Position numbers and translations under genes: made by a program. From the IMG/VR virus record IMGVR_UViG_3300031949_000008, positions 1-64,000 of that record: 64,000 bases of DNA. The stretch is one strand, 5' to 3'. Position 1 is the stretch's first letter; the number at the start of each line of letters is the position of its first letter. Positions 1 to 64,000 of the stretch are shown here, piece by piece. A model generated the notes under the pieces. It ran no database searches. It was not told the origin of the DNA and was given only the letters and a program-made list of their open reading frames with translations. The DNA comes from a virus.

Positions 1-2
1 TA

Positions 3-1181
3 TATAGTATTTTAACAACTATTTCTTATTATAAATTACGTGGAGAAATTCCAATATTACCTAATCTAACAATAGGGATAGATCCTGAATTCGAAATATT
101 TGATGGAAAGACATTTATTCGTGCTGATACTATTATACAAGACGATCCACATAACAATCCTAAAGAAATAGGGCATGATGGGCATCCACAAATCGGTGAA
201 TTAAGACCACACTTTGCACGTAATCCAATAGCACTTTCACGTAATATAAAACGTTCAGTTAAGAAACTGCTACGGTATATGGCTACAGTAAATAATAATT
301 ATAGAATTTATATTGGTGGAGGTATATCAGACCATTTGGGTGGACATATTCATTTTAATATGAATCTACCTAATGATCCTACAAAATTGCGGCATATTTT
401 ACATGATTTAGTTGGAATCCATATGCGACGAAGTATGAGTGATAAAAGTGTACGAAAAAATGGACGAGAGGCACAGAAATATATGGATAAAAATGGAGAA
501 GAAGTATTTAGACATACAGAGAGTCATAAACCAGGATTTGAATGGAGGATGCCTCCCTCATTTATACTTAATGATGACATATGTAAAGCTGTATTATGTA
601 CAGTATGGTGTGTGATTAAAGAATACTATGGTAAAGGATTTACAAAAACAACTTATGATCAACCAGATGAAGTAATAGATAAACTAAAATCTCTACAATT
701 ATATTCTTATTATAGTAGATGGATTGATAAATTCATTGAACTATTTATTCTGAACAAAACAAGTATGGAAGAAAAGGATTTAAAAAAGCATTGGAATATT
801 GCTATACCTGAATATAATATAACTATCAAATCAAATATTAATTGGATTAAACAATATTTTGTACCAGTACGAATGCCGTTAGTAAAGAATATACAGATTC
901 GTATTGATACAGTAGGTGGTGAGAATAGACTCACAGTTTATACTCATTTTAATCTTCCACAAGAAATTCATACTATAATAAATGATTTTGCTATTAAATA
1001 TATGGTACGTGCTACTATAGAAAAATATACAGATATGATCGAAGATTTAATATTATATATGCCATGGGTCGATCCTCAAGATACAAAAGTAGCATTTTCA
1101 CAATTGAAAGAAATTATAAAACTTATCATTAATGAGATTAATAAACAAAACATTGAAGCATCTAAACAAGTAGAATTTTAA
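3..1181 (+). CDS. phiEco32-like COOH-NH2 ligase type 2 (amidoligase), 5'-partial
   Basis: Frame is open from the window edge upstream of the track's 279 start and reads ...TIGIDPEFE...GELRP...GGHIHF, the family's signature motifs. Confidence 0.8.
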   Translation, partial: YSILTTISYYKLRGEIPILPNLTIGIDPEFEIFDGKTFIRADTIIQDDPHNNPKEIGHDGHPQIGELRPHFARNPIALSRNIKRSVKKLLRYMATVNNNYRIYIGGGISDHLGGHIHFNMNLPNDPTKLRHILHDLVGIHMRRSMSDKSVRKNGREAQKYMDKNGEEVFRHTESHKPGFEWRMPPSFILNDDICKAVLCTVWCVIKEYYGKGFTKTTYDQPDEVIDKLKSLQLYSYYSRWIDKFIELFILNKTSMEEKDLKKHWNIAIPEYNITIKSNINWIKQYFVPVRMPLVKNIQIRIDTVGGENRLTVYTHFNLPQEIHTIINDFAIKYMVRATIEKYTDMIEDLILYMPWVDPQDTKVAFSQLKEIIKLIINEINKQNIEASKQVEF

Positions 1182-1213
1182 TGTCAAACTAATCGTAGTT
1201 TTATATTTATATA
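1182..1213 (+). promoter_or_regulatory. Variant copy of phage promoter motif (TGTCAAA-N15-TATTTATATA)
   Basis: Matches the four core copies except for one mismatch in the upstream box, no C before TATTTATATA and 1-nt shorter spacing; intergenic, upstream of the GATase. Confidence 0.55.
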
Positions 1214-1257
1214 CAGCTCTTCGACGCCTAAGTCGTTGAGACGGAAGGAGAACGACT

Positions 1258-2589
1258 ATTTGCGGAATTCTTGGATTCATCACAGATAAGCCTTCAGCAG
1301 ATAATGCGAAATTTTTTAGACGATTATTACTGTTGTCAGAAAGCAGAGGAGCGGAAGCAACCGGTATCTGTTATAATAAGCAGAATAAAATTGTTATCGC
1401 TAAAGATCCTATATCTGCGTCTGTCTTTCTAAAAGAGATGATGCCAAAACATACTCCCGCTATAGAAAAGACACATGTGGCATTAGGACATACACGTTAT
1501 CCAACTATTGGAAGTCCTAAAGATAATAATAATAACCACCCTATAGAATCACAAAATTGGATTCTTATACATAATGGATCAGTAACATCAATGCCTCGTA
1601 TTAAGGATTATCCCTATAAAGGCCAAGTAGATACAGAAGTTCTATCAAGCTATATTGAAACTTATGGCTTAGAAAAAGGTTTACCTTATGTAGAAAGAGG
1701 ATCAGCGGCTGTAGCTGTTATGAATAAAAAAGATCCTTCTTCTATTTATTTGTGGAGAGAAGCAAGTCCTATTGTTCTAGCATACAATGAAACTTCTTCT
1801 ACACTATTTTTTGCATCACAACGGGATTTTTTGGAACGAAGTTTAGTAAATCTTATTGGATTCTTTTCATCTTTTATAATAAGAGAATTGCCAGCTAATC
1901 AACTTATACATATTACAACCAATCCAGTAAGTATAAAACATATAGGATATATTGAAGTCATGAAGTGGAATCATAATGTACATAACACTTGTATCGCAAA
2001 AGATACAACGAAAATAAATTATAAAAATAATAAAGATCTAGTATTTAATGTAGTAACAAAACGGTGGGAATTACCTGACACAAAGACTAATGTAGTTAAT
2101 ATAGATTCTATTAAAGTAGATCCACCTTTGTTACCAGTACATACGGAAATACAAACAAATATATTATTGAAAAAATTAGGCTTTTCAGAGATAGAAATTA
2201 ATCGTATGACATTTGCTACAAAAACTACAATTTTATACAATAATTATACACCAGAAGAGATTTATATAGACTCAGATGGAAATATAAAGAAATATTTAAA
2301 TGTATCTAATACAGCTGCTACTGCTATAAGTGAAGACTTATCAAATAAATATTATATTGGTGTATCTCATGATTATAAATCATGGATTAAATTAGAAGCT
2401 CCTAATAAAGGACATATATCAATTGATAGTAATCTGATAAAAAAGTGGGATACTACTAAAAAATCACATTTTATTATGACTGTGGATGATGCAGTAAAAG
2501 AGAATTTAATTGATGAAAAAGAACTATGGAGAGAAGAATGTAATATATTAGAACAAGCATTAGAAAATATGCCAGGCTTGGAGGAATAA
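1258..2589 (+). CDS. Class II (Ntn) glutamine amidotransferase with C-terminal extension; ATT start
   Basis: Frame extends to CGILGF at 1261 (N-terminal Cys nucleophile), preceded by ATT and an AAGGAG RBS; motifs SRG, GHTRYPT, NNHP, HNG, VDTE. Confidence 0.85.
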   Translation: MCGILGFITDKPSADNAKFFRRLLLLSESRGAEATGICYNKQNKIVIAKDPISASVFLKEMMPKHTPAIEKTHVALGHTRYPTIGSPKDNNNNHPIESQNWILIHNGSVTSMPRIKDYPYKGQVDTEVLSSYIETYGLEKGLPYVERGSAAVAVMNKKDPSSIYLWREASPIVLAYNETSSTLFFASQRDFLERSLVNLIGFFSSFIIRELPANQLIHITTNPVSIKHIGYIEVMKWNHNVHNTCIAKDTTKINYKNNKDLVFNVVTKRWELPDTKTNVVNIDSIKVDPPLLPVHTEIQTNILLKKLGFSEIEINRMTFATKTTILYNNYTPEEIYIDSDGNIKKYLNVSNTAATAISEDLSNKYYIGVSHDYKSWIKLEAPNKGHISIDSNLIKKWDTTKKSHFIMTVDDAVKENLIDEKELWREECNILEQALENMPGLEE

Positions 2590-2846
2590 TGCCATTAGAA
2601 ATATTAGAGAATAAAGTACTAGTAAAACCTACAATCGTATTTGGCATGTATTCTAATAGAAGATATTATATAATGCCTAATACATGGGATGTATGTCATG
2701 CATGCCTCTCACAACAGTGTGCTAATTTGACAGTTTATGTTAAAGATCCAAAATATCCCAATTCGGTGTACTGTACTAAAATCTGTGTAAGAAAAAATTA
2801 TATAAGGGAGAATGATGATGCAAGCCACATTATGGACGAAGGCTAA
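2589..2846 (+). CDS. Small protein, MPLEILENK-leader family (copy 1)
   Basis: RBS GAGGAA, coupled to the GATase stop; shared N-terminus; Cys-rich body. Confidence 0.7.
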   Translation: MPLEILENKVLVKPTIVFGMYSNRRYYIMPNTWDVCHACLSQQCANLTVYVKDPKYPNSVYCTKICVRKNYIRENDDASHIMDEG

Positions 2847-3249
2847 TATGAAAGTATTGTTAGATAAAGATATGAACATAATTGGATATCAAATAGATGA
2901 ATCATCTTTAAAAATATTAAAAATTTTGGTGCCTGAATATCCATATCCAAATGGTACTAAGAAGACATTAATACTTCCAGATATATATATTAAACTTGTC
3001 TATGAAAAAGAGAAAATTGAGAATGAGTTCGCCAATTTAGTATCATTTGAACTAAATGATTCGTTGTCCATTTTCTATGATAAGATAACATTTAATATTA
3101 AAGAAGCAGTATCTATACAAACAGATGAAAATATGATAGATGATGATGGAAGTACATGTTCAGGATTTTCTCCAACAAGTGAAATATATGAACATACATA
3201 TCTATGTGTTAATTGTGAAAATAAACGATATTGTATACCACAATGTTGA
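2812..3249 (+). CDS. Hypothetical protein with Cys-rich C-terminus
   Basis: ORF track; GGGAG RBS. Confidence 0.55.
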   Translation: MMMQATLWTKANMKVLLDKDMNIIGYQIDESSLKILKILVPEYPYPNGTKKTLILPDIYIKLVYEKEKIENEFANLVSFELNDSLSIFYDKITFNIKEAVSIQTDENMIDDDGSTCSGFSPTSEIYEHTYLCVNCENKRYCIPQC

Positions 3250-3258
3250 GGTGATACA

Positions 3259-4023
3259 ATGAAGAGAATTAAAATAGGTGCCGACCCCGAATTTTGTATC
3301 TTAACTCCTACAAATAAATTACTAAATGCACGTCATATTTGTCTTGATGGTAATAAAAGAAAAAAGTTTGGACGAGAAAATGTAGCATTTGAATTGCGTC
3401 CTGATCCATCATATAATATATTTGTTATAATTGCTAATATTCGTCACCTATTAGTCAATACTATTAATAAATATCCTATATTAAAGAAATGTAAATTTAT
3501 AGCTGGTCATTGTGTTGTAGATCAGCCTATTGGTGGACATATTCATTTTGAGATGGATGGAGATGGTGAATTAAATGATAAATTATTTAAATATTTCATT
3601 GATAAAGTATTATACAGGGGTCTGGCTGAAATTATTGATGATAAACCTGGATTACGAATGCGTAGAAAATATGAATATGGTAAGAGACGAGATTTTAGAA
3701 ATGATAATGGTGTATCTATTGAATATAGATCTTCTATATCCTGGTTATATTCTCCCTCAGTAGCATTTATATATTTAACTTTGGCAAAGATTTGTGGTTT
3801 ACTTTATCTTAATAGATATAAATTTAATATTAATATTGACACTATAAATAATACAAAACGGTCTGGACGCATACTTTTACGTCGGATCATTACATTAGTA
3901 GAATGTCAATATGAATTAATGGAAGAAAAAGATATATATAAATGTGTAGCATTAATAAAACGTTTACCTACGGTTGTTAATATTAATTGGAGTAAAGATT
4001 TTAAATCTAATTGGCAGATTTAA
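3259..4023 (+). CDS. Second phiEco32-like COOH-NH2 ligase type 2
   Basis: KIGADPEF, FELRP, GGHIHF, IEYR motifs. Confidence 0.85.
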   Translation: MKRIKIGADPEFCILTPTNKLLNARHICLDGNKRKKFGRENVAFELRPDPSYNIFVIIANIRHLLVNTINKYPILKKCKFIAGHCVVDQPIGGHIHFEMDGDGELNDKLFKYFIDKVLYRGLAEIIDDKPGLRMRRKYEYGKRRDFRNDNGVSIEYRSSISWLYSPSVAFIYLTLAKICGLLYLNRYKFNINIDTINNTKRSGRILLRRIITLVECQYELMEEKDIYKCVALIKRLPTVVNINWSKDFKSNWQI

Positions 4024-4221
4024 ACTTTATGAGGTATATTATGATATGTTGTATGTGTGGTGAATATTATGATTCTGGAATAGAAGATATTATACATATG
4101 TGCAAAAAATGTAAATTTACAATTGATTCAGATGTTACTACTGTAGCAAATAAAGAAGAGATCAAAGCTATACAGGATCTTATTCACATTGAAGATTTAA
4201 TTGTATGAATGGATGAGAACT

Positions 4222-4377
4222 ATGGCACATATAAATTATAGACGCAAATCTAAAATAAGAAAACCAATTCTACAAAAGCCCAATAAGGTAATACCACCTG
4301 ATTCTCTTTATGATAGAAATAAGGAAAAGAAATATTGGACAAGAGATTGGTTTATGAAGGAAGAAGATTTAATATAG
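4222..4377 (+). CDS. Small basic hypothetical protein (51 aa)
   Basis: Manually translated ATG-TAG ORF (MAHINYRRKSKIRKP...) filling the gap. Confidence 0.45.
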   Translation: MAHINYRRKSKIRKPILQKPNKVIPPDSLYDRNKEKKYWTRDWFMKEEDLI

Positions 4378-4386
4378 GAGGAATTA

Positions 4387-4575
4387 ATGTCTATTAGATT
4401 AATAGCAGTCATAAATATGAAATGTGATAATTGTACATATCAAGATAGAAAAATAGATCTAAGTGCGTCACCATTTCATTCATCTTATAATTTGATAGGA
4501 TTCTGTCATAAGTATAGTGCTTGGGTGACATTACTAAAAGATAAAGAATTTCACATATTAATTTGTGAGGAATAA
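4387..4575 (+). CDS. Small Cys-containing hypothetical protein
   Basis: GGAGG RBS; ORF track. Confidence 0.55.
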   Translation: MSIRLIAVINMKCDNCTYQDRKIDLSASPFHSSYNLIGFCHKYSAWVTLLKDKEFHILICEE

Positions 4576-4794
4576 ATGTCATTAGAAATGTTAGAAAATA
4601 AACAACCTTTATATTATATAAAGCGCACACCATCCGGTACTACGTATCTATCATGTTGTTTTATATGTAATACTGAACTTCAGTATCAGCCTACTTATAG
4701 ACACCTATGTAATCCATGTAGTACTAGTATGAGTTTTAATCATAGAATAAAACTATGGAAAGCAGCTCAAGATAAATATCCTGAATTAATATAA
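4576..4794 (+). CDS. Small Zn-finger-like protein, leader family (copy 2, MSLEMLENK)
   Basis: Shared N-terminus; CxxC...CxxC. Confidence 0.7.
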   Translation: MSLEMLENKQPLYYIKRTPSGTTYLSCCFICNTELQYQPTYRHLCNPCSTSMSFNHRIKLWKAAQDKYPELI

Positions 4795-4812
4795 ATAATA
4801 AAGGAGGATTAC

Positions 4813-5007
4813 ATGTCTTTTAAATTTGTAGTAGAACGTATGCAGAATAATATTACTGTGCATATTCAAGCACAGACTATTGTAGAAGCTCAGAGTATTT
4901 TAGCATTTATCCCTAAAGTCGAGAGAGGAGGAGTTTACCCCTTATATACAGTAGAGGATTTACTTCCACAAGTAATCTCTGATGAAGATGAAAAAGGAGA
5001 CATCTGA
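4813..5007 (+). CDS. Hypothetical protein
   Basis: AGGAGG RBS; ORF track. Confidence 0.55.
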   Translation: MSFKFVVERMQNNITVHIQAQTIVEAQSILAFIPKVERGGVYPLYTVEDLLPQVISDEDEKGDI

Positions 5008-5234
5008 TGAAGTTAGAAAAGAAGACAGCAAATGGAATTGCTGAAAAATGTGCAATAGAATTAATATCTTCTTTAGGAGCAGATAATATTTCACAGATTC
5101 CATATGATGTAGTATTATCCGAAATGGCTGAAATGATGGAAGATATTGAAGATAAGATGGATATTATCGTTAATAGGCAAATGGAAAAAACTATGACAGC
5201 TATTAAAAATATTGATGATTTGTGGGAGGAATAA
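5007..5234 (+). CDS. Hypothetical acidic protein
   Basis: AAGGAG RBS; coupled start. Confidence 0.55.
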   Translation: MKLEKKTANGIAEKCAIELISSLGADNISQIPYDVVLSEMAEMMEDIEDKMDIIVNRQMEKTMTAIKNIDDLWEE

Positions 5235-5528
5235 ATATCATTAGAAATATTAGAGAATAAAATACCACTTTGGCTTTGTAGATGTAATAGATTTGACTAT
5301 GTAAAAGCATATACTGGTAACGCTTAAAGAAGGAATGAAAGGGCATATGTAACTATTGATTATATACGATTTTTTGATATTAATAAATTTCAGCCAAAAG
5401 AATTAGTACAATTTCAATTTACTCAACATGAATATAACAACAGAGTGTTAGCTGAATATATATGTCCGACATGTAATAGACTATATGCAAGAATAGTAGA
5501 AAATCCTAATTATAAGAAAGAGGACTAA
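5235..5528 (+). pseudogene. Degenerate leader-family ORF (copy 3): ATA at the start position and an internal TAA
   Basis: GAGGAATAA then ATA-TCA-TTA-GAA-ATA-TTA-GAG-AAT-AAA; TAA at 5325-5327; same frame continues to 5528 with CPTC. Confidence 0.6.
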
Positions 5529-5533
5529 ATAAT

Positions 5534-5566
5534 TGTCACAAATAAGTGCTCTTCCCTATTTATATA
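5534..5566 (+). promoter_or_regulatory. Phage promoter motif TGTCACA-N15-CTATTTATATA
   Basis: Same bipartite motif and spacing as at 23078, 46657(-) and 52165; upstream of the SNF2 helicase. Confidence 0.75.
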
Positions 5567-5583
5567 GATAGAAAGGCATTTAT

Positions 5584-6999
5584 TTGATTAGAACTAAGTT
5601 AAGACAATATCAACTAAATAATCTTAAATTTCATTTAACCAAGAATAAATCATTAGATTTTTCAGAAATGGGTTTAGGAAAGACTTTAATCTCATTAAGC
5701 AAAATAGATATTCTACAACGAAAACAATTAATTACAGCCACACTTATTATCTGTTCTAAATCTGTTATACAAGTATGGAAATCAGAAATAGAAAAACATT
5801 CTGATTTTACATATATTATATTAGAAGGATCATTAGAAAATAAAATACGATTATTAACAATAAATTCAAATATTTATCTCATTTCATATGATGCTATTGC
5901 AGGCCGAAAACGTACATTAGGAGTACTATTACATTTTTTATTATTAAAAAAATTTGATATGGTAGTATTGGATGAAATAACTTATGTACAGCATTATAAT
6001 ACATTACGAACAAAAGCTATTACATCATTATGTGACCATATAAAATATAGTATATCCCTGAGCGGAACACCCATCACAAATGCACCAGAGGCTGTTCTAA
6101 CCCTCTTTAGAGTAGCAGATAGTGGTCAGACCTTCGGTAGAAATTATTTTGCAGCCAGAGGGCATTTCTTTAACAATCATGGGTATGGATTCCCTGACTG
6201 GCGATTAAAAGAGGATAGAATAGAAGAATTCCAGCAAAGATTATTTTTTAATGCCGTAAGACTTCTAAAATCAGAATGCCTAGATCTACCAAAAAAGATA
6301 TATACTGAACGATATTCAGAGCTTACGGGAATTCAAAAAGAAATATATGTTAAAGTTGCTGATGAATTATTACGGGAATTGATCTTACCATCTGGCAAAG
6401 TTAAAATACAGAATAGTCTCGTTAAGTTAGCCAAGTTATCGCAAATAACATCTGGTTTTATATATACTGACAGAGAGGTACAACTTTTTCCAGAAAATCC
6501 TAAATTAGAATTATTAAAGGAAGTTCTGACAGAAATTCAAAGTAATGAAAAGATAATTATCTTTGTCAAGTGGCGACAAGATATTATCAATATTTCTAAT
6601 ATGTTAGATAATATAGGAGTAAAATATGTTATATTACAAGGTGCTACAACTGATAGGGCTTCTGTTATTGATAGGTTTAATAGCGAAAGTGGGATTCAAA
6701 TTCTCTTATCCCAAATCACAGTGGGAGCCTTTGGACTTAATCTTACTGTCAGTAGCCATATTTTGTTTTATAGTCTTGGCTTCTCTCTAATAGAGTATTT
6801 ACAATCACAAGATCGAATACACCGTTTAGGACAGACACAACCTTGTATTTATATTAATTTATTATGTAACAAGACCATTGATGAATATGTTTATAATACA
6901 TTACAACAGAAGGTAGATGTGGCTAAATCATTATTAGATAAATCCTACATAGAAAAATTAAAGGAGAGTTTAAATGGGATTAGAAATATTAACAAATAG
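5584..6999 (+). CDS. SNF2-family helicase/ATPase
   Basis: EMGLGKT, LDE, LSGTP, GLNL, QSQDRIHRLGQ motifs. Confidence 0.9.
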   Translation: MIRTKLRQYQLNNLKFHLTKNKSLDFSEMGLGKTLISLSKIDILQRKQLITATLIICSKSVIQVWKSEIEKHSDFTYIILEGSLENKIRLLTINSNIYLISYDAIAGRKRTLGVLLHFLLLKKFDMVVLDEITYVQHYNTLRTKAITSLCDHIKYSISLSGTPITNAPEAVLTLFRVADSGQTFGRNYFAARGHFFNNHGYGFPDWRLKEDRIEEFQQRLFFNAVRLLKSECLDLPKKIYTERYSELTGIQKEIYVKVADELLRELILPSGKVKIQNSLVKLAKLSQITSGFIYTDREVQLFPENPKLELLKEVLTEIQSNEKIIIFVKWRQDIINISNMLDNIGVKYVILQGATTDRASVIDRFNSESGIQILLSQITVGAFGLNLTVSSHILFYSLGFSLIEYLQSQDRIHRLGQTQPCIYINLLCNKTIDEYVYNTLQQKVDVAKSLLDKSYIEKLKESLNGIRNINK

Positions 7000-7306
7000 T
7001 CTAATAGGAATTTGTGTAGGTCAGATATATAAGACATTCGGATCTCCATTTATGCCTAATTCAAGAATAAAAATTACCAACGTAGAATTATGTAAGGAGT
7101 GTCCAGTTAAAACAGATAACCTGACAAGATGTGATCATAATCTTAAACCAGAAAATATGCAAAAACTTGGCATAGTGCCATGCAAGGTAAGTTATGAATA
7201 TCTAGATGATGGTGAGAAATTTACTAGATGCATAGAATCATTTTATAGAGAGCCAGCAACAGCACAATTAATAGGAGAAGATAATGATAAGGAGACAGTT
7301 AGATAG
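6974..7306 (+). CDS. Leader-family protein (copy 4, MGLEILTN)
   Basis: AAGGAG RBS; variant of the shared N-terminus; several Cys. Confidence 0.65.
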   Translation: MGLEILTNSLIGICVGQIYKTFGSPFMPNSRIKITNVELCKECPVKTDNLTRCDHNLKPENMQKLGIVPCKVSYEYLDDGEKFTRCIESFYREPATAQLIGEDNDKETVR

Positions 7307-7360
7307 AGATGAAATTAATCCTAATATATATATGTAGAATCTGTAGAGGGAATTTTTGAT

Positions 7361-7648
7361 GTGATCTTCCTTGGCGATTGTATAGGTATAGGATTATCAC
7401 ATAGATCTCAAGATGATGAACATATACTATTTAGTATTTTATATGAGGATGACGGACATTGGTTTCCATCACTCAATCCAGCTAGTTCGTTTTGGATTAA
7501 TGATCTTAAGGAAGTAATAGATGATGTAATAATATATCTAAATAATTGGGCTAACAGTGGTGATTATGGCTGGACGTTTAAATATTGTGAAGAATGTAAT
7601 CAACTTGGAGATAAATGTATTTGTGGTGAAATTGATAGTCTCACCTAA
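7361..7648 (+). CDS. Hypothetical protein (possibly frameshifted from an ATG at 7284)
   Basis: ORF track; (AT)5 tract at 7324-7333. Confidence 0.5.
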   Translation: MIFLGDCIGIGLSHRSQDDEHILFSILYEDDGHWFPSLNPASSFWINDLKEVIDDVIIYLNNWANSGDYGWTFKYCEECNQLGDKCICGEIDSLT

Positions 7649-7662
7649 ATTAGGAGAATAAA

Positions 7663-8589
7663 ATGGAAGTAGTTGAGTTATTTAAAAAATTGGAAATAGG
7701 TCATAATTTAATAAAACAGGGACAGAATGATACTGCTTTTGTTATATTTGCTGAAATTTTAGCAGAACCAAACTGCCCAAAAAATCTTAAGATTACAGTG
7801 GAACGTGCTGTAGATCAATTACAACAGAAAGAAATTGTAGAATCTAATAAAACTGTGCAACAAGAACTTCAACAGGGAGGGGGAAAATCTTCTTTATTAA
7901 AAGGCAATATCCTACAAGTGGATGTATTTACATTAGATTCTATTCCACAACTTGAAGATAAAATGCCTATATCAGATATAGATTATAATAGACTTAAAGA
8001 AGGTATTAAGAAACGTGGAATTCAAGTACCATTAGTAGCTTTGCCCACTTTCAAATTAGTCTGTGGTTACAATAGATTAAAGATCGCAAAAGAGTTAGGA
8101 TTAAAGACAGTGCCTGTAGAATTTAAAGATATACCATATCAACAGTTATTTGAATATGCAATGAAAGATAATATAGAACGACGCCATCTTACACAAGAGC
8201 AAGTGATTGCATATATTGAAGAGGTTACTACGCAAGGAACAGGCCGACCAAAGAAAGGAAGCAGAACTAAAACTAATGAAGAGATTGCAGAAACATTAGG
8301 AGTATCTGAACGTACTGTTCAACGTGCTAAAATAAAAGCAAAGAAATATAATAAAATGTTAGCAGAGTCACCTGATCTTAAAGGTAAAAGTATTAAGGAT
8401 GTATTAGAAGGCGAAAAACCAATTGATAGGTTTGTTACTAAATTTGATTGTACTATGGGAGTAGATGACATAGAAGAAGAAATGAGTAATTCTACAGCTA
8501 AAATAATTGATACAATATTTAAATTGAATCCTAATAATGGAGATAAGATTAAAATAGTAACACAGATTTATCTTAAAAGGAGAAAATAA
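7663..8589 (+). CDS. ParB/Srx-domain protein with HTH
   Basis: IKKRGIQVPL, CGYNRLKIAKELG, DNIERRHLT; HTH EIAETLGVSERTVQR. Confidence 0.8.
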   Translation: MEVVELFKKLEIGHNLIKQGQNDTAFVIFAEILAEPNCPKNLKITVERAVDQLQQKEIVESNKTVQQELQQGGGKSSLLKGNILQVDVFTLDSIPQLEDKMPISDIDYNRLKEGIKKRGIQVPLVALPTFKLVCGYNRLKIAKELGLKTVPVEFKDIPYQQLFEYAMKDNIERRHLTQEQVIAYIEEVTTQGTGRPKKGSRTKTNEEIAETLGVSERTVQRAKIKAKKYNKMLAESPDLKGKSIKDVLEGEKPIDRFVTKFDCTMGVDDIEEEMSNSTAKIIDTIFKLNPNNGDKIKIVTQIYLKRRK

Positions 8590-8783
8590 TGGATAGATTT
8601 TTACAAATAAAAATAAAAGATAATTGTATAAAATGTCCATATTGTAATTATGAAGACAGTGATTATATCTGTACCTTAGCAGAACGACGTTTTATTTTAT
8701 ATTTAGGAGAACATACATGGGAATACGAAAAAAGAATTCCAGAATGGTGTCCTCTTCCTATATTTCAAGGAGAAAATGAATGA
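8589..8783 (+). CDS. Small Cys-rich protein
   Basis: CxxCPYC...IPEWCPL. Confidence 0.6.
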   Translation: MDRFLQIKIKDNCIKCPYCNYEDSDYICTLAERRFILYLGEHTWEYEKRIPEWCPLPIFQGENE

Positions 8784-9022
8784 AATATTTCATATCATTT
8801 ATTGAAGAAGGAATAATGAATCCAAAATATTATGACTATATTGGAGGAAGAATAGAAGTATGTTTACAAGAAAGTAATTTTAATATAGAAGAAATTAGAT
8901 TTTTTACTAAAGATAAAAATGGATTTAATCATCTACGAGAATTATGGGATTGGACATCTATAGAGGAAGATGAATTAGAAGACTTACGAGAAATTATTAT
9001 AGATAACTATCAGGAGGAATAA
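8780..9022 (+). CDS. Hypothetical protein
   Basis: AAGGAG RBS; overlapping start. Confidence 0.55.
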   Translation: MKYFISFIEEGIMNPKYYDYIGGRIEVCLQESNFNIEEIRFFTKDKNGFNHLRELWDWTSIEEDELEDLREIIIDNYQEE

Positions 9023-9184
9023 ATGTTAATGAAATGTAAAACACATCCAAACTACCAGGGTATATGTAAACCAAGAGTGGATTGCTTAGAATGTTGGAAA
9101 ATATATGCTGAATATATCGGTAAAGAACTAGACTATATGACAATTCTTTTTGAGCATTATAAATCACGCAGTAAGGAGAAATAA
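9023..9184 (+). CDS. Small Cys/His-rich hypothetical protein (53 aa)
   Basis: Manually translated MLMKCKTHPNYQG...CLECW; GGAGG RBS. Confidence 0.55.
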   Translation: MLMKCKTHPNYQGICKPRVDCLECWKIYAEYIGKELDYMTILFEHYKSRSKEK

Positions 9185-9186
9185 CA

Positions 9187-9332
9187 TGAGAAAAATATTT
9201 ATTCATCCAATAGGAAATTGTACATATAAAGCAACATTAATGAAACTAGTAGAAGATCAATATGGTTCTACATGGGAATATATTGATCACTGGATTTTTG
9301 AAGAATTAGAATTGGAATTACAGGTGAAATAA
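9187..9332 (+). CDS. Small hypothetical protein (MRKIFIHP...; end coordinate approximate, as in ORF track)
   Basis: AAGGAG RBS upstream of the internal ATG of track ORF 9150..9332. Confidence 0.4.
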
Positions 9333-9772
9333 TGACTAAAGAGGAATTAAAACTTTTAAAAATTGAACGCAAAGAAAATCATATGTGTATACACTGTGGT
9401 AAATATTTAGATTCACAAGCAACTCGTGAAACCTGTAATCAATGTAACCGAATAGGACATTTAGCGAATGGAGATGGAGGTTGGCGCTGGAAATTAAATC
9501 GTCAAGTATTGACAGCATATAATAATGTTTGCGCTTGTTGTGGTGAGCGTAACCAATTCTTTTTAACTTTGGATCATAAAGAAGGCGGAGGAAATATACA
9601 TAGAAAAGAAGTACGTAAGATGGGCAGCAATGATTGGTATAAGTGGGTTATAGAAAATAACTTTCCTGAAGAATTTCAACTATTATGTTATAATTGCAAT
9701 TTAGGTAGAGAAAGAAATGGTGGCATTTGTCCACATCATGATGAAAGATTAAAGGAGGATACATGCCTTTAG
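9332..9772 (+). CDS. HNH-type endonuclease
   Basis: CACCGE...LTLDH...QLLCYNCN. Confidence 0.75.
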   Translation: MTKEELKLLKIERKENHMCIHCGKYLDSQATRETCNQCNRIGHLANGDGGWRWKLNRQVLTAYNNVCACCGERNQFFLTLDHKEGGGNIHRKEVRKMGSNDWYKWVIENNFPEEFQLLCYNCNLGRERNGGICPHHDERLKEDTCL

Positions 9773-10059
9773 AAATTTTGGAAAATAAAAAGCAAACTAT
9801 TACTTATGATTATATACGTAAAAATTATAGAGATATAATAAAAACACTTCAGCCACATACTGAAGTTTTGATAGACATGTTTATATATAACGGACATTTT
9901 CCATTTTATCAACATATTATAGAAACTTGTAATACAATTTATGCCAAAATTATTGAAGTAAATATAGAGACTGGTATTTTATTAGAGTTTCCAGATAATA
10001 CTATAAAAGGACATTCAGGTAATCTCCAGGATGGGTCTTCTAATAAATGGTACGCCTGA
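9763..10059 (+). CDS. Leader-family protein (copy 5, MPLEILENK)
   Basis: AGGAGG RBS; shared N-terminus. Confidence 0.7.
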   Translation: MPLEILENKKQTITYDYIRKNYRDIIKTLQPHTEVLIDMFIYNGHFPFYQHIIETCNTIYAKIIEVNIETGILLEFPDNTIKGHSGNLQDGSSNKWYA

Positions 10060-10084
10060 TCTAAAATGGTGGATTTGAGGAATT

Positions 10085-10618
10085 ATGATTGAATTAGATT
10101 ATTTTTTATCTCTATATCTTAATATGAAAAGAAATATCTTACAAAATAAATTTCTACAATTGCCAAAAAGTAAACGTATATTTAATGAGCGTGTACATAA
10201 ACTTATAAATTTATTGAACACACTTCATGCAGATCCTATAGATTTCTTAAATTTTATGACGAAATATTATTCACCAATGAGAATAGTACCTACACCTGGA
10301 CATATGTTAAATGAAAAAGCTGTTAATAAATTTAGATATTATCAAAATTTAAAGAATAGATATATTTATGATGATTTTACAATAGATTCTGATAATGTAT
10401 TGTTACATTATACATTAGAAAATATCTCTTATCGAAAAGATTTCATATGCTCTGTTGATCAAGATATTCGTTTAAAATATATTATGTTTCTTTTAAATAA
10501 AAAAGAATATACATTTAAAGAAGAGGATAAGAAGAATATTGTATATGTTTATTGTAAATTAAAATTTCAAGGAAAACCGATACCAGAAAGAATAAAAGAA
10601 TTATATGAAAACATGTAG
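10085..10618 (+). CDS. Hypothetical protein
   Basis: GAGG RBS; ORF track. Confidence 0.6.
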   Translation: MIELDYFLSLYLNMKRNILQNKFLQLPKSKRIFNERVHKLINLLNTLHADPIDFLNFMTKYYSPMRIVPTPGHMLNEKAVNKFRYYQNLKNRYIYDDFTIDSDNVLLHYTLENISYRKDFICSVDQDIRLKYIMFLLNKKEYTFKEEDKKNIVYVYCKLKFQGKPIPERIKELYENM

Positions 10619-10654
10619 CAAATGTGTTCATAAACTTAAGGAGGAAACTATCTT

Positions 10655-11074
10655 ATGTTAATTCTTCAGTGTGATTTTTGTAATCAAATTATTACTAATT
10701 GTACTATAATAAAGTATATACGTTCAATATTTCAATTTTTACATTTTATTCCTTGTTTTATTATCACACGTGGAAATCCAAGAACGAATAGATTATATGC
10801 AACATATCATTTATGTGATGCTTGCTTTGGTAGAATAGAAGAACTTATGTTCAGAAATCCTAATACAATTGAGGAATTACGTCAGCAGTTAAATCAAATG
10901 CGGTTACAGACAGAAAGGCATAATATTCCTCAGCAAACCGGATTCCATCCCCCTCCACCACAATATCCAGAAGCAGAAGCAATTCCTGCTTGGGGGGTTG
11001 GCAATCCTCTTCGTTATCGTATTAATGCTGCATTAGATACAACAGAAGATGCGCCTGGAGTTAATAATGAGTAA
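10655..11074 (+). CDS. Hypothetical protein with CxxC pairs
   Basis: AGGAGG RBS; ORF track. Confidence 0.6.
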   Translation: MLILQCDFCNQIITNCTIIKYIRSIFQFLHFIPCFIITRGNPRTNRLYATYHLCDACFGRIEELMFRNPNTIEELRQQLNQMRLQTERHNIPQQTGFHPPPPQYPEAEAIPAWGVGNPLRYRINAALDTTEDAPGVNNE

Positions 11075-13775
11075 CGCTCTAGAATATGTATCATCAAAGC
11101 AACTACTATTCAAACTTGCGTATAGTAAAGATGGACATGAAATTATATTAAAATACTGTCCTTATTGTCATGATAATAATTTTCATGTATACCTTAACGA
11201 AAATACAGAAGTATTTTATTGCCATAAATGTCAAATAGGTGGAACATTATTAACTTTTAAAGAAAAACTTGGAGATTTAATGGCTCCTGTTTCATTTCAG
11301 GATTTGAATATTGATAAAGAAACTATACAATTAGCACCTGAACATTTATTACAAGTACAAGAAGCACATGATCGTCTATTACATGACAAAGAGACATTGT
11401 GGTATCTCTCCTCCCGGCGCTGGACACTGGAGGCTGTTCAGTATTTCAAGTTAGGATTATCAGAAGAAGAGGGAATTAAATGGCTTCATTATACAATTTT
11501 CTCTAATGGTAATCTTAAAAATGTTAAAATGAGGACTCTGCCTCCTGCTGAACGCAGATTTAAACGTCTGTTCGGTGGAGAGTCCTTACTATTTAATGTA
11601 GATATTTTATTAGAAAATCCTGAATATATTATCATTTGTGAAGGTGAAGCAGATGCAATATCTGTGTGGAGTAAGGGATTTCATAATGTCATTGGCGCAA
11701 CAGTAGGTGCAGGTGTAATTAAACCTGAATGGATAGACCAATTAGATAAATGTAAACAAATTATATTTGTATATGATAATGATGATGCTGGCCAAAATGG
11801 GGCACAGAAATTTGCTTCACGATTAGGAATAGAAAGGTGTAAAAATATCTTATTACCTAGTGGCTATAAAGATATTAATGAATATTTTATAGCAGGTAAA
11901 ACAGCACAAGATTTTCAAAAATTAATAGATAACGCTGAACCATTTGGTGTAGAAAACGTCTTATCATTAGGTAATATTATACGAAATACTATTCGTAAAT
12001 TGAATTCTGAAGATAGAGAAGATAGATTAGAATTACCCTGGAAAAATGTTAATCGACTTATCAATGGTTTTGAACCAGGTGATCTTATTGTTGTAGCAGC
12101 TAAACCAAAAGTAGGAAAATGTCTTGGTAAAGATACATCTGTATTAATGTATGATGGAACAAGTAAATTAGTACAAGATATAAGGGAAAATGATTTATTA
12201 ATGGGAGATGATTCAACACCACGAACTGTATTAGAAACTACACATGGATTGGATACATTATATAAAATATCATATAAAGGTGGATCATATGTTGTTAACA
12301 ATAATCATATATTATCTTTAATGTGGAGCAAGAATGTTTATTCTCGATATAGAAAACATGGAGATATTATTGATATATCAATAGACCAATATTTAAAATT
12401 AAATAAAACACAACAGATAAATTGGAAAGGATATAGAGTTAAAGTAGATTTTCATAAAAATAATCAGTTACCAATACCTCCACGTATGCTTGGTATTTGG
12501 TTAGGAGATGGGACATCTACTGCACCAAATATAACAAATATAAATATAGAGATAATAAATTACTGTAGAGATTATGCAGAAAGTATAAATATACCATTCA
12601 AAAAAACTTCAGCAAAATATGGTTGGAGTATTTCTAATAATAGGCAAGGAAATCATCAACATCGCCCAAATATATTTTTACAACATTTACAGAAACTGCA
12701 ATTAATTAATAATAAACATATACCATATATTTATAAAGTGACAGATAGAATAGGTAGACTTGAATTATTAGCAGGTTTGATTGATACTGATGGTAATATT
12801 TATAAGTATGGGTACGAAATAGTCAGTAAATTTGATACATTAGCAAATGATATAATATTTGTAGCACGATCTTTAGGATTTGTAGCCAATAAAAATATTC
12901 GATATATCAAACAGAAACCATATTATGTTATACATATTTCTGGCGAACATATTAATGATATTCCTGTATTAATAAAATATAAACAACGTACATATGAAAT
13001 ACGCACAAGAGATGCGTTAATCAATAGTATCCATATTACCAAACTGCCTATTGGAGAATATTTTGGGTTTGAATTAGATGGTAATGGTAGATTTTTATTA
13101 GGTGATTTTACTGTTACACACAATTCAAGTTTTGCATTTGATATGTTATATTATTTTTCTACACATGAAATACCATCTCTATTGTTCTCATTAGAAATGG
13201 CAACATGGAGAATATTACCTAGATTAGTTGCGTTACATAAACGTAAAGATTCTAGAGATTGTAATTCTGCTATAGTTTTAGCTGAAGCATATAAAGAATT
13301 GAACGATGTACCATTATATTTTGCCTATAAATATATGAAACCTAACTGGAATTTTGTTGCAGACACAGTTAGACATTCTGTACGTCACTATGGTATACGT
13401 TTTATGGTATTTGATAATCTACATTTTCTATGTAGATCGTTAACAAAACAAACAGAAGAGGTCTCAGTAATGAGTCAGAATTTTAAATTACTGGCTGAAG
13501 AATTGGCCTTACCTATTGTATTAATTGCCCGTCCAAGAAAAACAAATTCTAAAATTATTAGTGGTGAAGATCTAAAAAATTCTTCGGATATTGAAGGTGA
13601 TCTTGATATACTTATTACTCTTAGTCGTGAACGTAAAAAAAGTATAAGTGGTGAAGAAATCGAAGGAGCATTTGAATCACAGACATTAATAGATATACCA
13701 GCATGTCGTTATGCTCCAGGAGGTTCTACATATTTATATGCTAACGATGCTGAATGTAGATTTGATGAATTATAA
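11067..13775 (+). CDS. Bifunctional DNA primase/DnaB-like helicase, intein-containing
   Basis: CPYC/CHKC Zn finger, TOPRIM EGEAD and DNDDAG, Walker A AKPKVGK|S, FSLEM, FDNLH; start at 11067 (GGAG RBS) or 11049. Confidence 0.92.
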   Translation: MSNALEYVSSKQLLFKLAYSKDGHEIILKYCPYCHDNNFHVYLNENTEVFYCHKCQIGGTLLTFKEKLGDLMAPVSFQDLNIDKETIQLAPEHLLQVQEAHDRLLHDKETLWYLSSRRWTLEAVQYFKLGLSEEEGIKWLHYTIFSNGNLKNVKMRTLPPAERRFKRLFGGESLLFNVDILLENPEYIIICEGEADAISVWSKGFHNVIGATVGAGVIKPEWIDQLDKCKQIIFVYDNDDAGQNGAQKFASRLGIERCKNILLPSGYKDINEYFIAGKTAQDFQKLIDNAEPFGVENVLSLGNIIRNTIRKLNSEDREDRLELPWKNVNRLINGFEPGDLIVVAAKPKVGKCLGKDTSVLMYDGTSKLVQDIRENDLLMGDDSTPRTVLETTHGLDTLYKISYKGGSYVVNNNHILSLMWSKNVYSRYRKHGDIIDISIDQYLKLNKTQQINWKGYRVKVDFHKNNQLPIPPRMLGIWLGDGTSTAPNITNINIEIINYCRDYAESINIPFKKTSAKYGWSISNNRQGNHQHRPNIFLQHLQKLQLINNKHIPYIYKVTDRIGRLELLAGLIDTDGNIYKYGYEIVSKFDTLANDIIFVARSLGFVANKNIRYIKQKPYYVIHISGEHINDIPVLIKYKQRTYEIRTRDALINSIHITKLPIGEYFGFELDGNGRFLLGDFTVTHNSSFAFDMLYYFSTHEIPSLLFSLEMATWRILPRLVALHKRKDSRDCNSAIVLAEAYKELNDVPLYFAYKYMKPNWNFVADTVRHSVRHYGIRFMVFDNLHFLCRSLTKQTEEVSVMSQNFKLLAEELALPIVLIARPRKTNSKIISGEDLKNSSDIEGDLDILITLSRERKKSISGEEIEGAFESQTLIDIPACRYAPGGSTYLYANDAECRFDEL
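12120..13124 (+). mobile_element. Intein (335 aa) with LAGLIDADG endonuclease in the helicase Walker A
   Basis: Starts CLGKDT, ends VTHN followed by Ser; LGIWLGDG and LAGLIDTDG blocks. Confidence 0.92.
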
Positions 13776-13783
13776 GGAGAAAT

Positions 13784-13972
13784 ATGCCATTAGAAATCTT
13801 GATTAATCAGTCTAAACTATATCAATGCCCTAGAAAAGATAGATGTGATCAAAATTTTTCAGGTATAGGAAAAGGAACATGCAGACATACAAAACCACAT
13901 GAATTTATAATGTATGAATGTACATCTGATAATTGTAAAAATGCTTCTGGTGCGACATGTATAAGAATTTAA
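13784..13972 (+). CDS. Leader-family Cys-rich protein (copy 6, MPLEILIN)
   Basis: AAGGAG RBS; shared N-terminus; 6 Cys. Confidence 0.7.
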   Translation: MPLEILINQSKLYQCPRKDRCDQNFSGIGKGTCRHTKPHEFIMYECTSDNCKNASGATCIRI

Positions 13973-13982
13973 AGGAGAAGCA

Positions 13983-14123
13983 ATGCCATTAGAAATTTTA
14001 GAAAACAAAGAGTCAGAATGTTTTACACTATGTGCAGAAGATTTTTATAAAGAGGGAATTTTAGCCGGAAGCAAAGATAGTCAGACGATAATGGTATATA
14101 TAAAGGAGAAAAATACTATCTAA
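13983..14123 (+). CDS. Leader-family protein (copy 7, MPLEILENKESEC..., 46 aa)
   Basis: Manually translated; AAGGAG RBS; below the ORF-track cutoff. Confidence 0.65.
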   Translation: MPLEILENKESECFTLCAEDFYKEGILAGSKDSQTIMVYIKEKNTI

Positions 14124-14194
14124 TTGGTAGAGTAGAAAAGGGAGCAGCTCTTGCAGATGTTTTCTATACACTTAAGAAAATATAAAGGAGATAT

Positions 14195-14671
14195 ATGCTT
14201 AATATATTTTTACAAAAACGAATAGAACGAAAAGCGAAATGGGTAAATAGAAGATATCCAGGTTTATCTATGCAGGATTTAATACAGGAAGCAGGTGAAT
14301 TAATAGCCAAATTAAAACGCAAACATGGAGTAGCAATTACAATTCCTTATTTACTGACTGCAATTAGTTATCATTTTAATAATCTAATGCGACTTAACAA
14401 AACCGAAAGAGGATTACAATTTTATGATATAGATAGTTTGGCTAATCAATCTGATCAAGGTTCTTTACAAGCATTTGAGAATGTTGATAATAATATTGAT
14501 AGAGAAAGATTTATGAAATCTATTAAAGATAATAATCTATTAGAAGTTTTAAATAATCTATGTATTGGCGAATCTCCTGATGAGATAGCCGTAAAGAAAG
14601 GATGCTCTAAACGACAAATATATAGATATATTACCAATCTTAAACGACTTAGGAAGGAGTGGGAGAAATGA
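14195..14671 (+). CDS. Phage-encoded sigma-70/ECF-type RNA polymerase sigma factor
   Basis: Region 2 QDLIQEA; region 4 HTH GESPDEIAVKKGCSKRQIYRY. Confidence 0.8.
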   Translation: MLNIFLQKRIERKAKWVNRRYPGLSMQDLIQEAGELIAKLKRKHGVAITIPYLLTAISYHFNNLMRLNKTERGLQFYDIDSLANQSDQGSLQAFENVDNNIDRERFMKSIKDNNLLEVLNNLCIGESPDEIAVKKGCSKRQIYRYITNLKRLRKEWEK

Positions 14672-15007
14672 ATACAAGTTTATATATCATAGCTATAATA
14701 TTTTTCATCCTTGTAATTCTTGAGATCATTTTATTTAAACCATAGGAGTAGGAGAAATGAAAGCATGGAATGTTATACTTGTTACACGAGATGATGTAAC
14801 TTATGAAGAGATGGTTATACAACTAAAAGAAGATGAATGGGGTGTACTTGACATTAAAGAATTGGAAAAGGAGGAATAAAATGATAGGAAATGGTTGTGT
14901 GGACATATACATACAGCTTTTAAAGTAGCCAAAAATAAGACTGTCCTAAATGTGGGAGTAGATCAATGGAACTTCTATCCTATTAGTATAGAACAGGTAC
15001 GGAAGGA

Positions 15008-15235
15008 GTGGAAGAAATGAAACAGTTATTAATGATTGACCCATTTAAATATGACATTGAACAAATTATTCCTAATAATCATGGCTTGGCTATAAAAGTA
15101 ATGGAAATAATTGAAAAATATAATATCTTATTAGATTATATAAATTTACCTGAAGCAGAACATATTGCAAATACAGAAATAATTGAAAATCCTAATAATA
15201 GTGAAAATATGTTAAATACAATAGAGGAGGTTTAA
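15008..15235 (+). CDS. Hypothetical protein
   Basis: ORF track; AAGGAG RBS. Confidence 0.5.
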   Translation: MEEMKQLLMIDPFKYDIEQIIPNNHGLAIKVMEIIEKYNILLDYINLPEAEHIANTEIIENPNNSENMLNTIEEV

Positions 15236-15236
15236 T

Positions 15237-18200
15237 TTGACTGAATGCCAAGATTGTGATTTGTATCTAACTTGTATTCATCCTAATATTCCAGTAGAAG
15301 GCGATTCAGAAACTGCTGAAGTTCTCATTTGTGGCGAAGGCCCTGGTTCAGATGAAGATATAGCACAACGTCCATTCGTAGGAGATTGTGGGCGACTGTT
15401 ACGTAAAGCCATAAAATTAAATAAGATTATTAATATCTGTATTGTTAATACAGTTAGATGTCGCCCACCTAATAATGCTGATCCTACAATCAAACAGATT
15501 AGGGCATGTTTTCCTAAGACATTGGAATTAATAAAGAATATGCCTAATTTGAAATTAATTGTTCCAGTCGGTAATGTAAGTTTAAGAGCTTTCACTGGCA
15601 AACAGGGCATCACAAAAGCTTCTGGTACAGAAATAGAATGGAATAATATGAAAATGATGCCTCTTCTACATCCTGCTGCAATTCTTTATGATCACAGATA
15701 TCTAAAAGTTTTTAATGATCATGTGGCCAGAATTCCTAATATTTTAAATAAATCTGCAACTATTGATAATGATCGTGGACTTTATACAAGAATTAATACA
15801 TTAGATGATTGGAAAGAATTATATAGACATATTTTACGAAAGAGATATTTTACTTATGATTTAGAAACAACCGGCTTAAATCCATTTCAGGAAGATCAAC
15901 GAATAAAATTAATTACATTCTCTATCGAACCTCGTACTGCCACTGTTCTATCTATAGATCAATGGTGGGATACTGAAGATTGGACTTATATTTATCGTGA
16001 TCTTACTCAGATATTTGAAGATAAAACAATAGGTAAGATCGGAACTAATATCAAATATGATAATTTATGGATGAAAGTTATTTTGGATATAGATGTAAAG
16101 GGAACTATTGGAGATATTGCACTTTCACAATATACAATATTTCCTCATGTCTCAAATGATTTAAAGTCGATGGCTTGGCAATATTCAAATTTAGGTGACT
16201 ATTCTAAAATATTAGAAGGTGTACCTGTTCAAGATGCTGAAGGCCCTACACTTGAAAAATATTCCAGTATTGATTCAGATTTGACAAATAGAATTTATAT
16301 TATTCATAATAAGATGTTTGAAGATGAACCTATTTTATCTAATGCTTATAAAAATATTCTAATACCTGTATCTGATGTACTATGCAAAATGGAGTATAAT
16401 GGTATTAGAGTTAATCCACCACGTTTACATATTGCAAGACAGACGACCAAGAAAATCGTAGCAGAAACATTACATGATATAATGCGACATCCTACTATTA
16501 TAAAATATCAGAAAGATAAAGATATTGAATTTAATCCTAATTCTCATACACAATTAGGAGATATTTTCTATAGTAAAAAATATGAGAATCTTGAACCTAC
16601 TATTCTTACAAAGAAAGCAAAGAAACCTGCGACTTCACAAGAAGTTTTTAAGATATATAAAGATTCAAATGGATTAGCAAACCTCTTTTATACTTATTCA
16701 CGTTATCTTACAATGGATAAAACATTTGAAGAGATAAAAAATAATCTAACCATAGATCATAGAGTACATACCAACTATTGGATTTCCTCAACAAAATCAG
16801 GACGTAGTAGTTGTGTTTCAACTGATGCGGAGATATTAACTGCTTCTGGTTGGAAAAAATATAATGAAATTATAATTGGTGAATTAGTGTTAGGATATGA
16901 TATCCTTAAAAAAGAATTAAAACTTACACCACTTAATAATATACATATTGGAAAAGGTATACTAGGAACATTAGATTATATATATGGTAAAATACGTAAA
17001 GTAGGTACAAGATGTACACCAGAACATAAATGGCTAGTAGAAGATAAATTTATTACTGGATATATAGAAGCGCAAAATGCAGATAAAACTAAACAAGGTA
17101 CAGGAAGAACAAGAAATAATAGTTATAATTTAATATTACGATCAGAAAATCCAGCGTCATTTGGTGATGATAATGATTATATTAGAGCAGGAATTATTGG
17201 CTGGGCTTTAACAGATGGAGATATAAATAGTACATCAAAAGATAGATATTCTTTAGAAATAACTTTAGTTAAAGAGCAAAGTATAGCAGCAGTAAGAAAA
17301 TTACTTACTGAGGGGCATATACCCTTTACAGAAAGTTCTTATAGTTATAAACATAAAGAGCGTGGAGATAAAAAAACATCTTTTAAATTTAAAAATATAA
17401 AAAGGATAAGATTTTATATTGGTGTTGCTACTTTTTCTTCTATATGGTTGCATTATTTGACATATCAAAATTTGACATCATATGTGATTGCTTTATCATA
17501 TAAAGCAAGACAATATATGTGGGATGCTATGATGGAAGCAGATGGTGCAACAAAACAATTAGGAGGCCATAGTAAATACTATAGATTTGGGTCAGCCAAA
17601 TCTTCATCTATATTTAAGTCTGAAAATTGTGGAGATGGCTTTGCAGCACTATCTGTCCTTTTGGGGCATTTTGTTCATTATAGACAACGACAACGGAGTA
17701 AAAATCAGAAACCATTTATAGATTATGAAATTGCTACTGTTATAAAAAGACATGCAAAAAGATATAGTATCATAAATAATGAGCAGCAAGATGTATGGTG
17801 CCCAGAAACAGGGACTGGAAATTGGATTATAAAACAAGATGGATTTATAGGAATTACAGGAAATTCACGTGATCCTAATCTTCAAAAATTACCTAAAGGA
17901 GAGAAAGATTTAACAGGACTACGTGCAGCATTTATAGCAGATCCTGATCACTATCTAGTTGAGATGGATTTCGGGCTTCATGAGCTTCGTTGTATGGCAG
18001 AACAAGCTAATGATGATATAATGCGGGCTGCTCTAGCAAAAGATATCCATAAAGTTACTACTGCTGACATCTTACGCATTCCATTAGATCAAGTTACAGA
18101 TGATCAAAGGACCCGTATAGGTAAGAAGATAAACTTTAGCATCATATATCTTAAATCTGCATGGGGATTAGCCAGAGATTTAAAGATTTCAGAGAAAGAG

Positions 18201-18653
18201 GCCCAAAATTATCTTAATTCATTTTTCCTTACATATAGACAAACTAAGAAATATATTGACGATACGATCCAGTTTGTAAAAGAACATGGTTATATTTTAC
18301 TACGTTCTGGCTTTAAGAAATATTATCCAGCTGAAGAAGGATTAACAGATCATGAAATTAGATCTGCGTTTAATGCTACAATTCAAGGATTAGCTGGTCA
18401 TATTCTATTTATGGCATTAATTGAAATAGATAAGTTTCTTGTAGAGAATAATCTCAAATCATTTCTTACATTAGAAGTGCATGATTCAGTTGTAATAAAT
18501 CTACATAAAACAGAATTAAATATTATTCCTGATTTAGTAAATGTAATGATAAATGCAGTTTATAAATATATTCCTGATTGGAAAACCCCTTTAGTAGCTG
18601 ACGTGAAAATTGGTCTAGATTGGGGACATATGCAAAAATATGAGGTAAAATGA
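15237..18653 (+). CDS. polA: Family A DNA polymerase with N-terminal family-4 uracil-DNA glycosylase domain, 3'-5' exonuclease and intein
   Basis: UDG: CxxC, GEGPG, RPFVG, RCRPP, HPAA; exo YDLETTG; TKSGRSS|SRDPNLQ, motif A DFGLHELR, motif C EVHDS. Confidence 0.92.
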   Translation: MTECQDCDLYLTCIHPNIPVEGDSETAEVLICGEGPGSDEDIAQRPFVGDCGRLLRKAIKLNKIINICIVNTVRCRPPNNADPTIKQIRACFPKTLELIKNMPNLKLIVPVGNVSLRAFTGKQGITKASGTEIEWNNMKMMPLLHPAAILYDHRYLKVFNDHVARIPNILNKSATIDNDRGLYTRINTLDDWKELYRHILRKRYFTYDLETTGLNPFQEDQRIKLITFSIEPRTATVLSIDQWWDTEDWTYIYRDLTQIFEDKTIGKIGTNIKYDNLWMKVILDIDVKGTIGDIALSQYTIFPHVSNDLKSMAWQYSNLGDYSKILEGVPVQDAEGPTLEKYSSIDSDLTNRIYIIHNKMFEDEPILSNAYKNILIPVSDVLCKMEYNGIRVNPPRLHIARQTTKKIVAETLHDIMRHPTIIKYQKDKDIEFNPNSHTQLGDIFYSKKYENLEPTILTKKAKKPATSQEVFKIYKDSNGLANLFYTYSRYLTMDKTFEEIKNNLTIDHRVHTNYWISSTKSGRSSCVSTDAEILTASGWKKYNEIIIGELVLGYDILKKELKLTPLNNIHIGKGILGTLDYIYGKIRKVGTRCTPEHKWLVEDKFITGYIEAQNADKTKQGTGRTRNNSYNLILRSENPASFGDDNDYIRAGIIGWALTDGDINSTSKDRYSLEITLVKEQSIAAVRKLLTEGHIPFTESSYSYKHKERGDKKTSFKFKNIKRIRFYIGVATFSSIWLHYLTYQNLTSYVIALSYKARQYMWDAMMEADGATKQLGGHSKYYRFGSAKSSSIFKSENCGDGFAALSVLLGHFVHYRQRQRSKNQKPFIDYEIATVIKRHAKRYSIINNEQQDVWCPETGTGNWIIKQDGFIGITGNSRDPNLQKLPKGEKDLTGLRAAFIADPDHYLVEMDFGLHELRCMAEQANDDIMRAALAKDIHKVTTADILRIPLDQVTDDQRTRIGKKINFSIIYLKSAWGLARDLKISEKEAQNYLNSFFLTYRQTKKYIDDTIQFVKEHGYILLRSGFKKYYPAEEGLTDHEIRSAFNATIQGLAGHILFMALIEIDKFLVENNLKSFLTLEVHDSVVINLHKTELNIIPDLVNVMINAVYKYIPDWKTPLVADVKIGLDWGHMQKYEVK
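16812..17864 (+). mobile_element. Intein (351 aa) in DNA polymerase
   Basis: Starts CVSTDAEIL, TPEHKW block B, GWALTDG and MMEADG LAGLIDADG-like blocks, ends ITGN followed by Ser. Confidence 0.9.
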
Positions 18654-18984
18654 AAACTGAAGCTGAGAGAATAGCCGAATTTAAACCAACGGCCTGCTAC
18701 TGCTGTGTTAACGCAACTTTTGATGGTAAGACTTTAGAATGTATTTGTAATATAAAAGGTAATGTTGCACCAATGTCTGCTTGTAAAGATTTTATAAATA
18801 AAATTTAAGGAGGAGAATATGATTTGTCCATTGTTATGTATAGCATGGAATATTGAGCCAGATAATAATCTCAGAGATAATCTCAGAATAGAATGTATGA
18901 AAGAGAAATGTGGATGGTGGTGTATCGGTTGGCATCGCTGTGGAATGGCGTCGAATGGTTAACTAAATGATAGGAGGAAATATA

Positions 18985-19827
18985 ATGAAGTGGAGTTATA
19001 TTATAGGATTTTTCTTATCTATTTTTATCTTATGTACAGTAGCATTCTGTACAGCATTTGCTGGTGAAGTTTATATTGTAGTGCCTGGAGATACATTAAG
19101 CGAAATTGCCAATAGCTATAAGACAACATGGCAGAATTTACATAAGATAAATCCAGATATAAAAGATCCAAATTTAATATATCCAGGACAGAAAATTAAT
19201 GTTGGAACAGAAATGAAATTTCAAGATTATGTTAAACCCAAGGTTGTAAAACCTATGGATATGGATTTTAAGATTAAGAAATTAGCGAAGTTTATGTTTA
19301 ACAAATCAGAAATTCCTTATATCTCTCAAGAGGATCTGGAATTCAGGATGTTATCATTTCAGCATACTATCTTCGTAAATAAATTGTCCCATCTTTCAGA
19401 TCAACGAAAATTGACAGCTGCATTATATCATATGACGAGACAATATGAGATTTGGGAATATGCTAAAGCGATTGCTGGATATAAAGATGAAACATTATTT
19501 ATTACACTAGTGGGATTGGCATGGCAAGAATGTCATTTTGTACATCGAAAAGGAAAACATGGAGAAGTGACTTTCTATCAATTACTTCCTTCAACTGTAA
19601 AGGAAAGAAACAATACTGATGATGTAGGATTGATTAAATTAATTTATGAATTAGAAAATAATCCTGATTTTGCAACATATACAGCAGCAATAATGTTAAA
19701 TGAATATAAATATAACTGGGGATGTTGGAATAAACATCCAGAATATCCTAGTTGGGTAAAGAATAAGGTTGCAAGATTTAAACAATATTGGTCTGATGTC
19801 CAGAGAGAATGGAAACATGTAAACTAG
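18985..19827 (+). CDS. Secreted LysM protein with lysozyme/transglycosylase-like C-terminal domain
   Basis: Signal peptide ending AFA; LysM YIVVPGDTLSEIA...NLIYPGQKI; WQE...GEVTFYQL. Confidence 0.75.
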   Translation: MKWSYIIGFFLSIFILCTVAFCTAFAGEVYIVVPGDTLSEIANSYKTTWQNLHKINPDIKDPNLIYPGQKINVGTEMKFQDYVKPKVVKPMDMDFKIKKLAKFMFNKSEIPYISQEDLEFRMLSFQHTIFVNKLSHLSDQRKLTAALYHMTRQYEIWEYAKAIAGYKDETLFITLVGLAWQECHFVHRKGKHGEVTFYQLLPSTVKERNNTDDVGLIKLIYELENNPDFATYTAAIMLNEYKYNWGCWNKHPEYPSWVKNKVARFKQYWSDVQREWKHVN

Positions 19828-19835
19828 TATAAGAT

Positions 19836-19957
19836 AGGCCAATGGTAGTGAGAGTTGCTTAGCGCTGAGTAAACCCGCTGAGTAACCATAAACTGATGGG
19901 GAGCCATAACGTCCCATGCAGGGGAAGAAGGAAGCAAATTACCCTGCCCATTGGTCT
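19836..19957 (+). ncRNA. Candidate structured RNA (four-way junction)
   Basis: GC-elevated intergenic stretch with four hand-predicted stems, several with G-U pairs. Confidence 0.45.
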
Positions 19958-19978
19958 CATTATTGGAGGAGGAGAAGG

Positions 19979-20245
19979 ATGGACTGGAAATGGGTACTGC
20001 TTGAACTTTCATCAAGGGTGGCAAAAATCAAGGAGTTGGAGACTGAAGTCAAACGTCTAAATTCTCTCATTGATGGTTATGACACCATCAATGGAGAATT
20101 ATCACTAGCAAGGAGAAGGTTGGAGGATGGGATCAAGGAGCAAAAACTCATCAAAGAGAGAAAATATGCATATACTAGTGAATGGACACCAACACCAGAA
20201 GATCAAGAACTCTACAAATTAATTGAAGAAAAGGAGAAAACATGA
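19979..20245 (+). CDS. Coiled-coil hypothetical protein
   Basis: Strong GGAGGAGGAG RBS before ATG 19979 (more likely than 19916). Confidence 0.6.
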   Translation: MDWKWVLLELSSRVAKIKELETEVKRLNSLIDGYDTINGELSLARRRLEDGIKEQKLIKERKYAYTSEWTPTPEDQELYKLIEEKEKT

Positions 20246-20631
20246 AAAAATTATTAGTAGTTATTAGTTTGGTTTTTGCATTAGTGATACCAGTATTTGC
20301 TGATGAGTTAAGAGCTCCTTTTACTAAAATCAAAGAACTTGTAGCAGCTAAAGGTGTTAATGTTACTGATAGTATAAAAGCTATTGAATTTCAAATCACT
20401 GATGAGAATATAAGTATGATTTCTATTATGACATCCAATAAAGGTAATGTTGGAATCATTATCATAAATAAAAATAAGACGGCTGCACAGCTTGTTGCAT
20501 TTGATGCAGAAATGAAGGTATACTTTGTCAATAATTTTGATGGTAACGATCCTAGAATAGTTATACAAGAAGATGCAATAGCATGGGCTTTTAATATATT
20601 TAGAATACTAGTGACACAGGAGTTAATTTGA
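20242..20631 (+). CDS. Secreted hypothetical protein
   Basis: MKK-hydrophobic-VFA signal peptide. Confidence 0.65.
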   Translation: MKKLLVVISLVFALVIPVFADELRAPFTKIKELVAAKGVNVTDSIKAIEFQITDENISMISIMTSNKGNVGIIIINKNKTAAQLVAFDAEMKVYFVNNFDGNDPRIVIQEDAIAWAFNIFRILVTQELI

Positions 20632-20822
20632 TGATCCACAATTTTATTGTTGATCAATGTAATGGTTGTACTCATATAAAAGAGGGATATTGCAGTAGAT
20701 ATATTTATCCAGATAAGCAATTTTCAAGAATTGGAGGATGTGCAGCCAAGCCACATATTGAAAAAGTGACTGAAAAGAAATTACTTAATCCTATTAAGGC
20801 GAGCAAACGAGGAGGTAATTAA
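20628..20822 (+). CDS. PxxKW-family-like cysteine-rich protein
   Basis: IVDQCNGC...YC..Y..P.K..., GC...H, C-terminal NPIKASKR. Confidence 0.7.
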   Translation: MMIHNFIVDQCNGCTHIKEGYCSRYIYPDKQFSRIGGCAAKPHIEKVTEKKLLNPIKASKRGGN

Positions 20823-20823
20823 T

Positions 20824-21126
20824 ATGCCTTTTGTAACAAAACATCGACGAGAAATAATAGATAAAAAAGGACTGATGGCTTTAGATAAGATAGAACCAGG
20901 TGATAGATGCTATTATTATTATAGGGATATGGTGAAAAGATGGAAAGCAAACCCTAGATGGACTACTGCACATGAAATTTATATGGGTATGCAATCTTAT
21001 TTTCGTAATGTATATCATGTGGGTGATAATGATAGAGCAGCATATGAATTAGCTTGGCAGATTTTCTTTATATGGTATGTAGTGCCTTATGAGAGAGAAG
21101 CTGAAACCAAGAATGGGACAATATGA
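20824..21126 (+). CDS. Conserved phage protein (DUF6899-like)
   Basis: MPF start, PGD..Y, C-terminal PYE...KNG. Confidence 0.5.
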   Translation: MPFVTKHRREIIDKKGLMALDKIEPGDRCYYYYRDMVKRWKANPRWTTAHEIYMGMQSYFRNVYHVGDNDRAAYELAWQIFFIWYVVPYEREAETKNGTI

Positions 21127-21246
21127 TTGAATTTACATATCTTATTCAGCCACCAAAACGTTATACATTATGATTTTATTGGTCTAGTGGAACAAAAATG
21201 TGTATGATCAAAAATTCAAACACCTAAAACAGGAGATATTTTCAAA

Positions 21247-21681
21247 ATGTTAAAATTATATTTAGCACATCCAGTAACAATGCGTAAGGAGATCAGGCAA
21301 TTAGAATTAGAAATTGAGAAACAGACAGGTATAGAATTGATTAATCCGTTCTATGATACAGAAAGAGATGATATAGAAAAAATTGATTCTGGTCAAATTA
21401 CAAGAGAATCAGCATCTCTAAATCCTGGAAATATTGTAGGAAAAGATTTAGGTCAGATTACTATGACAGATGGAGTAGTTGCATATCTTACTAAAGAAAC
21501 GCATCAGATAGGAACGATATGTGAGATTTGGTATTGTTCTCAGCAAGCACATAAACCAATATATGTAGTTTCAACTGATTGTTTAATGCATCCTTGGGTG
21601 AGATTTATGGTTGAGTCTTCGGGTGGTAAAGGTTTTAATAAATGGGAAGAATTTATTGGATGGGTGGAGGATAATATATGA
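21247..21681 (+). CDS. Nucleoside 2-deoxyribosyltransferase/dNMP N-glycosidase family
   Basis: YLAHP, INPF, D..Q, GTICEI motifs. Confidence 0.75.
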   Translation: MLKLYLAHPVTMRKEIRQLELEIEKQTGIELINPFYDTERDDIEKIDSGQITRESASLNPGNIVGKDLGQITMTDGVVAYLTKETHQIGTICEIWYCSQQAHKPIYVVSTDCLMHPWVRFMVESSGGKGFNKWEEFIGWVEDNI

Positions 21682-21905
21682 TAGGGTGGATTTTTGCTGG
21701 AATATCTATTATAGGATGTTTATTAAACATTAATAAAATTATATGGTGTTGGTTAGTTTGGACAGTAGCTTCTATTGGCATGACTATTATTAATTATAAT
21801 GCTGGTCGATGGGATCAGATGACGGCTTGGGGAGTTTATATACCTATGAATATTTATGGTTACTATCAGTGGAGGAAAGATGAACATAGGATGGGAAACA
21901 CTTGA
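21678..21905 (+). CDS. Short PnuC-like membrane transporter
   Basis: Three TM helices; WLVW and NIYGYYQW. Confidence 0.65.
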   Translation: MIGWIFAGISIIGCLLNINKIIWCWLVWTVASIGMTIINYNAGRWDQMTAWGVYIPMNIYGYYQWRKDEHRMGNT

Positions 21906-22014
21906 ATGGTTATTTACAAATATTGTACCTTGGGTAATGCTTTTTTGTATATTCATGATTATAGTAACTAGTATTTGGCAAGCTCAGTGGAATGAAAAAG
22001 GAGGAAAGATGAAC
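21871..22014 (+). repeat. 15-bp direct repeat GGAGGAAAGATGAAC (21871-21885 and 22000-22014)
   Basis: Exact repeat read from the sequence; each copy is an RBS plus ATG. Confidence 0.8.
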
Positions 22015-22476
22015 GAAACAAATGAAGGCAAGAAAAATGATACTGGAAAACTACGCTGGGATCTTCTTCCAGAGCGTCCAATGGAAGAAGTTGTATATGT
22101 ATACACTATAGGAGCAAATAAATATACTAGTAACAATTGGAGAACAGGTATTAAATGGGGTCGGATATTTGCAGCTATGATGCGGCATGCGTGGGCTTTT
22201 TGGAGAGGAGAAGATCGAGATAAAGAAGATGGGCAGTTGCATTTAGCGTCTGTAGTATGGTGCGCTTTAACACTTATGGAGTATAGTAAAACTCATCCAG
22301 AATTAGATGATCGAGTAAAGGAGAGAGAGGAGAAGGAAAAGAAAGTGGACTGGTTAGATTTTAGTACTGACTGTGGTTTTAGTGGATGTAGAGCTATTAC
22401 ACATCAAGTAAATCATGCATTTTGTAGAAAGCATCAGAAATATTATGAGAATAAAGGAGAGTATAAAGATGTTTAA
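22009..22476 (+). CDS. dATP/dGTP diphosphohydrolase domain (DUF5664) protein
   Basis: KNDTGKLRWDLLP, GANKY..NW, AMMRH, HLAS; possible in-frame upstream start at 21880. Confidence 0.85.
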   Translation: MNETNEGKKNDTGKLRWDLLPERPMEEVVYVYTIGANKYTSNNWRTGIKWGRIFAAMMRHAWAFWRGEDRDKEDGQLHLASVVWCALTLMEYSKTHPELDDRVKEREEKEKKVDWLDFSTDCGFSGCRAITHQVNHAFCRKHQKYYENKGEYKDV

Positions 22477-22714
22477 TCATAAGAGAATTAGAGCACTTGA
22501 AGAAAGAATAAATTATATGCAACATGCAATAGATACTTTAGATTCTAAAATAGATCAAAGTACAAGGCTAACAATACCACAAACAAGCCAACTAGGCAAC
22601 TGGGCATTAACAATACCTATTTATAAACTTGTACAAATGATATTAATATATCTTAATCTTGAATATAAAACTTGTACAACTACAGAAGTGCTTGTAAAGA
22701 AGGAGGAGAAGTAA
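22469..22714 (+). CDS. Hypothetical protein
   Basis: Internal ATG (MFNHK) of track ORF 22415..22714, after an AAGGAG RBS. Confidence 0.5.
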   Translation: MFNHKRIRALEERINYMQHAIDTLDSKIDQSTRLTIPQTSQLGNWALTIPIYKLVQMILIYLNLEYKTCTTTEVLVKKEEK

Positions 22715-23073
22715 TGCCAATATTTAATTATTTATGTACAGATTGTAATGATAACTTTGAAGTTCTTGTAATGACTCAACAAACTGGATTTGAAGAACCA
22801 ACAAAATGTCCGACATGTAAATCAACTAATATTAATAAAATGATAAGTGCACCAGCAGTTATTAGTATGGATGGTAAAAATGTTCTAAGAAATCTGCCTG
22901 ATCCTCATCCACCATTACAGGAACTTAGAGGAAAGAATAAGCCTGGATGTACGGGAGGTTATGAAGATCTGCCTGAGTTTAAGCCAACAGAACGTGTTAA
23001 AACAAAAAGTGGCAACACTGAATGGCGTGAGAAAAAGAAGCAATTTCATGATTTAGGTAAGAAATCTGTATAA
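22714..23073 (+). CDS. FmdB-family zinc-ribbon protein
   Basis: MPIFNYLCTDC..FE...CPTC. Confidence 0.8.
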   Translation: MPIFNYLCTDCNDNFEVLVMTQQTGFEEPTKCPTCKSTNINKMISAPAVISMDGKNVLRNLPDPHPPLQELRGKNKPGCTGGYEDLPEFKPTERVKTKSGNTEWREKKKQFHDLGKKSV

Positions 23074-23077
23074 TTTA

Positions 23078-23110
23078 TGTCACAAATTACTGAAAAAAGC
23101 TATTTATATA
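23078..23110 (+). promoter_or_regulatory. Phage promoter motif TGTCACA-N15-CTATTTATATA
   Basis: Exact motif and spacing; heads the recombination gene block. Confidence 0.75.
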
Positions 23111-23113
23111 AGT

Positions 23114-23635
23114 ATGGGAACAAGAATTTGTCATAATTGTAGGAAAAATCCAGTAGATGGTATTAAGAGTATTAGTCGTTGTACTAAATGCTTTAATTTA
23201 TTACAGAAAAAGAATAAACCAAAATATACAGCTATTTCATTATGTCATCCAGACAAGAAACATGAAGCCCATGGATTATGTAAAAATTGTTATCAAATAA
23301 TGATTTATCATACAAATGAAATATCTAAAGCTAGAACTAAAATAAATGCGTATTACAGTCAACTCAGACGATCTTATGGACTTTCAAAGGATGATTATTG
23401 GATGCTATGGGCAGAACAAGGAGGAATGTGTGCTATATGTGGTAAATCTGATATTAAATTATCAGTTGATCATGATCATAAAACAGGAAAAATAAGAGGA
23501 TTATTGTGTCAACCATGTAATTTGATTTTAGGACATGTAGAAAAATATAATAATATAGATTATTTTTTAACTAATGTAAATAAATATCTAAATACAAAGG
23601 AGAATTTTTATGGCAGAATTGAAATATACGACTGA
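23114..23635 (+). CDS. Endonuclease VII-family homing endonuclease
   Basis: QGGMCAIC...VDHDH..GKIRGLLCQPCN. Confidence 0.85.
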   Translation: MGTRICHNCRKNPVDGIKSISRCTKCFNLLQKKNKPKYTAISLCHPDKKHEAHGLCKNCYQIMIYHTNEISKARTKINAYYSQLRRSYGLSKDDYWMLWAEQGGMCAICGKSDIKLSVDHDHKTGKIRGLLCQPCNLILGHVEKYNNIDYFLTNVNKYLNTKENFYGRIEIYD

Positions 23636-24134
23636 AGAAAAGTTGAAAGATGAACTAGCAATCAATGATGCAGATCTTAATATAGAATTAAAAGAGCAGT
23701 CTACACGTTTTTTTTATTGGGGAACATTGTGGGCTAAAGCACTTCGTGCTGAGCGTCAGCAGAAACTTCTTGTAGAACAGATAGAAGCAGAACTATCAAA
23801 AGATTTTCGACAAAAAATGTTAGAAACTGATCCAGCTCTTAGAATTACTGAAAAAATGTTACGTGAATTTATAAATGGGCATCCTAAATATCAAGAAGAA
23901 CAGAAAGTATTAATTGATAAAGGATATTATGCAGATATTTTGAGCGTAGCAAAGACCGCATTTGAATCTCGTGGTAGGATGTTACTGGAGATGTCTAGAC
24001 AGATTGGTGAAAATAAATTCTATGAACGAGAGTTCATCAATATGAAAGCTGAATTTGAAAGACGTGAAGAAGCTGGTGCTAAAAAGCGAGCGCAGAAACA
24101 GGAGAAAAAAGTTGCTGAATCAACAGAAAGTTAA
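23610..24134 (+). CDS. UvsY-like recombination mediator
   Basis: Helical protein with ELAIN..DL, ITEK, AFESRG.ML pattern; next to SSB. Confidence 0.55.
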   Translation: MAELKYTTEEKLKDELAINDADLNIELKEQSTRFFYWGTLWAKALRAERQQKLLVEQIEAELSKDFRQKMLETDPALRITEKMLREFINGHPKYQEEQKVLIDKGYYADILSVAKTAFESRGRMLLEMSRQIGENKFYEREFINMKAEFERREEAGAKKRAQKQEKKVAESTES

Positions 24135-24290
24135 TAATGAAATATTTATCTGTAATGTTTGTCAAAAGATGTATAATTTAGAAGAAGCGATACGTGCCAA
24201 AGGTAATCATTTTTGTTGTTCAATGGAATGTATATTAACATACCAAGAATTATGGGATCAGCCAATAAAAGAAGCAAATAGGAGAAAATA

Positions 24291-25319
24291 ATGCCAGATA
24301 ATTATTTAGAAGAGATGAAAAAGTTTTATGAGACTACTCTAAAAAATAGCAATCAGAAGGGAGACGGGAAAGGGATTCTGTGTCCTAATCAGTTTTCAAC
24401 ACAGAAAGAGAAACCTTGTAAGTTATGTGAAATTTGTAAAGAGATTCTGATTAACAGAGATACACCAAGGAATGATCCACTCAAGGAGAAAGCCAGAGTA
24501 GTTAATGCCAAGAAGAAATATTATAGTAATATCTTAATGTTATCAAATCCTTCAGAAGTTATTGTGTTAGAATATGGAGAGAAGATCTTTAATCAGCTTA
24601 TTGCAGGACAGATGGATGATTTAAGTGAATGGAAGAATTTTATGCATCCAGCTCAAGGAAGGAATCTCTATATAACTAAAGTAAAGGTCGGGACAGAGAA
24701 ATGGGAAGTTGATTATAAAGTAGAGCCACGCATGTCGATATCAGCCTTACCAGATCCTTCAGTCTTAACTCGGCTATATGATATCACTAATATAGTGGCT
24801 TTGATAGAATCAGGAAAAGTAAGTCCCGTCTATCAATCTAAATTTGATTTTTCTAAAACAGAGGTGAGATTCCTTCCTTCTGGTGATCGAACAAAACCGT
24901 TATTGTTTTTTAAGCAGGTTGCATGGCATTACAAGATCACAAAAGAGGAGTTTGAAGCAGTTCAAAAAGGTAACTATAATCCCGTAACTGGATTATATAC
25001 AAGTGTAACACCAGAAACTGCTCGTGCAGTAAGAAATACTACCCCTATATCAAATATTACTAAGCCAGTCACATCTGAAGATCTATTAGCTGAATGGGGG
25101 GTAGATGAATCTACAGAAAATACATCTATAGATTTACCAGAAACAGAAGATAAATTTCAGGTTGAGGAAGATGTAGAACCAATGTGCTATGGGCAATATG
25201 ACAAGGATAATAAGACATGTATAGGAACCTGTACCAATGATGGATGGGCTGAGTCCTGTAAAAAGATCTATGCAGAGAAGCTAGCTTTACGTGCTCGTGC
25301 AAAGAGGATAAGTAAATGA
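24291..25319 (+). CDS. Single-stranded DNA-binding protein (gp32-like)
   Basis: CP...CKLC, YYSNI, G.KIF, GRNL.ITK, acidic tail; context. Confidence 0.65.
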   Translation: MPDNYLEEMKKFYETTLKNSNQKGDGKGILCPNQFSTQKEKPCKLCEICKEILINRDTPRNDPLKEKARVVNAKKKYYSNILMLSNPSEVIVLEYGEKIFNQLIAGQMDDLSEWKNFMHPAQGRNLYITKVKVGTEKWEVDYKVEPRMSISALPDPSVLTRLYDITNIVALIESGKVSPVYQSKFDFSKTEVRFLPSGDRTKPLLFFKQVAWHYKITKEEFEAVQKGNYNPVTGLYTSVTPETARAVRNTTPISNITKPVTSEDLLAEWGVDESTENTSIDLPETEDKFQVEEDVEPMCYGQYDKDNKTCIGTCTNDGWAESCKKIYAEKLALRARAKRISK

Positions 25320-25555
25320 CCGATCTTGACAAATTAATTATAGATAGAATAATAGATGAATATAATTATGCTTCTGAAGTAGAGAAGCCGTTTAACTCAG
25401 CACATGAAGCGTATGCAGTTATATTAGAAGAGCTAGATGAATTATGGGATGAGATCAAATTGAAAAGGGAGAATAGAGATAGGATATTGATGGAAGATGA
25501 AGCTATACAAATCGCAGCAATGGCCATGCGTTTTATTGTTGATGTATGTCGTTAA
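25316..25555 (+). CDS. MazG-like all-alpha NTP pyrophosphatase family protein
   Basis: HEAYAVILEELDELW...EAIQIAAMA. Confidence 0.6.
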   Translation: MTDLDKLIIDRIIDEYNYASEVEKPFNSAHEAYAVILEELDELWDEIKLKRENRDRILMEDEAIQIAAMAMRFIVDVCR

Positions 25556-25731
25556 TCCTATTCTAAATGATTGGAGGATAGAATGTTTTTATGTTACAAA
25601 TGTTATGAATCTTTAGGTTATGATCTGAAGTTATGGAACTATATTAAATGTGATGATACCATAACAAAACAATGTGATAAGTGTGAGATGAATGGTGTTT
25701 ATGTAAGAGATGTAAAGGAGATGAAATAAGT

Positions 25732-26187
25732 TTGCCTTATAAAGATCCAAATATAAGAAAAATGTATTATCAAACAATCAATAAAATACGTGGCTATAAA
25801 AAATGTAATAATCTTGAATGTGCTAATCAATGCCGCAAAACTAGCAAATCAGGATTATGTTTTGATTGTTATAGAAAATCAACAAGACGAACAAAGACTA
25901 TAGCACACGATGGATATAAACTCATCTTAGTAAAAGATGATAATACTCGTATAAACCGTAGAAATAAATATGGCGAGCATTATGCGTATGAGCATGTATT
26001 AATAGCAGAAAAGGTTTTAGGTAGATATTTAAAGAAAGGAGAATGTACTCACCATATTAATGGGAATACAGCAGATAATAGAAATTGTAATTTATTAATC
26101 TGCAGTTTCGGTTATCATAGATGGTTACATCATAAAATGTCAGATTTATATATGAAAAAATTTTTTAGAGAGGATACTAAAATATGA
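25732..26187 (+). CDS. HNH homing endonuclease
   Basis: YEHVLIAEK.LGR.L...HHING..DNR..NL. Confidence 0.85.
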   Translation: MPYKDPNIRKMYYQTINKIRGYKKCNNLECANQCRKTSKSGLCFDCYRKSTRRTKTIAHDGYKLILVKDDNTRINRRNKYGEHYAYEHVLIAEKVLGRYLKKGECTHHINGNTADNRNCNLLICSFGYHRWLHHKMSDLYMKKFFREDTKI

Positions 26188-26840
26188 ATTTAGCTAATAT
26201 GAAGAAATCAGAAATACTAAAGAGAAGTGCTTGGAAATGTAAACATAGCATGACAGGTTTAACGCATCCTGCATGTTGGGACAGTGCTCACGGAGATACA
26301 GAGCGAATTGGATTTTTGGATATTGAAGCATCTAATTTAAATGCTGATTTTGGTATTATACTGACATACTGTATTAAAGTTGCTGGTAATGAAAAGATTT
26401 ACCAGCGAACAGTTAATACCAAAGATTTACGGACTGTTCTGGATAAGAATGTGGTAAAACAATGTATTACAGATATGGCTCATTTTGATCGTATTGTTAC
26501 ATATTATGGTAGTCGTTTTGATATACCATTTATCAGGACACGTGCAATTACATTAGGAATACCATTTCCTGAATATGGATCATTACTACATAATGATGCA
26601 TATTTTATGGCCAGAGGTCGATTGAATATGAGTTCAAAACGATTAGAGAATGTATGTAGAGTCTTATTTGGTAAAACTGAAAAGACTAGGATTGATTCAC
26701 AGCATTGGATCAAAGCATTGATGGGAGATGCTGCTGCATTAGCATATATTGAAGACCATTGCCAGAAAGATGTTATAGAATTAGAGCGAGTATATAATAC
26801 CATGCTAGGATTTACTCAAAGGAGAGATACTTCAGTCTAA
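26184..26840 (+). CDS. RNase H-like (DEDD) exonuclease
   Basis: FLDIE, YYGSRFDIPF, HCQKDV. Confidence 0.8.
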   Translation: MNLANMKKSEILKRSAWKCKHSMTGLTHPACWDSAHGDTERIGFLDIEASNLNADFGIILTYCIKVAGNEKIYQRTVNTKDLRTVLDKNVVKQCITDMAHFDRIVTYYGSRFDIPFIRTRAITLGIPFPEYGSLLHNDAYFMARGRLNMSSKRLENVCRVLFGKTEKTRIDSQHWIKALMGDAAALAYIEDHCQKDVIELERVYNTMLGFTQRRDTSV

Positions 26841-27011
26841 TGACTAAAGCATTACCAGATCTTGATAAAGAGCATCTTTTCTATTCAGACAAAGCTGATA
26901 AAGAATGGAAATATAGACAGAAATTATGTGAAGCTGAAGAGAAGATGCTTGTTATAGAGAATAGACTACGTTATAAAAATCGAAATAAGAAAGAGAAATC
27001 GGAGGATATTA

Positions 27012-27407
27012 ATGCCTGATGAAGAGTTTCAAGATATCGTATTAAATGGTAAACAATTAAATAATATTCGTAAAAATGTAGTACGTGATAGGATTGATGG
27101 AACATCAATAAAAGTAGGTGGATTTAAATTTTCTATTGGCCATAGAGCCAGATTACTTGAACGATTTCAGGTAACTGGGCAGACCGATTTTTTTAATGAT
27201 TCTATTCTGATAGATTCCAATCTAACTGAAGGAAATACATTGGCTACTCTATGGCATGAAATCTTAGAATGTGTAAATAGAAAATATCACGTGGATATGC
27301 CTCACGATTTATTGGAGACATTAGAAGAAACACTATTTCAGGTTTTAATAGATAATCCTAAGTTTTTGGAAGAATTGATTAAATATAGTAAAAAGTATAA
27401 TGACTAA
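27012..27407 (+). CDS. Putative zincin-like protein (HEILE)
   Basis: GQTDF...TLWHEILE. Confidence 0.5.
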   Translation: MPDEEFQDIVLNGKQLNNIRKNVVRDRIDGTSIKVGGFKFSIGHRARLLERFQVTGQTDFFNDSILIDSNLTEGNTLATLWHEILECVNRKYHVDMPHDLLETLEETLFQVLIDNPKFLEELIKYSKKYND

Positions 27408-27774
27408 AGAACAGAAAGAGATCCGACGATTAAAGAATAAATGTTGGAGAATACTATCCAAACTAATCAGGAAGCAAACAGATAATAAATGTCAGCTATG
27501 TGGCAGTACAAAATATCTTAATGTACATCACTTAGAAGATGCTAGATTAAATCCAGAATTATTCTTTGAAAAAATGAATCTCGTTGTACTTTGTGCTCGT
27601 TGTCATAAATTTGGCAAAAATAGTTTTCATAGAAGTTTTTCTACTGCATATCTTTATATGCAAAAGAATTATCCAAAAATAGCAGCAGATCTTATGGTAC
27701 TAAAACATACTTCTAAATTTATCTTCACTAAAGAATATTTAGAAAATATATTAGAAACAATAAAGGAGAAATAA
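27400..27774 (+). CDS. HNH/NinG-like nuclease
   Basis: CQLCG...NVHH...NLVVLCARCH. Confidence 0.75.
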   Translation: MTKEQKEIRRLKNKCWRILSKLIRKQTDNKCQLCGSTKYLNVHHLEDARLNPELFFEKMNLVVLCARCHKFGKNSFHRSFSTAYLYMQKNYPKIAADLMVLKHTSKFIFTKEYLENILETIKEK

Positions 27775-27775
27775 T

Positions 27776-27988
27776 ATGGCAGATACATTATTAGGAATAC
27801 CACCTACATCAACAGGCTCAGAACAAAAACGAAGAACAATGAATATTAAAGAATGTGATAATGGTTATATACTTCGATGCGATATTTTTGGCACCACACA
27901 GTATTCATCTACTGAATTAGTTGTGACTTCTTTACCTCAATTACTCAAAAAAGTTAAAACATTTTTTGAAGCTGAGATTGAGGAATAA
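27776..27988 (+). CDS. Hypothetical protein
   Basis: AAGGAG RBS; ORF track. Confidence 0.55.
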   Translation: MADTLLGIPPTSTGSEQKRRTMNIKECDNGYILRCDIFGTTQYSSTELVVTSLPQLLKKVKTFFEAEIEE

Positions 27989-28374
27989 TGAATCCAAAAG
28001 ATTGGTTTAAATTAAAATCTAAACAAGATGAAGTGATTCATGTACATGCAAATACTCCGCCAGGAACAGTTATTTTTGTTGATGATCTTAATCAACAAGT
28101 TATAGTTGAAGAACCAACTCCTGACATATCTAAAGTATATCTTCCTCCATGTCCTGCTCAACTTATGTTAGTATGCATATGTAATCAATGTAAACATGTA
28201 CAAAATTGTCCTATGGAAAAAATGTGTAAAATGGAAGATTGTAATGCATTTATTAGGGCTTGTCAGAATTATACTAATGAGCAAGATAAATCTATGGAAG
28301 ATAAACGAATTATATTTAAATCGGGAGGATCTTGGGACGGGACCACATTCTGTTTTAAATCAAAGGAAAAATAA
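27988..28374 (+). CDS. Cys-rich hypothetical protein
   Basis: ORF track; GAGG RBS. Confidence 0.55.
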   Translation: MNPKDWFKLKSKQDEVIHVHANTPPGTVIFVDDLNQQVIVEEPTPDISKVYLPPCPAQLMLVCICNQCKHVQNCPMEKMCKMEDCNAFIRACQNYTNEQDKSMEDKRIIFKSGGSWDGTTFCFKSKEK

Positions 28375-28531
28375 TGGGAACTGGAACTTTAGCATATTGT
28401 CATAAATGTCATAAAGAACTTGAAGAATATAAACTAAATTCTGAAACTGGTATGTGTTATGAATGTGATGAAGGAATAGATGATAATGTTGATAATGGAT
28501 TTCCTCCAGAAGATATATAAAGGATAAAGAA

Positions 28532-28894
28532 CTGTCTAAAATAATTGGTATAGTAGGAACACGTAGAAGAGATTCAGAAGAAGATTTTGAAAAAGTAAAA
28601 GAAAAGTTTCTTGAAATCTATGAATCTGGAGATACTATATGTTCTGGTTTATGTCCAAAGGGTGCTGATAGATTTGCTGTACTTTTGGCTACACAATATA
28701 AAACTAAAACTATTTGGTATCCTGCCGATTGGAATCAATATGGTAAAGCTGCTGGTTTTATAAGAAATACATATATTGCCAGAGATTCTGATGTCTTAAT
28801 CGCATGTGTCGCCGATGATAGAATAGGTGGAACAGAAGACACTATACGAAAATATTTGAAAACTGGTAAAACTAATTTAATAATAATAGAATAA
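28532..28894 (+). CDS. SLOG/YspA (DUF2493)-family protein; probable CTG start
   Basis: Frame extends upstream to KIIGIVGTR...SGLCPKGAD; PADW..YGKAAGFIRN, GGT. Confidence 0.8.
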   Translation: MSKIIGIVGTRRRDSEEDFEKVKEKFLEIYESGDTICSGLCPKGADRFAVLLATQYKTKTIWYPADWNQYGKAAGFIRNTYIARDSDVLIACVADDRIGGTEDTIRKYLKTGKTNLIIIE

Positions 28895-28949
28895 AGGATA
28901 AATAATGCCATATAAAGATCATGAAAAACAATTACAATAAGGAGAGTAC

Positions 28950-29966
28950 ATGAAAAAATCTTTACAGCCATCTAAAAATGAAAAAAGTAATAATGATATA
29001 CTAATATCTTCACTAAAAAATATTCTTAGCAGCGAAGATAATATATTTGATATGCCACATTATTTCCTTGATACAGGAAACTATGGTCTTAATTATATTA
29101 TTAGTGGTAAATTAGATGGTGGATATCATTCAGGTTTAGTCACAGAATTATTTGGTGACCCATCAACTGGTAAATCATTATTGATGATGAAAGCAGTAGC
29201 TGGAATTCAGGAACTAGGTGGAATAGCTATCGTCAATGATGTAGAACGTAGATGGGATTGGGACTTTGCTAAAACACATGGAGTAGTTGCTGAAGATGTT
29301 ATCAAAGCATATCCGCAGACAATTGAAGAATTGAGTACCCATACAGATAAATTGCTGGATGAAATAATAGAAAATGCTCCTAATGTCAAACTATTATTTA
29401 TATTTGATAGTGCGGCCTCGATCTCTACTGAATGGGAGATGGAAACTTTGGGTGCAAAGGAAGATCAAGGAAAGAGAGCAAAAGGTCTCAAAGCAATGAT
29501 GAGGGTTATACCAAAAAAGCTGGCAGAGACAGGTGCTATCATGATCGTTAGTAATCATCTTATTGCTGATAAAAGGATTACTTATGGCAATAATCAAGTG
29601 ACACCAGGAGGGAAAGGTATCACATTCCAAGCATCAGTGCGAGTTGAGATGCGTAAGCCTGAATTTATTGTATTAGAGGGTAAAGAACGTCCTATTGGTG
29701 CAACATTAAAAATGAAAGCTGTCAAAACAAGTGTGTGTCCTCCAATGGGAACAGTTGCTATTGATGTTCTATGGAATAAAGGTATTAATAAATATTCTGG
29801 ATTATTAGATATTGCTGTGGATTTAGATATTATTGAAAAAGCAGGTGCATGGTATAAATACAATGATAAGGCTTATCGTTCTACTGATATGATTAAGATT
29901 GTTACTGAAACAGATATACTTCAAGATGAACGATGGGCTAAACCATACTTCTTGGAGGAAATATGA
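28950..29966 (+). CDS. recA: RecA/UvsX recombinase
   Basis: GDPSTGKS, FDS, TPGGK, QASVRV, GAWY. Confidence 0.92.
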   Translation: MKKSLQPSKNEKSNNDILISSLKNILSSEDNIFDMPHYFLDTGNYGLNYIISGKLDGGYHSGLVTELFGDPSTGKSLLMMKAVAGIQELGGIAIVNDVERRWDWDFAKTHGVVAEDVIKAYPQTIEELSTHTDKLLDEIIENAPNVKLLFIFDSAASISTEWEMETLGAKEDQGKRAKGLKAMMRVIPKKLAETGAIMIVSNHLIADKRITYGNNQVTPGGKGITFQASVRVEMRKPEFIVLEGKERPIGATLKMKAVKTSVCPPMGTVAIDVLWNKGINKYSGLLDIAVDLDIIEKAGAWYKYNDKAYRSTDMIKIVTETDILQDERWAKPYFLEEI

Positions 29967-30160
29967 AACATTTAAAAAGATTAGGTGGTGGTTTTATACT
30001 ATTAATCTGTATGAGTGTTATATTGGCAATCTTTATTAGTATAATAGCAGGAATAGACTACTTGATACGTACCGGACAATGGCAGATTCCAACTATAATT
30101 ATTGGAATGATATGTGTATCTTATTTTTTAGGATGGCTTTCTAACGCTGAAAATATATGA
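29963..30160 (+). CDS. Small two-TM membrane protein
   Basis: Two hydrophobic segments. Confidence 0.6.
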   Translation: MKHLKRLGGGFILLICMSVILAIFISIIAGIDYLIRTGQWQIPTIIIGMICVSYFLGWLSNAENI

Positions 30161-30375
30161 AATCTAGACCTATAAATTATAAACGTTCCGTACTTAAAGG
30201 ACTTATATGGGAGTCCTTTTCTTTTATCATCTTGTTTTTCGCAGTTTATTTTGTATTTAAGGATGGAGCACCTAGGTCATTAGCATTTACCTTAATATTA
30301 ACTATGATTAAGGTGCCATTCTATGTAGGACATGAGAAAATCTGGAAATATATCAATTATGGTAAGAGGAAATAA
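30157..30375 (+). CDS. DUF2061-like membrane protein
   Basis: RSVLKGLIW...YVGHEKIW. Confidence 0.65.
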   Translation: MKSRPINYKRSVLKGLIWESFSFIILFFAVYFVFKDGAPRSLAFTLILTMIKVPFYVGHEKIWKYINYGKRK

Positions 30376-30792
30376 ATGAGAACTGCTCAACAAGAACGAG
30401 ATTTATATAAGAATAATCCTCAATTTAGAAAAAATAAATTAAAATCAGCTAAGAAATACAGAGAATCTCATAGAGAAAAAATGAACAAAATTGCGCAAAA
30501 TCACCGTCGTTATAAAAAGATTCTTTGGGAAATGATATTAACTGAATTAGGTTTAAATAAATGTTCTAAATGTGGCTATGATTTATGTATTGCAGCTTTA
30601 GATTTTCATCATGAGAATCCAGAAACAAAAGATTTTTCACTTGCTGAATTTAGACGGCAATCTCCAACTGCTAAAAATGTTAAGAAATTTAAAGAAGAAG
30701 CCCTTAAAGGTCAGGTTCTTTGTGCAAATTGTCATAGAGAACTACATTTTGGTAATCCTTATGTTCTTGCTTTTTTCCGATCTACATGCTGA
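30376..30792 (+). CDS. HNH endonuclease
   Basis: CSKCGY...ALDFHH...VLCANCHRELH. Confidence 0.85.
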   Translation: MRTAQQERDLYKNNPQFRKNKLKSAKKYRESHREKMNKIAQNHRRYKKILWEMILTELGLNKCSKCGYDLCIAALDFHHENPETKDFSLAEFRRQSPTAKNVKKFKEEALKGQVLCANCHRELHFGNPYVLAFFRSTC

Positions 30793-31744
30793 TAATTATA
30801 GACTATTTTCGACCATTCTTGAGAATGGACTAAATAGTAGATTAGTGGCACAAACTAAAATAATTAATCAAGTTAAATTAATTGCCAGAAAATATAAAGT
30901 AACACAAATATTCTTTTTGGGTGATCTCTTTAACAATCAAAGCCCTAATATTAATAAGATATTATATAATGTGTTATTTTTTATGATACAATCATTGGCA
31001 GAAGTTGTACCTATTTGTTTACTTACCGGCAACCATGATTTGTTCAACAACACTCATTTGTTTACTCCATTTTCTTCTATCCCAAATGTAACTATAATCA
31101 ATAATGTTACAACTATACAACTAGATGGGAAAACTATAGATCTTATTCCATGGGTCTTAAACGACCCAGGACACTTACCAGTTAAGAAATCTGATTATTG
31201 TTTCGCTCATTTCGGTATTCAAGGTGCAGATATAGGTAATAATTTTGTTATAGAAGAAGCTATTGATCCTGTGACATTAAAAGATTATAAGTTAGTGTTA
31301 GCTGGTCATTTTCACACCAGACAACAAGTAGCTGATAATGCTTATCAAATAGGTTCTATTATGGCAAATTCATTTAAAGATTATTTACATGAAGATAAAG
31401 GTGTATGGATATTAGATCCTACTGATGATAAATTAACATTTATACCAATAGCATCTCCTAAATTCCATACACTTGAATTCTTTAAACAAGAACAGATAGA
31501 TACATTTAAATTTAATCCGAATGATTATTATCGAGTTATATTAAAAAGTGATAATTTGCTTATCCATAATGCCAATAATGTAATTACAGAGTTCGATTAT
31601 GATCAGGCCATAATAGAAGATATAGTAGATACGTCAGACATAACCAATTTGCTGCCGATCATAAGTGAGTTTATAGAAAAGAGTAATACATCACTTCCGA
31701 AAGATATTCTTATTAAAAAAGCAATTGAATTATTGGAGGTTTAA
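30761..31744 (+). CDS. sbcD: SbcD/Mre11-like metallophosphoesterase nuclease
   Basis: SDLH, GDLF, GNHD, AH, GHFH motifs; ATG at 30761. Confidence 0.88.
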   Translation: MFLLFSDLHADNYRLFSTILENGLNSRLVAQTKIINQVKLIARKYKVTQIFFLGDLFNNQSPNINKILYNVLFFMIQSLAEVVPICLLTGNHDLFNNTHLFTPFSSIPNVTIINNVTTIQLDGKTIDLIPWVLNDPGHLPVKKSDYCFAHFGIQGADIGNNFVIEEAIDPVTLKDYKLVLAGHFHTRQQVADNAYQIGSIMANSFKDYLHEDKGVWILDPTDDKLTFIPIASPKFHTLEFFKQEQIDTFKFNPNDYYRVILKSDNLLIHNANNVITEFDYDQAIIEDIVDTSDITNLLPIISEFIEKSNTSLPKDILIKKAIELLEV

Positions 31745-31932
31745 TGCCATTAGAAATATTGGAGAATCCAAAACGGACAGATCATGATAAAGAATATAAA
31801 GATGCACATCTTATTAACGAATTAAATAGACTATATGATAATACAAGATTACAACAAGTAAATATATATAATTATAGACCTGTTTATACATTCTGGTATT
31901 TGGGTGGCACTAATGGGACTACTGCTGTATGA
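31744..31932 (+). CDS. Leader-family protein (copy 8, MPLEILENP)
   Basis: GGAGG RBS; lies between sbcD and sbcC. Confidence 0.7.
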   Translation: MPLEILENPKRTDHDKEYKDAHLINELNRLYDNTRLQQVNIYNYRPVYTFWYLGGTNGTTAV

Positions 31933-33752
31933 ACTTTAAACTAAAATCATTAGAATTATATAACTTTATGTCCTTTGCTGAATGTAAGATTGATTTCGCT
32001 AGTAAAGGATTATATCTTATAAGCGGCTTTAATAACAAAGGCGGAGACTCAAATGGAGCAGGAAAATCAGCAATTTTATCTGGTATTCTCTGGACATTAT
32101 TTGGAAAAACGCAATCTGGATTAGCAGGAAAAGATGTCGTCAGATGGGGAGAGCGTAGTTGTCAAGGTATCCTTTCCATATCAGATGAATATAGAAGATA
32201 TGAAACTGCTAAAACTTATAAAATTATTCGATCTACTGATTCTTTGGAATTTTTTATTAATGATAAATCACAAATAGGACATAAGAAAGATATTCAGGAG
32301 TTAATTAATAAAACCTTTGGTATTGATTATAGTTTATTTCTAACATTCAATATCTTCACTAAAGCATGGTCTAAGTTTATCACAGAAGTAGGTGATGCTG
32401 ATCGTAAGAAGCTATTTAAATCTATATTGATGTTAGACCAATTAGATGATGCATATAAGAAATCTAAAGAAATATATGCTAATCTTTCTGTACAAGCAAA
32501 TAAAACAGAAGGAATATTAAAACAGTTAGAGACCACTCTACCTGAATTGGAAGAATTATTAAAGAAGAATATTGAGCTTGCTGAAAATGAGGAGAGGATT
32601 AAACAGGAAGCTGTAAAAGCATTAGAAGAACAAAAAGAAGCCCTTAAACCAGACAATATAAATTATATTGATGATATTCTAAAATTAGAAGGCAGCATCA
32701 AAGAAATTTCAGAACAGAAACTACATGAACATATAGGATATTTTAACATACAACTTACAAATATATCTAATCTAATTTTTAATGATAAAGCTACTATCTC
32801 GGAAATGGAAAGTCAATTAAAGAAAATGGCCACTATAGGTGCTGAATGTCCTACATGCGGCCAGAAAATTATTGCTAAAAATCGACAAATACATACACGG
32901 CATCTTCAAATTATGAGAGATGAACATGTAGAATCATTGAAAACTAATGAAACAATTCGTGAGAATATTGAGAAAGAAATATTTAGTGCTGATGAATTAT
33001 TGAATGAAATGAAGGCTTTAGAAGATAGTAGAACAGCTTTGGAACGCAAACAATGGGAACAGGATTTAAAGATTAAGAAGTTTGAAGAATATTGTGCTAT
33101 GATGGAGCATTCTATGCAGCATATGCCTAATTCAAACTATTCACAACTTATTGATATGACTACAAATAAAATAGATAAAATTAAGGCCAGTATAATATAT
33201 AATCAAGATTTATTTCAGAATTATATGAAGGAGATCGACTACTTCAGTTATTTATCCTGGTTATACTCTCGCCAAGGTGTTATTAATTTAATAATAGAAA
33301 AATGCTTTGCTCGTCTAAAATCCTTAACTAATAGAAATTTAAGAAAAATATGTGCTGAAGGATTTAGAATTGATATATCACCACAGAAAGCATTGAAATC
33401 TGGCGAATATAAAGAAGAGATAGATATTTATATTTGGGACGGCACACAGAAGATCCCCTATGCCGCATTGTCTGCAGGACAAGCACAAAGAGTTAATATT
33501 GCTATGTTATGTGCATTATATGAATGGGGAAAAGAGATTGGCGCTAATACATTCTCTTGTTTATTTCTAGATGAAGTATTAGATCTATCATTAGCAGAAC
33601 GTGGACAGGAAGATGTACTTAATCTTATAATTGATCTTAAATCTAAGATACAACATATAATACTTATAACACATAAAGAAAATTTACAATCGAGATGGGA
33701 TCGACAAATTCAAATAATTAGAGGGGAAGATGGAATCAGTAAAGCAACCTAA
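31929..33752 (+). CDS. sbcC: SbcC/Rad50-like ATPase
   Basis: SNGAGKS, coiled coil with CPTCG hook, LSAGQ, LDE, ITH. Confidence 0.9.
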   Translation: MNFKLKSLELYNFMSFAECKIDFASKGLYLISGFNNKGGDSNGAGKSAILSGILWTLFGKTQSGLAGKDVVRWGERSCQGILSISDEYRRYETAKTYKIIRSTDSLEFFINDKSQIGHKKDIQELINKTFGIDYSLFLTFNIFTKAWSKFITEVGDADRKKLFKSILMLDQLDDAYKKSKEIYANLSVQANKTEGILKQLETTLPELEELLKKNIELAENEERIKQEAVKALEEQKEALKPDNINYIDDILKLEGSIKEISEQKLHEHIGYFNIQLTNISNLIFNDKATISEMESQLKKMATIGAECPTCGQKIIAKNRQIHTRHLQIMRDEHVESLKTNETIRENIEKEIFSADELLNEMKALEDSRTALERKQWEQDLKIKKFEEYCAMMEHSMQHMPNSNYSQLIDMTTNKIDKIKASIIYNQDLFQNYMKEIDYFSYLSWLYSRQGVINLIIEKCFARLKSLTNRNLRKICAEGFRIDISPQKALKSGEYKEEIDIYIWDGTQKIPYAALSAGQAQRVNIAMLCALYEWGKEIGANTFSCLFLDEVLDLSLAERGQEDVLNLIIDLKSKIQHIILITHKENLQSRWDRQIQIIRGEDGISKAT

Positions 33753-33945
33753 ATGTTATTATTGTCTCTCTTGGAAATTATTAACTGAAGATGGTGAAAC
33801 AGGTTGGTGTAAGATTAAAGATACTTGGACAAACTGGAAGAGTTTATGTAAAGATTATGAAATAGACCCTATCTGTTTAAAATATAGAAAAGAGAAACTA
33901 GATCCAGTGATAGATCCGAAATCTGGAGCCTATCAAGATGTATAA
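33730..33945 (+). CDS. Small Cys-rich protein
   Basis: ORF track; last + strand gene. Confidence 0.55.
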   Translation: MESVKQPKCYYCLSWKLLTEDGETGWCKIKDTWTNWKSLCKDYEIDPICLKYRKEKLDPVIDPKSGAYQDV

Positions 33946-33946
33946 C

Positions 33947-34282
33947 TCATTCACGCAATAGCCCAGCAGAACGAAGAGCACCTGTAAATATTCTACTAAA
34001 GGGGTCTACTATCATTTCTTCTAGATTACCTAATTCATCTAAAAAGTTTGCTGGTATAATTACATCCAATGTTCCATGTGTCAATTCATGTATAATAACC
34101 TGAATTTCTTCTGAAGGAGACATATTATGTTCAAGTTCTAGTATTCTTTTATCAAAATTTATAGATCCCCTAGCGGCTATTTTCTTACCTATTATTATTC
34201 TCGGTCTATAGATTACTTTATATACAATACCACCAATTTCAATAGTCTTACCTTCCAATAATCCTTTACGTTTTTTAGCCAT
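33947..34282 (-). CDS. Putative zincin metallopeptidase (HELTH)
   Basis: HExxH motif followed by EE. Confidence 0.6.
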   Translation of the reverse strand: MAKKRKGLLEGKTIEIGGIVYKVIYRPRIIIGKKIAARGSINFDKRILELEHNMSPSEEIQVIIHELTHGTLDVIIPANFLDELGNLEEMIVDPFSRIFTGALRSAGLLRE

Positions 34283-34300
34283 TAGTACCTTTCATATAGA

Positions 34301-34326
34301 AGAAAAAGAAGCCCCCGAAGGGGCTT
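34301..34326 (-). terminator. Rho-independent terminator
   Basis: Minus strand AAGCCCC-TTCG-GGGGCTT followed by CTTTTTCT. Confidence 0.9.
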
Positions 34327-34334
34327 GCATAGGG

Positions 34335-34472
34335 TTATATTTTATCTACAGCCTTCTGTGCTGCATCTTTTGCCTTTATAAGTATCTTACTTTTAATCTT
34401 CCATAGGTATACAACACCCGCTCCAACTACACTTCCAACAATAAAACCAACGACTAGTCCAACCCAAAACAT
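34335..34472 (-). CDS. Small membrane protein in lysis cassette (45 aa)
   Basis: Manually translated MFWVGLVVGFIVG...; GGAGG RBS. Confidence 0.65.
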   Translation of the reverse strand: MFWVGLVVGFIVGSVVGAGVVYLWKIKSKILIKAKDAAQKAVDKI

Positions 34473-34487
34473 ATCAATCACCTCCTA

Positions 34488-34952
34488 TTAAGAATTAGTT
34501 CCTTGCTTTTTATCATAACTACGCATTGTACCTACTCCTAACATTCCAATCAATAATGTTACTAATACGGCCACATCTAAAGTTGGAGGTTGAACTATAT
34601 TAGCTAATTTAGCTATCCATACCCATATAGGATATATAAATGTACTCCATGCTAATCCAGTAACACATAACCATCCAGTAGCTGGTCGCCAAGCATTAAA
34701 AAATCCTGGTTTTACTGCTTCTATTTTATTTATTTCTATTTGGGCTATTTGAATTGATTGATCTATTTCTTTTATTTTTAATTCAAGAGCCAGAGCTTGT
34801 GCCTCAAGTTCAGCTGCTTTATTAGGATCTAATATTTTTTTACCAGTAATCACTTCTCTTACACTAGTAAGAAAACCACCAAATCCAGTAAATATACTAC
34901 CAGCATTAGAAAGAATGTCTTTTAAATCAACATTAACTATTCCTGCTCCCAT
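34488..34952 (-). CDS. Holin (3TM/GTA-holin family)
   Basis: WRPATGW motif, TM helices, C-terminal RSYDK. Confidence 0.85.
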   Translation of the reverse strand: MGAGIVNVDLKDILSNAGSIFTGFGGFLTSVREVITGKKILDPNKAAELEAQALALELKIKEIDQSIQIAQIEINKIEAVKPGFFNAWRPATGWLCVTGLAWSTFIYPIWVWIAKLANIVQPPTLDVAVLVTLLIGMLGVGTMRSYDKKQGTNS

Positions 34953-34964
34953 CTAAATCACCTC

Positions 34965-35363
34965 CTAGACAGTTTTAATAGTAAGTTCAAATTCATTTAT
35001 ATCCTTAAGTCTATTAAGAAATTCCTCAAAAGCTATGCCACTAGCTAGTACTGCTATATTTGTATCTAAATAACCATATTGCTCTCCTACTATTATACAA
35101 CCATGACTATCATCATCAATATTTCCTTTATGAAATAAAATAGCAGTACGTTCTGGAACATGTGTGACTTCAAATGTATTACCATGCTTAGTAAATTGTC
35201 CTCTTTTACAAATGTAAAATCCATCTGGAATACAACTAATACCAGATTGATTATTAAGCCAAGGTCTTTCAACAGTAAGACAAAATGGAATAGTATCGTC
35301 TATTAACACTCCGAATGTACCATCTATATTAGATGCTATTCTTTTTAAAATAAAATTTTTCAT
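34965..35363 (-). CDS. DUF5675-family putative endolysin
   Basis: TVERPW..N, SCIP.G.Y, ILFHKGN...SHGCIIVG; next to the holin. Confidence 0.8.
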   Translation of the reverse strand: MKNFILKRIASNIDGTFGVLIDDTIPFCLTVERPWLNNQSGISCIPDGFYICKRGQFTKHGNTFEVTHVPERTAILFHKGNIDDDSHGCIIVGEQYGYLDTNIAVLASGIAFEEFLNRLKDINEFELTIKTV

Positions 35364-36502
35364 GATTTAATGCCTTCCTTTATAGTATTACATATCATTT
35401 CAACATCTTCTAATGTTAGATCCAAATGTAATGGCAAACTAATACAGGAATTAAAAAATTCTCTTGCATTTTTACATCCAGCATCTGTCTCAGATTTTCG
35501 ATACATTGGATAATCTATAGATAACCTATAGTGACATCCAGTATGGATGTCTTTTCTATATAAATAATCCATAATATAAGTTTTCATTTTAGCAGGAGCT
35601 TTTATTACCATTAGATGATTAGAAGATTTTCTATTCTCAAATATCTTTAATAGTTCCACTTCTTCTATATTACTCAATAATTCTCGATATTTATCTACAA
35701 GTATCTGACGATAGGCTTTATCTTCTTCATAATGTTGTAGTTGTCCTAAACCAATTGCTGCTTGAATATCATTCATATGTGCTTTATACCCTACTAATTC
35801 CATATCATAATCCCACTTATAACCTTCCTGTGTAGTTCTATTTGTTGTATCCTTATTTATTCCACACCATCTCATTCGGCGAGCAAATTCATTAATTGCA
35901 GGATCATATGTTGTGATTAAACCACCATCACCAATGGCTAATGGCTTAACAGAATGAAAACTAAAACATACTAATTTAGAATGTAGACAACCAATCTTTT
36001 CATTCTGATATTCTGCACCGAAGGCATGTGCTGCATCTTCTATTACGTCTATATTATATTTTGTAGATAATTCATAGATAGCATCTAAATCTACAGGCAT
36101 ACCAGCATAATGCACAGCCATAATTCCTTTAACTCGTGATCCAATAAATGAATCCTTTAGAAATCGTTCTATAGATTCAGGATCAATATTACCTGTATCT
36201 GACTCAACATCACAAAATATTGGATAATATCCTGCCTGCAATATTGAATGATTAGTAGAAATAAAGGTAAGTGGTGTAGTTAAAATAAAACTTCCGTGTG
36301 GAGCATGTAATGACATTAGAGCAATTTGTAGAGCTGCAGTGCCTGAATTCAAAGCAATCGTATAAGGTGTATTAAGATATTTAGCCACAGCCTTCTCAAA
36401 CTCTTCAACTTTTGGCCCCAATCCAGTCCAACCTGAGCGTAAAACTTGTGTGATATTATCTATACTTTCTTGATAAACTTTATGTCTTAATAATTGGATC
36501 AT
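35360..36502 (-). CDS. DegT/DnrJ/EryC1/StrS sugar aminotransferase
   Basis: NSGTAAL, VHYAG, IEDAAHA, FSFHSVK (PLP Lys), GDGG; start at 36502 with GGAG RBS. Confidence 0.93.
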   Translation of the reverse strand: MIQLLRHKVYQESIDNITQVLRSGWTGLGPKVEEFEKAVAKYLNTPYTIALNSGTAALQIALMSLHAPHGSFILTTPLTFISTNHSILQAGYYPIFCDVESDTGNIDPESIERFLKDSFIGSRVKGIMAVHYAGMPVDLDAIYELSTKYNIDVIEDAAHAFGAEYQNEKIGCLHSKLVCFSFHSVKPLAIGDGGLITTYDPAINEFARRMRWCGINKDTTNRTTQEGYKWDYDMELVGYKAHMNDIQAAIGLGQLQHYEEDKAYRQILVDKYRELLSNIEEVELLKIFENRKSSNHLMVIKAPAKMKTYIMDYLYRKDIHTGCHYRLSIDYPMYRKSETDAGCKNAREFFNSCISLPLHLDLTLEDVEMICNTIKEGIKS

Positions 36503-36971
36503 GATATCTTCTCCGATTTTCTCGATGACATGTCCTACAAAGTCTACATGTTTTTCCATTTGTCTTTATTTGTGTATATGTATTTTCCTTAGTATATTCA
36601 TGTCCTTTGGGGCAATGAGTTTTATTCCGATTATAAGAATGTCTTCCAGGTCTCTTTTTCCAGCGCTCTATTACATCTTTAATTTGTCCTTGTCTTCGTG
36701 GTGACATTAATGAATATAAAGTCATCATCCATTGTATTGCTTTATTACAGGACAAGGAATAATAATATATACTGCGGTTATCTGAATACTGTATACTTCC
36801 TGCTTTAATAATAGATAGTACTTTATCTAATGGCCATCGTTGTTTTTGATTAGCTACAAGTCTAGGATCTCTATCTTCTTCGCTCTTCCCCTTCTTTGTC
36901 ATTATAAATGAACCTTCTCCTTCTAGAAATCCTGCTAACCAGCTAAAATCCTTTACAGTAATTTCTGACAT
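36480..36971 (-). CDS. Free-standing LAGLIDADG homing endonuclease with C-terminal Zn-finger
   Basis: WLAGFLEGEGSF; KTHCPKGH...CRTC. Confidence 0.82.
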   Translation of the reverse strand: MSEITVKDFSWLAGFLEGEGSFIMTKKGKSEEDRDPRLVANQKQRWPLDKVLSIIKAGSIQYSDNRSIYYYSLSCNKAIQWMMTLYSLMSPRRQGQIKDVIERWKKRPGRHSYNRNKTHCPKGHEYTKENTYTQIKTNGKTCRLCRTCHRENRRRYHDPIIKT

Positions 36972-37261
36972 ACTTCTTCCAAAGTTCTTCCTAAATCATC
37001 CACGTAATAATGCGCGTAGACCTTCCCCATTACCAATTGAGAGTATTTAACATTATTTTTCTTCAGCCATTTTTCAGTCATATCATATAGAAACCAACCT
37101 CTAGCTGTATGAATTATAATTCTATGTCCTTGATCAAATAATTTATTTATTTTATCAATATTCTCTGTTATAGGTTGAGCAAATTCATACCTATCTGGTG
37201 ATATAGGTTTAGCTAAAATACCATCTAAATCTATAGCTAAAATCCAGGGTTTATGCGACAT
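36953..37261 (-). CDS. HAD phosphatase, capsule-biosynthesis type
   Basis: DLDG, HTARG, MGK, YVDD. Confidence 0.82.
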   Translation of the reverse strand: MSHKPWILAIDLDGILAKPISPDRYEFAQPITENIDKINKLFDQGHRIIIHTARGWFLYDMTEKWLKKNNVKYSQLVMGKVYAHYYVDDLGRTLEEVCQKLL

Positions 37262-37805
37262 TAGTATTTTGTCCTTCATATGAATCTGACATATCATCAT
37301 AAGATTCAATTTTTATTGGTGCATTCCAATTAATATCATTATTAATTTTTTCCATAATAAGAATTGGACGTGTTAACATTTTAAATCCAGATCTATTATA
37401 AATAGCTATAGCATCTTTATTATCTTCAAAAACTTCTACACGAATTTTAAATAAACACATAGAATTGAAAGCTAAATCCAGCATACTTTTCACTGCTTCT
37501 TCTGCATATCCATTTCCTCTATATTCATCTAATAAAAGCACACGACCTAATATCGCTATTCGTTTTCCGATGTCTATATTATAAAGAGCAATTGTACCAA
37601 TACTTTGTCCAGATTTTAATCTAATAATAAACATCTGATCTGTTTTACAATCTTGATATTTTTCATACCATACTCGCTGCTGCTCTTTAGAAATTTCTCC
37701 TGTGTCAAAAAATTTATCTTTATTCTTATTCCTTGTCTCTCTCAACCACTCAATATCCTTCGCATTAATAGGCCATAAAATTAATCTTTCTGATTTAAGT
37801 AGCAT
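37251..37805 (-). CDS. GNAT N-acetyltransferase (PseH/RimJ-like)
   Basis: YRGNGYA, N..AI..Y...GF. Confidence 0.85.
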   Translation of the reverse strand: MLLKSERLILWPINAKDIEWLRETRNKNKDKFFDTGEISKEQQRVWYEKYQDCKTDQMFIIRLKSGQSIGTIALYNIDIGKRIAILGRVLLLDEYRGNGYAEEAVKSMLDLAFNSMCLFKIRVEVFEDNKDAIAIYNRSGFKMLTRPILIMEKINNDINWNAPIKIESYDDMSDSYEGQNTNVA

Positions 37806-38682
37806 TTAATATCTCCTTCCAGGTTTTTCCAATAGTCTCAATTGAATATCTATCTATTACATCCTTCCTTGCTTGTTCTGATATTCTAAATCTTAACGAA
37901 TAATTTTTTAGCAATTCTAAATACATCGCAAATTCTTCTTTAGTATTATTAAAACAAATAAATCCATTTTTCCCTTGACGAACAATAGATATATAAGCTG
38001 GAATAGGGCTAGCAATAACAGGCACACATAATATCATTGATTGTGTAATTCGATTATTTCCTTTAGCTAATTCATATTCTGGTAACTCTCCTAGAAATGG
38101 TATTAACATCACATCTGCATCCATCCAATCTGCCCATACGGTCTTTAAATCCCATAATTTGGTAGCTTTTGATGTAGCACTGATTGTAATGTATTTATAT
38201 CCAATGCTTTCTACTAATGGACGTATTTCTTCTGCCTGTGGGAAATGTAATAACGTACCAATCCATATTGCAGTTAGAGGTTCTGTAGGTGTATAACATA
38301 ATTTTCTAAGATGTCTAGGAGTTTCATAAGCATCTAAAAGTACATAAGATTTTTTAATATAAGATTTAAAATAATCCTGAATATATTCAGAACCAAATAA
38401 TGCTACATCTATGACTTGTAAAGCAGGAATTGCTTCTGTATATAAATCATCTAATATATAATATGTTTTAATATTATGTTCTTTATATATTTTAATAATA
38501 TCTGTAATTCGATTATCAATAATTTTTTGAAATATTATTGCATCTAATGTTAAATCTATTTCTGGAAATTGTAATATTGTAGAATTTATATTATGTTCAT
38601 TAAACCAATTATGAACTTGATAGCCCATTATACGACTTGAGGCCGTATTCATATCACCATTCATATACCAACCTATGTTCAT
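37795..38682 (-). CDS. Glycosyltransferase (GT-B/GT4-like)
   Basis: ASSR, DD, KGNNR, PVIASP, NGF. Confidence 0.78.
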   Translation of the reverse strand: MNIGWYMNGDMNTASSRIMGYQVHNWFNEHNINSTILQFPEIDLTLDAIIFQKIIDNRITDIIKIYKEHNIKTYYILDDLYTEAIPALQVIDVALFGSEYIQDYFKSYIKKSYVLLDAYETPRHLRKLCYTPTEPLTAIWIGTLLHFPQAEEIRPLVESIGYKYITISATSKATKLWDLKTVWADWMDADVMLIPFLGELPEYELAKGNNRITQSMILCVPVIASPIPAYISIVRQGKNGFICFNNTKEEFAMYLELLKNYSLRFRISEQARKDVIDRYSIETIGKTWKEILNAT

Positions 38683-38684
38683 AG

Positions 38685-38843
38685 TTAATCCTTAATTACT
38701 CTTAATATATCACAAGGTTTGCCACACTTACTACATTCAAAAGAACATGTACCAATAGTTTGTTTAGTTGGATCATCTCCTATAAAATCAGGAAGATCTG
38801 AAAATATCATTTTAACTTCTGCATTACAACATTTACTCTTCAT
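38685..38843 (-). CDS. Small Zn-ribbon protein (52 aa)
   Basis: Manually translated MKSKCCNA...CSKCGKPC. Confidence 0.55.
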   Translation of the reverse strand: MKSKCCNAEVKMIFSDLPDFIGDDPTKQTIGTCSFECSKCGKPCDILRVIKD

Positions 38844-39409
38844 TTCACCACTCTTAAATAAAATCCTAATTTTTCAAGTATATTATTATATAATTTATAT
38901 TGCATTTTTTGTTCTAGTGTTGCCCATGTAGCAAATCTCTTTTCAATATTTAATAAATCAAATGTTGATGTGTGTTTATAATGAGGTACACTATCATCTC
39001 TTATATCCCAATATTTATAACTATCTTCAGCAAATGTAGTTTTATGAGAATAATCTTTATGCTGGCCTTCCCATGAATAATAAGGCACACCGATATATAC
39101 AAATGCTCCATTCACACACACACGCCAAATTTCTTGCATAATATCTCCTACATTTGATAAATGTTCCAAAATATAATCAGCCCAGATATATTTTACAGTA
39201 TCAGATGGTAAAGGAATAATACCTTCTTCAAGATTACAGACAATATCTGGTTCTAAATCTGTGTCAATATCTAATCCATAAAATCCTACTATTCTCTTAT
39301 CTTTGGGGCCACACCCAAGTTCAAGTCTAATTAAATTACCAGCCTGAATATCATCTATGATCTTAGGATTAATAGGAGCATTGCTATTCAATACATATTT
39401 ATGTAACAT
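38840..39409 (-). CDS. Class I SAM-dependent methyltransferase
   Basis: LELGCG, LEHL, EIWRV, VP. Confidence 0.85.
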   Translation of the reverse strand: MLHKYVLNSNAPINPKIIDDIQAGNLIRLELGCGPKDKRIVGFYGLDIDTDLEPDIVCNLEEGIIPLPSDTVKYIWADYILEHLSNVGDIMQEIWRVCVNGAFVYIGVPYYSWEGQHKDYSHKTTFAEDSYKYWDIRDDSVPHYKHTSTFDLLNIEKRFATWATLEQKMQYKLYNNILEKLGFYLRVVK

Positions 39410-40786
39410 TTACATGCCTCTCTGAATAGGGATTTCATCTCTTTCCCTACACTTCCAAAAATCATCCATAAAATGATCCCATGTAAAATCCCATCCATGT
39501 TCTAATAAAAATTTAGCCATAAAGAAATTGACCATATCACCAACTTCCCTACTAGTCCAAATTGGCTGATATCGAAGAGTGTATTCACTCCATTCTTTAA
39601 ATGTTTGTGGCATTCTATATCCTTGATCTTTAAAATCTTCATATAGTTCACTACCAGGATATGGCCGTATAAAAAATAATTTAAATTTCATATAAGGATT
39701 AATTTTATGAGCTTCTTGTAACATTAAAATAGTATCTTTAAAATCTCCTATTTCATCAGAATCAGGAAATCCAGTCATTGTACTTAAGTCAGGAATCATA
39801 CCAAATTTAGTTATTTTTTCTACAAATTGTAATATATGGTCTTTAGTTTGATGCTTCTGTAAACGATCTAATATAACTTGGCTTCCACTTTCCGCTCCTA
39901 TAAGTATCTCTTTAATACCTGCCTTAGCTAATAATTTATATAAATCATCTGAGTAAGAAAGAGCTGCTCTTGCATGAACCAAAATAGAAATAGGTATATA
40001 ATTATACCCTCTTTTAATCCATTTTTCACAGAATTCTATAACTCGTGCTTTTTTACAAAACCATTCATCATCATCTATATTAATATGTGATAATTGTCTT
40101 TTATTCTGAAATATATAAGAAAAATCATCTATAACATTATCTATTTCCCTAAATACATATTTACGTTTTGATATAACTTTAAGACAGCAAAATGTGCAGT
40201 TTTCATAGCATCCAAAACTAGTTAAGTATCCGAAATAAGGCCCATATTTGTTTAAATCAATCATCTCAAATGGAATCTTATGAAACTTAGTAGGTAAAGA
40301 AGGACAACCTGTGTCTAAATAACCCTCTGGTTGCTTCCAGATTACTCCAGAACAAGACTTTTTATTATCGACTATATCATCTGCTAACTGAATTATATTA
40401 TGTTCAAATTGGCCTTTTACTACTATATCTACAAACGGTTCTTTAATTAATTGATCTGGAATTAATGAAGCGGCCCAACCACCCCAAACTATTGGAATAG
40501 AATTATCTATTGATTTTACATATTTAGCAAAATTACCTGCTCCTCTAAGTTGTTGCCCGATTAAACTACTAATGCCAATGAAAATAGGTTTATTCTTTAT
40601 GTAAGTATCTAATATTGCAGGATTATCTACACGAGCATCAAATAATTTAACATCATATCCTGCTTCAATTAATGGCCCTGCTAATGTTAAAATAGAAAAA
40701 GGTACACGGTGTAATCCGTCTGTTTTAATATAAGATAATTCTGGATAATATAATAATATCGTACCTTTCGACTTATTCCATCCCAT
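39410..40786 (-). CDS. B12-binding radical SAM enzyme (class B methylase-like)
   Basis: N-terminal cobalamin-binding fold (IGISS, VWGG), CYENCTFC, GAESGS, PYPGS. Confidence 0.9.
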   Translation of the reverse strand: MGWNKSKGTILLYYPELSYIKTDGLHRVPFSILTLAGPLIEAGYDVKLFDARVDNPAILDTYIKNKPIFIGISSLIGQQLRGAGNFAKYVKSIDNSIPIVWGGWAASLIPDQLIKEPFVDIVVKGQFEHNIIQLADDIVDNKKSCSGVIWKQPEGYLDTGCPSLPTKFHKIPFEMIDLNKYGPYFGYLTSFGCYENCTFCCLKVISKRKYVFREIDNVIDDFSYIFQNKRQLSHINIDDDEWFCKKARVIEFCEKWIKRGYNYIPISILVHARAALSYSDDLYKLLAKAGIKEILIGAESGSQVILDRLQKHQTKDHILQFVEKITKFGMIPDLSTMTGFPDSDEIGDFKDTILMLQEAHKINPYMKFKLFFIRPYPGSELYEDFKDQGYRMPQTFKEWSEYTLRYQPIWTSREVGDMVNFFMAKFLLEHGWDFTWDHFMDDFWKCRERDEIPIQRGM

Positions 40787-41634
40787 TATTCTTTACCTAC
40801 TTTATACCTCTGGCAGAATATCCAGTTATTCTCACTTCCTGTCATATATTCATCAGACGATGTAAGATAACCAGGATCAAAATGTGAACTTAAATATAAT
40901 GATTTCTTCTCTAAATACATAGCATTATATTTAGAAGCTTTGGATATATTCTTCATATATAATACTTTAGCCAATCCTTTCTGAGGATGTTTATTTTCTT
41001 CTAATTGACATACATTCTGTTTAATAACACAATCAGACAAATAAACATTTTCTAATCCTAATTGATTTATACGGATTGGCATATCTAAATCATCACACTG
41101 TAAGTCTTCATTAAAATAACCTAATTGATCTAATACTTCACCTTTTAAAGCCCATACACATCCAACAACTCCTTGTCCTCTTGGTGATATCTGCATCCAG
41201 AAATGTGGTTCTCGTTCTTCTACTTTAACTTCCTTAAAGAACTCTCGCCTTCCATCGCTCTCCATCCAAAATGTAGGTCGTTGTGCCAATGCTGAACCAA
41301 TATCTTTATAACTTAATGCTTTTAATAACAGATGCAAAAATCCAGGAGTTTCGACTAGGCAATCATCGTCCCACTTTATATATGTCTGACCTGGTTTTCT
41401 CAATGATATTAATTGATTATGACCAAAAACGATTCCTGTATTAACCTCATTTTCTATAATAACATCAAAGTTTTTCCTATAAGTATGTATAACTTGTTTA
41501 ACTTCAGGAGTTGCATCTTGATCTAGTATAGCCCATTCAAACTCTGAACGAATAGAATGCTGTAAAATATCTAATATACATCCTAAAGTTGCTTGTTCAC
41601 GTCCTAAGACACACATTCCTATTAAAGGTTTCAT
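40786..41634 (-). CDS. Glycosyltransferase family 2
   Basis: LDQ, NTG, KWDDD (DxD), GYFNE, DDLD. Confidence 0.8.
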   Translation of the reverse strand: MKPLIGMCVLGREQATLGCILDILQHSIRSEFEWAILDQDATPEVKQVIHTYRKNFDVIIENEVNTGIVFGHNQLISLRKPGQTYIKWDDDCLVETPGFLHLLLKALSYKDIGSALAQRPTFWMESDGRREFFKEVKVEEREPHFWMQISPRGQGVVGCVWALKGEVLDQLGYFNEDLQCDDLDMPIRINQLGLENVYLSDCVIKQNVCQLEENKHPQKGLAKVLYMKNISKASKYNAMYLEKKSLYLSSHFDPGYLTSSDEYMTGSENNWIFCQRYKVGKE

Positions 41635-42191
41635 TCTTTGACCGCTAATATATGACATTTAAATTTCACAAAATCTTCAGGAGACATACCTCTACTTAAT
41701 AGTTCTTTGTCATTCTTTAATTCTTCCAGTCGCTCTTCAGTAATATCTTTTACTTCTGAAAATCCAACATCTTTTAGTCGATCAATTAAGAGTTCTGGCC
41801 ACCAGAGCGAACGATGATTATCATATGGATCTTGTCCATTGCCTAAAATATTAGATATAACATATGAAAAATAATTACCACTCTTAAACATTTCTATACA
41901 TCCTTTAAAATTAGGACAAGAAATATATAATGTACCTCGTGGTACTAAAACTCTATAACAATCTTTAAATAATAACCAAAGTTCCGAATAAGTTAAATGT
42001 TCAATAAATTCTATAGTTATAATATCAGATATACTATGATCTTTATAAGGAATCCCTAGACGAAGATCACATTTAAAATCTACTGTTTGATGTTCGATAA
42101 TGTCTAAATTACGATAATTTTTATATTTATCATAGCGATGTTTTAGAGGATTTCTTCCTCCTCCTAATTCTAATTGAATGTTTGTATCCAT
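41631..42191 (-). CDS. Class I SAM-dependent methyltransferase
   Basis: LELGGG, IEHL, YRVL.P.G. Confidence 0.85.
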   Translation of the reverse strand: MDTNIQLELGGGRNPLKHRYDKYKNYRNLDIIEHQTVDFKCDLRLGIPYKDHSISDIITIEFIEHLTYSELWLLFKDCYRVLVPRGTLYISCPNFKGCIEMFKSGNYFSYVISNILGNGQDPYDNHRSLWWPELLIDRLKDVGFSEVKDITEERLEELKNDKELLSRGMSPEDFVKFKCHILAVKE

Positions 42192-42670
42192 TTTCGTTCT
42201 TCCCCATGTCTTTCTCTATGACAATTTGAACATAATACAATACATTTTTTAATCTCTTTAAATACTATTTCTTTATTTGGAATATTAAATGCTAAAGAAC
42301 TTAGCATTTCAGCAATATTATATTTCTTCTTTTTAGGATTAATATGATGAAAATCAATAGCACCTGTATATTTATGATATCCGCAATTACTACATTTATC
42401 TAATGTTAATGACCGTAACCAGGCATTCCATAAAAGTCTATTCCTAAATCTCCATCTTAATCCATTATTTTTACATTTACATGTATGTTGTTCATAATAA
42501 TTTTTTCTATTAACTTTTACTTGTTGCTTATTATCTACATAATATTTTTTATGTTTTATTGATAATCGTATTTTATTCTGTTTATACCATTCTTGTTTAT
42601 ATCTTTTTATAATTTTCTTATGAGCTGCACGATATATTTTATCATATGCGGCTTTTTCAGAGTTTGTCAT
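42170..42670 (-). CDS. HNH endonuclease (paralog of 30376..30792)
   Basis: CSNCGY...AIDFHH...VLCSNCHRE. Confidence 0.85.
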   Translation of the reverse strand: MTNSEKAAYDKIYRAAHKKIIKRYKQEWYKQNKIRLSIKHKKYYVDNKQQVKVNRKNYYEQHTCKCKNNGLRWRFRNRLLWNAWLRSLTLDKCSNCGYHKYTGAIDFHHINPKKKKYNIAEMLSSLAFNIPNKEIVFKEIKKCIVLCSNCHRERHGEERKWIQTFN

Positions 42671-42891
42671 TCATGTTCTCTAAATAACTGATCATTATTT
42701 TTGGTAAGAACTCTAATTAAAGAAACATAATTTATAAATTGTGTTCCTTCTGTCACATCTGCATTTGTTATTTCTTGATGGCAACCAGGACATAAAATAC
42801 TCCCTATATTATGTAACTCATCCTGCGAATAAGGGAGTTTACTCCAGCAGTAGGGTTTCTTGTGAAAGCTACTTCCTAATGACTTAGCCAT
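42667..42891 (-). CDS. Hypothetical protein
   Basis: GGAGG RBS; coupled to neighbours. Confidence 0.5.
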   Translation of the reverse strand: MAKSLGSSFHKKPYCWSKLPYSQDELHNIGSILCPGCHQEITNADVTEGTQFINYVSLIRVLTKNNDQLFREHE

Positions 42892-45055
42892 TGATTACCT
42901 CCATATAATTTTTAACTATTTTATTAGCATCAAATTCTTGTATTTTTAATTGCATACCTTTACGAATACTTTGAATAAACTCAATATCGTTTAATTGTAT
43001 ATTAAATATGTAATCTAAATCATCTATTGTATTAAACCCTAGTGCCAAGTCTTCACCAAACATTTCTGATACCACACTGCATTTTTTATTATAGATGATC
43101 GGACAACCACAAGCTGCTGATTCAAGAATAGTATTAGGACATCCTTCATGTTCTGAGGTAAATAATAAAGCATCTACAGACCTATAAAGATTGACTAATT
43201 GTTTTTGTTGTTTAATTGGACCATAATATACAAGATTTTGATATTGCAAAAATTCTTGCATTGTTTTAGCAGTATCAAGTGTATAGAAATTACCTACAAA
43301 ATAAAATTCTATATTAGGATACTTTTTTACAGCATCAATTGCAAGATCTACTCTTTTATGTGGGAAGATCGACCAGTTATTTACTAGAATTTTTGTGGTT
43401 TTTCCTGGTAAAGGTATAACTGGACTTTTAGTATTGAAAATTTCAGTATCTACTCCATTATATATAATCTTATATTTCTTCTCAATATCTACATAAGATT
43501 TCCATTGCTGTCTAGCCCACTCACTCTGCCATATAATTAGATCTGCTAATTTATAATTATCTTTCATTGCTTCCAAAACACTTGTCTGAATCTCACCTGG
43601 CTGTAATCCTGTTTCATCCCCAAGATAGCTCACAAAAGGTAAACCATCTTGTCTTTGTATCCATTGTACTTTGGGATCTCGTATTTTCGCTGCTCTCATA
43701 ATTTCCGCATTTAAAAATGCTACTGAAATCACATGCTTAACAGCAGGAGAATCCTGATCTACTACTTTATATTTTTTGTCAGTTAATTTAGGAATATATT
43801 TCCTAAGTATATTACTGAAACTTCCTGGGCCGCCATCGCTAGATGATGTTAATATACCAATACTATTATCCTTTTCAATAAAAGCACCAGTAATAGCATC
43901 TCTATATAGAGAATATCTTTTACGAATATCATAATTTTCTTCTATATCTTGCCGTGCTTGTTTTCCTATTTTATCCGCTACTTCTGAATTATTCTTAAGA
44001 TATAATATCTTATCCAGGAATTCATCAGCCGTCTTTACAATATATCCTGTCTCTCCTTCTTTAATACTCTCTACATATGATAATGATGGAGATGAGATAA
44101 TAGGAATACTAGCAGCACCTGCCATTGTATATTTTACTGCGCTCTTAGAATTTAGCCATGTATCTTGCCAAGCTGGAGGAACTATATTTACAAGATCCTC
44201 TTTACTGGCAGGATGTAATATTAAATCTACAGATTTACATAATCTATAATATGTCTCAATAGGTATCCAATCTATATATGTTTTGTGTAAGTTTCTGAAT
44301 GCATTAATTAATGTACGCATTTGAGCAACACCAGCAGAATTAATAATCCATTCTACGTCATCAAATTCTTCCCATCTTTCGTTAGCCTTTTGACACATAT
44401 CATGTGTTAATAAAGCGCCAACCCGACCACCACTTGTAATCAATACTTTATATATAGGAATAGATTCTATATAATCTAGTTTAGGTACGAAATCAAATAC
44501 TGGAAGATTTACATGTGTTGGAACATGTATAATAGGAACTGAAAAATTAGATAAACTTTTAAAGAAATTCTTTAATTCGGTAGTTGCCACAAGAACTGCA
44601 TCACATTGACTGGCCAGTTGAATAGGTGCATTTTGATTAGTAGCTACAAGAAAATCATCAAGATAGTATACAACCCGCACACCTAATCGTTTTAAATGTT
44701 GAATAATTCTTACAGCATTTCCCATACCAAGTTCTTGATGAAATCCTGGATTTGTACCTAATCTAAATAATACCACCCATCGTGGAACATAACGAATAAT
44801 ATCTTGCATCCCTTTTCCTAATGTAAATATAATCTGATATCCTTCCTTCTCAAAATAAGGTACATATTCTTTAATAACTTTATCTACACAACAGTCAGAA
44901 GCTGGCCCGACAAATGAAATTGCCTTATCTGATATTTTGATATCAGTAGATGCCATAACTTGTGGAGGAGCATTCATTGGTATCATTTTAGGTTTTATAA
45001 TTTGTTGATTTCTTGCCCAATATGGAATATTGCCTTTTTTATTATGTTCACCCAT
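42884..45055 (-). CDS. Tandem two-domain GT4-type glycosyltransferase
   Basis: First domain KS.VKY...GETGY; second domain IYNGVD, EGCPNTILES.ACG.P. Confidence 0.85.
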   Translation of the reverse strand: MGEHNKKGNIPYWARNQQIIKPKMIPMNAPPQVMASTDIKISDKAISFVGPASDCCVDKVIKEYVPYFEKEGYQIIFTLGKGMQDIIRYVPRWVVLFRLGTNPGFHQELGMGNAVRIIQHLKRLGVRVVYYLDDFLVATNQNAPIQLASQCDAVLVATTELKNFFKSLSNFSVPIIHVPTHVNLPVFDFVPKLDYIESIPIYKVLITSGGRVGALLTHDMCQKANERWEEFDDVEWIINSAGVAQMRTLINAFRNLHKTYIDWIPIETYYRLCKSVDLILHPASKEDLVNIVPPAWQDTWLNSKSAVKYTMAGAASIPIISSPSLSYVESIKEGETGYIVKTADEFLDKILYLKNNSEVADKIGKQARQDIEENYDIRKRYSLYRDAITGAFIEKDNSIGILTSSSDGGPGSFSNILRKYIPKLTDKKYKVVDQDSPAVKHVISVAFLNAEIMRAAKIRDPKVQWIQRQDGLPFVSYLGDETGLQPGEIQTSVLEAMKDNYKLADLIIWQSEWARQQWKSYVDIEKKYKIIYNGVDTEIFNTKSPVIPLPGKTTKILVNNWSIFPHKRVDLAIDAVKKYPNIEFYFVGNFYTLDTAKTMQEFLQYQNLVYYGPIKQQKQLVNLYRSVDALLFTSEHEGCPNTILESAACGCPIIYNKKCSVVSEMFGEDLALGFNTIDDLDYIFNIQLNDIEFIQSIRKGMQLKIQEFDANKIVKNYMEVING

Positions 45056-45446
45056 ATGTTCTCCTTAAATATTCTTGTGCATTTTGCAATAATATAGGAT
45101 TATCTAATAAATATAAACTTGTGTTGCATTGTATACATAATAATCCTCTCACTTTATTTGTTTTATGATCATGATCTATATGGGGTTTATTTTGTGTTAA
45201 ATCTTTATTACAAATAGCACATTTATAATTTTGTTCATGTAATAATATATCATAATATTCTTCAGTTATATTATATAATTTTTTTAGATCATACTGTCTC
45301 TTTCGTATTTTTATATATGGTAAATTATTATATTTTTTCCTACGCTGGCTATTCATTTGCTTACCTTGTTTTGAATGATTATATTTATCGTTACTTTTCT
45401 TATGTGCCGCGCGTTTTTCGTCAATAGTAAAATATTTTTTCTTCAT
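45048..45446 (-). CDS. Endonuclease VII-family homing endonuclease
   Basis: CAIC...HIDHDH...VRGLLCIQCN. Confidence 0.85.
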   Translation of the reverse strand: MKKKYFTIDEKRAAHKKSNDKYNHSKQGKQMNSQRRKKYNNLPYIKIRKRQYDLKKLYNITEEYYDILLHEQNYKCAICNKDLTQNKPHIDHDHKTNKVRGLLCIQCNTSLYLLDNPILLQNAQEYLRRTYG

Positions 45447-46591
45447 ACATCGTTGATTCCTTTAATTATTTTAAGATTTTGTATTCTTTCTGCTTCTTTG
45501 AAATTCCATATTGTATTTTCATATCCTGGAACTTTAAGATCTGTATCTTTAAACTTATTAAAAGCATCATAAAATATAGCAGCGTGTTCAGCTATATTTA
45601 GATTAATATCCTGATTTTGCAGTACCCAATAATATGCTCTACGTGCTTGTGCTTCTCTCTCTTCTTGATGTTCAATCAGGAATGATAATGCTTTTACCCA
45701 ATTTTCCGTACTATTCTTCTCTGGTAAAATTGCTACTTCTTCTTTATCTAATCCTAAATAAGGTAAAATAGGAGATAAAATACAAGGAATACCAAGAATA
45801 GCATATTCAGAAAATTTCCTATGTGTTTTTCCCCAATTAAATGGATTATCTTGCAATGGAGCTATTCCAATATCAAAATCAAGTGATGCAAGAGCTGGAT
45901 AAAAGGCATCTACTGGTACGAAATCAAAGTATTCCCATTTATTTTTAGGAAGTTTTGCTACAGAAGGAGGCAACCATCCCATCATAATCCATCTAACTTG
46001 TGAATATTTTTGAGTAATTGCTGAAATTACATCTTTTATAATTTCAGCATCTGATGAATGATGAACTGTTAAATGCCAACCAATTCTAATTGTATCTTCC
46101 TGCCCTTTATCTCGACCAGGAGCTACAAACTCATTATAATGTGGTTCAACTAAATTGCGTTCAACATAAACATTAGGATTAAATTTTAATGCTAATTTCT
46201 TCAAATATGGTGTTGATGTAGTCAAAAAATCTACTTCACGAAGAATTTGTTCATATCTTGCTAAGGTTTCGCCTTGATATATCTGTTTAGCAGGATTACC
46301 ATCTGGTAATTTCCATACATTATCGTCAATATTGCTTCCGACTATTATTCCTTTTTGTTTCAATGCTCTTGTAAGCATCAACGATTCTGGCAAATATTGC
46401 CGTTGCCACATTACGATATCTGCTTCTGAGGAAGCTATTGCTTTTTCTAAAGTATATTCAATTCTTCCTTTAAGTAAATTATACTTATGAAAATATTGTA
46501 AAGGCAACCATTGCACGTGGAAAGAGGGCCCGCTTTGGTCACTGGCCAAAAATAGCACTTTTAGTTGTCGATTTATATCATTCACAATCAC
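45443..46591 (-). CDS. Glycosyltransferase (GT-B/GT4-like)
   Basis: QRQ, IDD, RIGW, DIGIAPL..NPFN..K...K..EY. Confidence 0.85.
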   Translation of the reverse strand: MIVNDINRQLKVLFLASDQSGPSFHVQWLPLQYFHKYNLLKGRIEYTLEKAIASSEADIVMWQRQYLPESLMLTRALKQKGIIVGSNIDDNVWKLPDGNPAKQIYQGETLARYEQILREVDFLTTSTPYLKKLALKFNPNVYVERNLVEPHYNEFVAPGRDKGQEDTIRIGWHLTVHHSSDAEIIKDVISAITQKYSQVRWIMMGWLPPSVAKLPKNKWEYFDFVPVDAFYPALASLDFDIGIAPLQDNPFNWGKTHRKFSEYAILGIPCILSPILPYLGLDKEEVAILPEKNSTENWVKALSFLIEHQEEREAQARRAYYWVLQNQDINLNIAEHAAIFYDAFNKFKDTDLKVPGYENTIWNFKEAERIQNLKIIKGINDV

Positions 46592-46624
46592 TCCTTAAAT
46601 CATTAATTTATAACATCTCCTATA

Positions 46625-46657
46625 TATATAAATAGGAGAATCACTCTTTTTGTGACA
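46625..46657 (-). promoter_or_regulatory. Phage promoter motif TGTCACA-N15-CTATTTATATA heading the glycan operon
   Basis: Exact motif on the minus strand. Confidence 0.75.
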
Positions 46658-46672
46658 TAAATTTATTAATTT

Positions 46673-46717
46673 TATACCCATTGATTAATAAATTGCTTAA
46701 ATTAATCAATGGGTATA
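46673..46717. repeat. 17-bp perfect inverted repeat (hairpin/terminator-like)
   Basis: TATACCCATTGATTAAT-N11-ATTAATCAATGGGTATA. Confidence 0.7.
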
Positions 46718-46764
46718 TTTCTAATGAAATTAGATACTTAGGTAGGATTTAAGGTAGGATAAAC

Positions 46765-47160
46765 TTAAGTTAAACTATGACCAAATGCAACAAATCGTAC
46801 TGTAAATCCAGATAAATCAGTTGCACTCGCTACTTCAGCAGCCATAACGGATGTGGATGGTGCTCCACCAGTTCCAGAAGTCTGCCCAAATGCCATGACT
46901 GTTTGATTGTCATAGTTATATTGAGCAACAAAAGACTGTCCTTTTCCTGCCACTCCTGCGCTAGGTTCTACTGAAAAGGTCACAAACATAATGTCAGCTA
47001 AGCCTACATCAGAAGCTGATAAAGCCTCTCCACCAGTAATATAAGAAGAATCCATAACAAATTCTCCCATTGTCATTACGATATCATGACCAAATCCACC
47101 TCTTATAGGTCGTGCTGCTCCTACAGGATTATAACCTGTACGTGTAAAAGTAAGAGCCAA
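46765..47160 (-). CDS. Putative virion decoration/structural protein
   Basis: DSSY.TGGE and EVA..TDLS motifs, Gly/Ser/Thr-rich, strong GGAGG RBS with TTG start. Confidence 0.6.
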   Translation of the reverse strand: MALTFTRTGYNPVGAARPIRGGFGHDIVMTMGEFVMDSSYITGGEALSASDVGLADIMFVTFSVEPSAGVAGKGQSFVAQYNYDNQTVMAFGQTSGTGGAPSTSVMAAEVASATDLSGFTVRFVAFGHSLT

Positions 47161-47195
47161 ATTAATCGCCTCCTTTTATAATAATATTAATTACT

Positions 47196-47211
47196 TATAC
47201 AATATTGTATA
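47196..47211. promoter_or_regulatory. 16-bp perfect palindrome TATACAATATTGTATA
   Basis: Intergenic, upstream of the 131-aa gene. Confidence 0.4.
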
Positions 47212-47218
47212 TTGACCT

Positions 47219-47404
47219 TTATTCATATTCCCCAAATGGATTATCTTTCTTCTTCTTTGCTGTTGATCTGCCTTCTATTCGTTTCTTTGATTCACGTACT
47301 GCACCAACACCAGGAATCCAAGAAGGAATATAATCTAAAACATTTTCTACAGTAGATTTCTTCTTTGAAACTTCAGGTGTTTCATTTAATGTTTCATGTG
47401 CCAT
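47219..47404 (-). CDS. Hypothetical protein
   Basis: AGGAGG RBS. Confidence 0.55.
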   Translation of the reverse strand: MAHETLNETPEVSKKKSTVENVLDYIPSWIPGVGAVRESKKRIEGRSTAKKKKDNPFGEYE

Positions 47405-47417
47405 ATTTTTCCTCCTT

Positions 47418-47603
47418 TTAATAAGATAGAGATTTCAGGTCTTCTTGCTTAGATTCTTCAAGGTCAATTTTAGGGAATGGACCTATTCTACGTGGTTTTA
47501 CTGGTAAATCTTCTATACTATAAAGTTTTCCAACTTTAAATCTCTTCTTTATTCTATTTTGTTCTGCATTATATGCTTTATCAATTTCTGCTAATGTTGG
47601 CAT
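47418..47603 (-). CDS. Hypothetical protein
   Basis: AGGAG RBS; coupled start. Confidence 0.55.
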   Translation of the reverse strand: MPTLAEIDKAYNAEQNRIKKRFKVGKLYSIEDLPVKPRRIGPFPKIDLEESKQEDLKSLSY

Positions 47604-47914
47604 TATTTATCTCCTATTTTATCCAATAATTTATAAATTAAATCAAATATCATATTCTGAGTGGAAATCATATAATCTAAAAATGGACTTAATTGATTAA
47701 AATTATTAGTCTTTTTAGCAATCATATTAGATAGAATTGTTTCTTTAGAATTCTGTAATCCTAATGAAAATCGTTTCATAGGACTAGACCAATTAGGATC
47801 TGATATATTTCCAAGATCATTAGTTCTAGGAATCTCAATTTCATCTTGGTCAACTGGTAATATCCCAAATATATCTTCTATACTCATTTTCATTCTTTTC
47901 ATTTCTAAAGCCAT
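47603..47914 (-). CDS. Hypothetical protein
   Basis: ORF track. Confidence 0.55.
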   Translation of the reverse strand: MALEMKRMKMSIEDIFGILPVDQDEIEIPRTNDLGNISDPNWSSPMKRFSLGLQNSKETILSNMIAKKTNNFNQLSPFLDYMISTQNMIFDLIYKLLDKIGDK

Positions 47915-47922
47915 ATGATCAC

Positions 47923-48387
47923 CTACTTTAGAGCGATAAATTGACTCTTTCTTAATGCTTTTTCAATCAATGCTAATTGTGTACTTTCAGAAGCCGTAAG
48001 TCCACTTACACCCGTTTCAATAATAACACTTTGCGCTTGTACTGGTTGTGAATATTTAATCTGTACATTATAATTTCCTATAGTTGATATGAAAGGATCT
48101 TCACCAGTATCTGTTAGTAAGATACCGCTAGTGACAGTAAGTGTATGACTGGCCTCTTGTGGTCGAATTCTCCATCCATTCATCAAGAAAATATAAGTTG
48201 CAACATAAGTATATGTAGCTGCATTAACTAATTCCCCACCAACGACAGAAAAGGTCATTAGATACTTACTTCCGCCTTCATCTCTGACCCAATCTTTCCA
48301 TCTAGAATATAGATCTTTTACATCTATTCCTGTTACACTTTCTGTACAAATAATGAGTTTAGTAGTTCCATCAAATATACATGACAT
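47923..48387 (-). CDS. Putative virion structural protein
   Basis: DLYSRWKDW...FLMNGWRIRP, similar to the N-terminus of the adjacent 529-aa protein. Confidence 0.6.
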   Translation of the reverse strand: MSCIFDGTTKLIICTESVTGIDVKDLYSRWKDWVRDEGGSKYLMTFSVVGGELVNAATYTYVATYIFLMNGWRIRPQEASHTLTVTSGILLTDTGEDPFISTIGNYNVQIKYSQPVQAQSVIIETGVSGLTASESTQLALIEKALRKSQFIALK

Positions 48388-48396
48388 AAATCACCA

Positions 48397-49986
48397 TTAC
48401 GTTGGATTCTGATAATTTCTTTCGAGAGCGGAAACTAATGAAATTGAATTAGCTGTAGTTCGTGCAATAGTTCCAGTAGTTTTAACAAATTGAGAACCAC
48501 TTAATCCTAATGCCACAGCTGTTATTGGTGCATCTGATCCAGATGTTCTGCCGCCTTGTATATTTGAATCATATTCAAATGTTAACTGTACAGATGACCT
48601 ACTGGAAAGTAATTCTGACATATTCTCTGTAATCGTTCCACCAATATCAGCAGTATATGCCTCATCACCAGCACAACTTAGATATGTAAATACAACAGAA
48701 CTTGGAGTAGAAACTACAACATGAACACCGTTATATGCAGAACCACCAACACTTGCAATTTCAATACCATCACTTGCAGATAATCCATGTGCTGCAGCAG
48801 CTGTAATACTAGTTGTACCAGAACTTCTTGCACGAGCACTAGTACCGACAGTCTCTGCAGTATTTACTAGTATTGCATCACTATCTCCATAATCACCACT
48901 AGGAATACTAGTAAAATATACCCAATATTTTGCTGTTGTATCATTTACTAAATTTTCTCCAAAATTCACAGCCAATACAGCTGTATATGGAAATGTTCTT
49001 TCTGTTTGAGTATCATCAACAAATACTAACCTATTAATATCTGCACTTTGGAAATTATCAATATATGTTCCACCTGTTGGTGTAATTGTATAGAATTCTG
49101 TATACATTGTATCACCAACAAACCGTAGCAAATCAGGTGCAGTCTTTCCAATTTGAGTACCAGCACCAATATCAATATCAGAATCAAGTATTAATAAATA
49201 ATGTACTCTTTGATATATCTCTTCGGCTGTAAGTTGTGCACCATCTATAATCACATGAAAATCTCTATTAGTACCACCAATATCCCGTTGCTGTGCTGCA
49301 GCATACCATGTTATTGAACTATCTGTATAAGGTGCGCCTGACATAGAAGATGCTGCTAAAGTAACTTTAATATCTGTTGCATTAGATAAAGGAAAACGAT
49401 AAGCTTGATATGTTAATGTAGTAACACCAATATCATCTAATTCAGATGCTTCATATGATTTACCCCATGTACGACAAAATAATTTAAGATATGTTCGATA
49501 ATCAAATACTCCAGGTACTCCACCAGATGAATAAACACAGATTCCTTCATTTACTGGGCCAGTTAATTGAAAATTTACAGCAGCACTACCAGCTTCTGTT
49601 GCAGCTCCTTGTTGAAAATATACTTGATCAGCAGCGCCTAAACTTCCTAATGTTACAATACCTGCCCATTCCTGTTCAGATATACCAGTAGTATTTTTCT
49701 TGGCCCAACCACCAGTACGTAATAAATATCTTGTAGTATTATCAGCCCAATCCCATGCATTAATCATTTCAAATTGTTCATCGGTAATTGGCCCCATAGG
49801 AAAGGTATATTTAATATAAGTCTCATTAGATTTCCACAGTTCTTTAAGTTTAGAGTAAACACATTTTATTGTTACTCCATCTGTAGAAAGATTTCCAGCT
49901 ACAAGTAATTGTATAGTTTTACTGCCTGGAGTTATTACAATTTCTGTTCCATCATTTAATTGATCAGGATCTGTTATTAAAGGCAT
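48397..49986 (-). CDS. Putative tail/virion structural protein
   Basis: Thr/Gly/Ser-rich beta protein with an AHGL...YNG...FTY module; late-gene context. Confidence 0.6.
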   Translation of the reverse strand: MPLITDPDQLNDGTEIVITPGSKTIQLLVAGNLSTDGVTIKCVYSKLKELWKSNETYIKYTFPMGPITDEQFEMINAWDWADNTTRYLLRTGGWAKKNTTGISEQEWAGIVTLGSLGAADQVYFQQGAATEAGSAAVNFQLTGPVNEGICVYSSGGVPGVFDYRTYLKLFCRTWGKSYEASELDDIGVTTLTYQAYRFPLSNATDIKVTLAASSMSGAPYTDSSITWYAAAQQRDIGGTNRDFHVIIDGAQLTAEEIYQRVHYLLILDSDIDIGAGTQIGKTAPDLLRFVGDTMYTEFYTITPTGGTYIDNFQSADINRLVFVDDTQTERTFPYTAVLAVNFGENLVNDTTAKYWVYFTSIPSGDYGDSDAILVNTAETVGTSARARSSGTTSITAAAAHGLSASDGIEIASVGGSAYNGVHVVVSTPSSVVFTYLSCAGDEAYTADIGGTITENMSELLSSRSSVQLTFEYDSNIQGGRTSGSDAPITAVALGLSGSQFVKTTGTIARTTANSISLVSALERNYQNPT

Positions 49987-50001
49987 CTTTTATGTCACTC
50001 C

Positions 50002-51561
50002 TTAAGGATTTTGATATTGTCTATCTATTTGTTGTGCAATAGGCAAGCTAGAATTAGCATCTAATAATAAATAATCTTCTACACGATAATATTCATAATC
50101 TACTTTATATACAACAATATCTACATATGTACTTGCAGAATAAGTATAACTATATTGAAAAGTTGTATCAGAACTTTCACTTCCACCCAATTCAGTTGGA
50201 GGTGGGCCTGATTGATCAAAAATACGAACTTCACTACCAGAAACTATACCGGTTAAAGTTAGAGTTCGTTGGCCAGTAACTATTTGGGTTGTAGCACCTG
50301 AACCATTTCTATATGATGGTACATCTCCTCCATCAATAGTCAATTTTACGTGTTGTCCAGAGTTATTATAAATTGATTCATTACCACTAGTTCCACTAAC
50401 ACCAGTTCCACCAGCAACATAATTAGAATATGTTAATCCTGTTAATACATAAGCAGCACTTGCACCTAATGTTGGAATTTCTAGTGCATGATTACTTCCA
50501 TCTGATATAAATGAGGTATTAGAAATTAATCCTGGATTATCAGATAAGATAGATCGTGAATCACGTGTGTTATCAAAAAGACATCCATTAAGTGTTGCAC
50601 CACTTTGATATACAGATGCACATCGATTCATTGTAGTTGAATATATTGTACTATTTGACTGTAATGAAAATGTATCCATATCAGTAAATACACAGCCAGT
50701 CATTTGAATAGTTGCATTATCAATCGCAGATAATGCTCCTCTAGACACAGTGCCTAATGCTGTAAAGTTTATATTCTTCCAGCCTATACTAGATGTAGCC
50801 TCGCGCATATCAATACGATTAAATCCAGATGTAACTTTTCTAGTATTTGCTATAACTATATTTTTATTTTCATCATAGAAATTAATAGCACTAGTTCCAT
50901 AGCCTAATGTCATTAATCCAAACCATTGGTATCCACCAGATATAGATTGGAATATACCCCACCTATTAGATACATAATCTGCGCTAGTTGCGAATCCTGA
51001 AAATGTACATTGATTGCCTACTTCTCCATTGCTAAGGCGCATTTCGCCCCGACCATAACGCAGTCCATCTATGCCATGAGGTGCGCCTTTTAATGTACTA
51101 ACAACATTCGCCAATGAGCCAAACCACTGATTAGTACTTGTTGGTGATCCACCTGTTATTTCTGGTGTGACTGATCGGCATACAGGAATACATTCCCAAC
51201 CACCATATTGATATGTATCAGAACCTCTTATAATCCAACCAAAGGTATTCGCTTGGCTACTGCCAATTAATACAGATCGGCCACTACTGGTCTCTGTTTG
51301 TATATTATTAGGTGCACCAAAATAATACCAACCAATAACTGCATCATCAGCATTAAGGGTGATGCCAGTAACATTATTATATACTATGCCACAGAAACCT
51401 GCACCAACAGCTTGTGCAATACATGAAGCACCTTGTATAAAATAGTCAGTTTCAACGGCTGGAATACCACCAGCTTTCCATGTTGAATGTTCAACCCATG
51501 TACCAAGAACTTCACCTAAACTTATCTCTGTTAAATCATTAGAATAGTAAGGTACAGCCAA
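50002..51561 (-). CDS. Putative tail spike/fibre-like protein
   Basis: Gly/Ser/Thr-rich with beta-helix-like repeats; C-terminus RQYQNP parallels the neighbour's RNYQNP. Confidence 0.6.
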   Translation of the reverse strand: MAVPYYSNDLTEISLGEVLGTWVEHSTWKAGGIPAVETDYFIQGASCIAQAVGAGFCGIVYNNVTGITLNADDAVIGWYYFGAPNNIQTETSSGRSVLIGSSQANTFGWIIRGSDTYQYGGWECIPVCRSVTPEITGGSPTSTNQWFGSLANVVSTLKGAPHGIDGLRYGRGEMRLSNGEVGNQCTFSGFATSADYVSNRWGIFQSISGGYQWFGLMTLGYGTSAINFYDENKNIVIANTRKVTSGFNRIDMREATSSIGWKNINFTALGTVSRGALSAIDNATIQMTGCVFTDMDTFSLQSNSTIYSTTMNRCASVYQSGATLNGCLFDNTRDSRSILSDNPGLISNTSFISDGSNHALEIPTLGASAAYVLTGLTYSNYVAGGTGVSGTSGNESIYNNSGQHVKLTIDGGDVPSYRNGSGATTQIVTGQRTLTLTGIVSGSEVRIFDQSGPPPTELGGSESSDTTFQYSYTYSASTYVDIVVYKVDYEYYRVEDYLLLDANSSLPIAQQIDRQYQNP

Positions 51562-51894
51562 TTAGTCTGTTATCTCCTTTTCAGTGTTATCAAAATAATA
51601 ACAGCCAGCCACTATATCTGCAGTACTTGGTGGATAAGCTTTACAAATCGCTGGACGTTTTTCATAGATTAAACATCTACTTCTATCCTTAGATAAATAA
51701 GGACATGGCCCCATAAATAGAATTAATTGTCCATTATCCATCCTTTCCACACGAGACGCCCCGACTCTTCGCATAGCAAATTCTGCTTCTGCATTAGTCA
51801 TTAATGGATCTAAACGAATCCATGTGATCAAACAACAATTACCACATCTTTTACAAGTTCCTTCAGATTTCTTTTCTTCCATTATAATAGCCAT
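51562..51894 (-). CDS. YkgJ-family (CxxCxxCC) Fe-S/Zn cluster protein
   Basis: CKRCGNCC...CPYL...CLIYEKRPAICKAYP. Confidence 0.85.
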   Translation of the reverse strand: MAIIMEEKKSEGTCKRCGNCCLITWIRLDPLMTNAEAEFAMRRVGASRVERMDNGQLILFMGPCPYLSKDRSRCLIYEKRPAICKAYPPSTADIVAGCYYFDNTEKEITD

Positions 51895-51905
51895 TATAAC
51901 GCCTT

Positions 51906-51930
51906 AGTTAGGCGGATCATCCGCCTAACT
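51906..51930. repeat. 11-bp perfect inverted repeat (hairpin)
   Basis: AGTTAGGCGGA-TCA-TCCGCCTAACT overlapping the stop of the 82-aa gene; no U tract. Confidence 0.6.
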
Positions 51931-52165
51931 TGAAGACAATATTAAAATAATCATATGTTAATATTGTTCGATTAGTCCATGCGGTGATATATGGAGATGC
52001 GTTACTTCCACGACAATATCTTACTTCCACGACAATATCTATATCTGTTACTTTTATAATATACCAATTTCCAATTCCATCTAAATATCCATAGTATTCT
52101 GGTGAAGATATTGAATCCATATCTGATATTGCGTAACCATCTTTAATAAATAATTGTTTTGACAT
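51917..52165 (-). CDS. Hypothetical virion-associated protein
   Basis: YYGY..GNWYI...WTNR..L.Y pattern; context. Confidence 0.55.
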   Translation of the reverse strand: MSKQLFIKDGYAISDMDSISSPEYYGYLDGIGNWYIIKVTDIDIVVEVRYCRGSNASPYITAWTNRTILTYDYFNIVFKLGG

Positions 52166-52197
52166 GTCACAAAATCCTTGCTCAAACTACTTATATA
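52165..52197 (+). promoter_or_regulatory. Phage promoter motif TGTCACA-N15-CTACTTATATA, antisense to virion genes
   Basis: Same spacing, one mismatch; + strand within the - strand operon. Confidence 0.6.
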
Positions 52198-52224
52198 AGT
52201 GAAAACTGAGTGAAACGAAAGTAT

Positions 52225-52467
52225 TCACTTTATAAACAATTTAATAAATATAGCCGTACAGACACTAGCAATAATACCCATCATAGCACCCCACATAGAT
52301 GCCTTTGTTTTTAAAACAGCTTGATCTATAACACATAAATCCAATTTAGTATCTATATGTACAAGAGCTGTTTTAAGTTCTTGATGTACTATATCATTAG
52401 TATTTAATCGTTCTACAATCTGTCCTAATATATAATTAAGATCTTTACTAAGGTCTTTATCTTCCAT
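52225..52467 (-). CDS. Coiled-coil protein with C-terminal TM (XhlA/holin-like)
   Basis: Heptad pattern plus C-terminal hydrophobic helix. Confidence 0.55.
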   Translation of the reverse strand: MEDKDLSKDLNYILGQIVERLNTNDIVHQELKTALVHIDTKLDLCVIDQAVLKTKASMWGAMMGIIASVCTAIFIKLFIK

Positions 52468-52469
52468 AT

Positions 52470-55400
52470 TTATTCACTTTCTGATTCAGTCTGTGGCGCT
52501 GCAGACCACATGGAACGTTCAGCAATAGTTTCTATTTTGCCAAACTTATTAGGCATTAAAAATTGATTTAATTCATCTACACGCTTCTGCATAGGTGCTC
52601 TAAGATGTTTTGGAAGTCTTTCTATCTGTGATTCCAGGTATGTCTTAGTTTTGTGTATTCTATGATACTTATATAGTTCTGAATAAGTTATTACTACATT
52701 ATGGTCTTTAGCAGATTGAAACATCTTTCGAACATCTTCCATACTACCTTTATCCAGAGCTTTAATACCTTTAAGGACTAAATCTTGTTTCTCTTTCTGA
52801 TATTCGTCTGCTTGATCTCTCATTTGTTGAGTCAAATCATAGACATGTCTAGGGCCTACAAATGGCATACCCATAAGATCCATCATAGCAATAAGTGGAC
52901 TTGTTTCCATAACTTCTAATTCACGTTTTCCTGCTACTTTATATCCTCTCTCTAAATCAGTGAATGTCTTCAAAACTTTCTTACCATATCTAAATTGTGG
53001 TACTGAAAGAATTCCTGCTGCATTTATAACGTCATCAGAACCCTTTGACCTATCTTGTTCAGTCTGGCCAAATGTCATATTATATGTACCTTTCATCAAA
53101 TCCCAGGGTACGGAGAATAATTTTACTGGCATTAAACCCACACCAAAAATAGAACCAACATCCAATCCTAATTGAGCTAAAGCTGTTGCTATTGTTAATT
53201 GAAATCCCATATATAATGCAAATCGAGTTGTTTTAGCAATATCACCACTTTTAAGTCCATCTGTTAATCCTCGTGCAATAAATTGTACAGTATTTGCTGG
53301 GTAAGACCAGAAAATAGTACTTATTTTAGCCAGTGGGCCTCTAGTAAGAGGATTTCGCATAACTTTAGAATATCCATATTGAGACTGAATAGTATGCTTA
53401 AAAGCATTCCAATATGCATCAGGAATGACTAAATCAGGCACACCTTCCATTGCTCTAAGTAGTCCTAATCTAACACCTTTCTCAAAACTCAAACCTTTTT
53501 CTCCAGCTTCACTTAAAGCTGATTGAAAAGCCAAAAATTTATTGAAATGTTCAGTTGCTCGCATTGGTGTAAGTGCCATATCAGCAACCCAATTATAAAA
53601 AGCACCAGTTTTTGCTAAAGACCCTTCGGCTTTACCCCATCTACCTTTAAGAGTTTTAGCAACAGGTTCACCTTCATAGTATTCTTCTGCACCAAGTAAG
53701 ATATCAAACATTCTACGATCTTCTGTTGAGCCTTTTTTGAAAAAGCCCTTAAATTCTTTATCTGTTATCATTGAATGCAACCCCTTAGCAAATGCACCTG
53801 GACCCTCATTTACAAGTGTTTGTACTGATTGCATAATATTACGAATAGCAGTATCTGGACCTAATGCTCCACGTGCAACCTGACCAGATATCTTGCCAGC
53901 CATCCAAGTTGGAAAATTAGGATTAATAACATCTTTTCCAATCAAACCATTTAATCTTTCTGTTTCTTGACTAAGCCAACGAGCACCTACTGTACGGGTT
54001 CCAAGTGCTTGTTTTACCTGACGTTCCATATACCAACGAACTGATCTAGGTATATCACCACGTGGATAAGCATTCATTATAGGAGCAGCTTCATGTTTCA
54101 TTAATGCATCTGCTTCTTTATTAATCATAGTATAGATATATTGTCTTAATACTTCTTGTGCGTCATATTTAAATAATAGTATATCTCCACCTGTTCTTGC
54201 TTGTAAATGCTGATTGAATGTCTTTTTACTTGTTCGTTCTTGAACATCAGAAGGTAAAAATGCCCATTCATCATAGATACCTTCATGCTGTAGAACATCA
54301 TATCTTATTCTATTCTTCTCATAACTTGAGAGATTATTCCAAGAGTCTTTTCTTATTATAGATTTTATTTCATTAAACTCTGCGTCTTCTAACATAGATT
54401 TACCTGCCACAATATATCTATCTGGAATACCTTTAGAATTTGTATCTTTATTATAAGGTCTATTATTCTCAATATTACTCCACATCCCTCTTATTTTCTT
54501 ATAAGTATTCTCCATATCTGCAATTAGGGGGAAATATTTATTAATAAAGAATCCACGTTCTCGTAAATCATGCATATCACCAAATGTATCCAAAAATTTT
54601 ACAATTTCTTGTTTTGCTTCAATAATTAATGGATTATTAGAGGCATTTATACGTGCTTTAGAATAACCTTTAGTTTCAGCAATAAATTCATTGCCTAAAG
54701 CTTCTCGTAATGCTTTTGCATTAGGTTGTGCATTAATCTTTGCAAAAATCTTATTTAATCGACTATCCTCACCATAAACTAATTTTTCTTTTAAATATCG
54801 CTTCACCATTTCAGTTTTTATGGTTAATTCCTGTAATTTAACTATATCTGGATTAGCATTGGCCATACTTTGTCCAAGAATATCAGTTGGTTTTACCATA
54901 GGAACTTCGCCTTTAGCAATTGCTGCGGCTGCATTTGGGTCTGTTTGTGCTACTGCTTGAGTTATCTTTGCTTGAGTTTCGACTTGTTTTATCTCATTAG
55001 TTTTAGTTATTTTTGATATTCTTCCAAGTTCTTGTTCCATCTGTTCTGCATGCATAGCAGTTATTTCTCGTTCTTTGAGTTTTAATGTATCTGCATCCAT
55101 TATATCTTTCATTGCAGAAGACACATTTTCTCTAGAAATACTTTTATTAGCACCTTTTCTAGCCGCAAAAGTCTGATAAATTGCTACAGTTTTGGCTCTT
55201 AGACGCTGACCCATCTCCTTCAATAAGTCAATATCTATACCACTTCTTAACTTTATACCATCAGATATACCTTTACCTTGATTTGCATAGTAAGTTTCTA
55301 TAGTTTTTGAAAATTGTTCTTTAAAAAATTCTGATTGAGGAATACTTAATGTTTCAGGTAATATAGATCTTACAGGTTTATTTAAATGTTTATCAGTTAT

Positions 55401-58343
55401 AATAACTTCTGCTACAACCTTTAAATTTGTATCACCAGGAAGTGGTGTTTTACCATCTTCTGTGGTAATAAATTGGAATTTATCAATCTTATCAGATATA
55501 TTTGTTTTTACAACAATACCGCCATTATCATCTTTTATAAGTGTAGCTAGTTTTTCTTCACCACCAAGTTTAACTCCAGCTCGTTTCTTCTCATTCGCTA
55601 TATTATGTCGTCGTTGAGCAATTTCTCTAATAACCTTATTTCGTTCATTTTGAATAGTGTTTAAATCTAATCTATCAACATTACCAATTGCTACTAATGG
55701 TTTTAATTCCTCAATTTTCTTATCAACTCTTGCCAATCTTGAATTTAATTTGGTAAGTTCAGGATCACTCATAGGATCTTGTGAGATAGTTTTATTAAAT
55801 GTCTGTGCAGCCTTGGTTTCGCCTTTATCAATAGTTTCTCCAAGTTTAGTAATTTCACCAATATGTTCAGCTATATATTTCTTATGTGAATCAACCATTT
55901 GCTGCATATCAGCCTTAGTTAACTTTTGAAATATTGAAGAATCAGGATCAATTTCCATCCATAAAGCTGCTGATCTAACTTCTGCTGGTGTGAATCCAGG
56001 ACTTGTTGGCTTTATATTCTCTTTGATAGGTGCTGCTTCTTCTGGCGATGCACCAAGAATAGTAGCTAATGTCTTATCTTCTGCTGTAAAAATAAGTAAC
56101 TTACCAGTAGGTGTAAGAGTAGCTTTCTGAGGAGTTATATTCTTATCAACAATCTTTTTTAAATCTTCATCTGAAAGTGTAGCTAAATCTAATCTTCGTC
56201 TTGGCCATAACTTCTCCGCCTTATCTATGAGTGCTGCATGCTCAGGTGAAGTGATATTTGTCTCTTCAGGAGCTTTCATTATTTCTTCTAATTGTTTTGC
56301 AGTAGTCTTCTTCCTACTTACTGCCTTTTCAGGAACTGAAGGTTTCACTTCTGAAATAATTTCTTTAGGAGGTAATTTTTCTAACTCAGCTTTAATCCAA
56401 TCTAACTTTATATTGAGATCATCAGGTGTTATACCTTTCTTATCAACAGTTAGATAAGTTTCAATATCTTTTGCAATAAGAGTTTTATCTCCAAGTAATT
56501 CAGCAATCTTTGTTTTTATTTCTTTTCGTTTGGTTGTATCTTTTTCTTTCTTATAATCTAACCATAAATTCTTTGCTTCTTCACGTTTAACAGATGCTTG
56601 CGCTTTAACTGGTTTAATTGGTCCTACTTGTTTAGCTTTTACTTCAGCTTCTAATACATGGGTCGCCAACGATTTACCTTTAGGCAATAATGGAAGATTA
56701 ATAGTTTCAAAGAATGTTGTAGCTTGAGTAGGAATAGTAATTCCACGTTCCTGCAATAATTTAGCAGTCTTCTTTGCCTCAGCTATACCAACCTGAAATT
56801 TAAATCTTAATTGACTAACTAATGTCTTATCAAGAGGTTTAGTCATATCAACTTTAGGTTTGCCTATTTTCTCTTCTAAAATAGATACCTTGGCTTCACT
56901 TATGGCAATGTTCTTCTCAATCTCTTCTATTTTAGCTGGTTTTGTTAATTCAGTAACAGTCTTCACTGTGGCTTTCTTAGTCAAGATATCAATCATAGCA
57001 TCTCGATCTAAAGTACCAGGATCTAAACCAGTTTCTCTAAATTTAGTCTTAATTTCATCAGTTGTTATACCCTGGAAAGGTTCCATCAATTTTTCAACAT
57101 CAACACGACCAGGAAGTAATTTAGTTTTTAAATGTTCTACAATTGCAGCAGTTTTAACTGGATCAGCAGCTAAATCTTCTACTGTAGCTCCGCCTTTAGT
57201 AACAGGTTGTTCAATAACTGGTTCTTTTACAATATCAGTTAATGTCATAGCACCAGAAATTGGATCTATTTTAACTGTCTTAGAATTATGTGCTGGATCA
57301 TTGGTAATGGCTATTTTAACTTCAATAGACATAGCGCCTATATCTTTATCAGTAAATCCACGACTTGTTAATATCTTATTATAGATAAGTGTTTCAGGAT
57401 CAATAATAGTGCGTATCTGTAAAGGAAGTCCTAATTGACCAGTGGTTTCACCTACTGTAGTACCAGGAACTTCAATAGCTCTCTTCTCTTGTAAAGGAAG
57501 ATTTAACTGATCTAGTGTTGGAATAGTTGTAGCGGCCACAGGTTCTGGAGGAGTATATTTCTCTTTATTTCTTACTACCTCTCTTGCTCGTTTAATAGAT
57601 GCAATAGACTTAATTGCTTCATTTGAATATCCTAATTTATGTAATTGATTTGATAAGTTATGTGGTAGTCGTGGTCCAATTGCACGCATACCAGCCATAG
57701 TCAAACCAGTAATAGCCAATTCTTCAGGTCTAGTTTCACCTGCCAATGCTTGAACACCAGCAGCTCCACCACCTAATAAAGCCATACCTGCTTTACGAGG
57801 TAACCGACCGGCTCCTGCAAATAAACCACCTGTTACAGCTCCAGCTAATCCAGCTTTTGCAATATCTCCTGGAGGTGCACCTTGGCCCCATGCAGTCGCA
57901 GCTTCTATACCACCAATCACCGGAATCGCAGCTAAAGCCGCAGCTCCACCTGTTAGACCTGTTAAAGCAAGAGGAATACCATATTTTGGTAATCCAATAA
58001 GCAAACCACCAAATACTTGACCAAATTTTGCTGCTAATGTATCAGGATTTTGAAAATCTTGAGGTTCAACTGCTTCAGCAAGACGAGCAAATATATCAGT
58101 TCTAACAGGATTAACACCTTGTCTAATTGCAGCATTATTAAGAGCATCAGTAACTTTATTCAATACTCTTGGTAAATCTGCAAGTCCTGATCTAACTTCA
58201 TTAATTGCAGCACTAGATAAATCCTTGAAAAATCCACCTGTTTCTTGTTGAGGAATATAAGCTTCTAAACCAACTGGAGGTGTACCTTGCGGTAATTGTA
58301 ACTTAGATTGTAAATCCTGTGCAAGATCAATTGTCTCTGCCAT
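52470..58343 (-). CDS. Large internal virion/DNA-ejection protein (1957 aa)
   Basis: Size, Gly/Ala-rich hydrophobic N-terminus, third of three ejection-like genes after the tail tubular gene. Confidence 0.6.
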   Translation of the reverse strand: MAETIDLAQDLQSKLQLPQGTPPVGLEAYIPQQETGGFFKDLSSAAINEVRSGLADLPRVLNKVTDALNNAAIRQGVNPVRTDIFARLAEAVEPQDFQNPDTLAAKFGQVFGGLLIGLPKYGIPLALTGLTGGAAALAAIPVIGGIEAATAWGQGAPPGDIAKAGLAGAVTGGLFAGAGRLPRKAGMALLGGGAAGVQALAGETRPEELAITGLTMAGMRAIGPRLPHNLSNQLHKLGYSNEAIKSIASIKRAREVVRNKEKYTPPEPVAATTIPTLDQLNLPLQEKRAIEVPGTTVGETTGQLGLPLQIRTIIDPETLIYNKILTSRGFTDKDIGAMSIEVKIAITNDPAHNSKTVKIDPISGAMTLTDIVKEPVIEQPVTKGGATVEDLAADPVKTAAIVEHLKTKLLPGRVDVEKLMEPFQGITTDEIKTKFRETGLDPGTLDRDAMIDILTKKATVKTVTELTKPAKIEEIEKNIAISEAKVSILEEKIGKPKVDMTKPLDKTLVSQLRFKFQVGIAEAKKTAKLLQERGITIPTQATTFFETINLPLLPKGKSLATHVLEAEVKAKQVGPIKPVKAQASVKREEAKNLWLDYKKEKDTTKRKEIKTKIAELLGDKTLIAKDIETYLTVDKKGITPDDLNIKLDWIKAELEKLPPKEIISEVKPSVPEKAVSRKKTTAKQLEEIMKAPEETNITSPEHAALIDKAEKLWPRRRLDLATLSDEDLKKIVDKNITPQKATLTPTGKLLIFTAEDKTLATILGASPEEAAPIKENIKPTSPGFTPAEVRSAALWMEIDPDSSIFQKLTKADMQQMVDSHKKYIAEHIGEITKLGETIDKGETKAAQTFNKTISQDPMSDPELTKLNSRLARVDKKIEELKPLVAIGNVDRLDLNTIQNERNKVIREIAQRRHNIANEKKRAGVKLGGEEKLATLIKDDNGGIVVKTNISDKIDKFQFITTEDGKTPLPGDTNLKVVAEVIITDKHLNKPVRSILPETLSIPQSEFFKEQFSKTIETYYANQGKGISDGIKLRSGIDIDLLKEMGQRLRAKTVAIYQTFAARKGANKSISRENVSSAMKDIMDADTLKLKEREITAMHAEQMEQELGRISKITKTNEIKQVETQAKITQAVAQTDPNAAAAIAKGEVPMVKPTDILGQSMANANPDIVKLQELTIKTEMVKRYLKEKLVYGEDSRLNKIFAKINAQPNAKALREALGNEFIAETKGYSKARINASNNPLIIEAKQEIVKFLDTFGDMHDLRERGFFINKYFPLIADMENTYKKIRGMWSNIENNRPYNKDTNSKGIPDRYIVAGKSMLEDAEFNEIKSIIRKDSWNNLSSYEKNRIRYDVLQHEGIYDEWAFLPSDVQERTSKKTFNQHLQARTGGDILLFKYDAQEVLRQYIYTMINKEADALMKHEAAPIMNAYPRGDIPRSVRWYMERQVKQALGTRTVGARWLSQETERLNGLIGKDVINPNFPTWMAGKISGQVARGALGPDTAIRNIMQSVQTLVNEGPGAFAKGLHSMITDKEFKGFFKKGSTEDRRMFDILLGAEEYYEGEPVAKTLKGRWGKAEGSLAKTGAFYNWVADMALTPMRATEHFNKFLAFQSALSEAGEKGLSFEKGVRLGLLRAMEGVPDLVIPDAYWNAFKHTIQSQYGYSKVMRNPLTRGPLAKISTIFWSYPANTVQFIARGLTDGLKSGDIAKTTRFALYMGFQLTIATALAQLGLDVGSIFGVGLMPVKLFSVPWDLMKGTYNMTFGQTEQDRSKGSDDVINAAGILSVPQFRYGKKVLKTFTDLERGYKVAGKRELEVMETSPLIAMMDLMGMPFVGPRHVYDLTQQMRDQADEYQKEKQDLVLKGIKALDKGSMEDVRKMFQSAKDHNVVITYSELYKYHRIHKTKTYLESQIERLPKHLRAPMQKRVDELNQFLMPNKFGKIETIAERSMWSAAPQTESESE

Positions 58344-58352
58344 ATTAATTCC

Positions 58353-60290
58353 TTATTTTATAATAGGTAATGGAACTTTCCGCTGAGTTAAAATTTCTGC
58401 TACTGTTTGCCATACTAATTCTGGATTACCTGAATTAGATGCTGTAGCAATTCTATAACGTTCATCTTGTGTCAAAAATGGTTGTTTTTTACTCTGTAAA
58501 AATGTATTTACACTATCAAATACAGGTTTATTTTTATGTAATATAACTGTATCTATACTTGACCTAACAGCAGGATCATCTGTCCATGCTTTTAAAGTAT
58601 CATATGTTTTTGCCACATTAGGTGGGGCCATTTTAGCAGAAGTACTAAAAGGTTCTGGTAAATTGGCTGCAGTTGCGTCATCTGTAAATAATATCTCTAA
58701 TGGAGAGTGTTTATATTTATCAGAAAATATTTTTTCTTTAATTGGATTACCAACTGCTGCTTTAGCTTCTTGTTTAATCTTCTCAGCGACTTTAACTTCA
58801 ACTGGTGCATGTGGAGTTGGTGTTTTTGTTTCCAAACCCAATGCTGTACGCATTGTATCATTTTTAAAGAAATTTGCAGTGTCTTTATCTGTAAATATCT
58901 TATCAAATGACTTTAATCCAGGATCTCTTTCTATTAATGCTAATGCTTTTGCTTGAGCAGTATTCACATTTGTCATTGCTTGATATGCTTGTATATTTTT
59001 AGTTATAGCTTTTGCTCTTGCTATATCAGGTGGAGTCTGTGACATAGTACTTTGTAACTGTGTCCCCATATAATCTAAATATTCTTTACTCCCACCACGA
59101 GATATAAAACGTGCGCGATCTCTAGGCATTCCAGTATCTACTAAACCTTGTTCTGCTATATTCCAAAGAGCTTTCTGTTGGGTTTCCATTCGTTCTTCTG
59201 GAGTCTGATATAATTTTAATTGTCCAGTAGTTGGATCATACCCTTGTCGAATAATCTTAGCAGCTTCTTCAGATGGAACACCAAGATTTGATGCTACAGC
59301 CTTAATAAAAGGAAGGCTATTCATTAACTCTGGTTTTGATTTGGCAGCCACTTCTAAGAATTTTGCTTGTCTTTCTCTATCTGCTTCTTCTTTCTGTATT
59401 GTTTGTTGCAAGCCAAGAAGTTTAAGATTCGCTACTTGAGCTGCTCGTTGAACAATAAAATTACGTTTCTGAGTTGCTTTAGCTTCTATATCTGCTTCTT
59501 CTGTACGTATAACATCATAAGGTTCTTTTCCAGCAGATCGCTTTAAAGCCAATAATCGTCCAGCCTCACCTAACCATTCCAGCATATTACCAGGTTTTTT
59601 ATATTCTGGTTTAGGCAAATCTTCCCATTTAGGAATTACTTCATCCATAATCTGTTTAAGACTTTCCATAAAATCCGTCTTAGGTTTCCACGGCGTTATA
59701 CCTGCAGCAATATCTTCTTCTGTTGGTATTTCAGCTGGAGGAGGTACAACCGTAGGTGGTGTAACTTCTTCTGGTATAGGTACAAATTCTGGAGTTTCTA
59801 GTTTAGGAATTGTACTATACTGTGGCCCTCCAACTTGTTGTCCACTTTCAGGTATAGAAGGTGTTTGTCTTGTTGCTTTACTTACTGGTGCTGGCGAAAT
59901 TGGCTCATTGCCTTCATCTACATTAAATACTGCTGTTGATGGTTTAGTTTTACCAGTTTTACTTATAGAAATACCTTCTGGAGTTAAAGAAAGACGTGAA
60001 AGAAAATCTTCTATACTACCTTTAACATATTGAGATGCTCGTACTGGAGCAAATAATGTTTTTTCAATCCCTTCTTGTAGTGCTTGTGCCGAAGGGCTGG
60101 GGCCGATAACTGTACTTTCTGGAGTTTGTTTTATAGATATTGGAGAAAGTGATTTTAGAAAATTCATTAAAACTGATTGACTCTCTCCAGATGCTATCTG
60201 TGGTTCTGTTGTTAAATCTGGAACACTTCCAGGAAACATCATTTGTTGGTAATACTCCAAGATTCTTGGATTAATGCTATTTATATCCAT
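58353..60290 (-). CDS. Internal virion/ejection protein
   Basis: Pro-rich and helical; podovirus gene order. Confidence 0.5.
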   Translation of the reverse strand: MDINSINPRILEYYQQMMFPGSVPDLTTEPQIASGESQSVLMNFLKSLSPISIKQTPESTVIGPSPSAQALQEGIEKTLFAPVRASQYVKGSIEDFLSRLSLTPEGISISKTGKTKPSTAVFNVDEGNEPISPAPVSKATRQTPSIPESGQQVGGPQYSTIPKLETPEFVPIPEEVTPPTVVPPPAEIPTEEDIAAGITPWKPKTDFMESLKQIMDEVIPKWEDLPKPEYKKPGNMLEWLGEAGRLLALKRSAGKEPYDVIRTEEADIEAKATQKRNFIVQRAAQVANLKLLGLQQTIQKEEADRERQAKFLEVAAKSKPELMNSLPFIKAVASNLGVPSEEAAKIIRQGYDPTTGQLKLYQTPEERMETQQKALWNIAEQGLVDTGMPRDRARFISRGGSKEYLDYMGTQLQSTMSQTPPDIARAKAITKNIQAYQAMTNVNTAQAKALALIERDPGLKSFDKIFTDKDTANFFKNDTMRTALGLETKTPTPHAPVEVKVAEKIKQEAKAAVGNPIKEKIFSDKYKHSPLEILFTDDATAANLPEPFSTSAKMAPPNVAKTYDTLKAWTDDPAVRSSIDTVILHKNKPVFDSVNTFLQSKKQPFLTQDERYRIATASNSGNPELVWQTVAEILTQRKVPLPIIK

Positions 60291-60301
60291 ATTATCCCTC
60301 T

Positions 60302-61249
60302 TTATGCTGTTTTAACTCCACCTAATGCTGCTAACACTCCACCTAACTGACTCAAAAGTGACTGATCAGTTGATGCTTTATTAAATCCACCTGTACCACG
60401 TTCTACTGCTTGTAGAATATTTGCTAAATTAGCAATATTTCCTTGTGTATAAGTCTGTGGATAATTTGCCATTCCTAGTGCACTAGATAATTGATTAGGC
60501 ATAGCTATATTAGATGCTTGTTGTGCTTGTGCTTTAGCTTGTTGTAATGCTGTAGCTAATTGTGTCATATAATCATTTTCTTGAGAAACCTGTGAAATCA
60601 TATTCTGAACCACAGGGCCTTTAGAATATGCATTAGGAGCCACTCTACCTAATTTAGATGATAAGGCAGCTTCTCGTGCAGCCTGTGTCTGTGGTATCAT
60701 ATTTTCTGCATTCTGCCAAGTCTGTGCTGGAAATACATTTAAAAGTGATCCTAAATCCATTTGATTATATAATGATTGAGCTTGTGGTGTCATGGTAAGT
60801 GGTTGCTGTTGTGCAAGATTAAATACACTTTGTCCAGCTGGAGATGCGATAGGTGTTCTATTAATATCCATAGTCTGTGTTGGCGTTCCACCAGCTATTG
60901 ATGCAGCTGCTCCTCCTAATCCAAGTAAACCTTTACCTGTGGATGAAGATAAAAAGTTCAACAATCCAGAACCTAATGATCCAAGTGTACTACCAATTCC
61001 ACTAAGAAATGATCCACCAGTAGATGGAGAACTTGGAGATATCCAATTTCCTGCATCATCGCGCATATATCCTAAAGCTTCTGGATCAAACTGACTTACC
61101 CAGTCTTGGGCTGACTGAGTAGAATTATAAGGAGATGAATATGAGTCATTCATCCAACTCGTATCACTCAAAAATGAATTGAGATCAAAGCCTCCCATTC
61201 CACTTAAATCTCCACCAAAATCATATCCTGAGAAATCCCAATCTTCCAT
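60302..61249 (-). CDS. DNA transfer/ejection (pilot) protein
   Basis: Gly/Ser/Gln/Ala-rich with glycine-zipper segments. Confidence 0.55.
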   Translation of the reverse strand: MEDWDFSGYDFGGDLSGMGGFDLNSFLSDTSWMNDSYSSPYNSTQSAQDWVSQFDPEALGYMRDDAGNWISPSSPSTGGSFLSGIGSTLGSLGSGLLNFLSSSTGKGLLGLGGAAASIAGGTPTQTMDINRTPIASPAGQSVFNLAQQQPLTMTPQAQSLYNQMDLGSLLNVFPAQTWQNAENMIPQTQAAREAALSSKLGRVAPNAYSKGPVVQNMISQVSQENDYMTQLATALQQAKAQAQQASNIAMPNQLSSALGMANYPQTYTQGNIANLANILQAVERGTGGFNKASTDQSLLSQLGGVLAALGGVKTA

Positions 61250-61265
61250 ATTATTCTAGCTCCTT

Positions 61266-61811
61266 TTAGAAATGTATCCGAAATATTGTTAAATTGATAT
61301 GTTGTATAGTAATATCATTAGTATTTGTTAAATTTTGTACTTGTAATTTTATTGTATCATCATAACGTATTTCAAATGTACTATTACCAGATACATTGAA
61401 TACTTGATTTACTGCTAATACAGGGGCTACTAGATGCATTGTTGCAGTTGTCTGCCATACATTATTAATAGCAATAGCAAATTCAAAATCTTGTGTTCCA
61501 ACAGATACTGGATCAAATGCTATTGAATATAATATAATAGTATGACCTGTTATTAAACTTCTAAATTCTTTTGTATTTTCAAATATAAAACCACTTTCAT
61601 GATCAGCAGTATAACCATCAATATCTACAGGTGTTGCTGTAGCAGCAATACTTATTAACTGATTAAGATTATTAGCATACGCATGAGCATGTGGTGTCTG
61701 TTCTAAATCATTTATATGTTGTTCCAGTAAACGAATTCGCTCAGATAATGCAATTGCATTTTTCTGTGTCCATTTATCATCTAAAAGTAATGTTCCTCTA
61801 CTAATTCCCAT
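61266..61811 (-). CDS. Putative virion structural protein
   Basis: Coiled coil plus beta-sandwich; context. Confidence 0.5.
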   Translation of the reverse strand: MGISRGTLLLDDKWTQKNAIALSERIRLLEQHINDLEQTPHAHAYANNLNQLISIAATATPVDIDGYTADHESGFIFENTKEFRSLITGHTIILYSIAFDPVSVGTQDFEFAIAINNVWQTTATMHLVAPVLAVNQVFNVSGNSTFEIRYDDTIKLQVQNLTNTNDITIQHINLTIFRIHF

Positions 61812-61833
61812 TATAATACCTTATTATATTTGA

Positions 61834-63450
61834 TTAACTAACAAGTGTTCGTCCTTTAACAAGAAAATCTATTATTACTTTATGTATTGTCACAGTTGCA
61901 TTTAATTGATTTATAGCTAATTTAAATTTAAAAGAACGTAATGGTAATGTAAAATCTAATCTCTTTTCTGCAATATCTTTATTGTTGGCTAGAGATGAAA
62001 ATGTTTTTGTCACTACTGAACTAATATCATTCCAATCTGAATAACCTGTAAATGTTAATGTATAATCCTCTATACCTGTAGAATCAACAAATACAGAGAC
62101 TCTTAATATTCGTTTATTTATATCCGGATATCCAAAATCAATCCAAGGACTTATCCAATAGGAATTTAATGCAATACCTAAGTCATTTTCTGAGACACCA
62201 AATCGTTGTATAAATCCATCATATGATCCCATAGCCATAAATGTATCATGGGCGCCACCAGCATCTCCAATTTTTAAAGAATAGGTTTCATATGCATTTG
62301 GAAAATCTATATGCATTAACGCTCCACCATATAAAATATTAGATAAAGAAGCGATAGAAATTTCCCATTTACTCCAATTTTTAATGACTGGATCATAAAT
62401 ATATATCTTATTTTTTCGTTCAGAAGAACCATCTGCAATATTAAAAAATATTTGACCTTTTTCACCAAAATTATCAGCTTCAAATGCATATGAAGGCTCT
62501 AAATTAAATCTATTTGCGCTTCTTTCTATTTTATCTGTAATTGAGGAAGGTGGATTTACACCATTAAACATATAAAATCCATCATCAGAGATAAAATATA
62601 AAAGTCCTCCATCTTCACATATTGCATTGGGGCCAACACAACCAATACCACTATCAATTCTTTCCCAATCAAAAATAGATACTCCACCTACATATTTTAT
62701 AATATAGGTTCTATAACGTTTAAATACAACTAACATATCTTTAAATAACCACATAGCAGTAATAGTATCACCATCTTCATTATCTAAATCAATGAAGTTA
62801 GCAGATGGCCATACATTAGGATTAAGTCCATCATTCCATACAATACGATATCTATATCTTGTTCCACTAACAAGAATATTACCTGCAAATAAATAAGAAC
62901 CCCAAGAGGCAATAACTTTTGCACCAGATGGTGCTCCAGTATCTAACAATGGAGCAATATAATTACTACCTGTATATACGGCCAGAGGTAAATCACTACC
63001 ATAAGTCATAATAGCTGATCCAGCATATGCAGCGATATCTATCATATCATTAAGCCCAGGACTCCACGCTGCTAGAGCTGATCCAGATGCTGATACGGCT
63101 GTAAATATAGCCGAACCACCAGATACAGTGACAGATGCAATTGAAGCAGATGCAGCACCAGATACACAAGAAAAAGCTAAAGTAAATTCAGATGAGGAGG
63201 GATTTTGCCATTGATACATTCTAGTAATTGCTGAATTTTTCCAGGTAGATAGGTGTAATACTTCTCGTCCCTGTATCTTATTTAATGCATGTCGTGTATA
63301 AAAATCCATAGCATTGATATCAGAAGCAGGACAATCAGATAGTCTTATTTCCTGTTTAGTTATACCTTCTTTAGGAGATGCTAAACCCATACGAGTTACA
63401 ACATCTTCATCTATTAAACCTTGAGAAAATCCTTCAATTATTAGTCTCAT
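61834..63450 (-). CDS. Tail tubular/head-stabilization protein (P22 gp10/T7 gp12-like)
   Basis: Beta-propeller-like composition; GIGCVGPNAI, LYFIS.DGFY, W.DFG.P...KR. Confidence 0.7.
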   Translation of the reverse strand: MRLIIEGFSQGLIDEDVVTRMGLASPKEGITKQEIRLSDCPASDINAMDFYTRHALNKIQGREVLHLSTWKNSAITRMYQWQNPSSSEFTLAFSCVSGAASASIASVTVSGGSAIFTAVSASGSALAAWSPGLNDMIDIAAYAGSAIMTYGSDLPLAVYTGSNYIAPLLDTGAPSGAKVIASWGSYLFAGNILVSGTRYRYRIVWNDGLNPNVWPSANFIDLDNEDGDTITAMWLFKDMLVVFKRYRTYIIKYVGGVSIFDWERIDSGIGCVGPNAICEDGGLLYFISDDGFYMFNGVNPPSSITDKIERSANRFNLEPSYAFEADNFGEKGQIFFNIADGSSERKNKIYIYDPVIKNWSKWEISIASLSNILYGGALMHIDFPNAYETYSLKIGDAGGAHDTFMAMGSYDGFIQRFGVSENDLGIALNSYWISPWIDFGYPDINKRILRVSVFVDSTGIEDYTLTFTGYSDWNDISSVVTKTFSSLANNKDIAEKRLDFTLPLRSFKFKLAINQLNATVTIHKVIIDFLVKGRTLVS

Positions 63451-63451
63451 A

Positions 63452-64000
63452 TTAAAATAAGTCTACTGGCAATCGATGCATTGCAAAATATGTAAATGCA
63501 GTATTACCAAATATATAATCGTTTTCTAATGTTTTAGTATATGCTATTTTTATTGTATCACCTGGAACAAGAAATAATATAGAAAATGTATTTACTGTTT
63601 GGTATGGAGATGTTACAGCTTCATGTATGGGTCTATAAGTAGATTGATATAATATATTATTTTTATATACATGTAACCCCATAACAGGACGAGACGGAAA
63701 CCATTGTAATGATAAATAACATTGACTTATATCAGCAGAACATCCAGCAGAGGCTAGAGTTGCACTATAGCCGAATCCTTGTATACCAGATACTGAAGCA
63801 GCAGTCCAAGCTAAGCCAGTAGATGGATCAAGAGTCCAACGTTCATTATAATCTACGAAAGATGATGTCAACATAGTAGAAGTACCAAGATAATTAATAT
63901 CACCTTTTCGTAATACAGTAGCTGGTATTGTTTCAGCTTCTAAATAACATGTAGTATCACAGGTACAACCTGCTGATCCATATGTGGTATTATAACAAGT
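63452..64000 (-). CDS. Tail fibre-like protein, 5'-partial, with C1q-like C-terminus
   Basis: Frame is open to the window edge (TCYNTTYGSAGCTCDTTCY...); ends L.PGDTI...FTYFAMHRL. Confidence 0.55.
   Translation of the reverse strand, partial: TCYNTTYGSAGCTCDTTCYLEAETIPATVLRKGDINYLGTSTMLTSSFVDYNERWTLDPSTGLAWTAASVSGIQGFGYSATLASAGCSADISQCYLSLQWFPSRPVMGLHVYKNNILYQSTYRPIHEAVTSPYQTVNTFSILFLVPGDTIKIAYTKTLENDYIFGNTAFTYFAMHRLPVDLF

Follow-up and report, generated by a model that had tools for sequence, protein, structure and literature searches.

What purpose is served by a nearly constant leader at the start of a series of otherwise unlike phage proteins? This question is raised by the uncultured phage genome IMGVR_UViG_3300031949_000008 (G000; 110,227 bp in whole), the first 64 kb of which form the window analyzed here. 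A sequence-only reading of the window had noted eight ORFs that begin with MPLEILENK or a related sequence. All eight sites are present on the + strand, each with a GGAG-type Shine-Dalgarno sequence 5–9 nt ahead of the start. Seven are intact ORFs of 46–110 aa and the eighth, at position 5235, is a pseudogene (Table 1). The leader, referred to as a tag below, is also found beyond the window. Across the whole genome there are 12 canonical starts of the form M[PSGV]LE[IM]LxN and two variants, amounting to 14 tagged small proteins, all of which are encoded on the + strand and within the non-late gene block. By chance, 0.0005 occurrences of xLE[IM]LxN at residues 2–8 would be expected in 181 genes. 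When scored with a position-weight matrix, the 12 canonical starts reach at least 21, as compared to 3.4 for the next best candidate start.

Table 1. Tagged genes of the phage genome and the tag versions of its relatives
Feature	Position (nt)	Strand	Description
Tagged ORF 1	2589..2846	+	85 aa, MPLEILENK; start overlaps GATase stop (TAATG)
Tagged ORF 2	4576..4794	+	72 aa, MSLEMLENK; two CxxC motifs; paralogue at 109351
Decayed copy	5235..5528	+	ATA for ATG; ISLEILENK preserved; codons 31 and 98 are in-frame stops
Tagged ORF 3	6974..7306	+	110 aa, MGLEILTNS; SNF2 helicase stop inside tag (nt 24-26)
Tagged ORF 4	9763..10059	+	98 aa, MPLEILENK; upstream ORF stop at tag nt 8-10
Tagged ORF 5	13784..13972	+	62 aa, MPLEILINQ; six-Cys C..C..CxH..PH family
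Tagged ORF 6	13983..14123	+	46 aa, MPLEILENK
Tagged ORF 7	31744..31932	+	62 aa, MPLEILENP; between Mre11-like and Rad50-like genes; TAATG overlap with upstream gene
Canonical copy outside window	102564	+	
Canonical copy outside window	102765	+	
Canonical copy outside window	105117	+	
Canonical copy outside window	108756	+	
Canonical copy outside window	109351	+	
Variant copy outside window	104358	+	MSLDFIKNK
Variant copy outside window	99395	+	MTLKILHNS
G003 tag			M[EQ][IL]SKN[KR] on ~35 of 176 genes, including DNA polymerase
G004 tag			MKIL + polar residue, ~14 genes
L221 tag (short contig)			MKPIKN, five genes in a row
L222 tag (short contig)			two tagged genes
G002 tag			MKLxFLxN, two genes

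The tag is real, fixed at residue 1, selected as a peptide and confined to non-late genes, most of which are ORFans. It is not limited to a single phage, as four relatives with genome sequences and a pair of short contigs each have a version of their own. The labels share a hydrophobic-charged-Asn build over 7–9 residues. Tagged genes account for 8–20% of the total, reaching approximately a fifth in G003, where the DNA polymerase and a protein with a body that reads as transmembrane are among the carriers. The closest complete relative, G001, has one tag relic only yet possesses the same core genes; thus, the tag is dispensable for this type of phage.

An unbiased count of gene pairs with shared N-termini gave 63 pairs in G000, 225 in G003 and 56 in G004, versus 4–11 at internal control positions. 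Other loci around homologous helicases had no more than four pairs in 75 of 77 viral cases and 59 of 61 metagenome cases, with the two metagenome exceptions being G004 and a near-copy of it. Among helicase-centered loci, shared N-termini stand out in this clade only. The closest helicase relatives, at 62–66% identity, were located in Logan and NCBI, and a scan of 185,579 species genomes returned no close relative and no clue to the host. The contig names of the relatives suggest sediment samples.

In four orthologous families, each member bears the tag that is resident in its own genome, from which it follows that tags change together from one phage lineage to the next, even where the bodies are orthologous. 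The N-terminus of a zinc-ribbon family reads MSLDFIKNK, METSKNK or MKIILNK depending on the genome, and the six-Cys family at 13784 presents the resident tag in each of three genomes including G002 and G003. The protein at 4576 pairs with an orthologue in G001 that begins with MLIELIKNK. For the protein at 6974, a comparison with its homologues P0123 and P0124 (N-termini MSLEILINK and MALEILINN) demonstrates that LEILxN is invariant while the whole proteins are 49–51% identical, as reported by the search tools.

The sequence-only reading had described the bodies that follow the tag as unrelated, and this is mostly so. There are 55 BLASTP clusters among 63 tagged proteins, and by BLASTP the only paralogous pairs in G000 are 4576/109351 and 102564/102765. 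The bodies had also been described as Cys-rich. This applies to seven of the 12 canonical bodies, which have at least four Cys; however, the other five have 0–2 Cys and untagged small proteins of the + strand have nearly the same content (4.5% vs 3.5%). Searches with the 14 tagged proteins against Pfam, the seven from the window against PHROGs, and ten against PADLOC gave nothing above the cut-off. A single sub-threshold match to a zinc ribbon was observed for 104358, and a search for proteins homologous to 4576 returned only the query. In an AlphaFold2 model of the six-Cys 13784 family, residues 1–10 have no secondary structure (pLDDT ~50) in a model with a mean pLDDT of only 63. The corresponding model of the 6974 family (pLDDT = 42) was too low for use.

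Conservation of the tag follows the reading frame. Information content goes up at the ATG and drops again past codon 8–9, and upstream conservation is limited to the Shine-Dalgarno sequence. Conservation is lowest at third codon positions (0.77 vs 1.25 and 1.14 bits). Copies in G000 switch between codon families for Ser (TCA/AGT) and exchange TTA, CTG and CTA for Leu, and the tag Ser codons of G003 are divided between AGY (17) and TCN (15). The pair 102564/102765 has three synonymous and zero non-synonymous changes in the first ten codons, with a full-length identity of 47%. This synonymous variation, inclusive of the Ser and Leu family switches, indicates selection on the peptide and not on a DNA repeat, as had been proposed from the window; the case is clearest in G003. 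A DNA-boundary test agreed, since nucleotide conservation was neither independent of codons nor extended into non-coding DNA. Codon identity among copies nevertheless exceeds the expectation from codon usage in G000 (0.70 vs 0.54, P = 0.002) and G003 (0.51 vs 0.39, P = 0.0002), and the 5' ends are thus partly of common DNA ancestry. Codon sharing in G004 shows no excess (0.34 vs 0.38 predicted from genome codon usage).

With respect to genomic context, the tags are all outside of the blocks that are homologous to virion genes. No late-block gene is tagged, and neither are the helicase, primase-helicase, SSB-like and RecA-like genes. Several tagged genes are coupled to replication genes. Stop codons of upstream genes often fall within the tag, ten times at nt 18–20 in G003, and G004 has seven ATGA overlaps. 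The first copy, which had been proposed to be coupled to the GATase gene, does overlap its stop codon (Table 1).

Taken as a whole, these observations are tentatively best explained if the 7–9 residues are a protein-level, terminus-anchored recognition tag that is read by one common partner, although this explanation falls somewhat short of an even chance. The tag would mark fast-evolving and mostly small accessory proteins of the early and middle periods, and a common partner would permit unlike proteins to be handled in a shared manner. Presumably, there is only one reader, which evolves together with the tag. It may be encoded by the host or belong to the conserved proteins of the phage, and would engage the free N-terminus and set the fate of the protein, for instance as an AAA+ unfoldase/protease for timed removal or as a chaperone-like handler. 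A reader of the free N-terminus is favored because the motif is always terminal and the cargo ranges from zinc-ribbon-like proteins to an apparently membrane-spanning protein and one DNA polymerase. A localization or packaging signal is less likely than a fate-setting reader.

Extended to the clade, it is plausible, if slightly less so, that a whole group of uncultured phages possesses a previously undescribed tag-and-reader system in which the label on 8–20% of genes co-evolves with a single reader and commits its carriers to one fate, be it timed destruction, chaperoning or delivery. No account of such tags came up in full-text searches of the literature. If one machine does read the tag, much of the least understood part of a phage's gene set would have its fate decided by one short peptide. 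The tag would then serve as a handle with which to find carriers, pull down the common partner and route foreign proteins in the same way. The marked proteins are fast-evolving early proteins that are likely candidates for host takeover or counter-defense and are beyond the reach of homology searches. Moreover, the concerted change of tags between lineages would provide a rare natural data set on how short linear motifs co-evolve with their readers.

A search for the reader by phyletic profiling (tblastn; G001, G003 and G004) identified no gene with the distribution of the tags. By tblastn, just two genes of G000 are shared by G003 and G004 and missing from G001. For the gene at 20824–21126, a distant homologue in G001 could be recognized by eye, and the second gene encodes a dATP/dGTP pyrophosphohydrolase. 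Co-evolution could also be mimicked by the birth and death of 5' ends, or by past gene conversion that was blurred by synonymous drift. The two-residue difference in length between the 7-mer and 9-mer tags is awkward for gradual co-evolution.

Two known systems resemble the tags in part. N-terminal ClpX degrons (for example the λ O tag; N-motifs 1–3; PMC12723719) are unstructured peptides that, like the tags, are short and lie at the free N-terminus, which is where they act. They can be moved to other proteins and impose a common fate on many proteins, as the tags may do. No match of the tags to the published motif classes could be shown. A Prp-cleaved N-terminal extension is common to ribosomal protein L27 and the capsid and scaffold proteins of phage 80alpha (PMC5744158). 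As with the tags, one N-terminal sequence is found on non-homologous phage proteins, and in that case a single host enzyme reads it. However, the carriers are structural proteins as opposed to the exclusively non-late ones observed here. The Prp motif ends in an F-A cleavage site 13–14 residues in (PMC5744158), and an F-A site is absent from every tag.

The main rival to a recognition tag, itself unlikely, is an effect on translation. The Shine-Dalgarno sequence, the ATG and the first 7–9 codons would constitute an inherited expression slot with replaced or fast-evolving bodies and no reader, and the first residues would be kept because the nascent peptide or the initiation region sets the translation yield. 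Such a slot accounts for a tag that is fixed to the start codon, for carriers that are ORFans with rapid turnover, and for the excess codon identity in G000 and G003 that points to a shared origin of the 5' ends. The stops inside the tag in G003 and the overlaps in G004 imply that the region doubles as a coupling junction, and the tag also precedes a core enzyme, the G003 polymerase, and a body that reads as transmembrane. What it explains poorly is that selection acts on amino acids and not on RNA, as seen from the exchange of AGY with TCN for Ser and TTA with CTN for Leu. In G000 and G003 the Asn of the tag never varies, not even where its codon is AAC, which abolishes the embedded stop, and embedded stops were rejected as the cause of this invariance since AAC is used at about its genome-wide rate. 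Further, the late-block, helicase, primase-helicase, SSB-like and RecA-like genes are all without the tag, and orthologues from different genomes converge on the resident tag.

It is less probable still that the tag is a relic of common descent, with the carriers forming one old multigene family in which the N-terminus is the slowest-evolving part and no handling is shared. Small paralogue groups and tandem arrays of tagged genes, notably in G003 at 2–5 kb, are consistent with such a family, as are the residual codon sharing and the resemblance of many bodies to small zinc-binding modules. The number of BLASTP clusters argues against a single family, and some of the bodies are clearly of another make-up, being devoid of Cys, apparently transmembrane in part, or a polymerase. 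A neutral remnant would neither stay invariant beside bodies that have diverged past recognition nor drift to a single consensus per genome.

The sequence-only reading had framed the tag as a constant leader with a variable cargo, possibly akin to the capsid targeting sequence of T4. The constant-leader arrangement is supported and is maintained by selection on the peptide; the capsid-targeting and cleavage part is not supported and appears improbable. In T4, about 10 N-terminal residues of the internal proteins are sufficient to package unlike cargo (PMC9026906), and by the same means the tag would bring effectors into the prohead where a prohead protease would cut after an (L/I)xE motif. The architecture is the same, with approximately 10 shared residues on dissimilar, fast-evolving phage proteins (IPI-III and Alt in T4; PMC9026906) and a tag that is transferable in principle. 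ILE-N matches the cleavage motif in six of the 12 intact copies; however, the remaining six have T, I or N in place of E7, and the tags of the relatives have K, R, S or L at the corresponding position. No match to PF03420 (gp21-type) or PF04586 (S78) was found in the whole genome, which a divergent protease might escape, and the only ClpP-like gene is unique to G000 with an N-terminus that looks by eye like a lipoprotein signal. The carriers belong to early and middle blocks and comprise 8–20% of all genes instead of a handful. For a phage of ~100 kb, 35 packaged species would be many, with a polymerase and a seemingly transmembrane protein among them.

A reading of the tag by the COOH-NH2 ligase or GATase had also been suggested, and is not supported by the distribution of these genes. 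The prospects are slim that the tag is a RiPP-type leader or a handle for modification of the Cys-rich bodies by the ligases, the GATase or radical-SAM enzymes. G000 does encode two phiEco32-type ligases, a GATase coupled to the first copy, and radical-SAM enzymes, and families with one leader and many cores also present a conserved N-terminus before hypervariable, often Cys-rich sequence in many paralogous genes per genome. Across genomes, the tags and the candidate maturases do not go together, since the ligase and GATase genes are present in the near-tagless G001 and were not detected in the tag-rich G003, and G001 also has radical-SAM genes, none of which were detected in the tagged G004. 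In addition, five of the 12 bodies are Cys-poor, a tag of merely 7–9 residues is far below the typical leader size, and the bodies are whole small proteins of 40–130 aa, along with a polymerase and an apparently membrane-spanning protein, that are not RiPP cores.

Finally, the slightest chance is accorded to a DNA or RNA element translated by chance, such as a recombination boundary, a protein-binding site or a translational-repressor operator: the DNA in G000 is fairly uniform and TTAGAAAT is nearly invariant, but the codon periodicity, the onset exactly at the ATG with nothing upstream except the Shine-Dalgarno sequence, and the scrambled synonymous sites of G003 and G004 beside a preserved peptide argue against it, as do two IMG/VR scans in which a degenerate tag-derived pattern had a single match, which is out of frame within a tail gene, and a near-exact 17-mer had only single-copy chance matches among the matches listed. 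An excess of shared C-termini was also noted and was set aside as low-complexity acidic sequence that overlaps the Shine-Dalgarno sequence or tag of the next gene.

All eight starts at which the sequence-only reading had placed the MPLEILENK-type leader are present in the window, each behind a GGAG-type Shine-Dalgarno sequence (SD). Seven are intact as ORFs of 46–110 aa. The 5235 copy, with an intact tag, is a recently decayed gene, since ATG is replaced by ATA and two stops lie in frame. The whole virus record (G000; 110,227 bp, G+C 32%, completeness 98% by CheckV), whose first 64 kb form the window, holds five further canonical copies and two variants, and every tagged gene is on the plus strand. 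By position-weight score, the 12 canonical starts reach at least 21 and the next best candidate 3.4; the chance expectation from amino-acid composition is 0.0005 such N-termini in 181 genes. A crude gene call, which overlooked the copy at 102765, gave the canonical tag to 11 of 68 small plus-strand genes (14 after adding 102765 and the two variants) and to none of the 33 small minus-strand genes.

No close phage to G000 was found in GenBank. The intein of its primase-helicase bears a LAGLIDADG homing endonuclease (Hint, residues 358–455; Hom_end, residues 565–632), and the UDG-PolA fusion has an N-terminal uracil-DNA-glycosylase-like domain and a CxxC motif at its beginning. The tagged proteins are ORFans, with homologues elsewhere for four of the G000 set: 4576 and its paralogue 109351 have a homologue in the related genome G001, 104358 has homologues in the relatives G003 and G004, and 6974 matches two metagenome proteins. 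In addition, 13784 can be aligned with a six-Cys family of G002 and G003. No family scored above cut-off in Pfam (all 14 tagged proteins), PHROGs (seven) or PADLOC (ten), and BLASTP clustering of 63 tagged proteins from five genomes left 55 clusters. Many of the bodies are small Cys-rich, zinc-ribbon-like modules; others are Cys-free, and one in G003 reads by eye as having transmembrane segments.

Features of G000 and of related loci (G000 coordinates unless a locus is named)
Feature	Position	Strand	Remarks
Five further canonical tag copies	102564, 102765, 105117, 108756, 109351	+	rest of G000
Variant tag MSLDFIKNK	104358	+	
Variant tag MTLKILHNS	99395	+	
Six-Cys family, conserved CxH...PH core	13784–13972; L101:2860–3063; seven ORFs in L088 and L093		three genomes
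Two phiEco32-type COOH-NH2 ligases and GATase		+	plus-strand block
SNF2 helicase; ParB-like protein		+	plus-strand block
Primase-helicase with intein	11049–13775	+	Toprim plus DnaB_C
UDG-PolA fusion	15237–18653	+	family A DNA polymerase
gp32-like SSB; RecA-like protein		+	plus-strand block
Mre11/Rad50-like proteins		+	plus-strand block
Conserved 100-aa protein	20824–21126	+	
Nucleoside 2-deoxyribosyltransferase-like and dATP/dGTP diphosphohydrolase-like genes	21247–21681 and 21856–22476	+	
Virion genes		-	
ClpP-like protease gene	90253–90708	-	253 aa; outside the window
Tandem tagged genes in G003	L088 ~2100–5000	-	
MKKM[MI]CP[NG]W proteins	L225 ~2129–2480; L226 2609–2900		

Alignment of SNF2 helicase homologues identified four related viral contigs and further metagenome fragments. 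The tag versions have a common core of one hydrophobic residue or Ser, followed by a charged residue and Asn. This Asn is residue 6 of the 7-mer type and residue 8 of the 9-mer type, and G004 tags do not always retain it. The tag of the G003 DNA polymerase, MDISQNV, adds seven residues to the N-terminus compared with the G000 enzyme and lies ahead of the CxxC motif.

Related viral genomes and contigs and their N-terminal tags
Genome or contig	Helicase identity	G+C	Tag	Tagged genes
G001 (complete, closest)	59%	34%	no tag family	one relic, MLIELIKNK (4576 orthologue)
G002 (fragment)	56%	40%	MKLxFLxN	2
G003	46%	43.5%	M[EQDK][LIKTM]SxN	~35 of 176, including an 810-aa DNA polymerase
L221	46%	42%	MKP[IV]xN	5 consecutive genes after the helicase
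L222	45%	41%	MKxI[KE]N	2
G004	44%	39%	MKIL + polar residue	~14

Gene pairs with at least four of residues 2–8 in common number 63 in G000, 225 in G003 and 56 in G004 versus 4–11 at internal control positions, and 9 in G001 versus 9 for the control. Around homologous helicases, none of the other 75 viral loci (77 in all) has more than four such pairs, and only G004 and its near-copy stand out among 61 metagenome loci. Since the counts are high only in these genomes, the shared N-termini are clade-specific and no artefact of gene calling. Within the G003 locus L088, nine tagged genes of 61–95 aa lie in tandem. Several overlaps are exactly 20 nt, so the upstream TAG/TAA falls within the codons for Asn-Arg/Lys in the following tag; the upstream proteins of these overlaps end ...KE. 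Two loci of more distant relatives with a 40% identical helicase, L225 and L226, encode small paralogues all beginning MKKM[MI]CP[NG]W, which look like a plain paralogue family and not a tag on unlike bodies.

Bodies that are conserved between genomes bear the tag of the resident genome. The double-CxxC family begins with MSLDFIKNK in G000, METSKNK in G003 and MKIILNK in G004. The six-Cys family (C..C..CxH..PH; AF2 model pLDDT only 63) begins with MPLEILINQ in G000, MKLKFLPNH in G002 and an ME[IL]SKN-type tag on seven G003 members. The 6974 protein and its two homologues (49–51% identity) retain LEILxN exactly.

The earlier proposal that selection acts on the peptide is borne out by information content and codon variation. 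Information is flat upstream save for the SD, rises at the A of ATG and is at background again after codon 9; across codons 2–9, third positions are the least conserved (0.77 bits versus 1.25 and 1.14). Codon families differ among the G000 copies (Ser TCA/AGT; Leu TTA/TTG/CTA/CTG), and the paralogues 102564 and 102765, 47% identical at full length, differ at three synonymous sites but at no non-synonymous site within the first ten codons. Codon sharing among the G000 copies is 0.70 versus 0.54 predicted from genome codon usage (P = 0.002), which indicates that the tagged 5′ ends are partly of common DNA ancestry. In G003 the invariant tag Ser has AGY codons in 17 cases and TCN codons in 15, five codons are used for Leu, and codon sharing in G004 is not above expectation; this is strong evidence for selection at the amino-acid level. 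The codon data exclude a DNA repeat.

Taken together, the anchoring at residue 1, the selection on the peptide, the restriction to non-late accessory genes, the heterogeneous cargo and the presence in each lineage of one consensus to which orthologues conform point, tentatively, to a tag that is anchored at the terminus and recognised by one partner. This partner, which we infer, would read the tag at the extreme N-terminus. It would engage free N-termini and set the fate of the protein; an AAA+ protease or chaperone-like handler would fit. With cargo so mixed, a fate-setting reader appears more likely than a localisation signal. No description of such tags was found in the literature. The nearest working analogue is the λ O tag, a transferable N-terminal degron (PMC12723719). 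A second precedent is the Prp motif, which is common to non-homologous phage 80α proteins and is read by one host enzyme (PMC5744158).

The main alternative, which is less likely, is that the tag is an inherited start cassette retained for translation yield. This would account for the residual codon sharing among copies, the scarcity of tags in G001, and upstream stops that often fall within the tag (at nt 18–20 in ten cases in G003, with seven ATGA overlaps in G004). It explains less well why Asn is invariant in G000 and G003, why selection is at the amino-acid level, why late-block genes and most core replication genes lack tags, and why orthologues converge on the resident tag.

The leader had also been likened to the T4 capsid targeting sequence, cleaved after (L/I)xE. 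The leader architecture resembles that of the T4 sequence described in PMC9026906, but only half of the copies, and no tag of the relatives, have this cleavage site. Neither a gp21-type nor an S78 protease was detectable in G000, and the tag is carried by non-late genes, with translational coupling to replication genes in several cases. The tagged genes of G003 and G004 all lie outside blocks homologous to G000 virion genes. The start of the sole ClpP-like protein looks by eye like a lipoprotein signal, and no counterpart of its gene was found in the four related genomes. Reading of the tag by the ligases/GATase or by radical-SAM (rSAM) enzymes fails because enzyme and tag distributions are mismatched: ligases, GATase and rSAM genes are present in G001, which has almost no tags, whereas the ligases and GATase were not detected in the most heavily tagged genome, G003, and rSAM genes were not detected in tagged G004.

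The conserved 100-aa protein (MPFVT...PYE...NG) belongs to no known family; it is 46–53% identical in G003 and G004, and a G001 protein resembles it very distantly. The dATP/dGTP diphosphohydrolase-like gene (PF18909, E 3e-32) is absent in G001 and present in G003 and G004. It adjoins the nucleoside 2-deoxyribosyltransferase-like gene in the window, a hint that the phage DNA may contain a non-canonical base.
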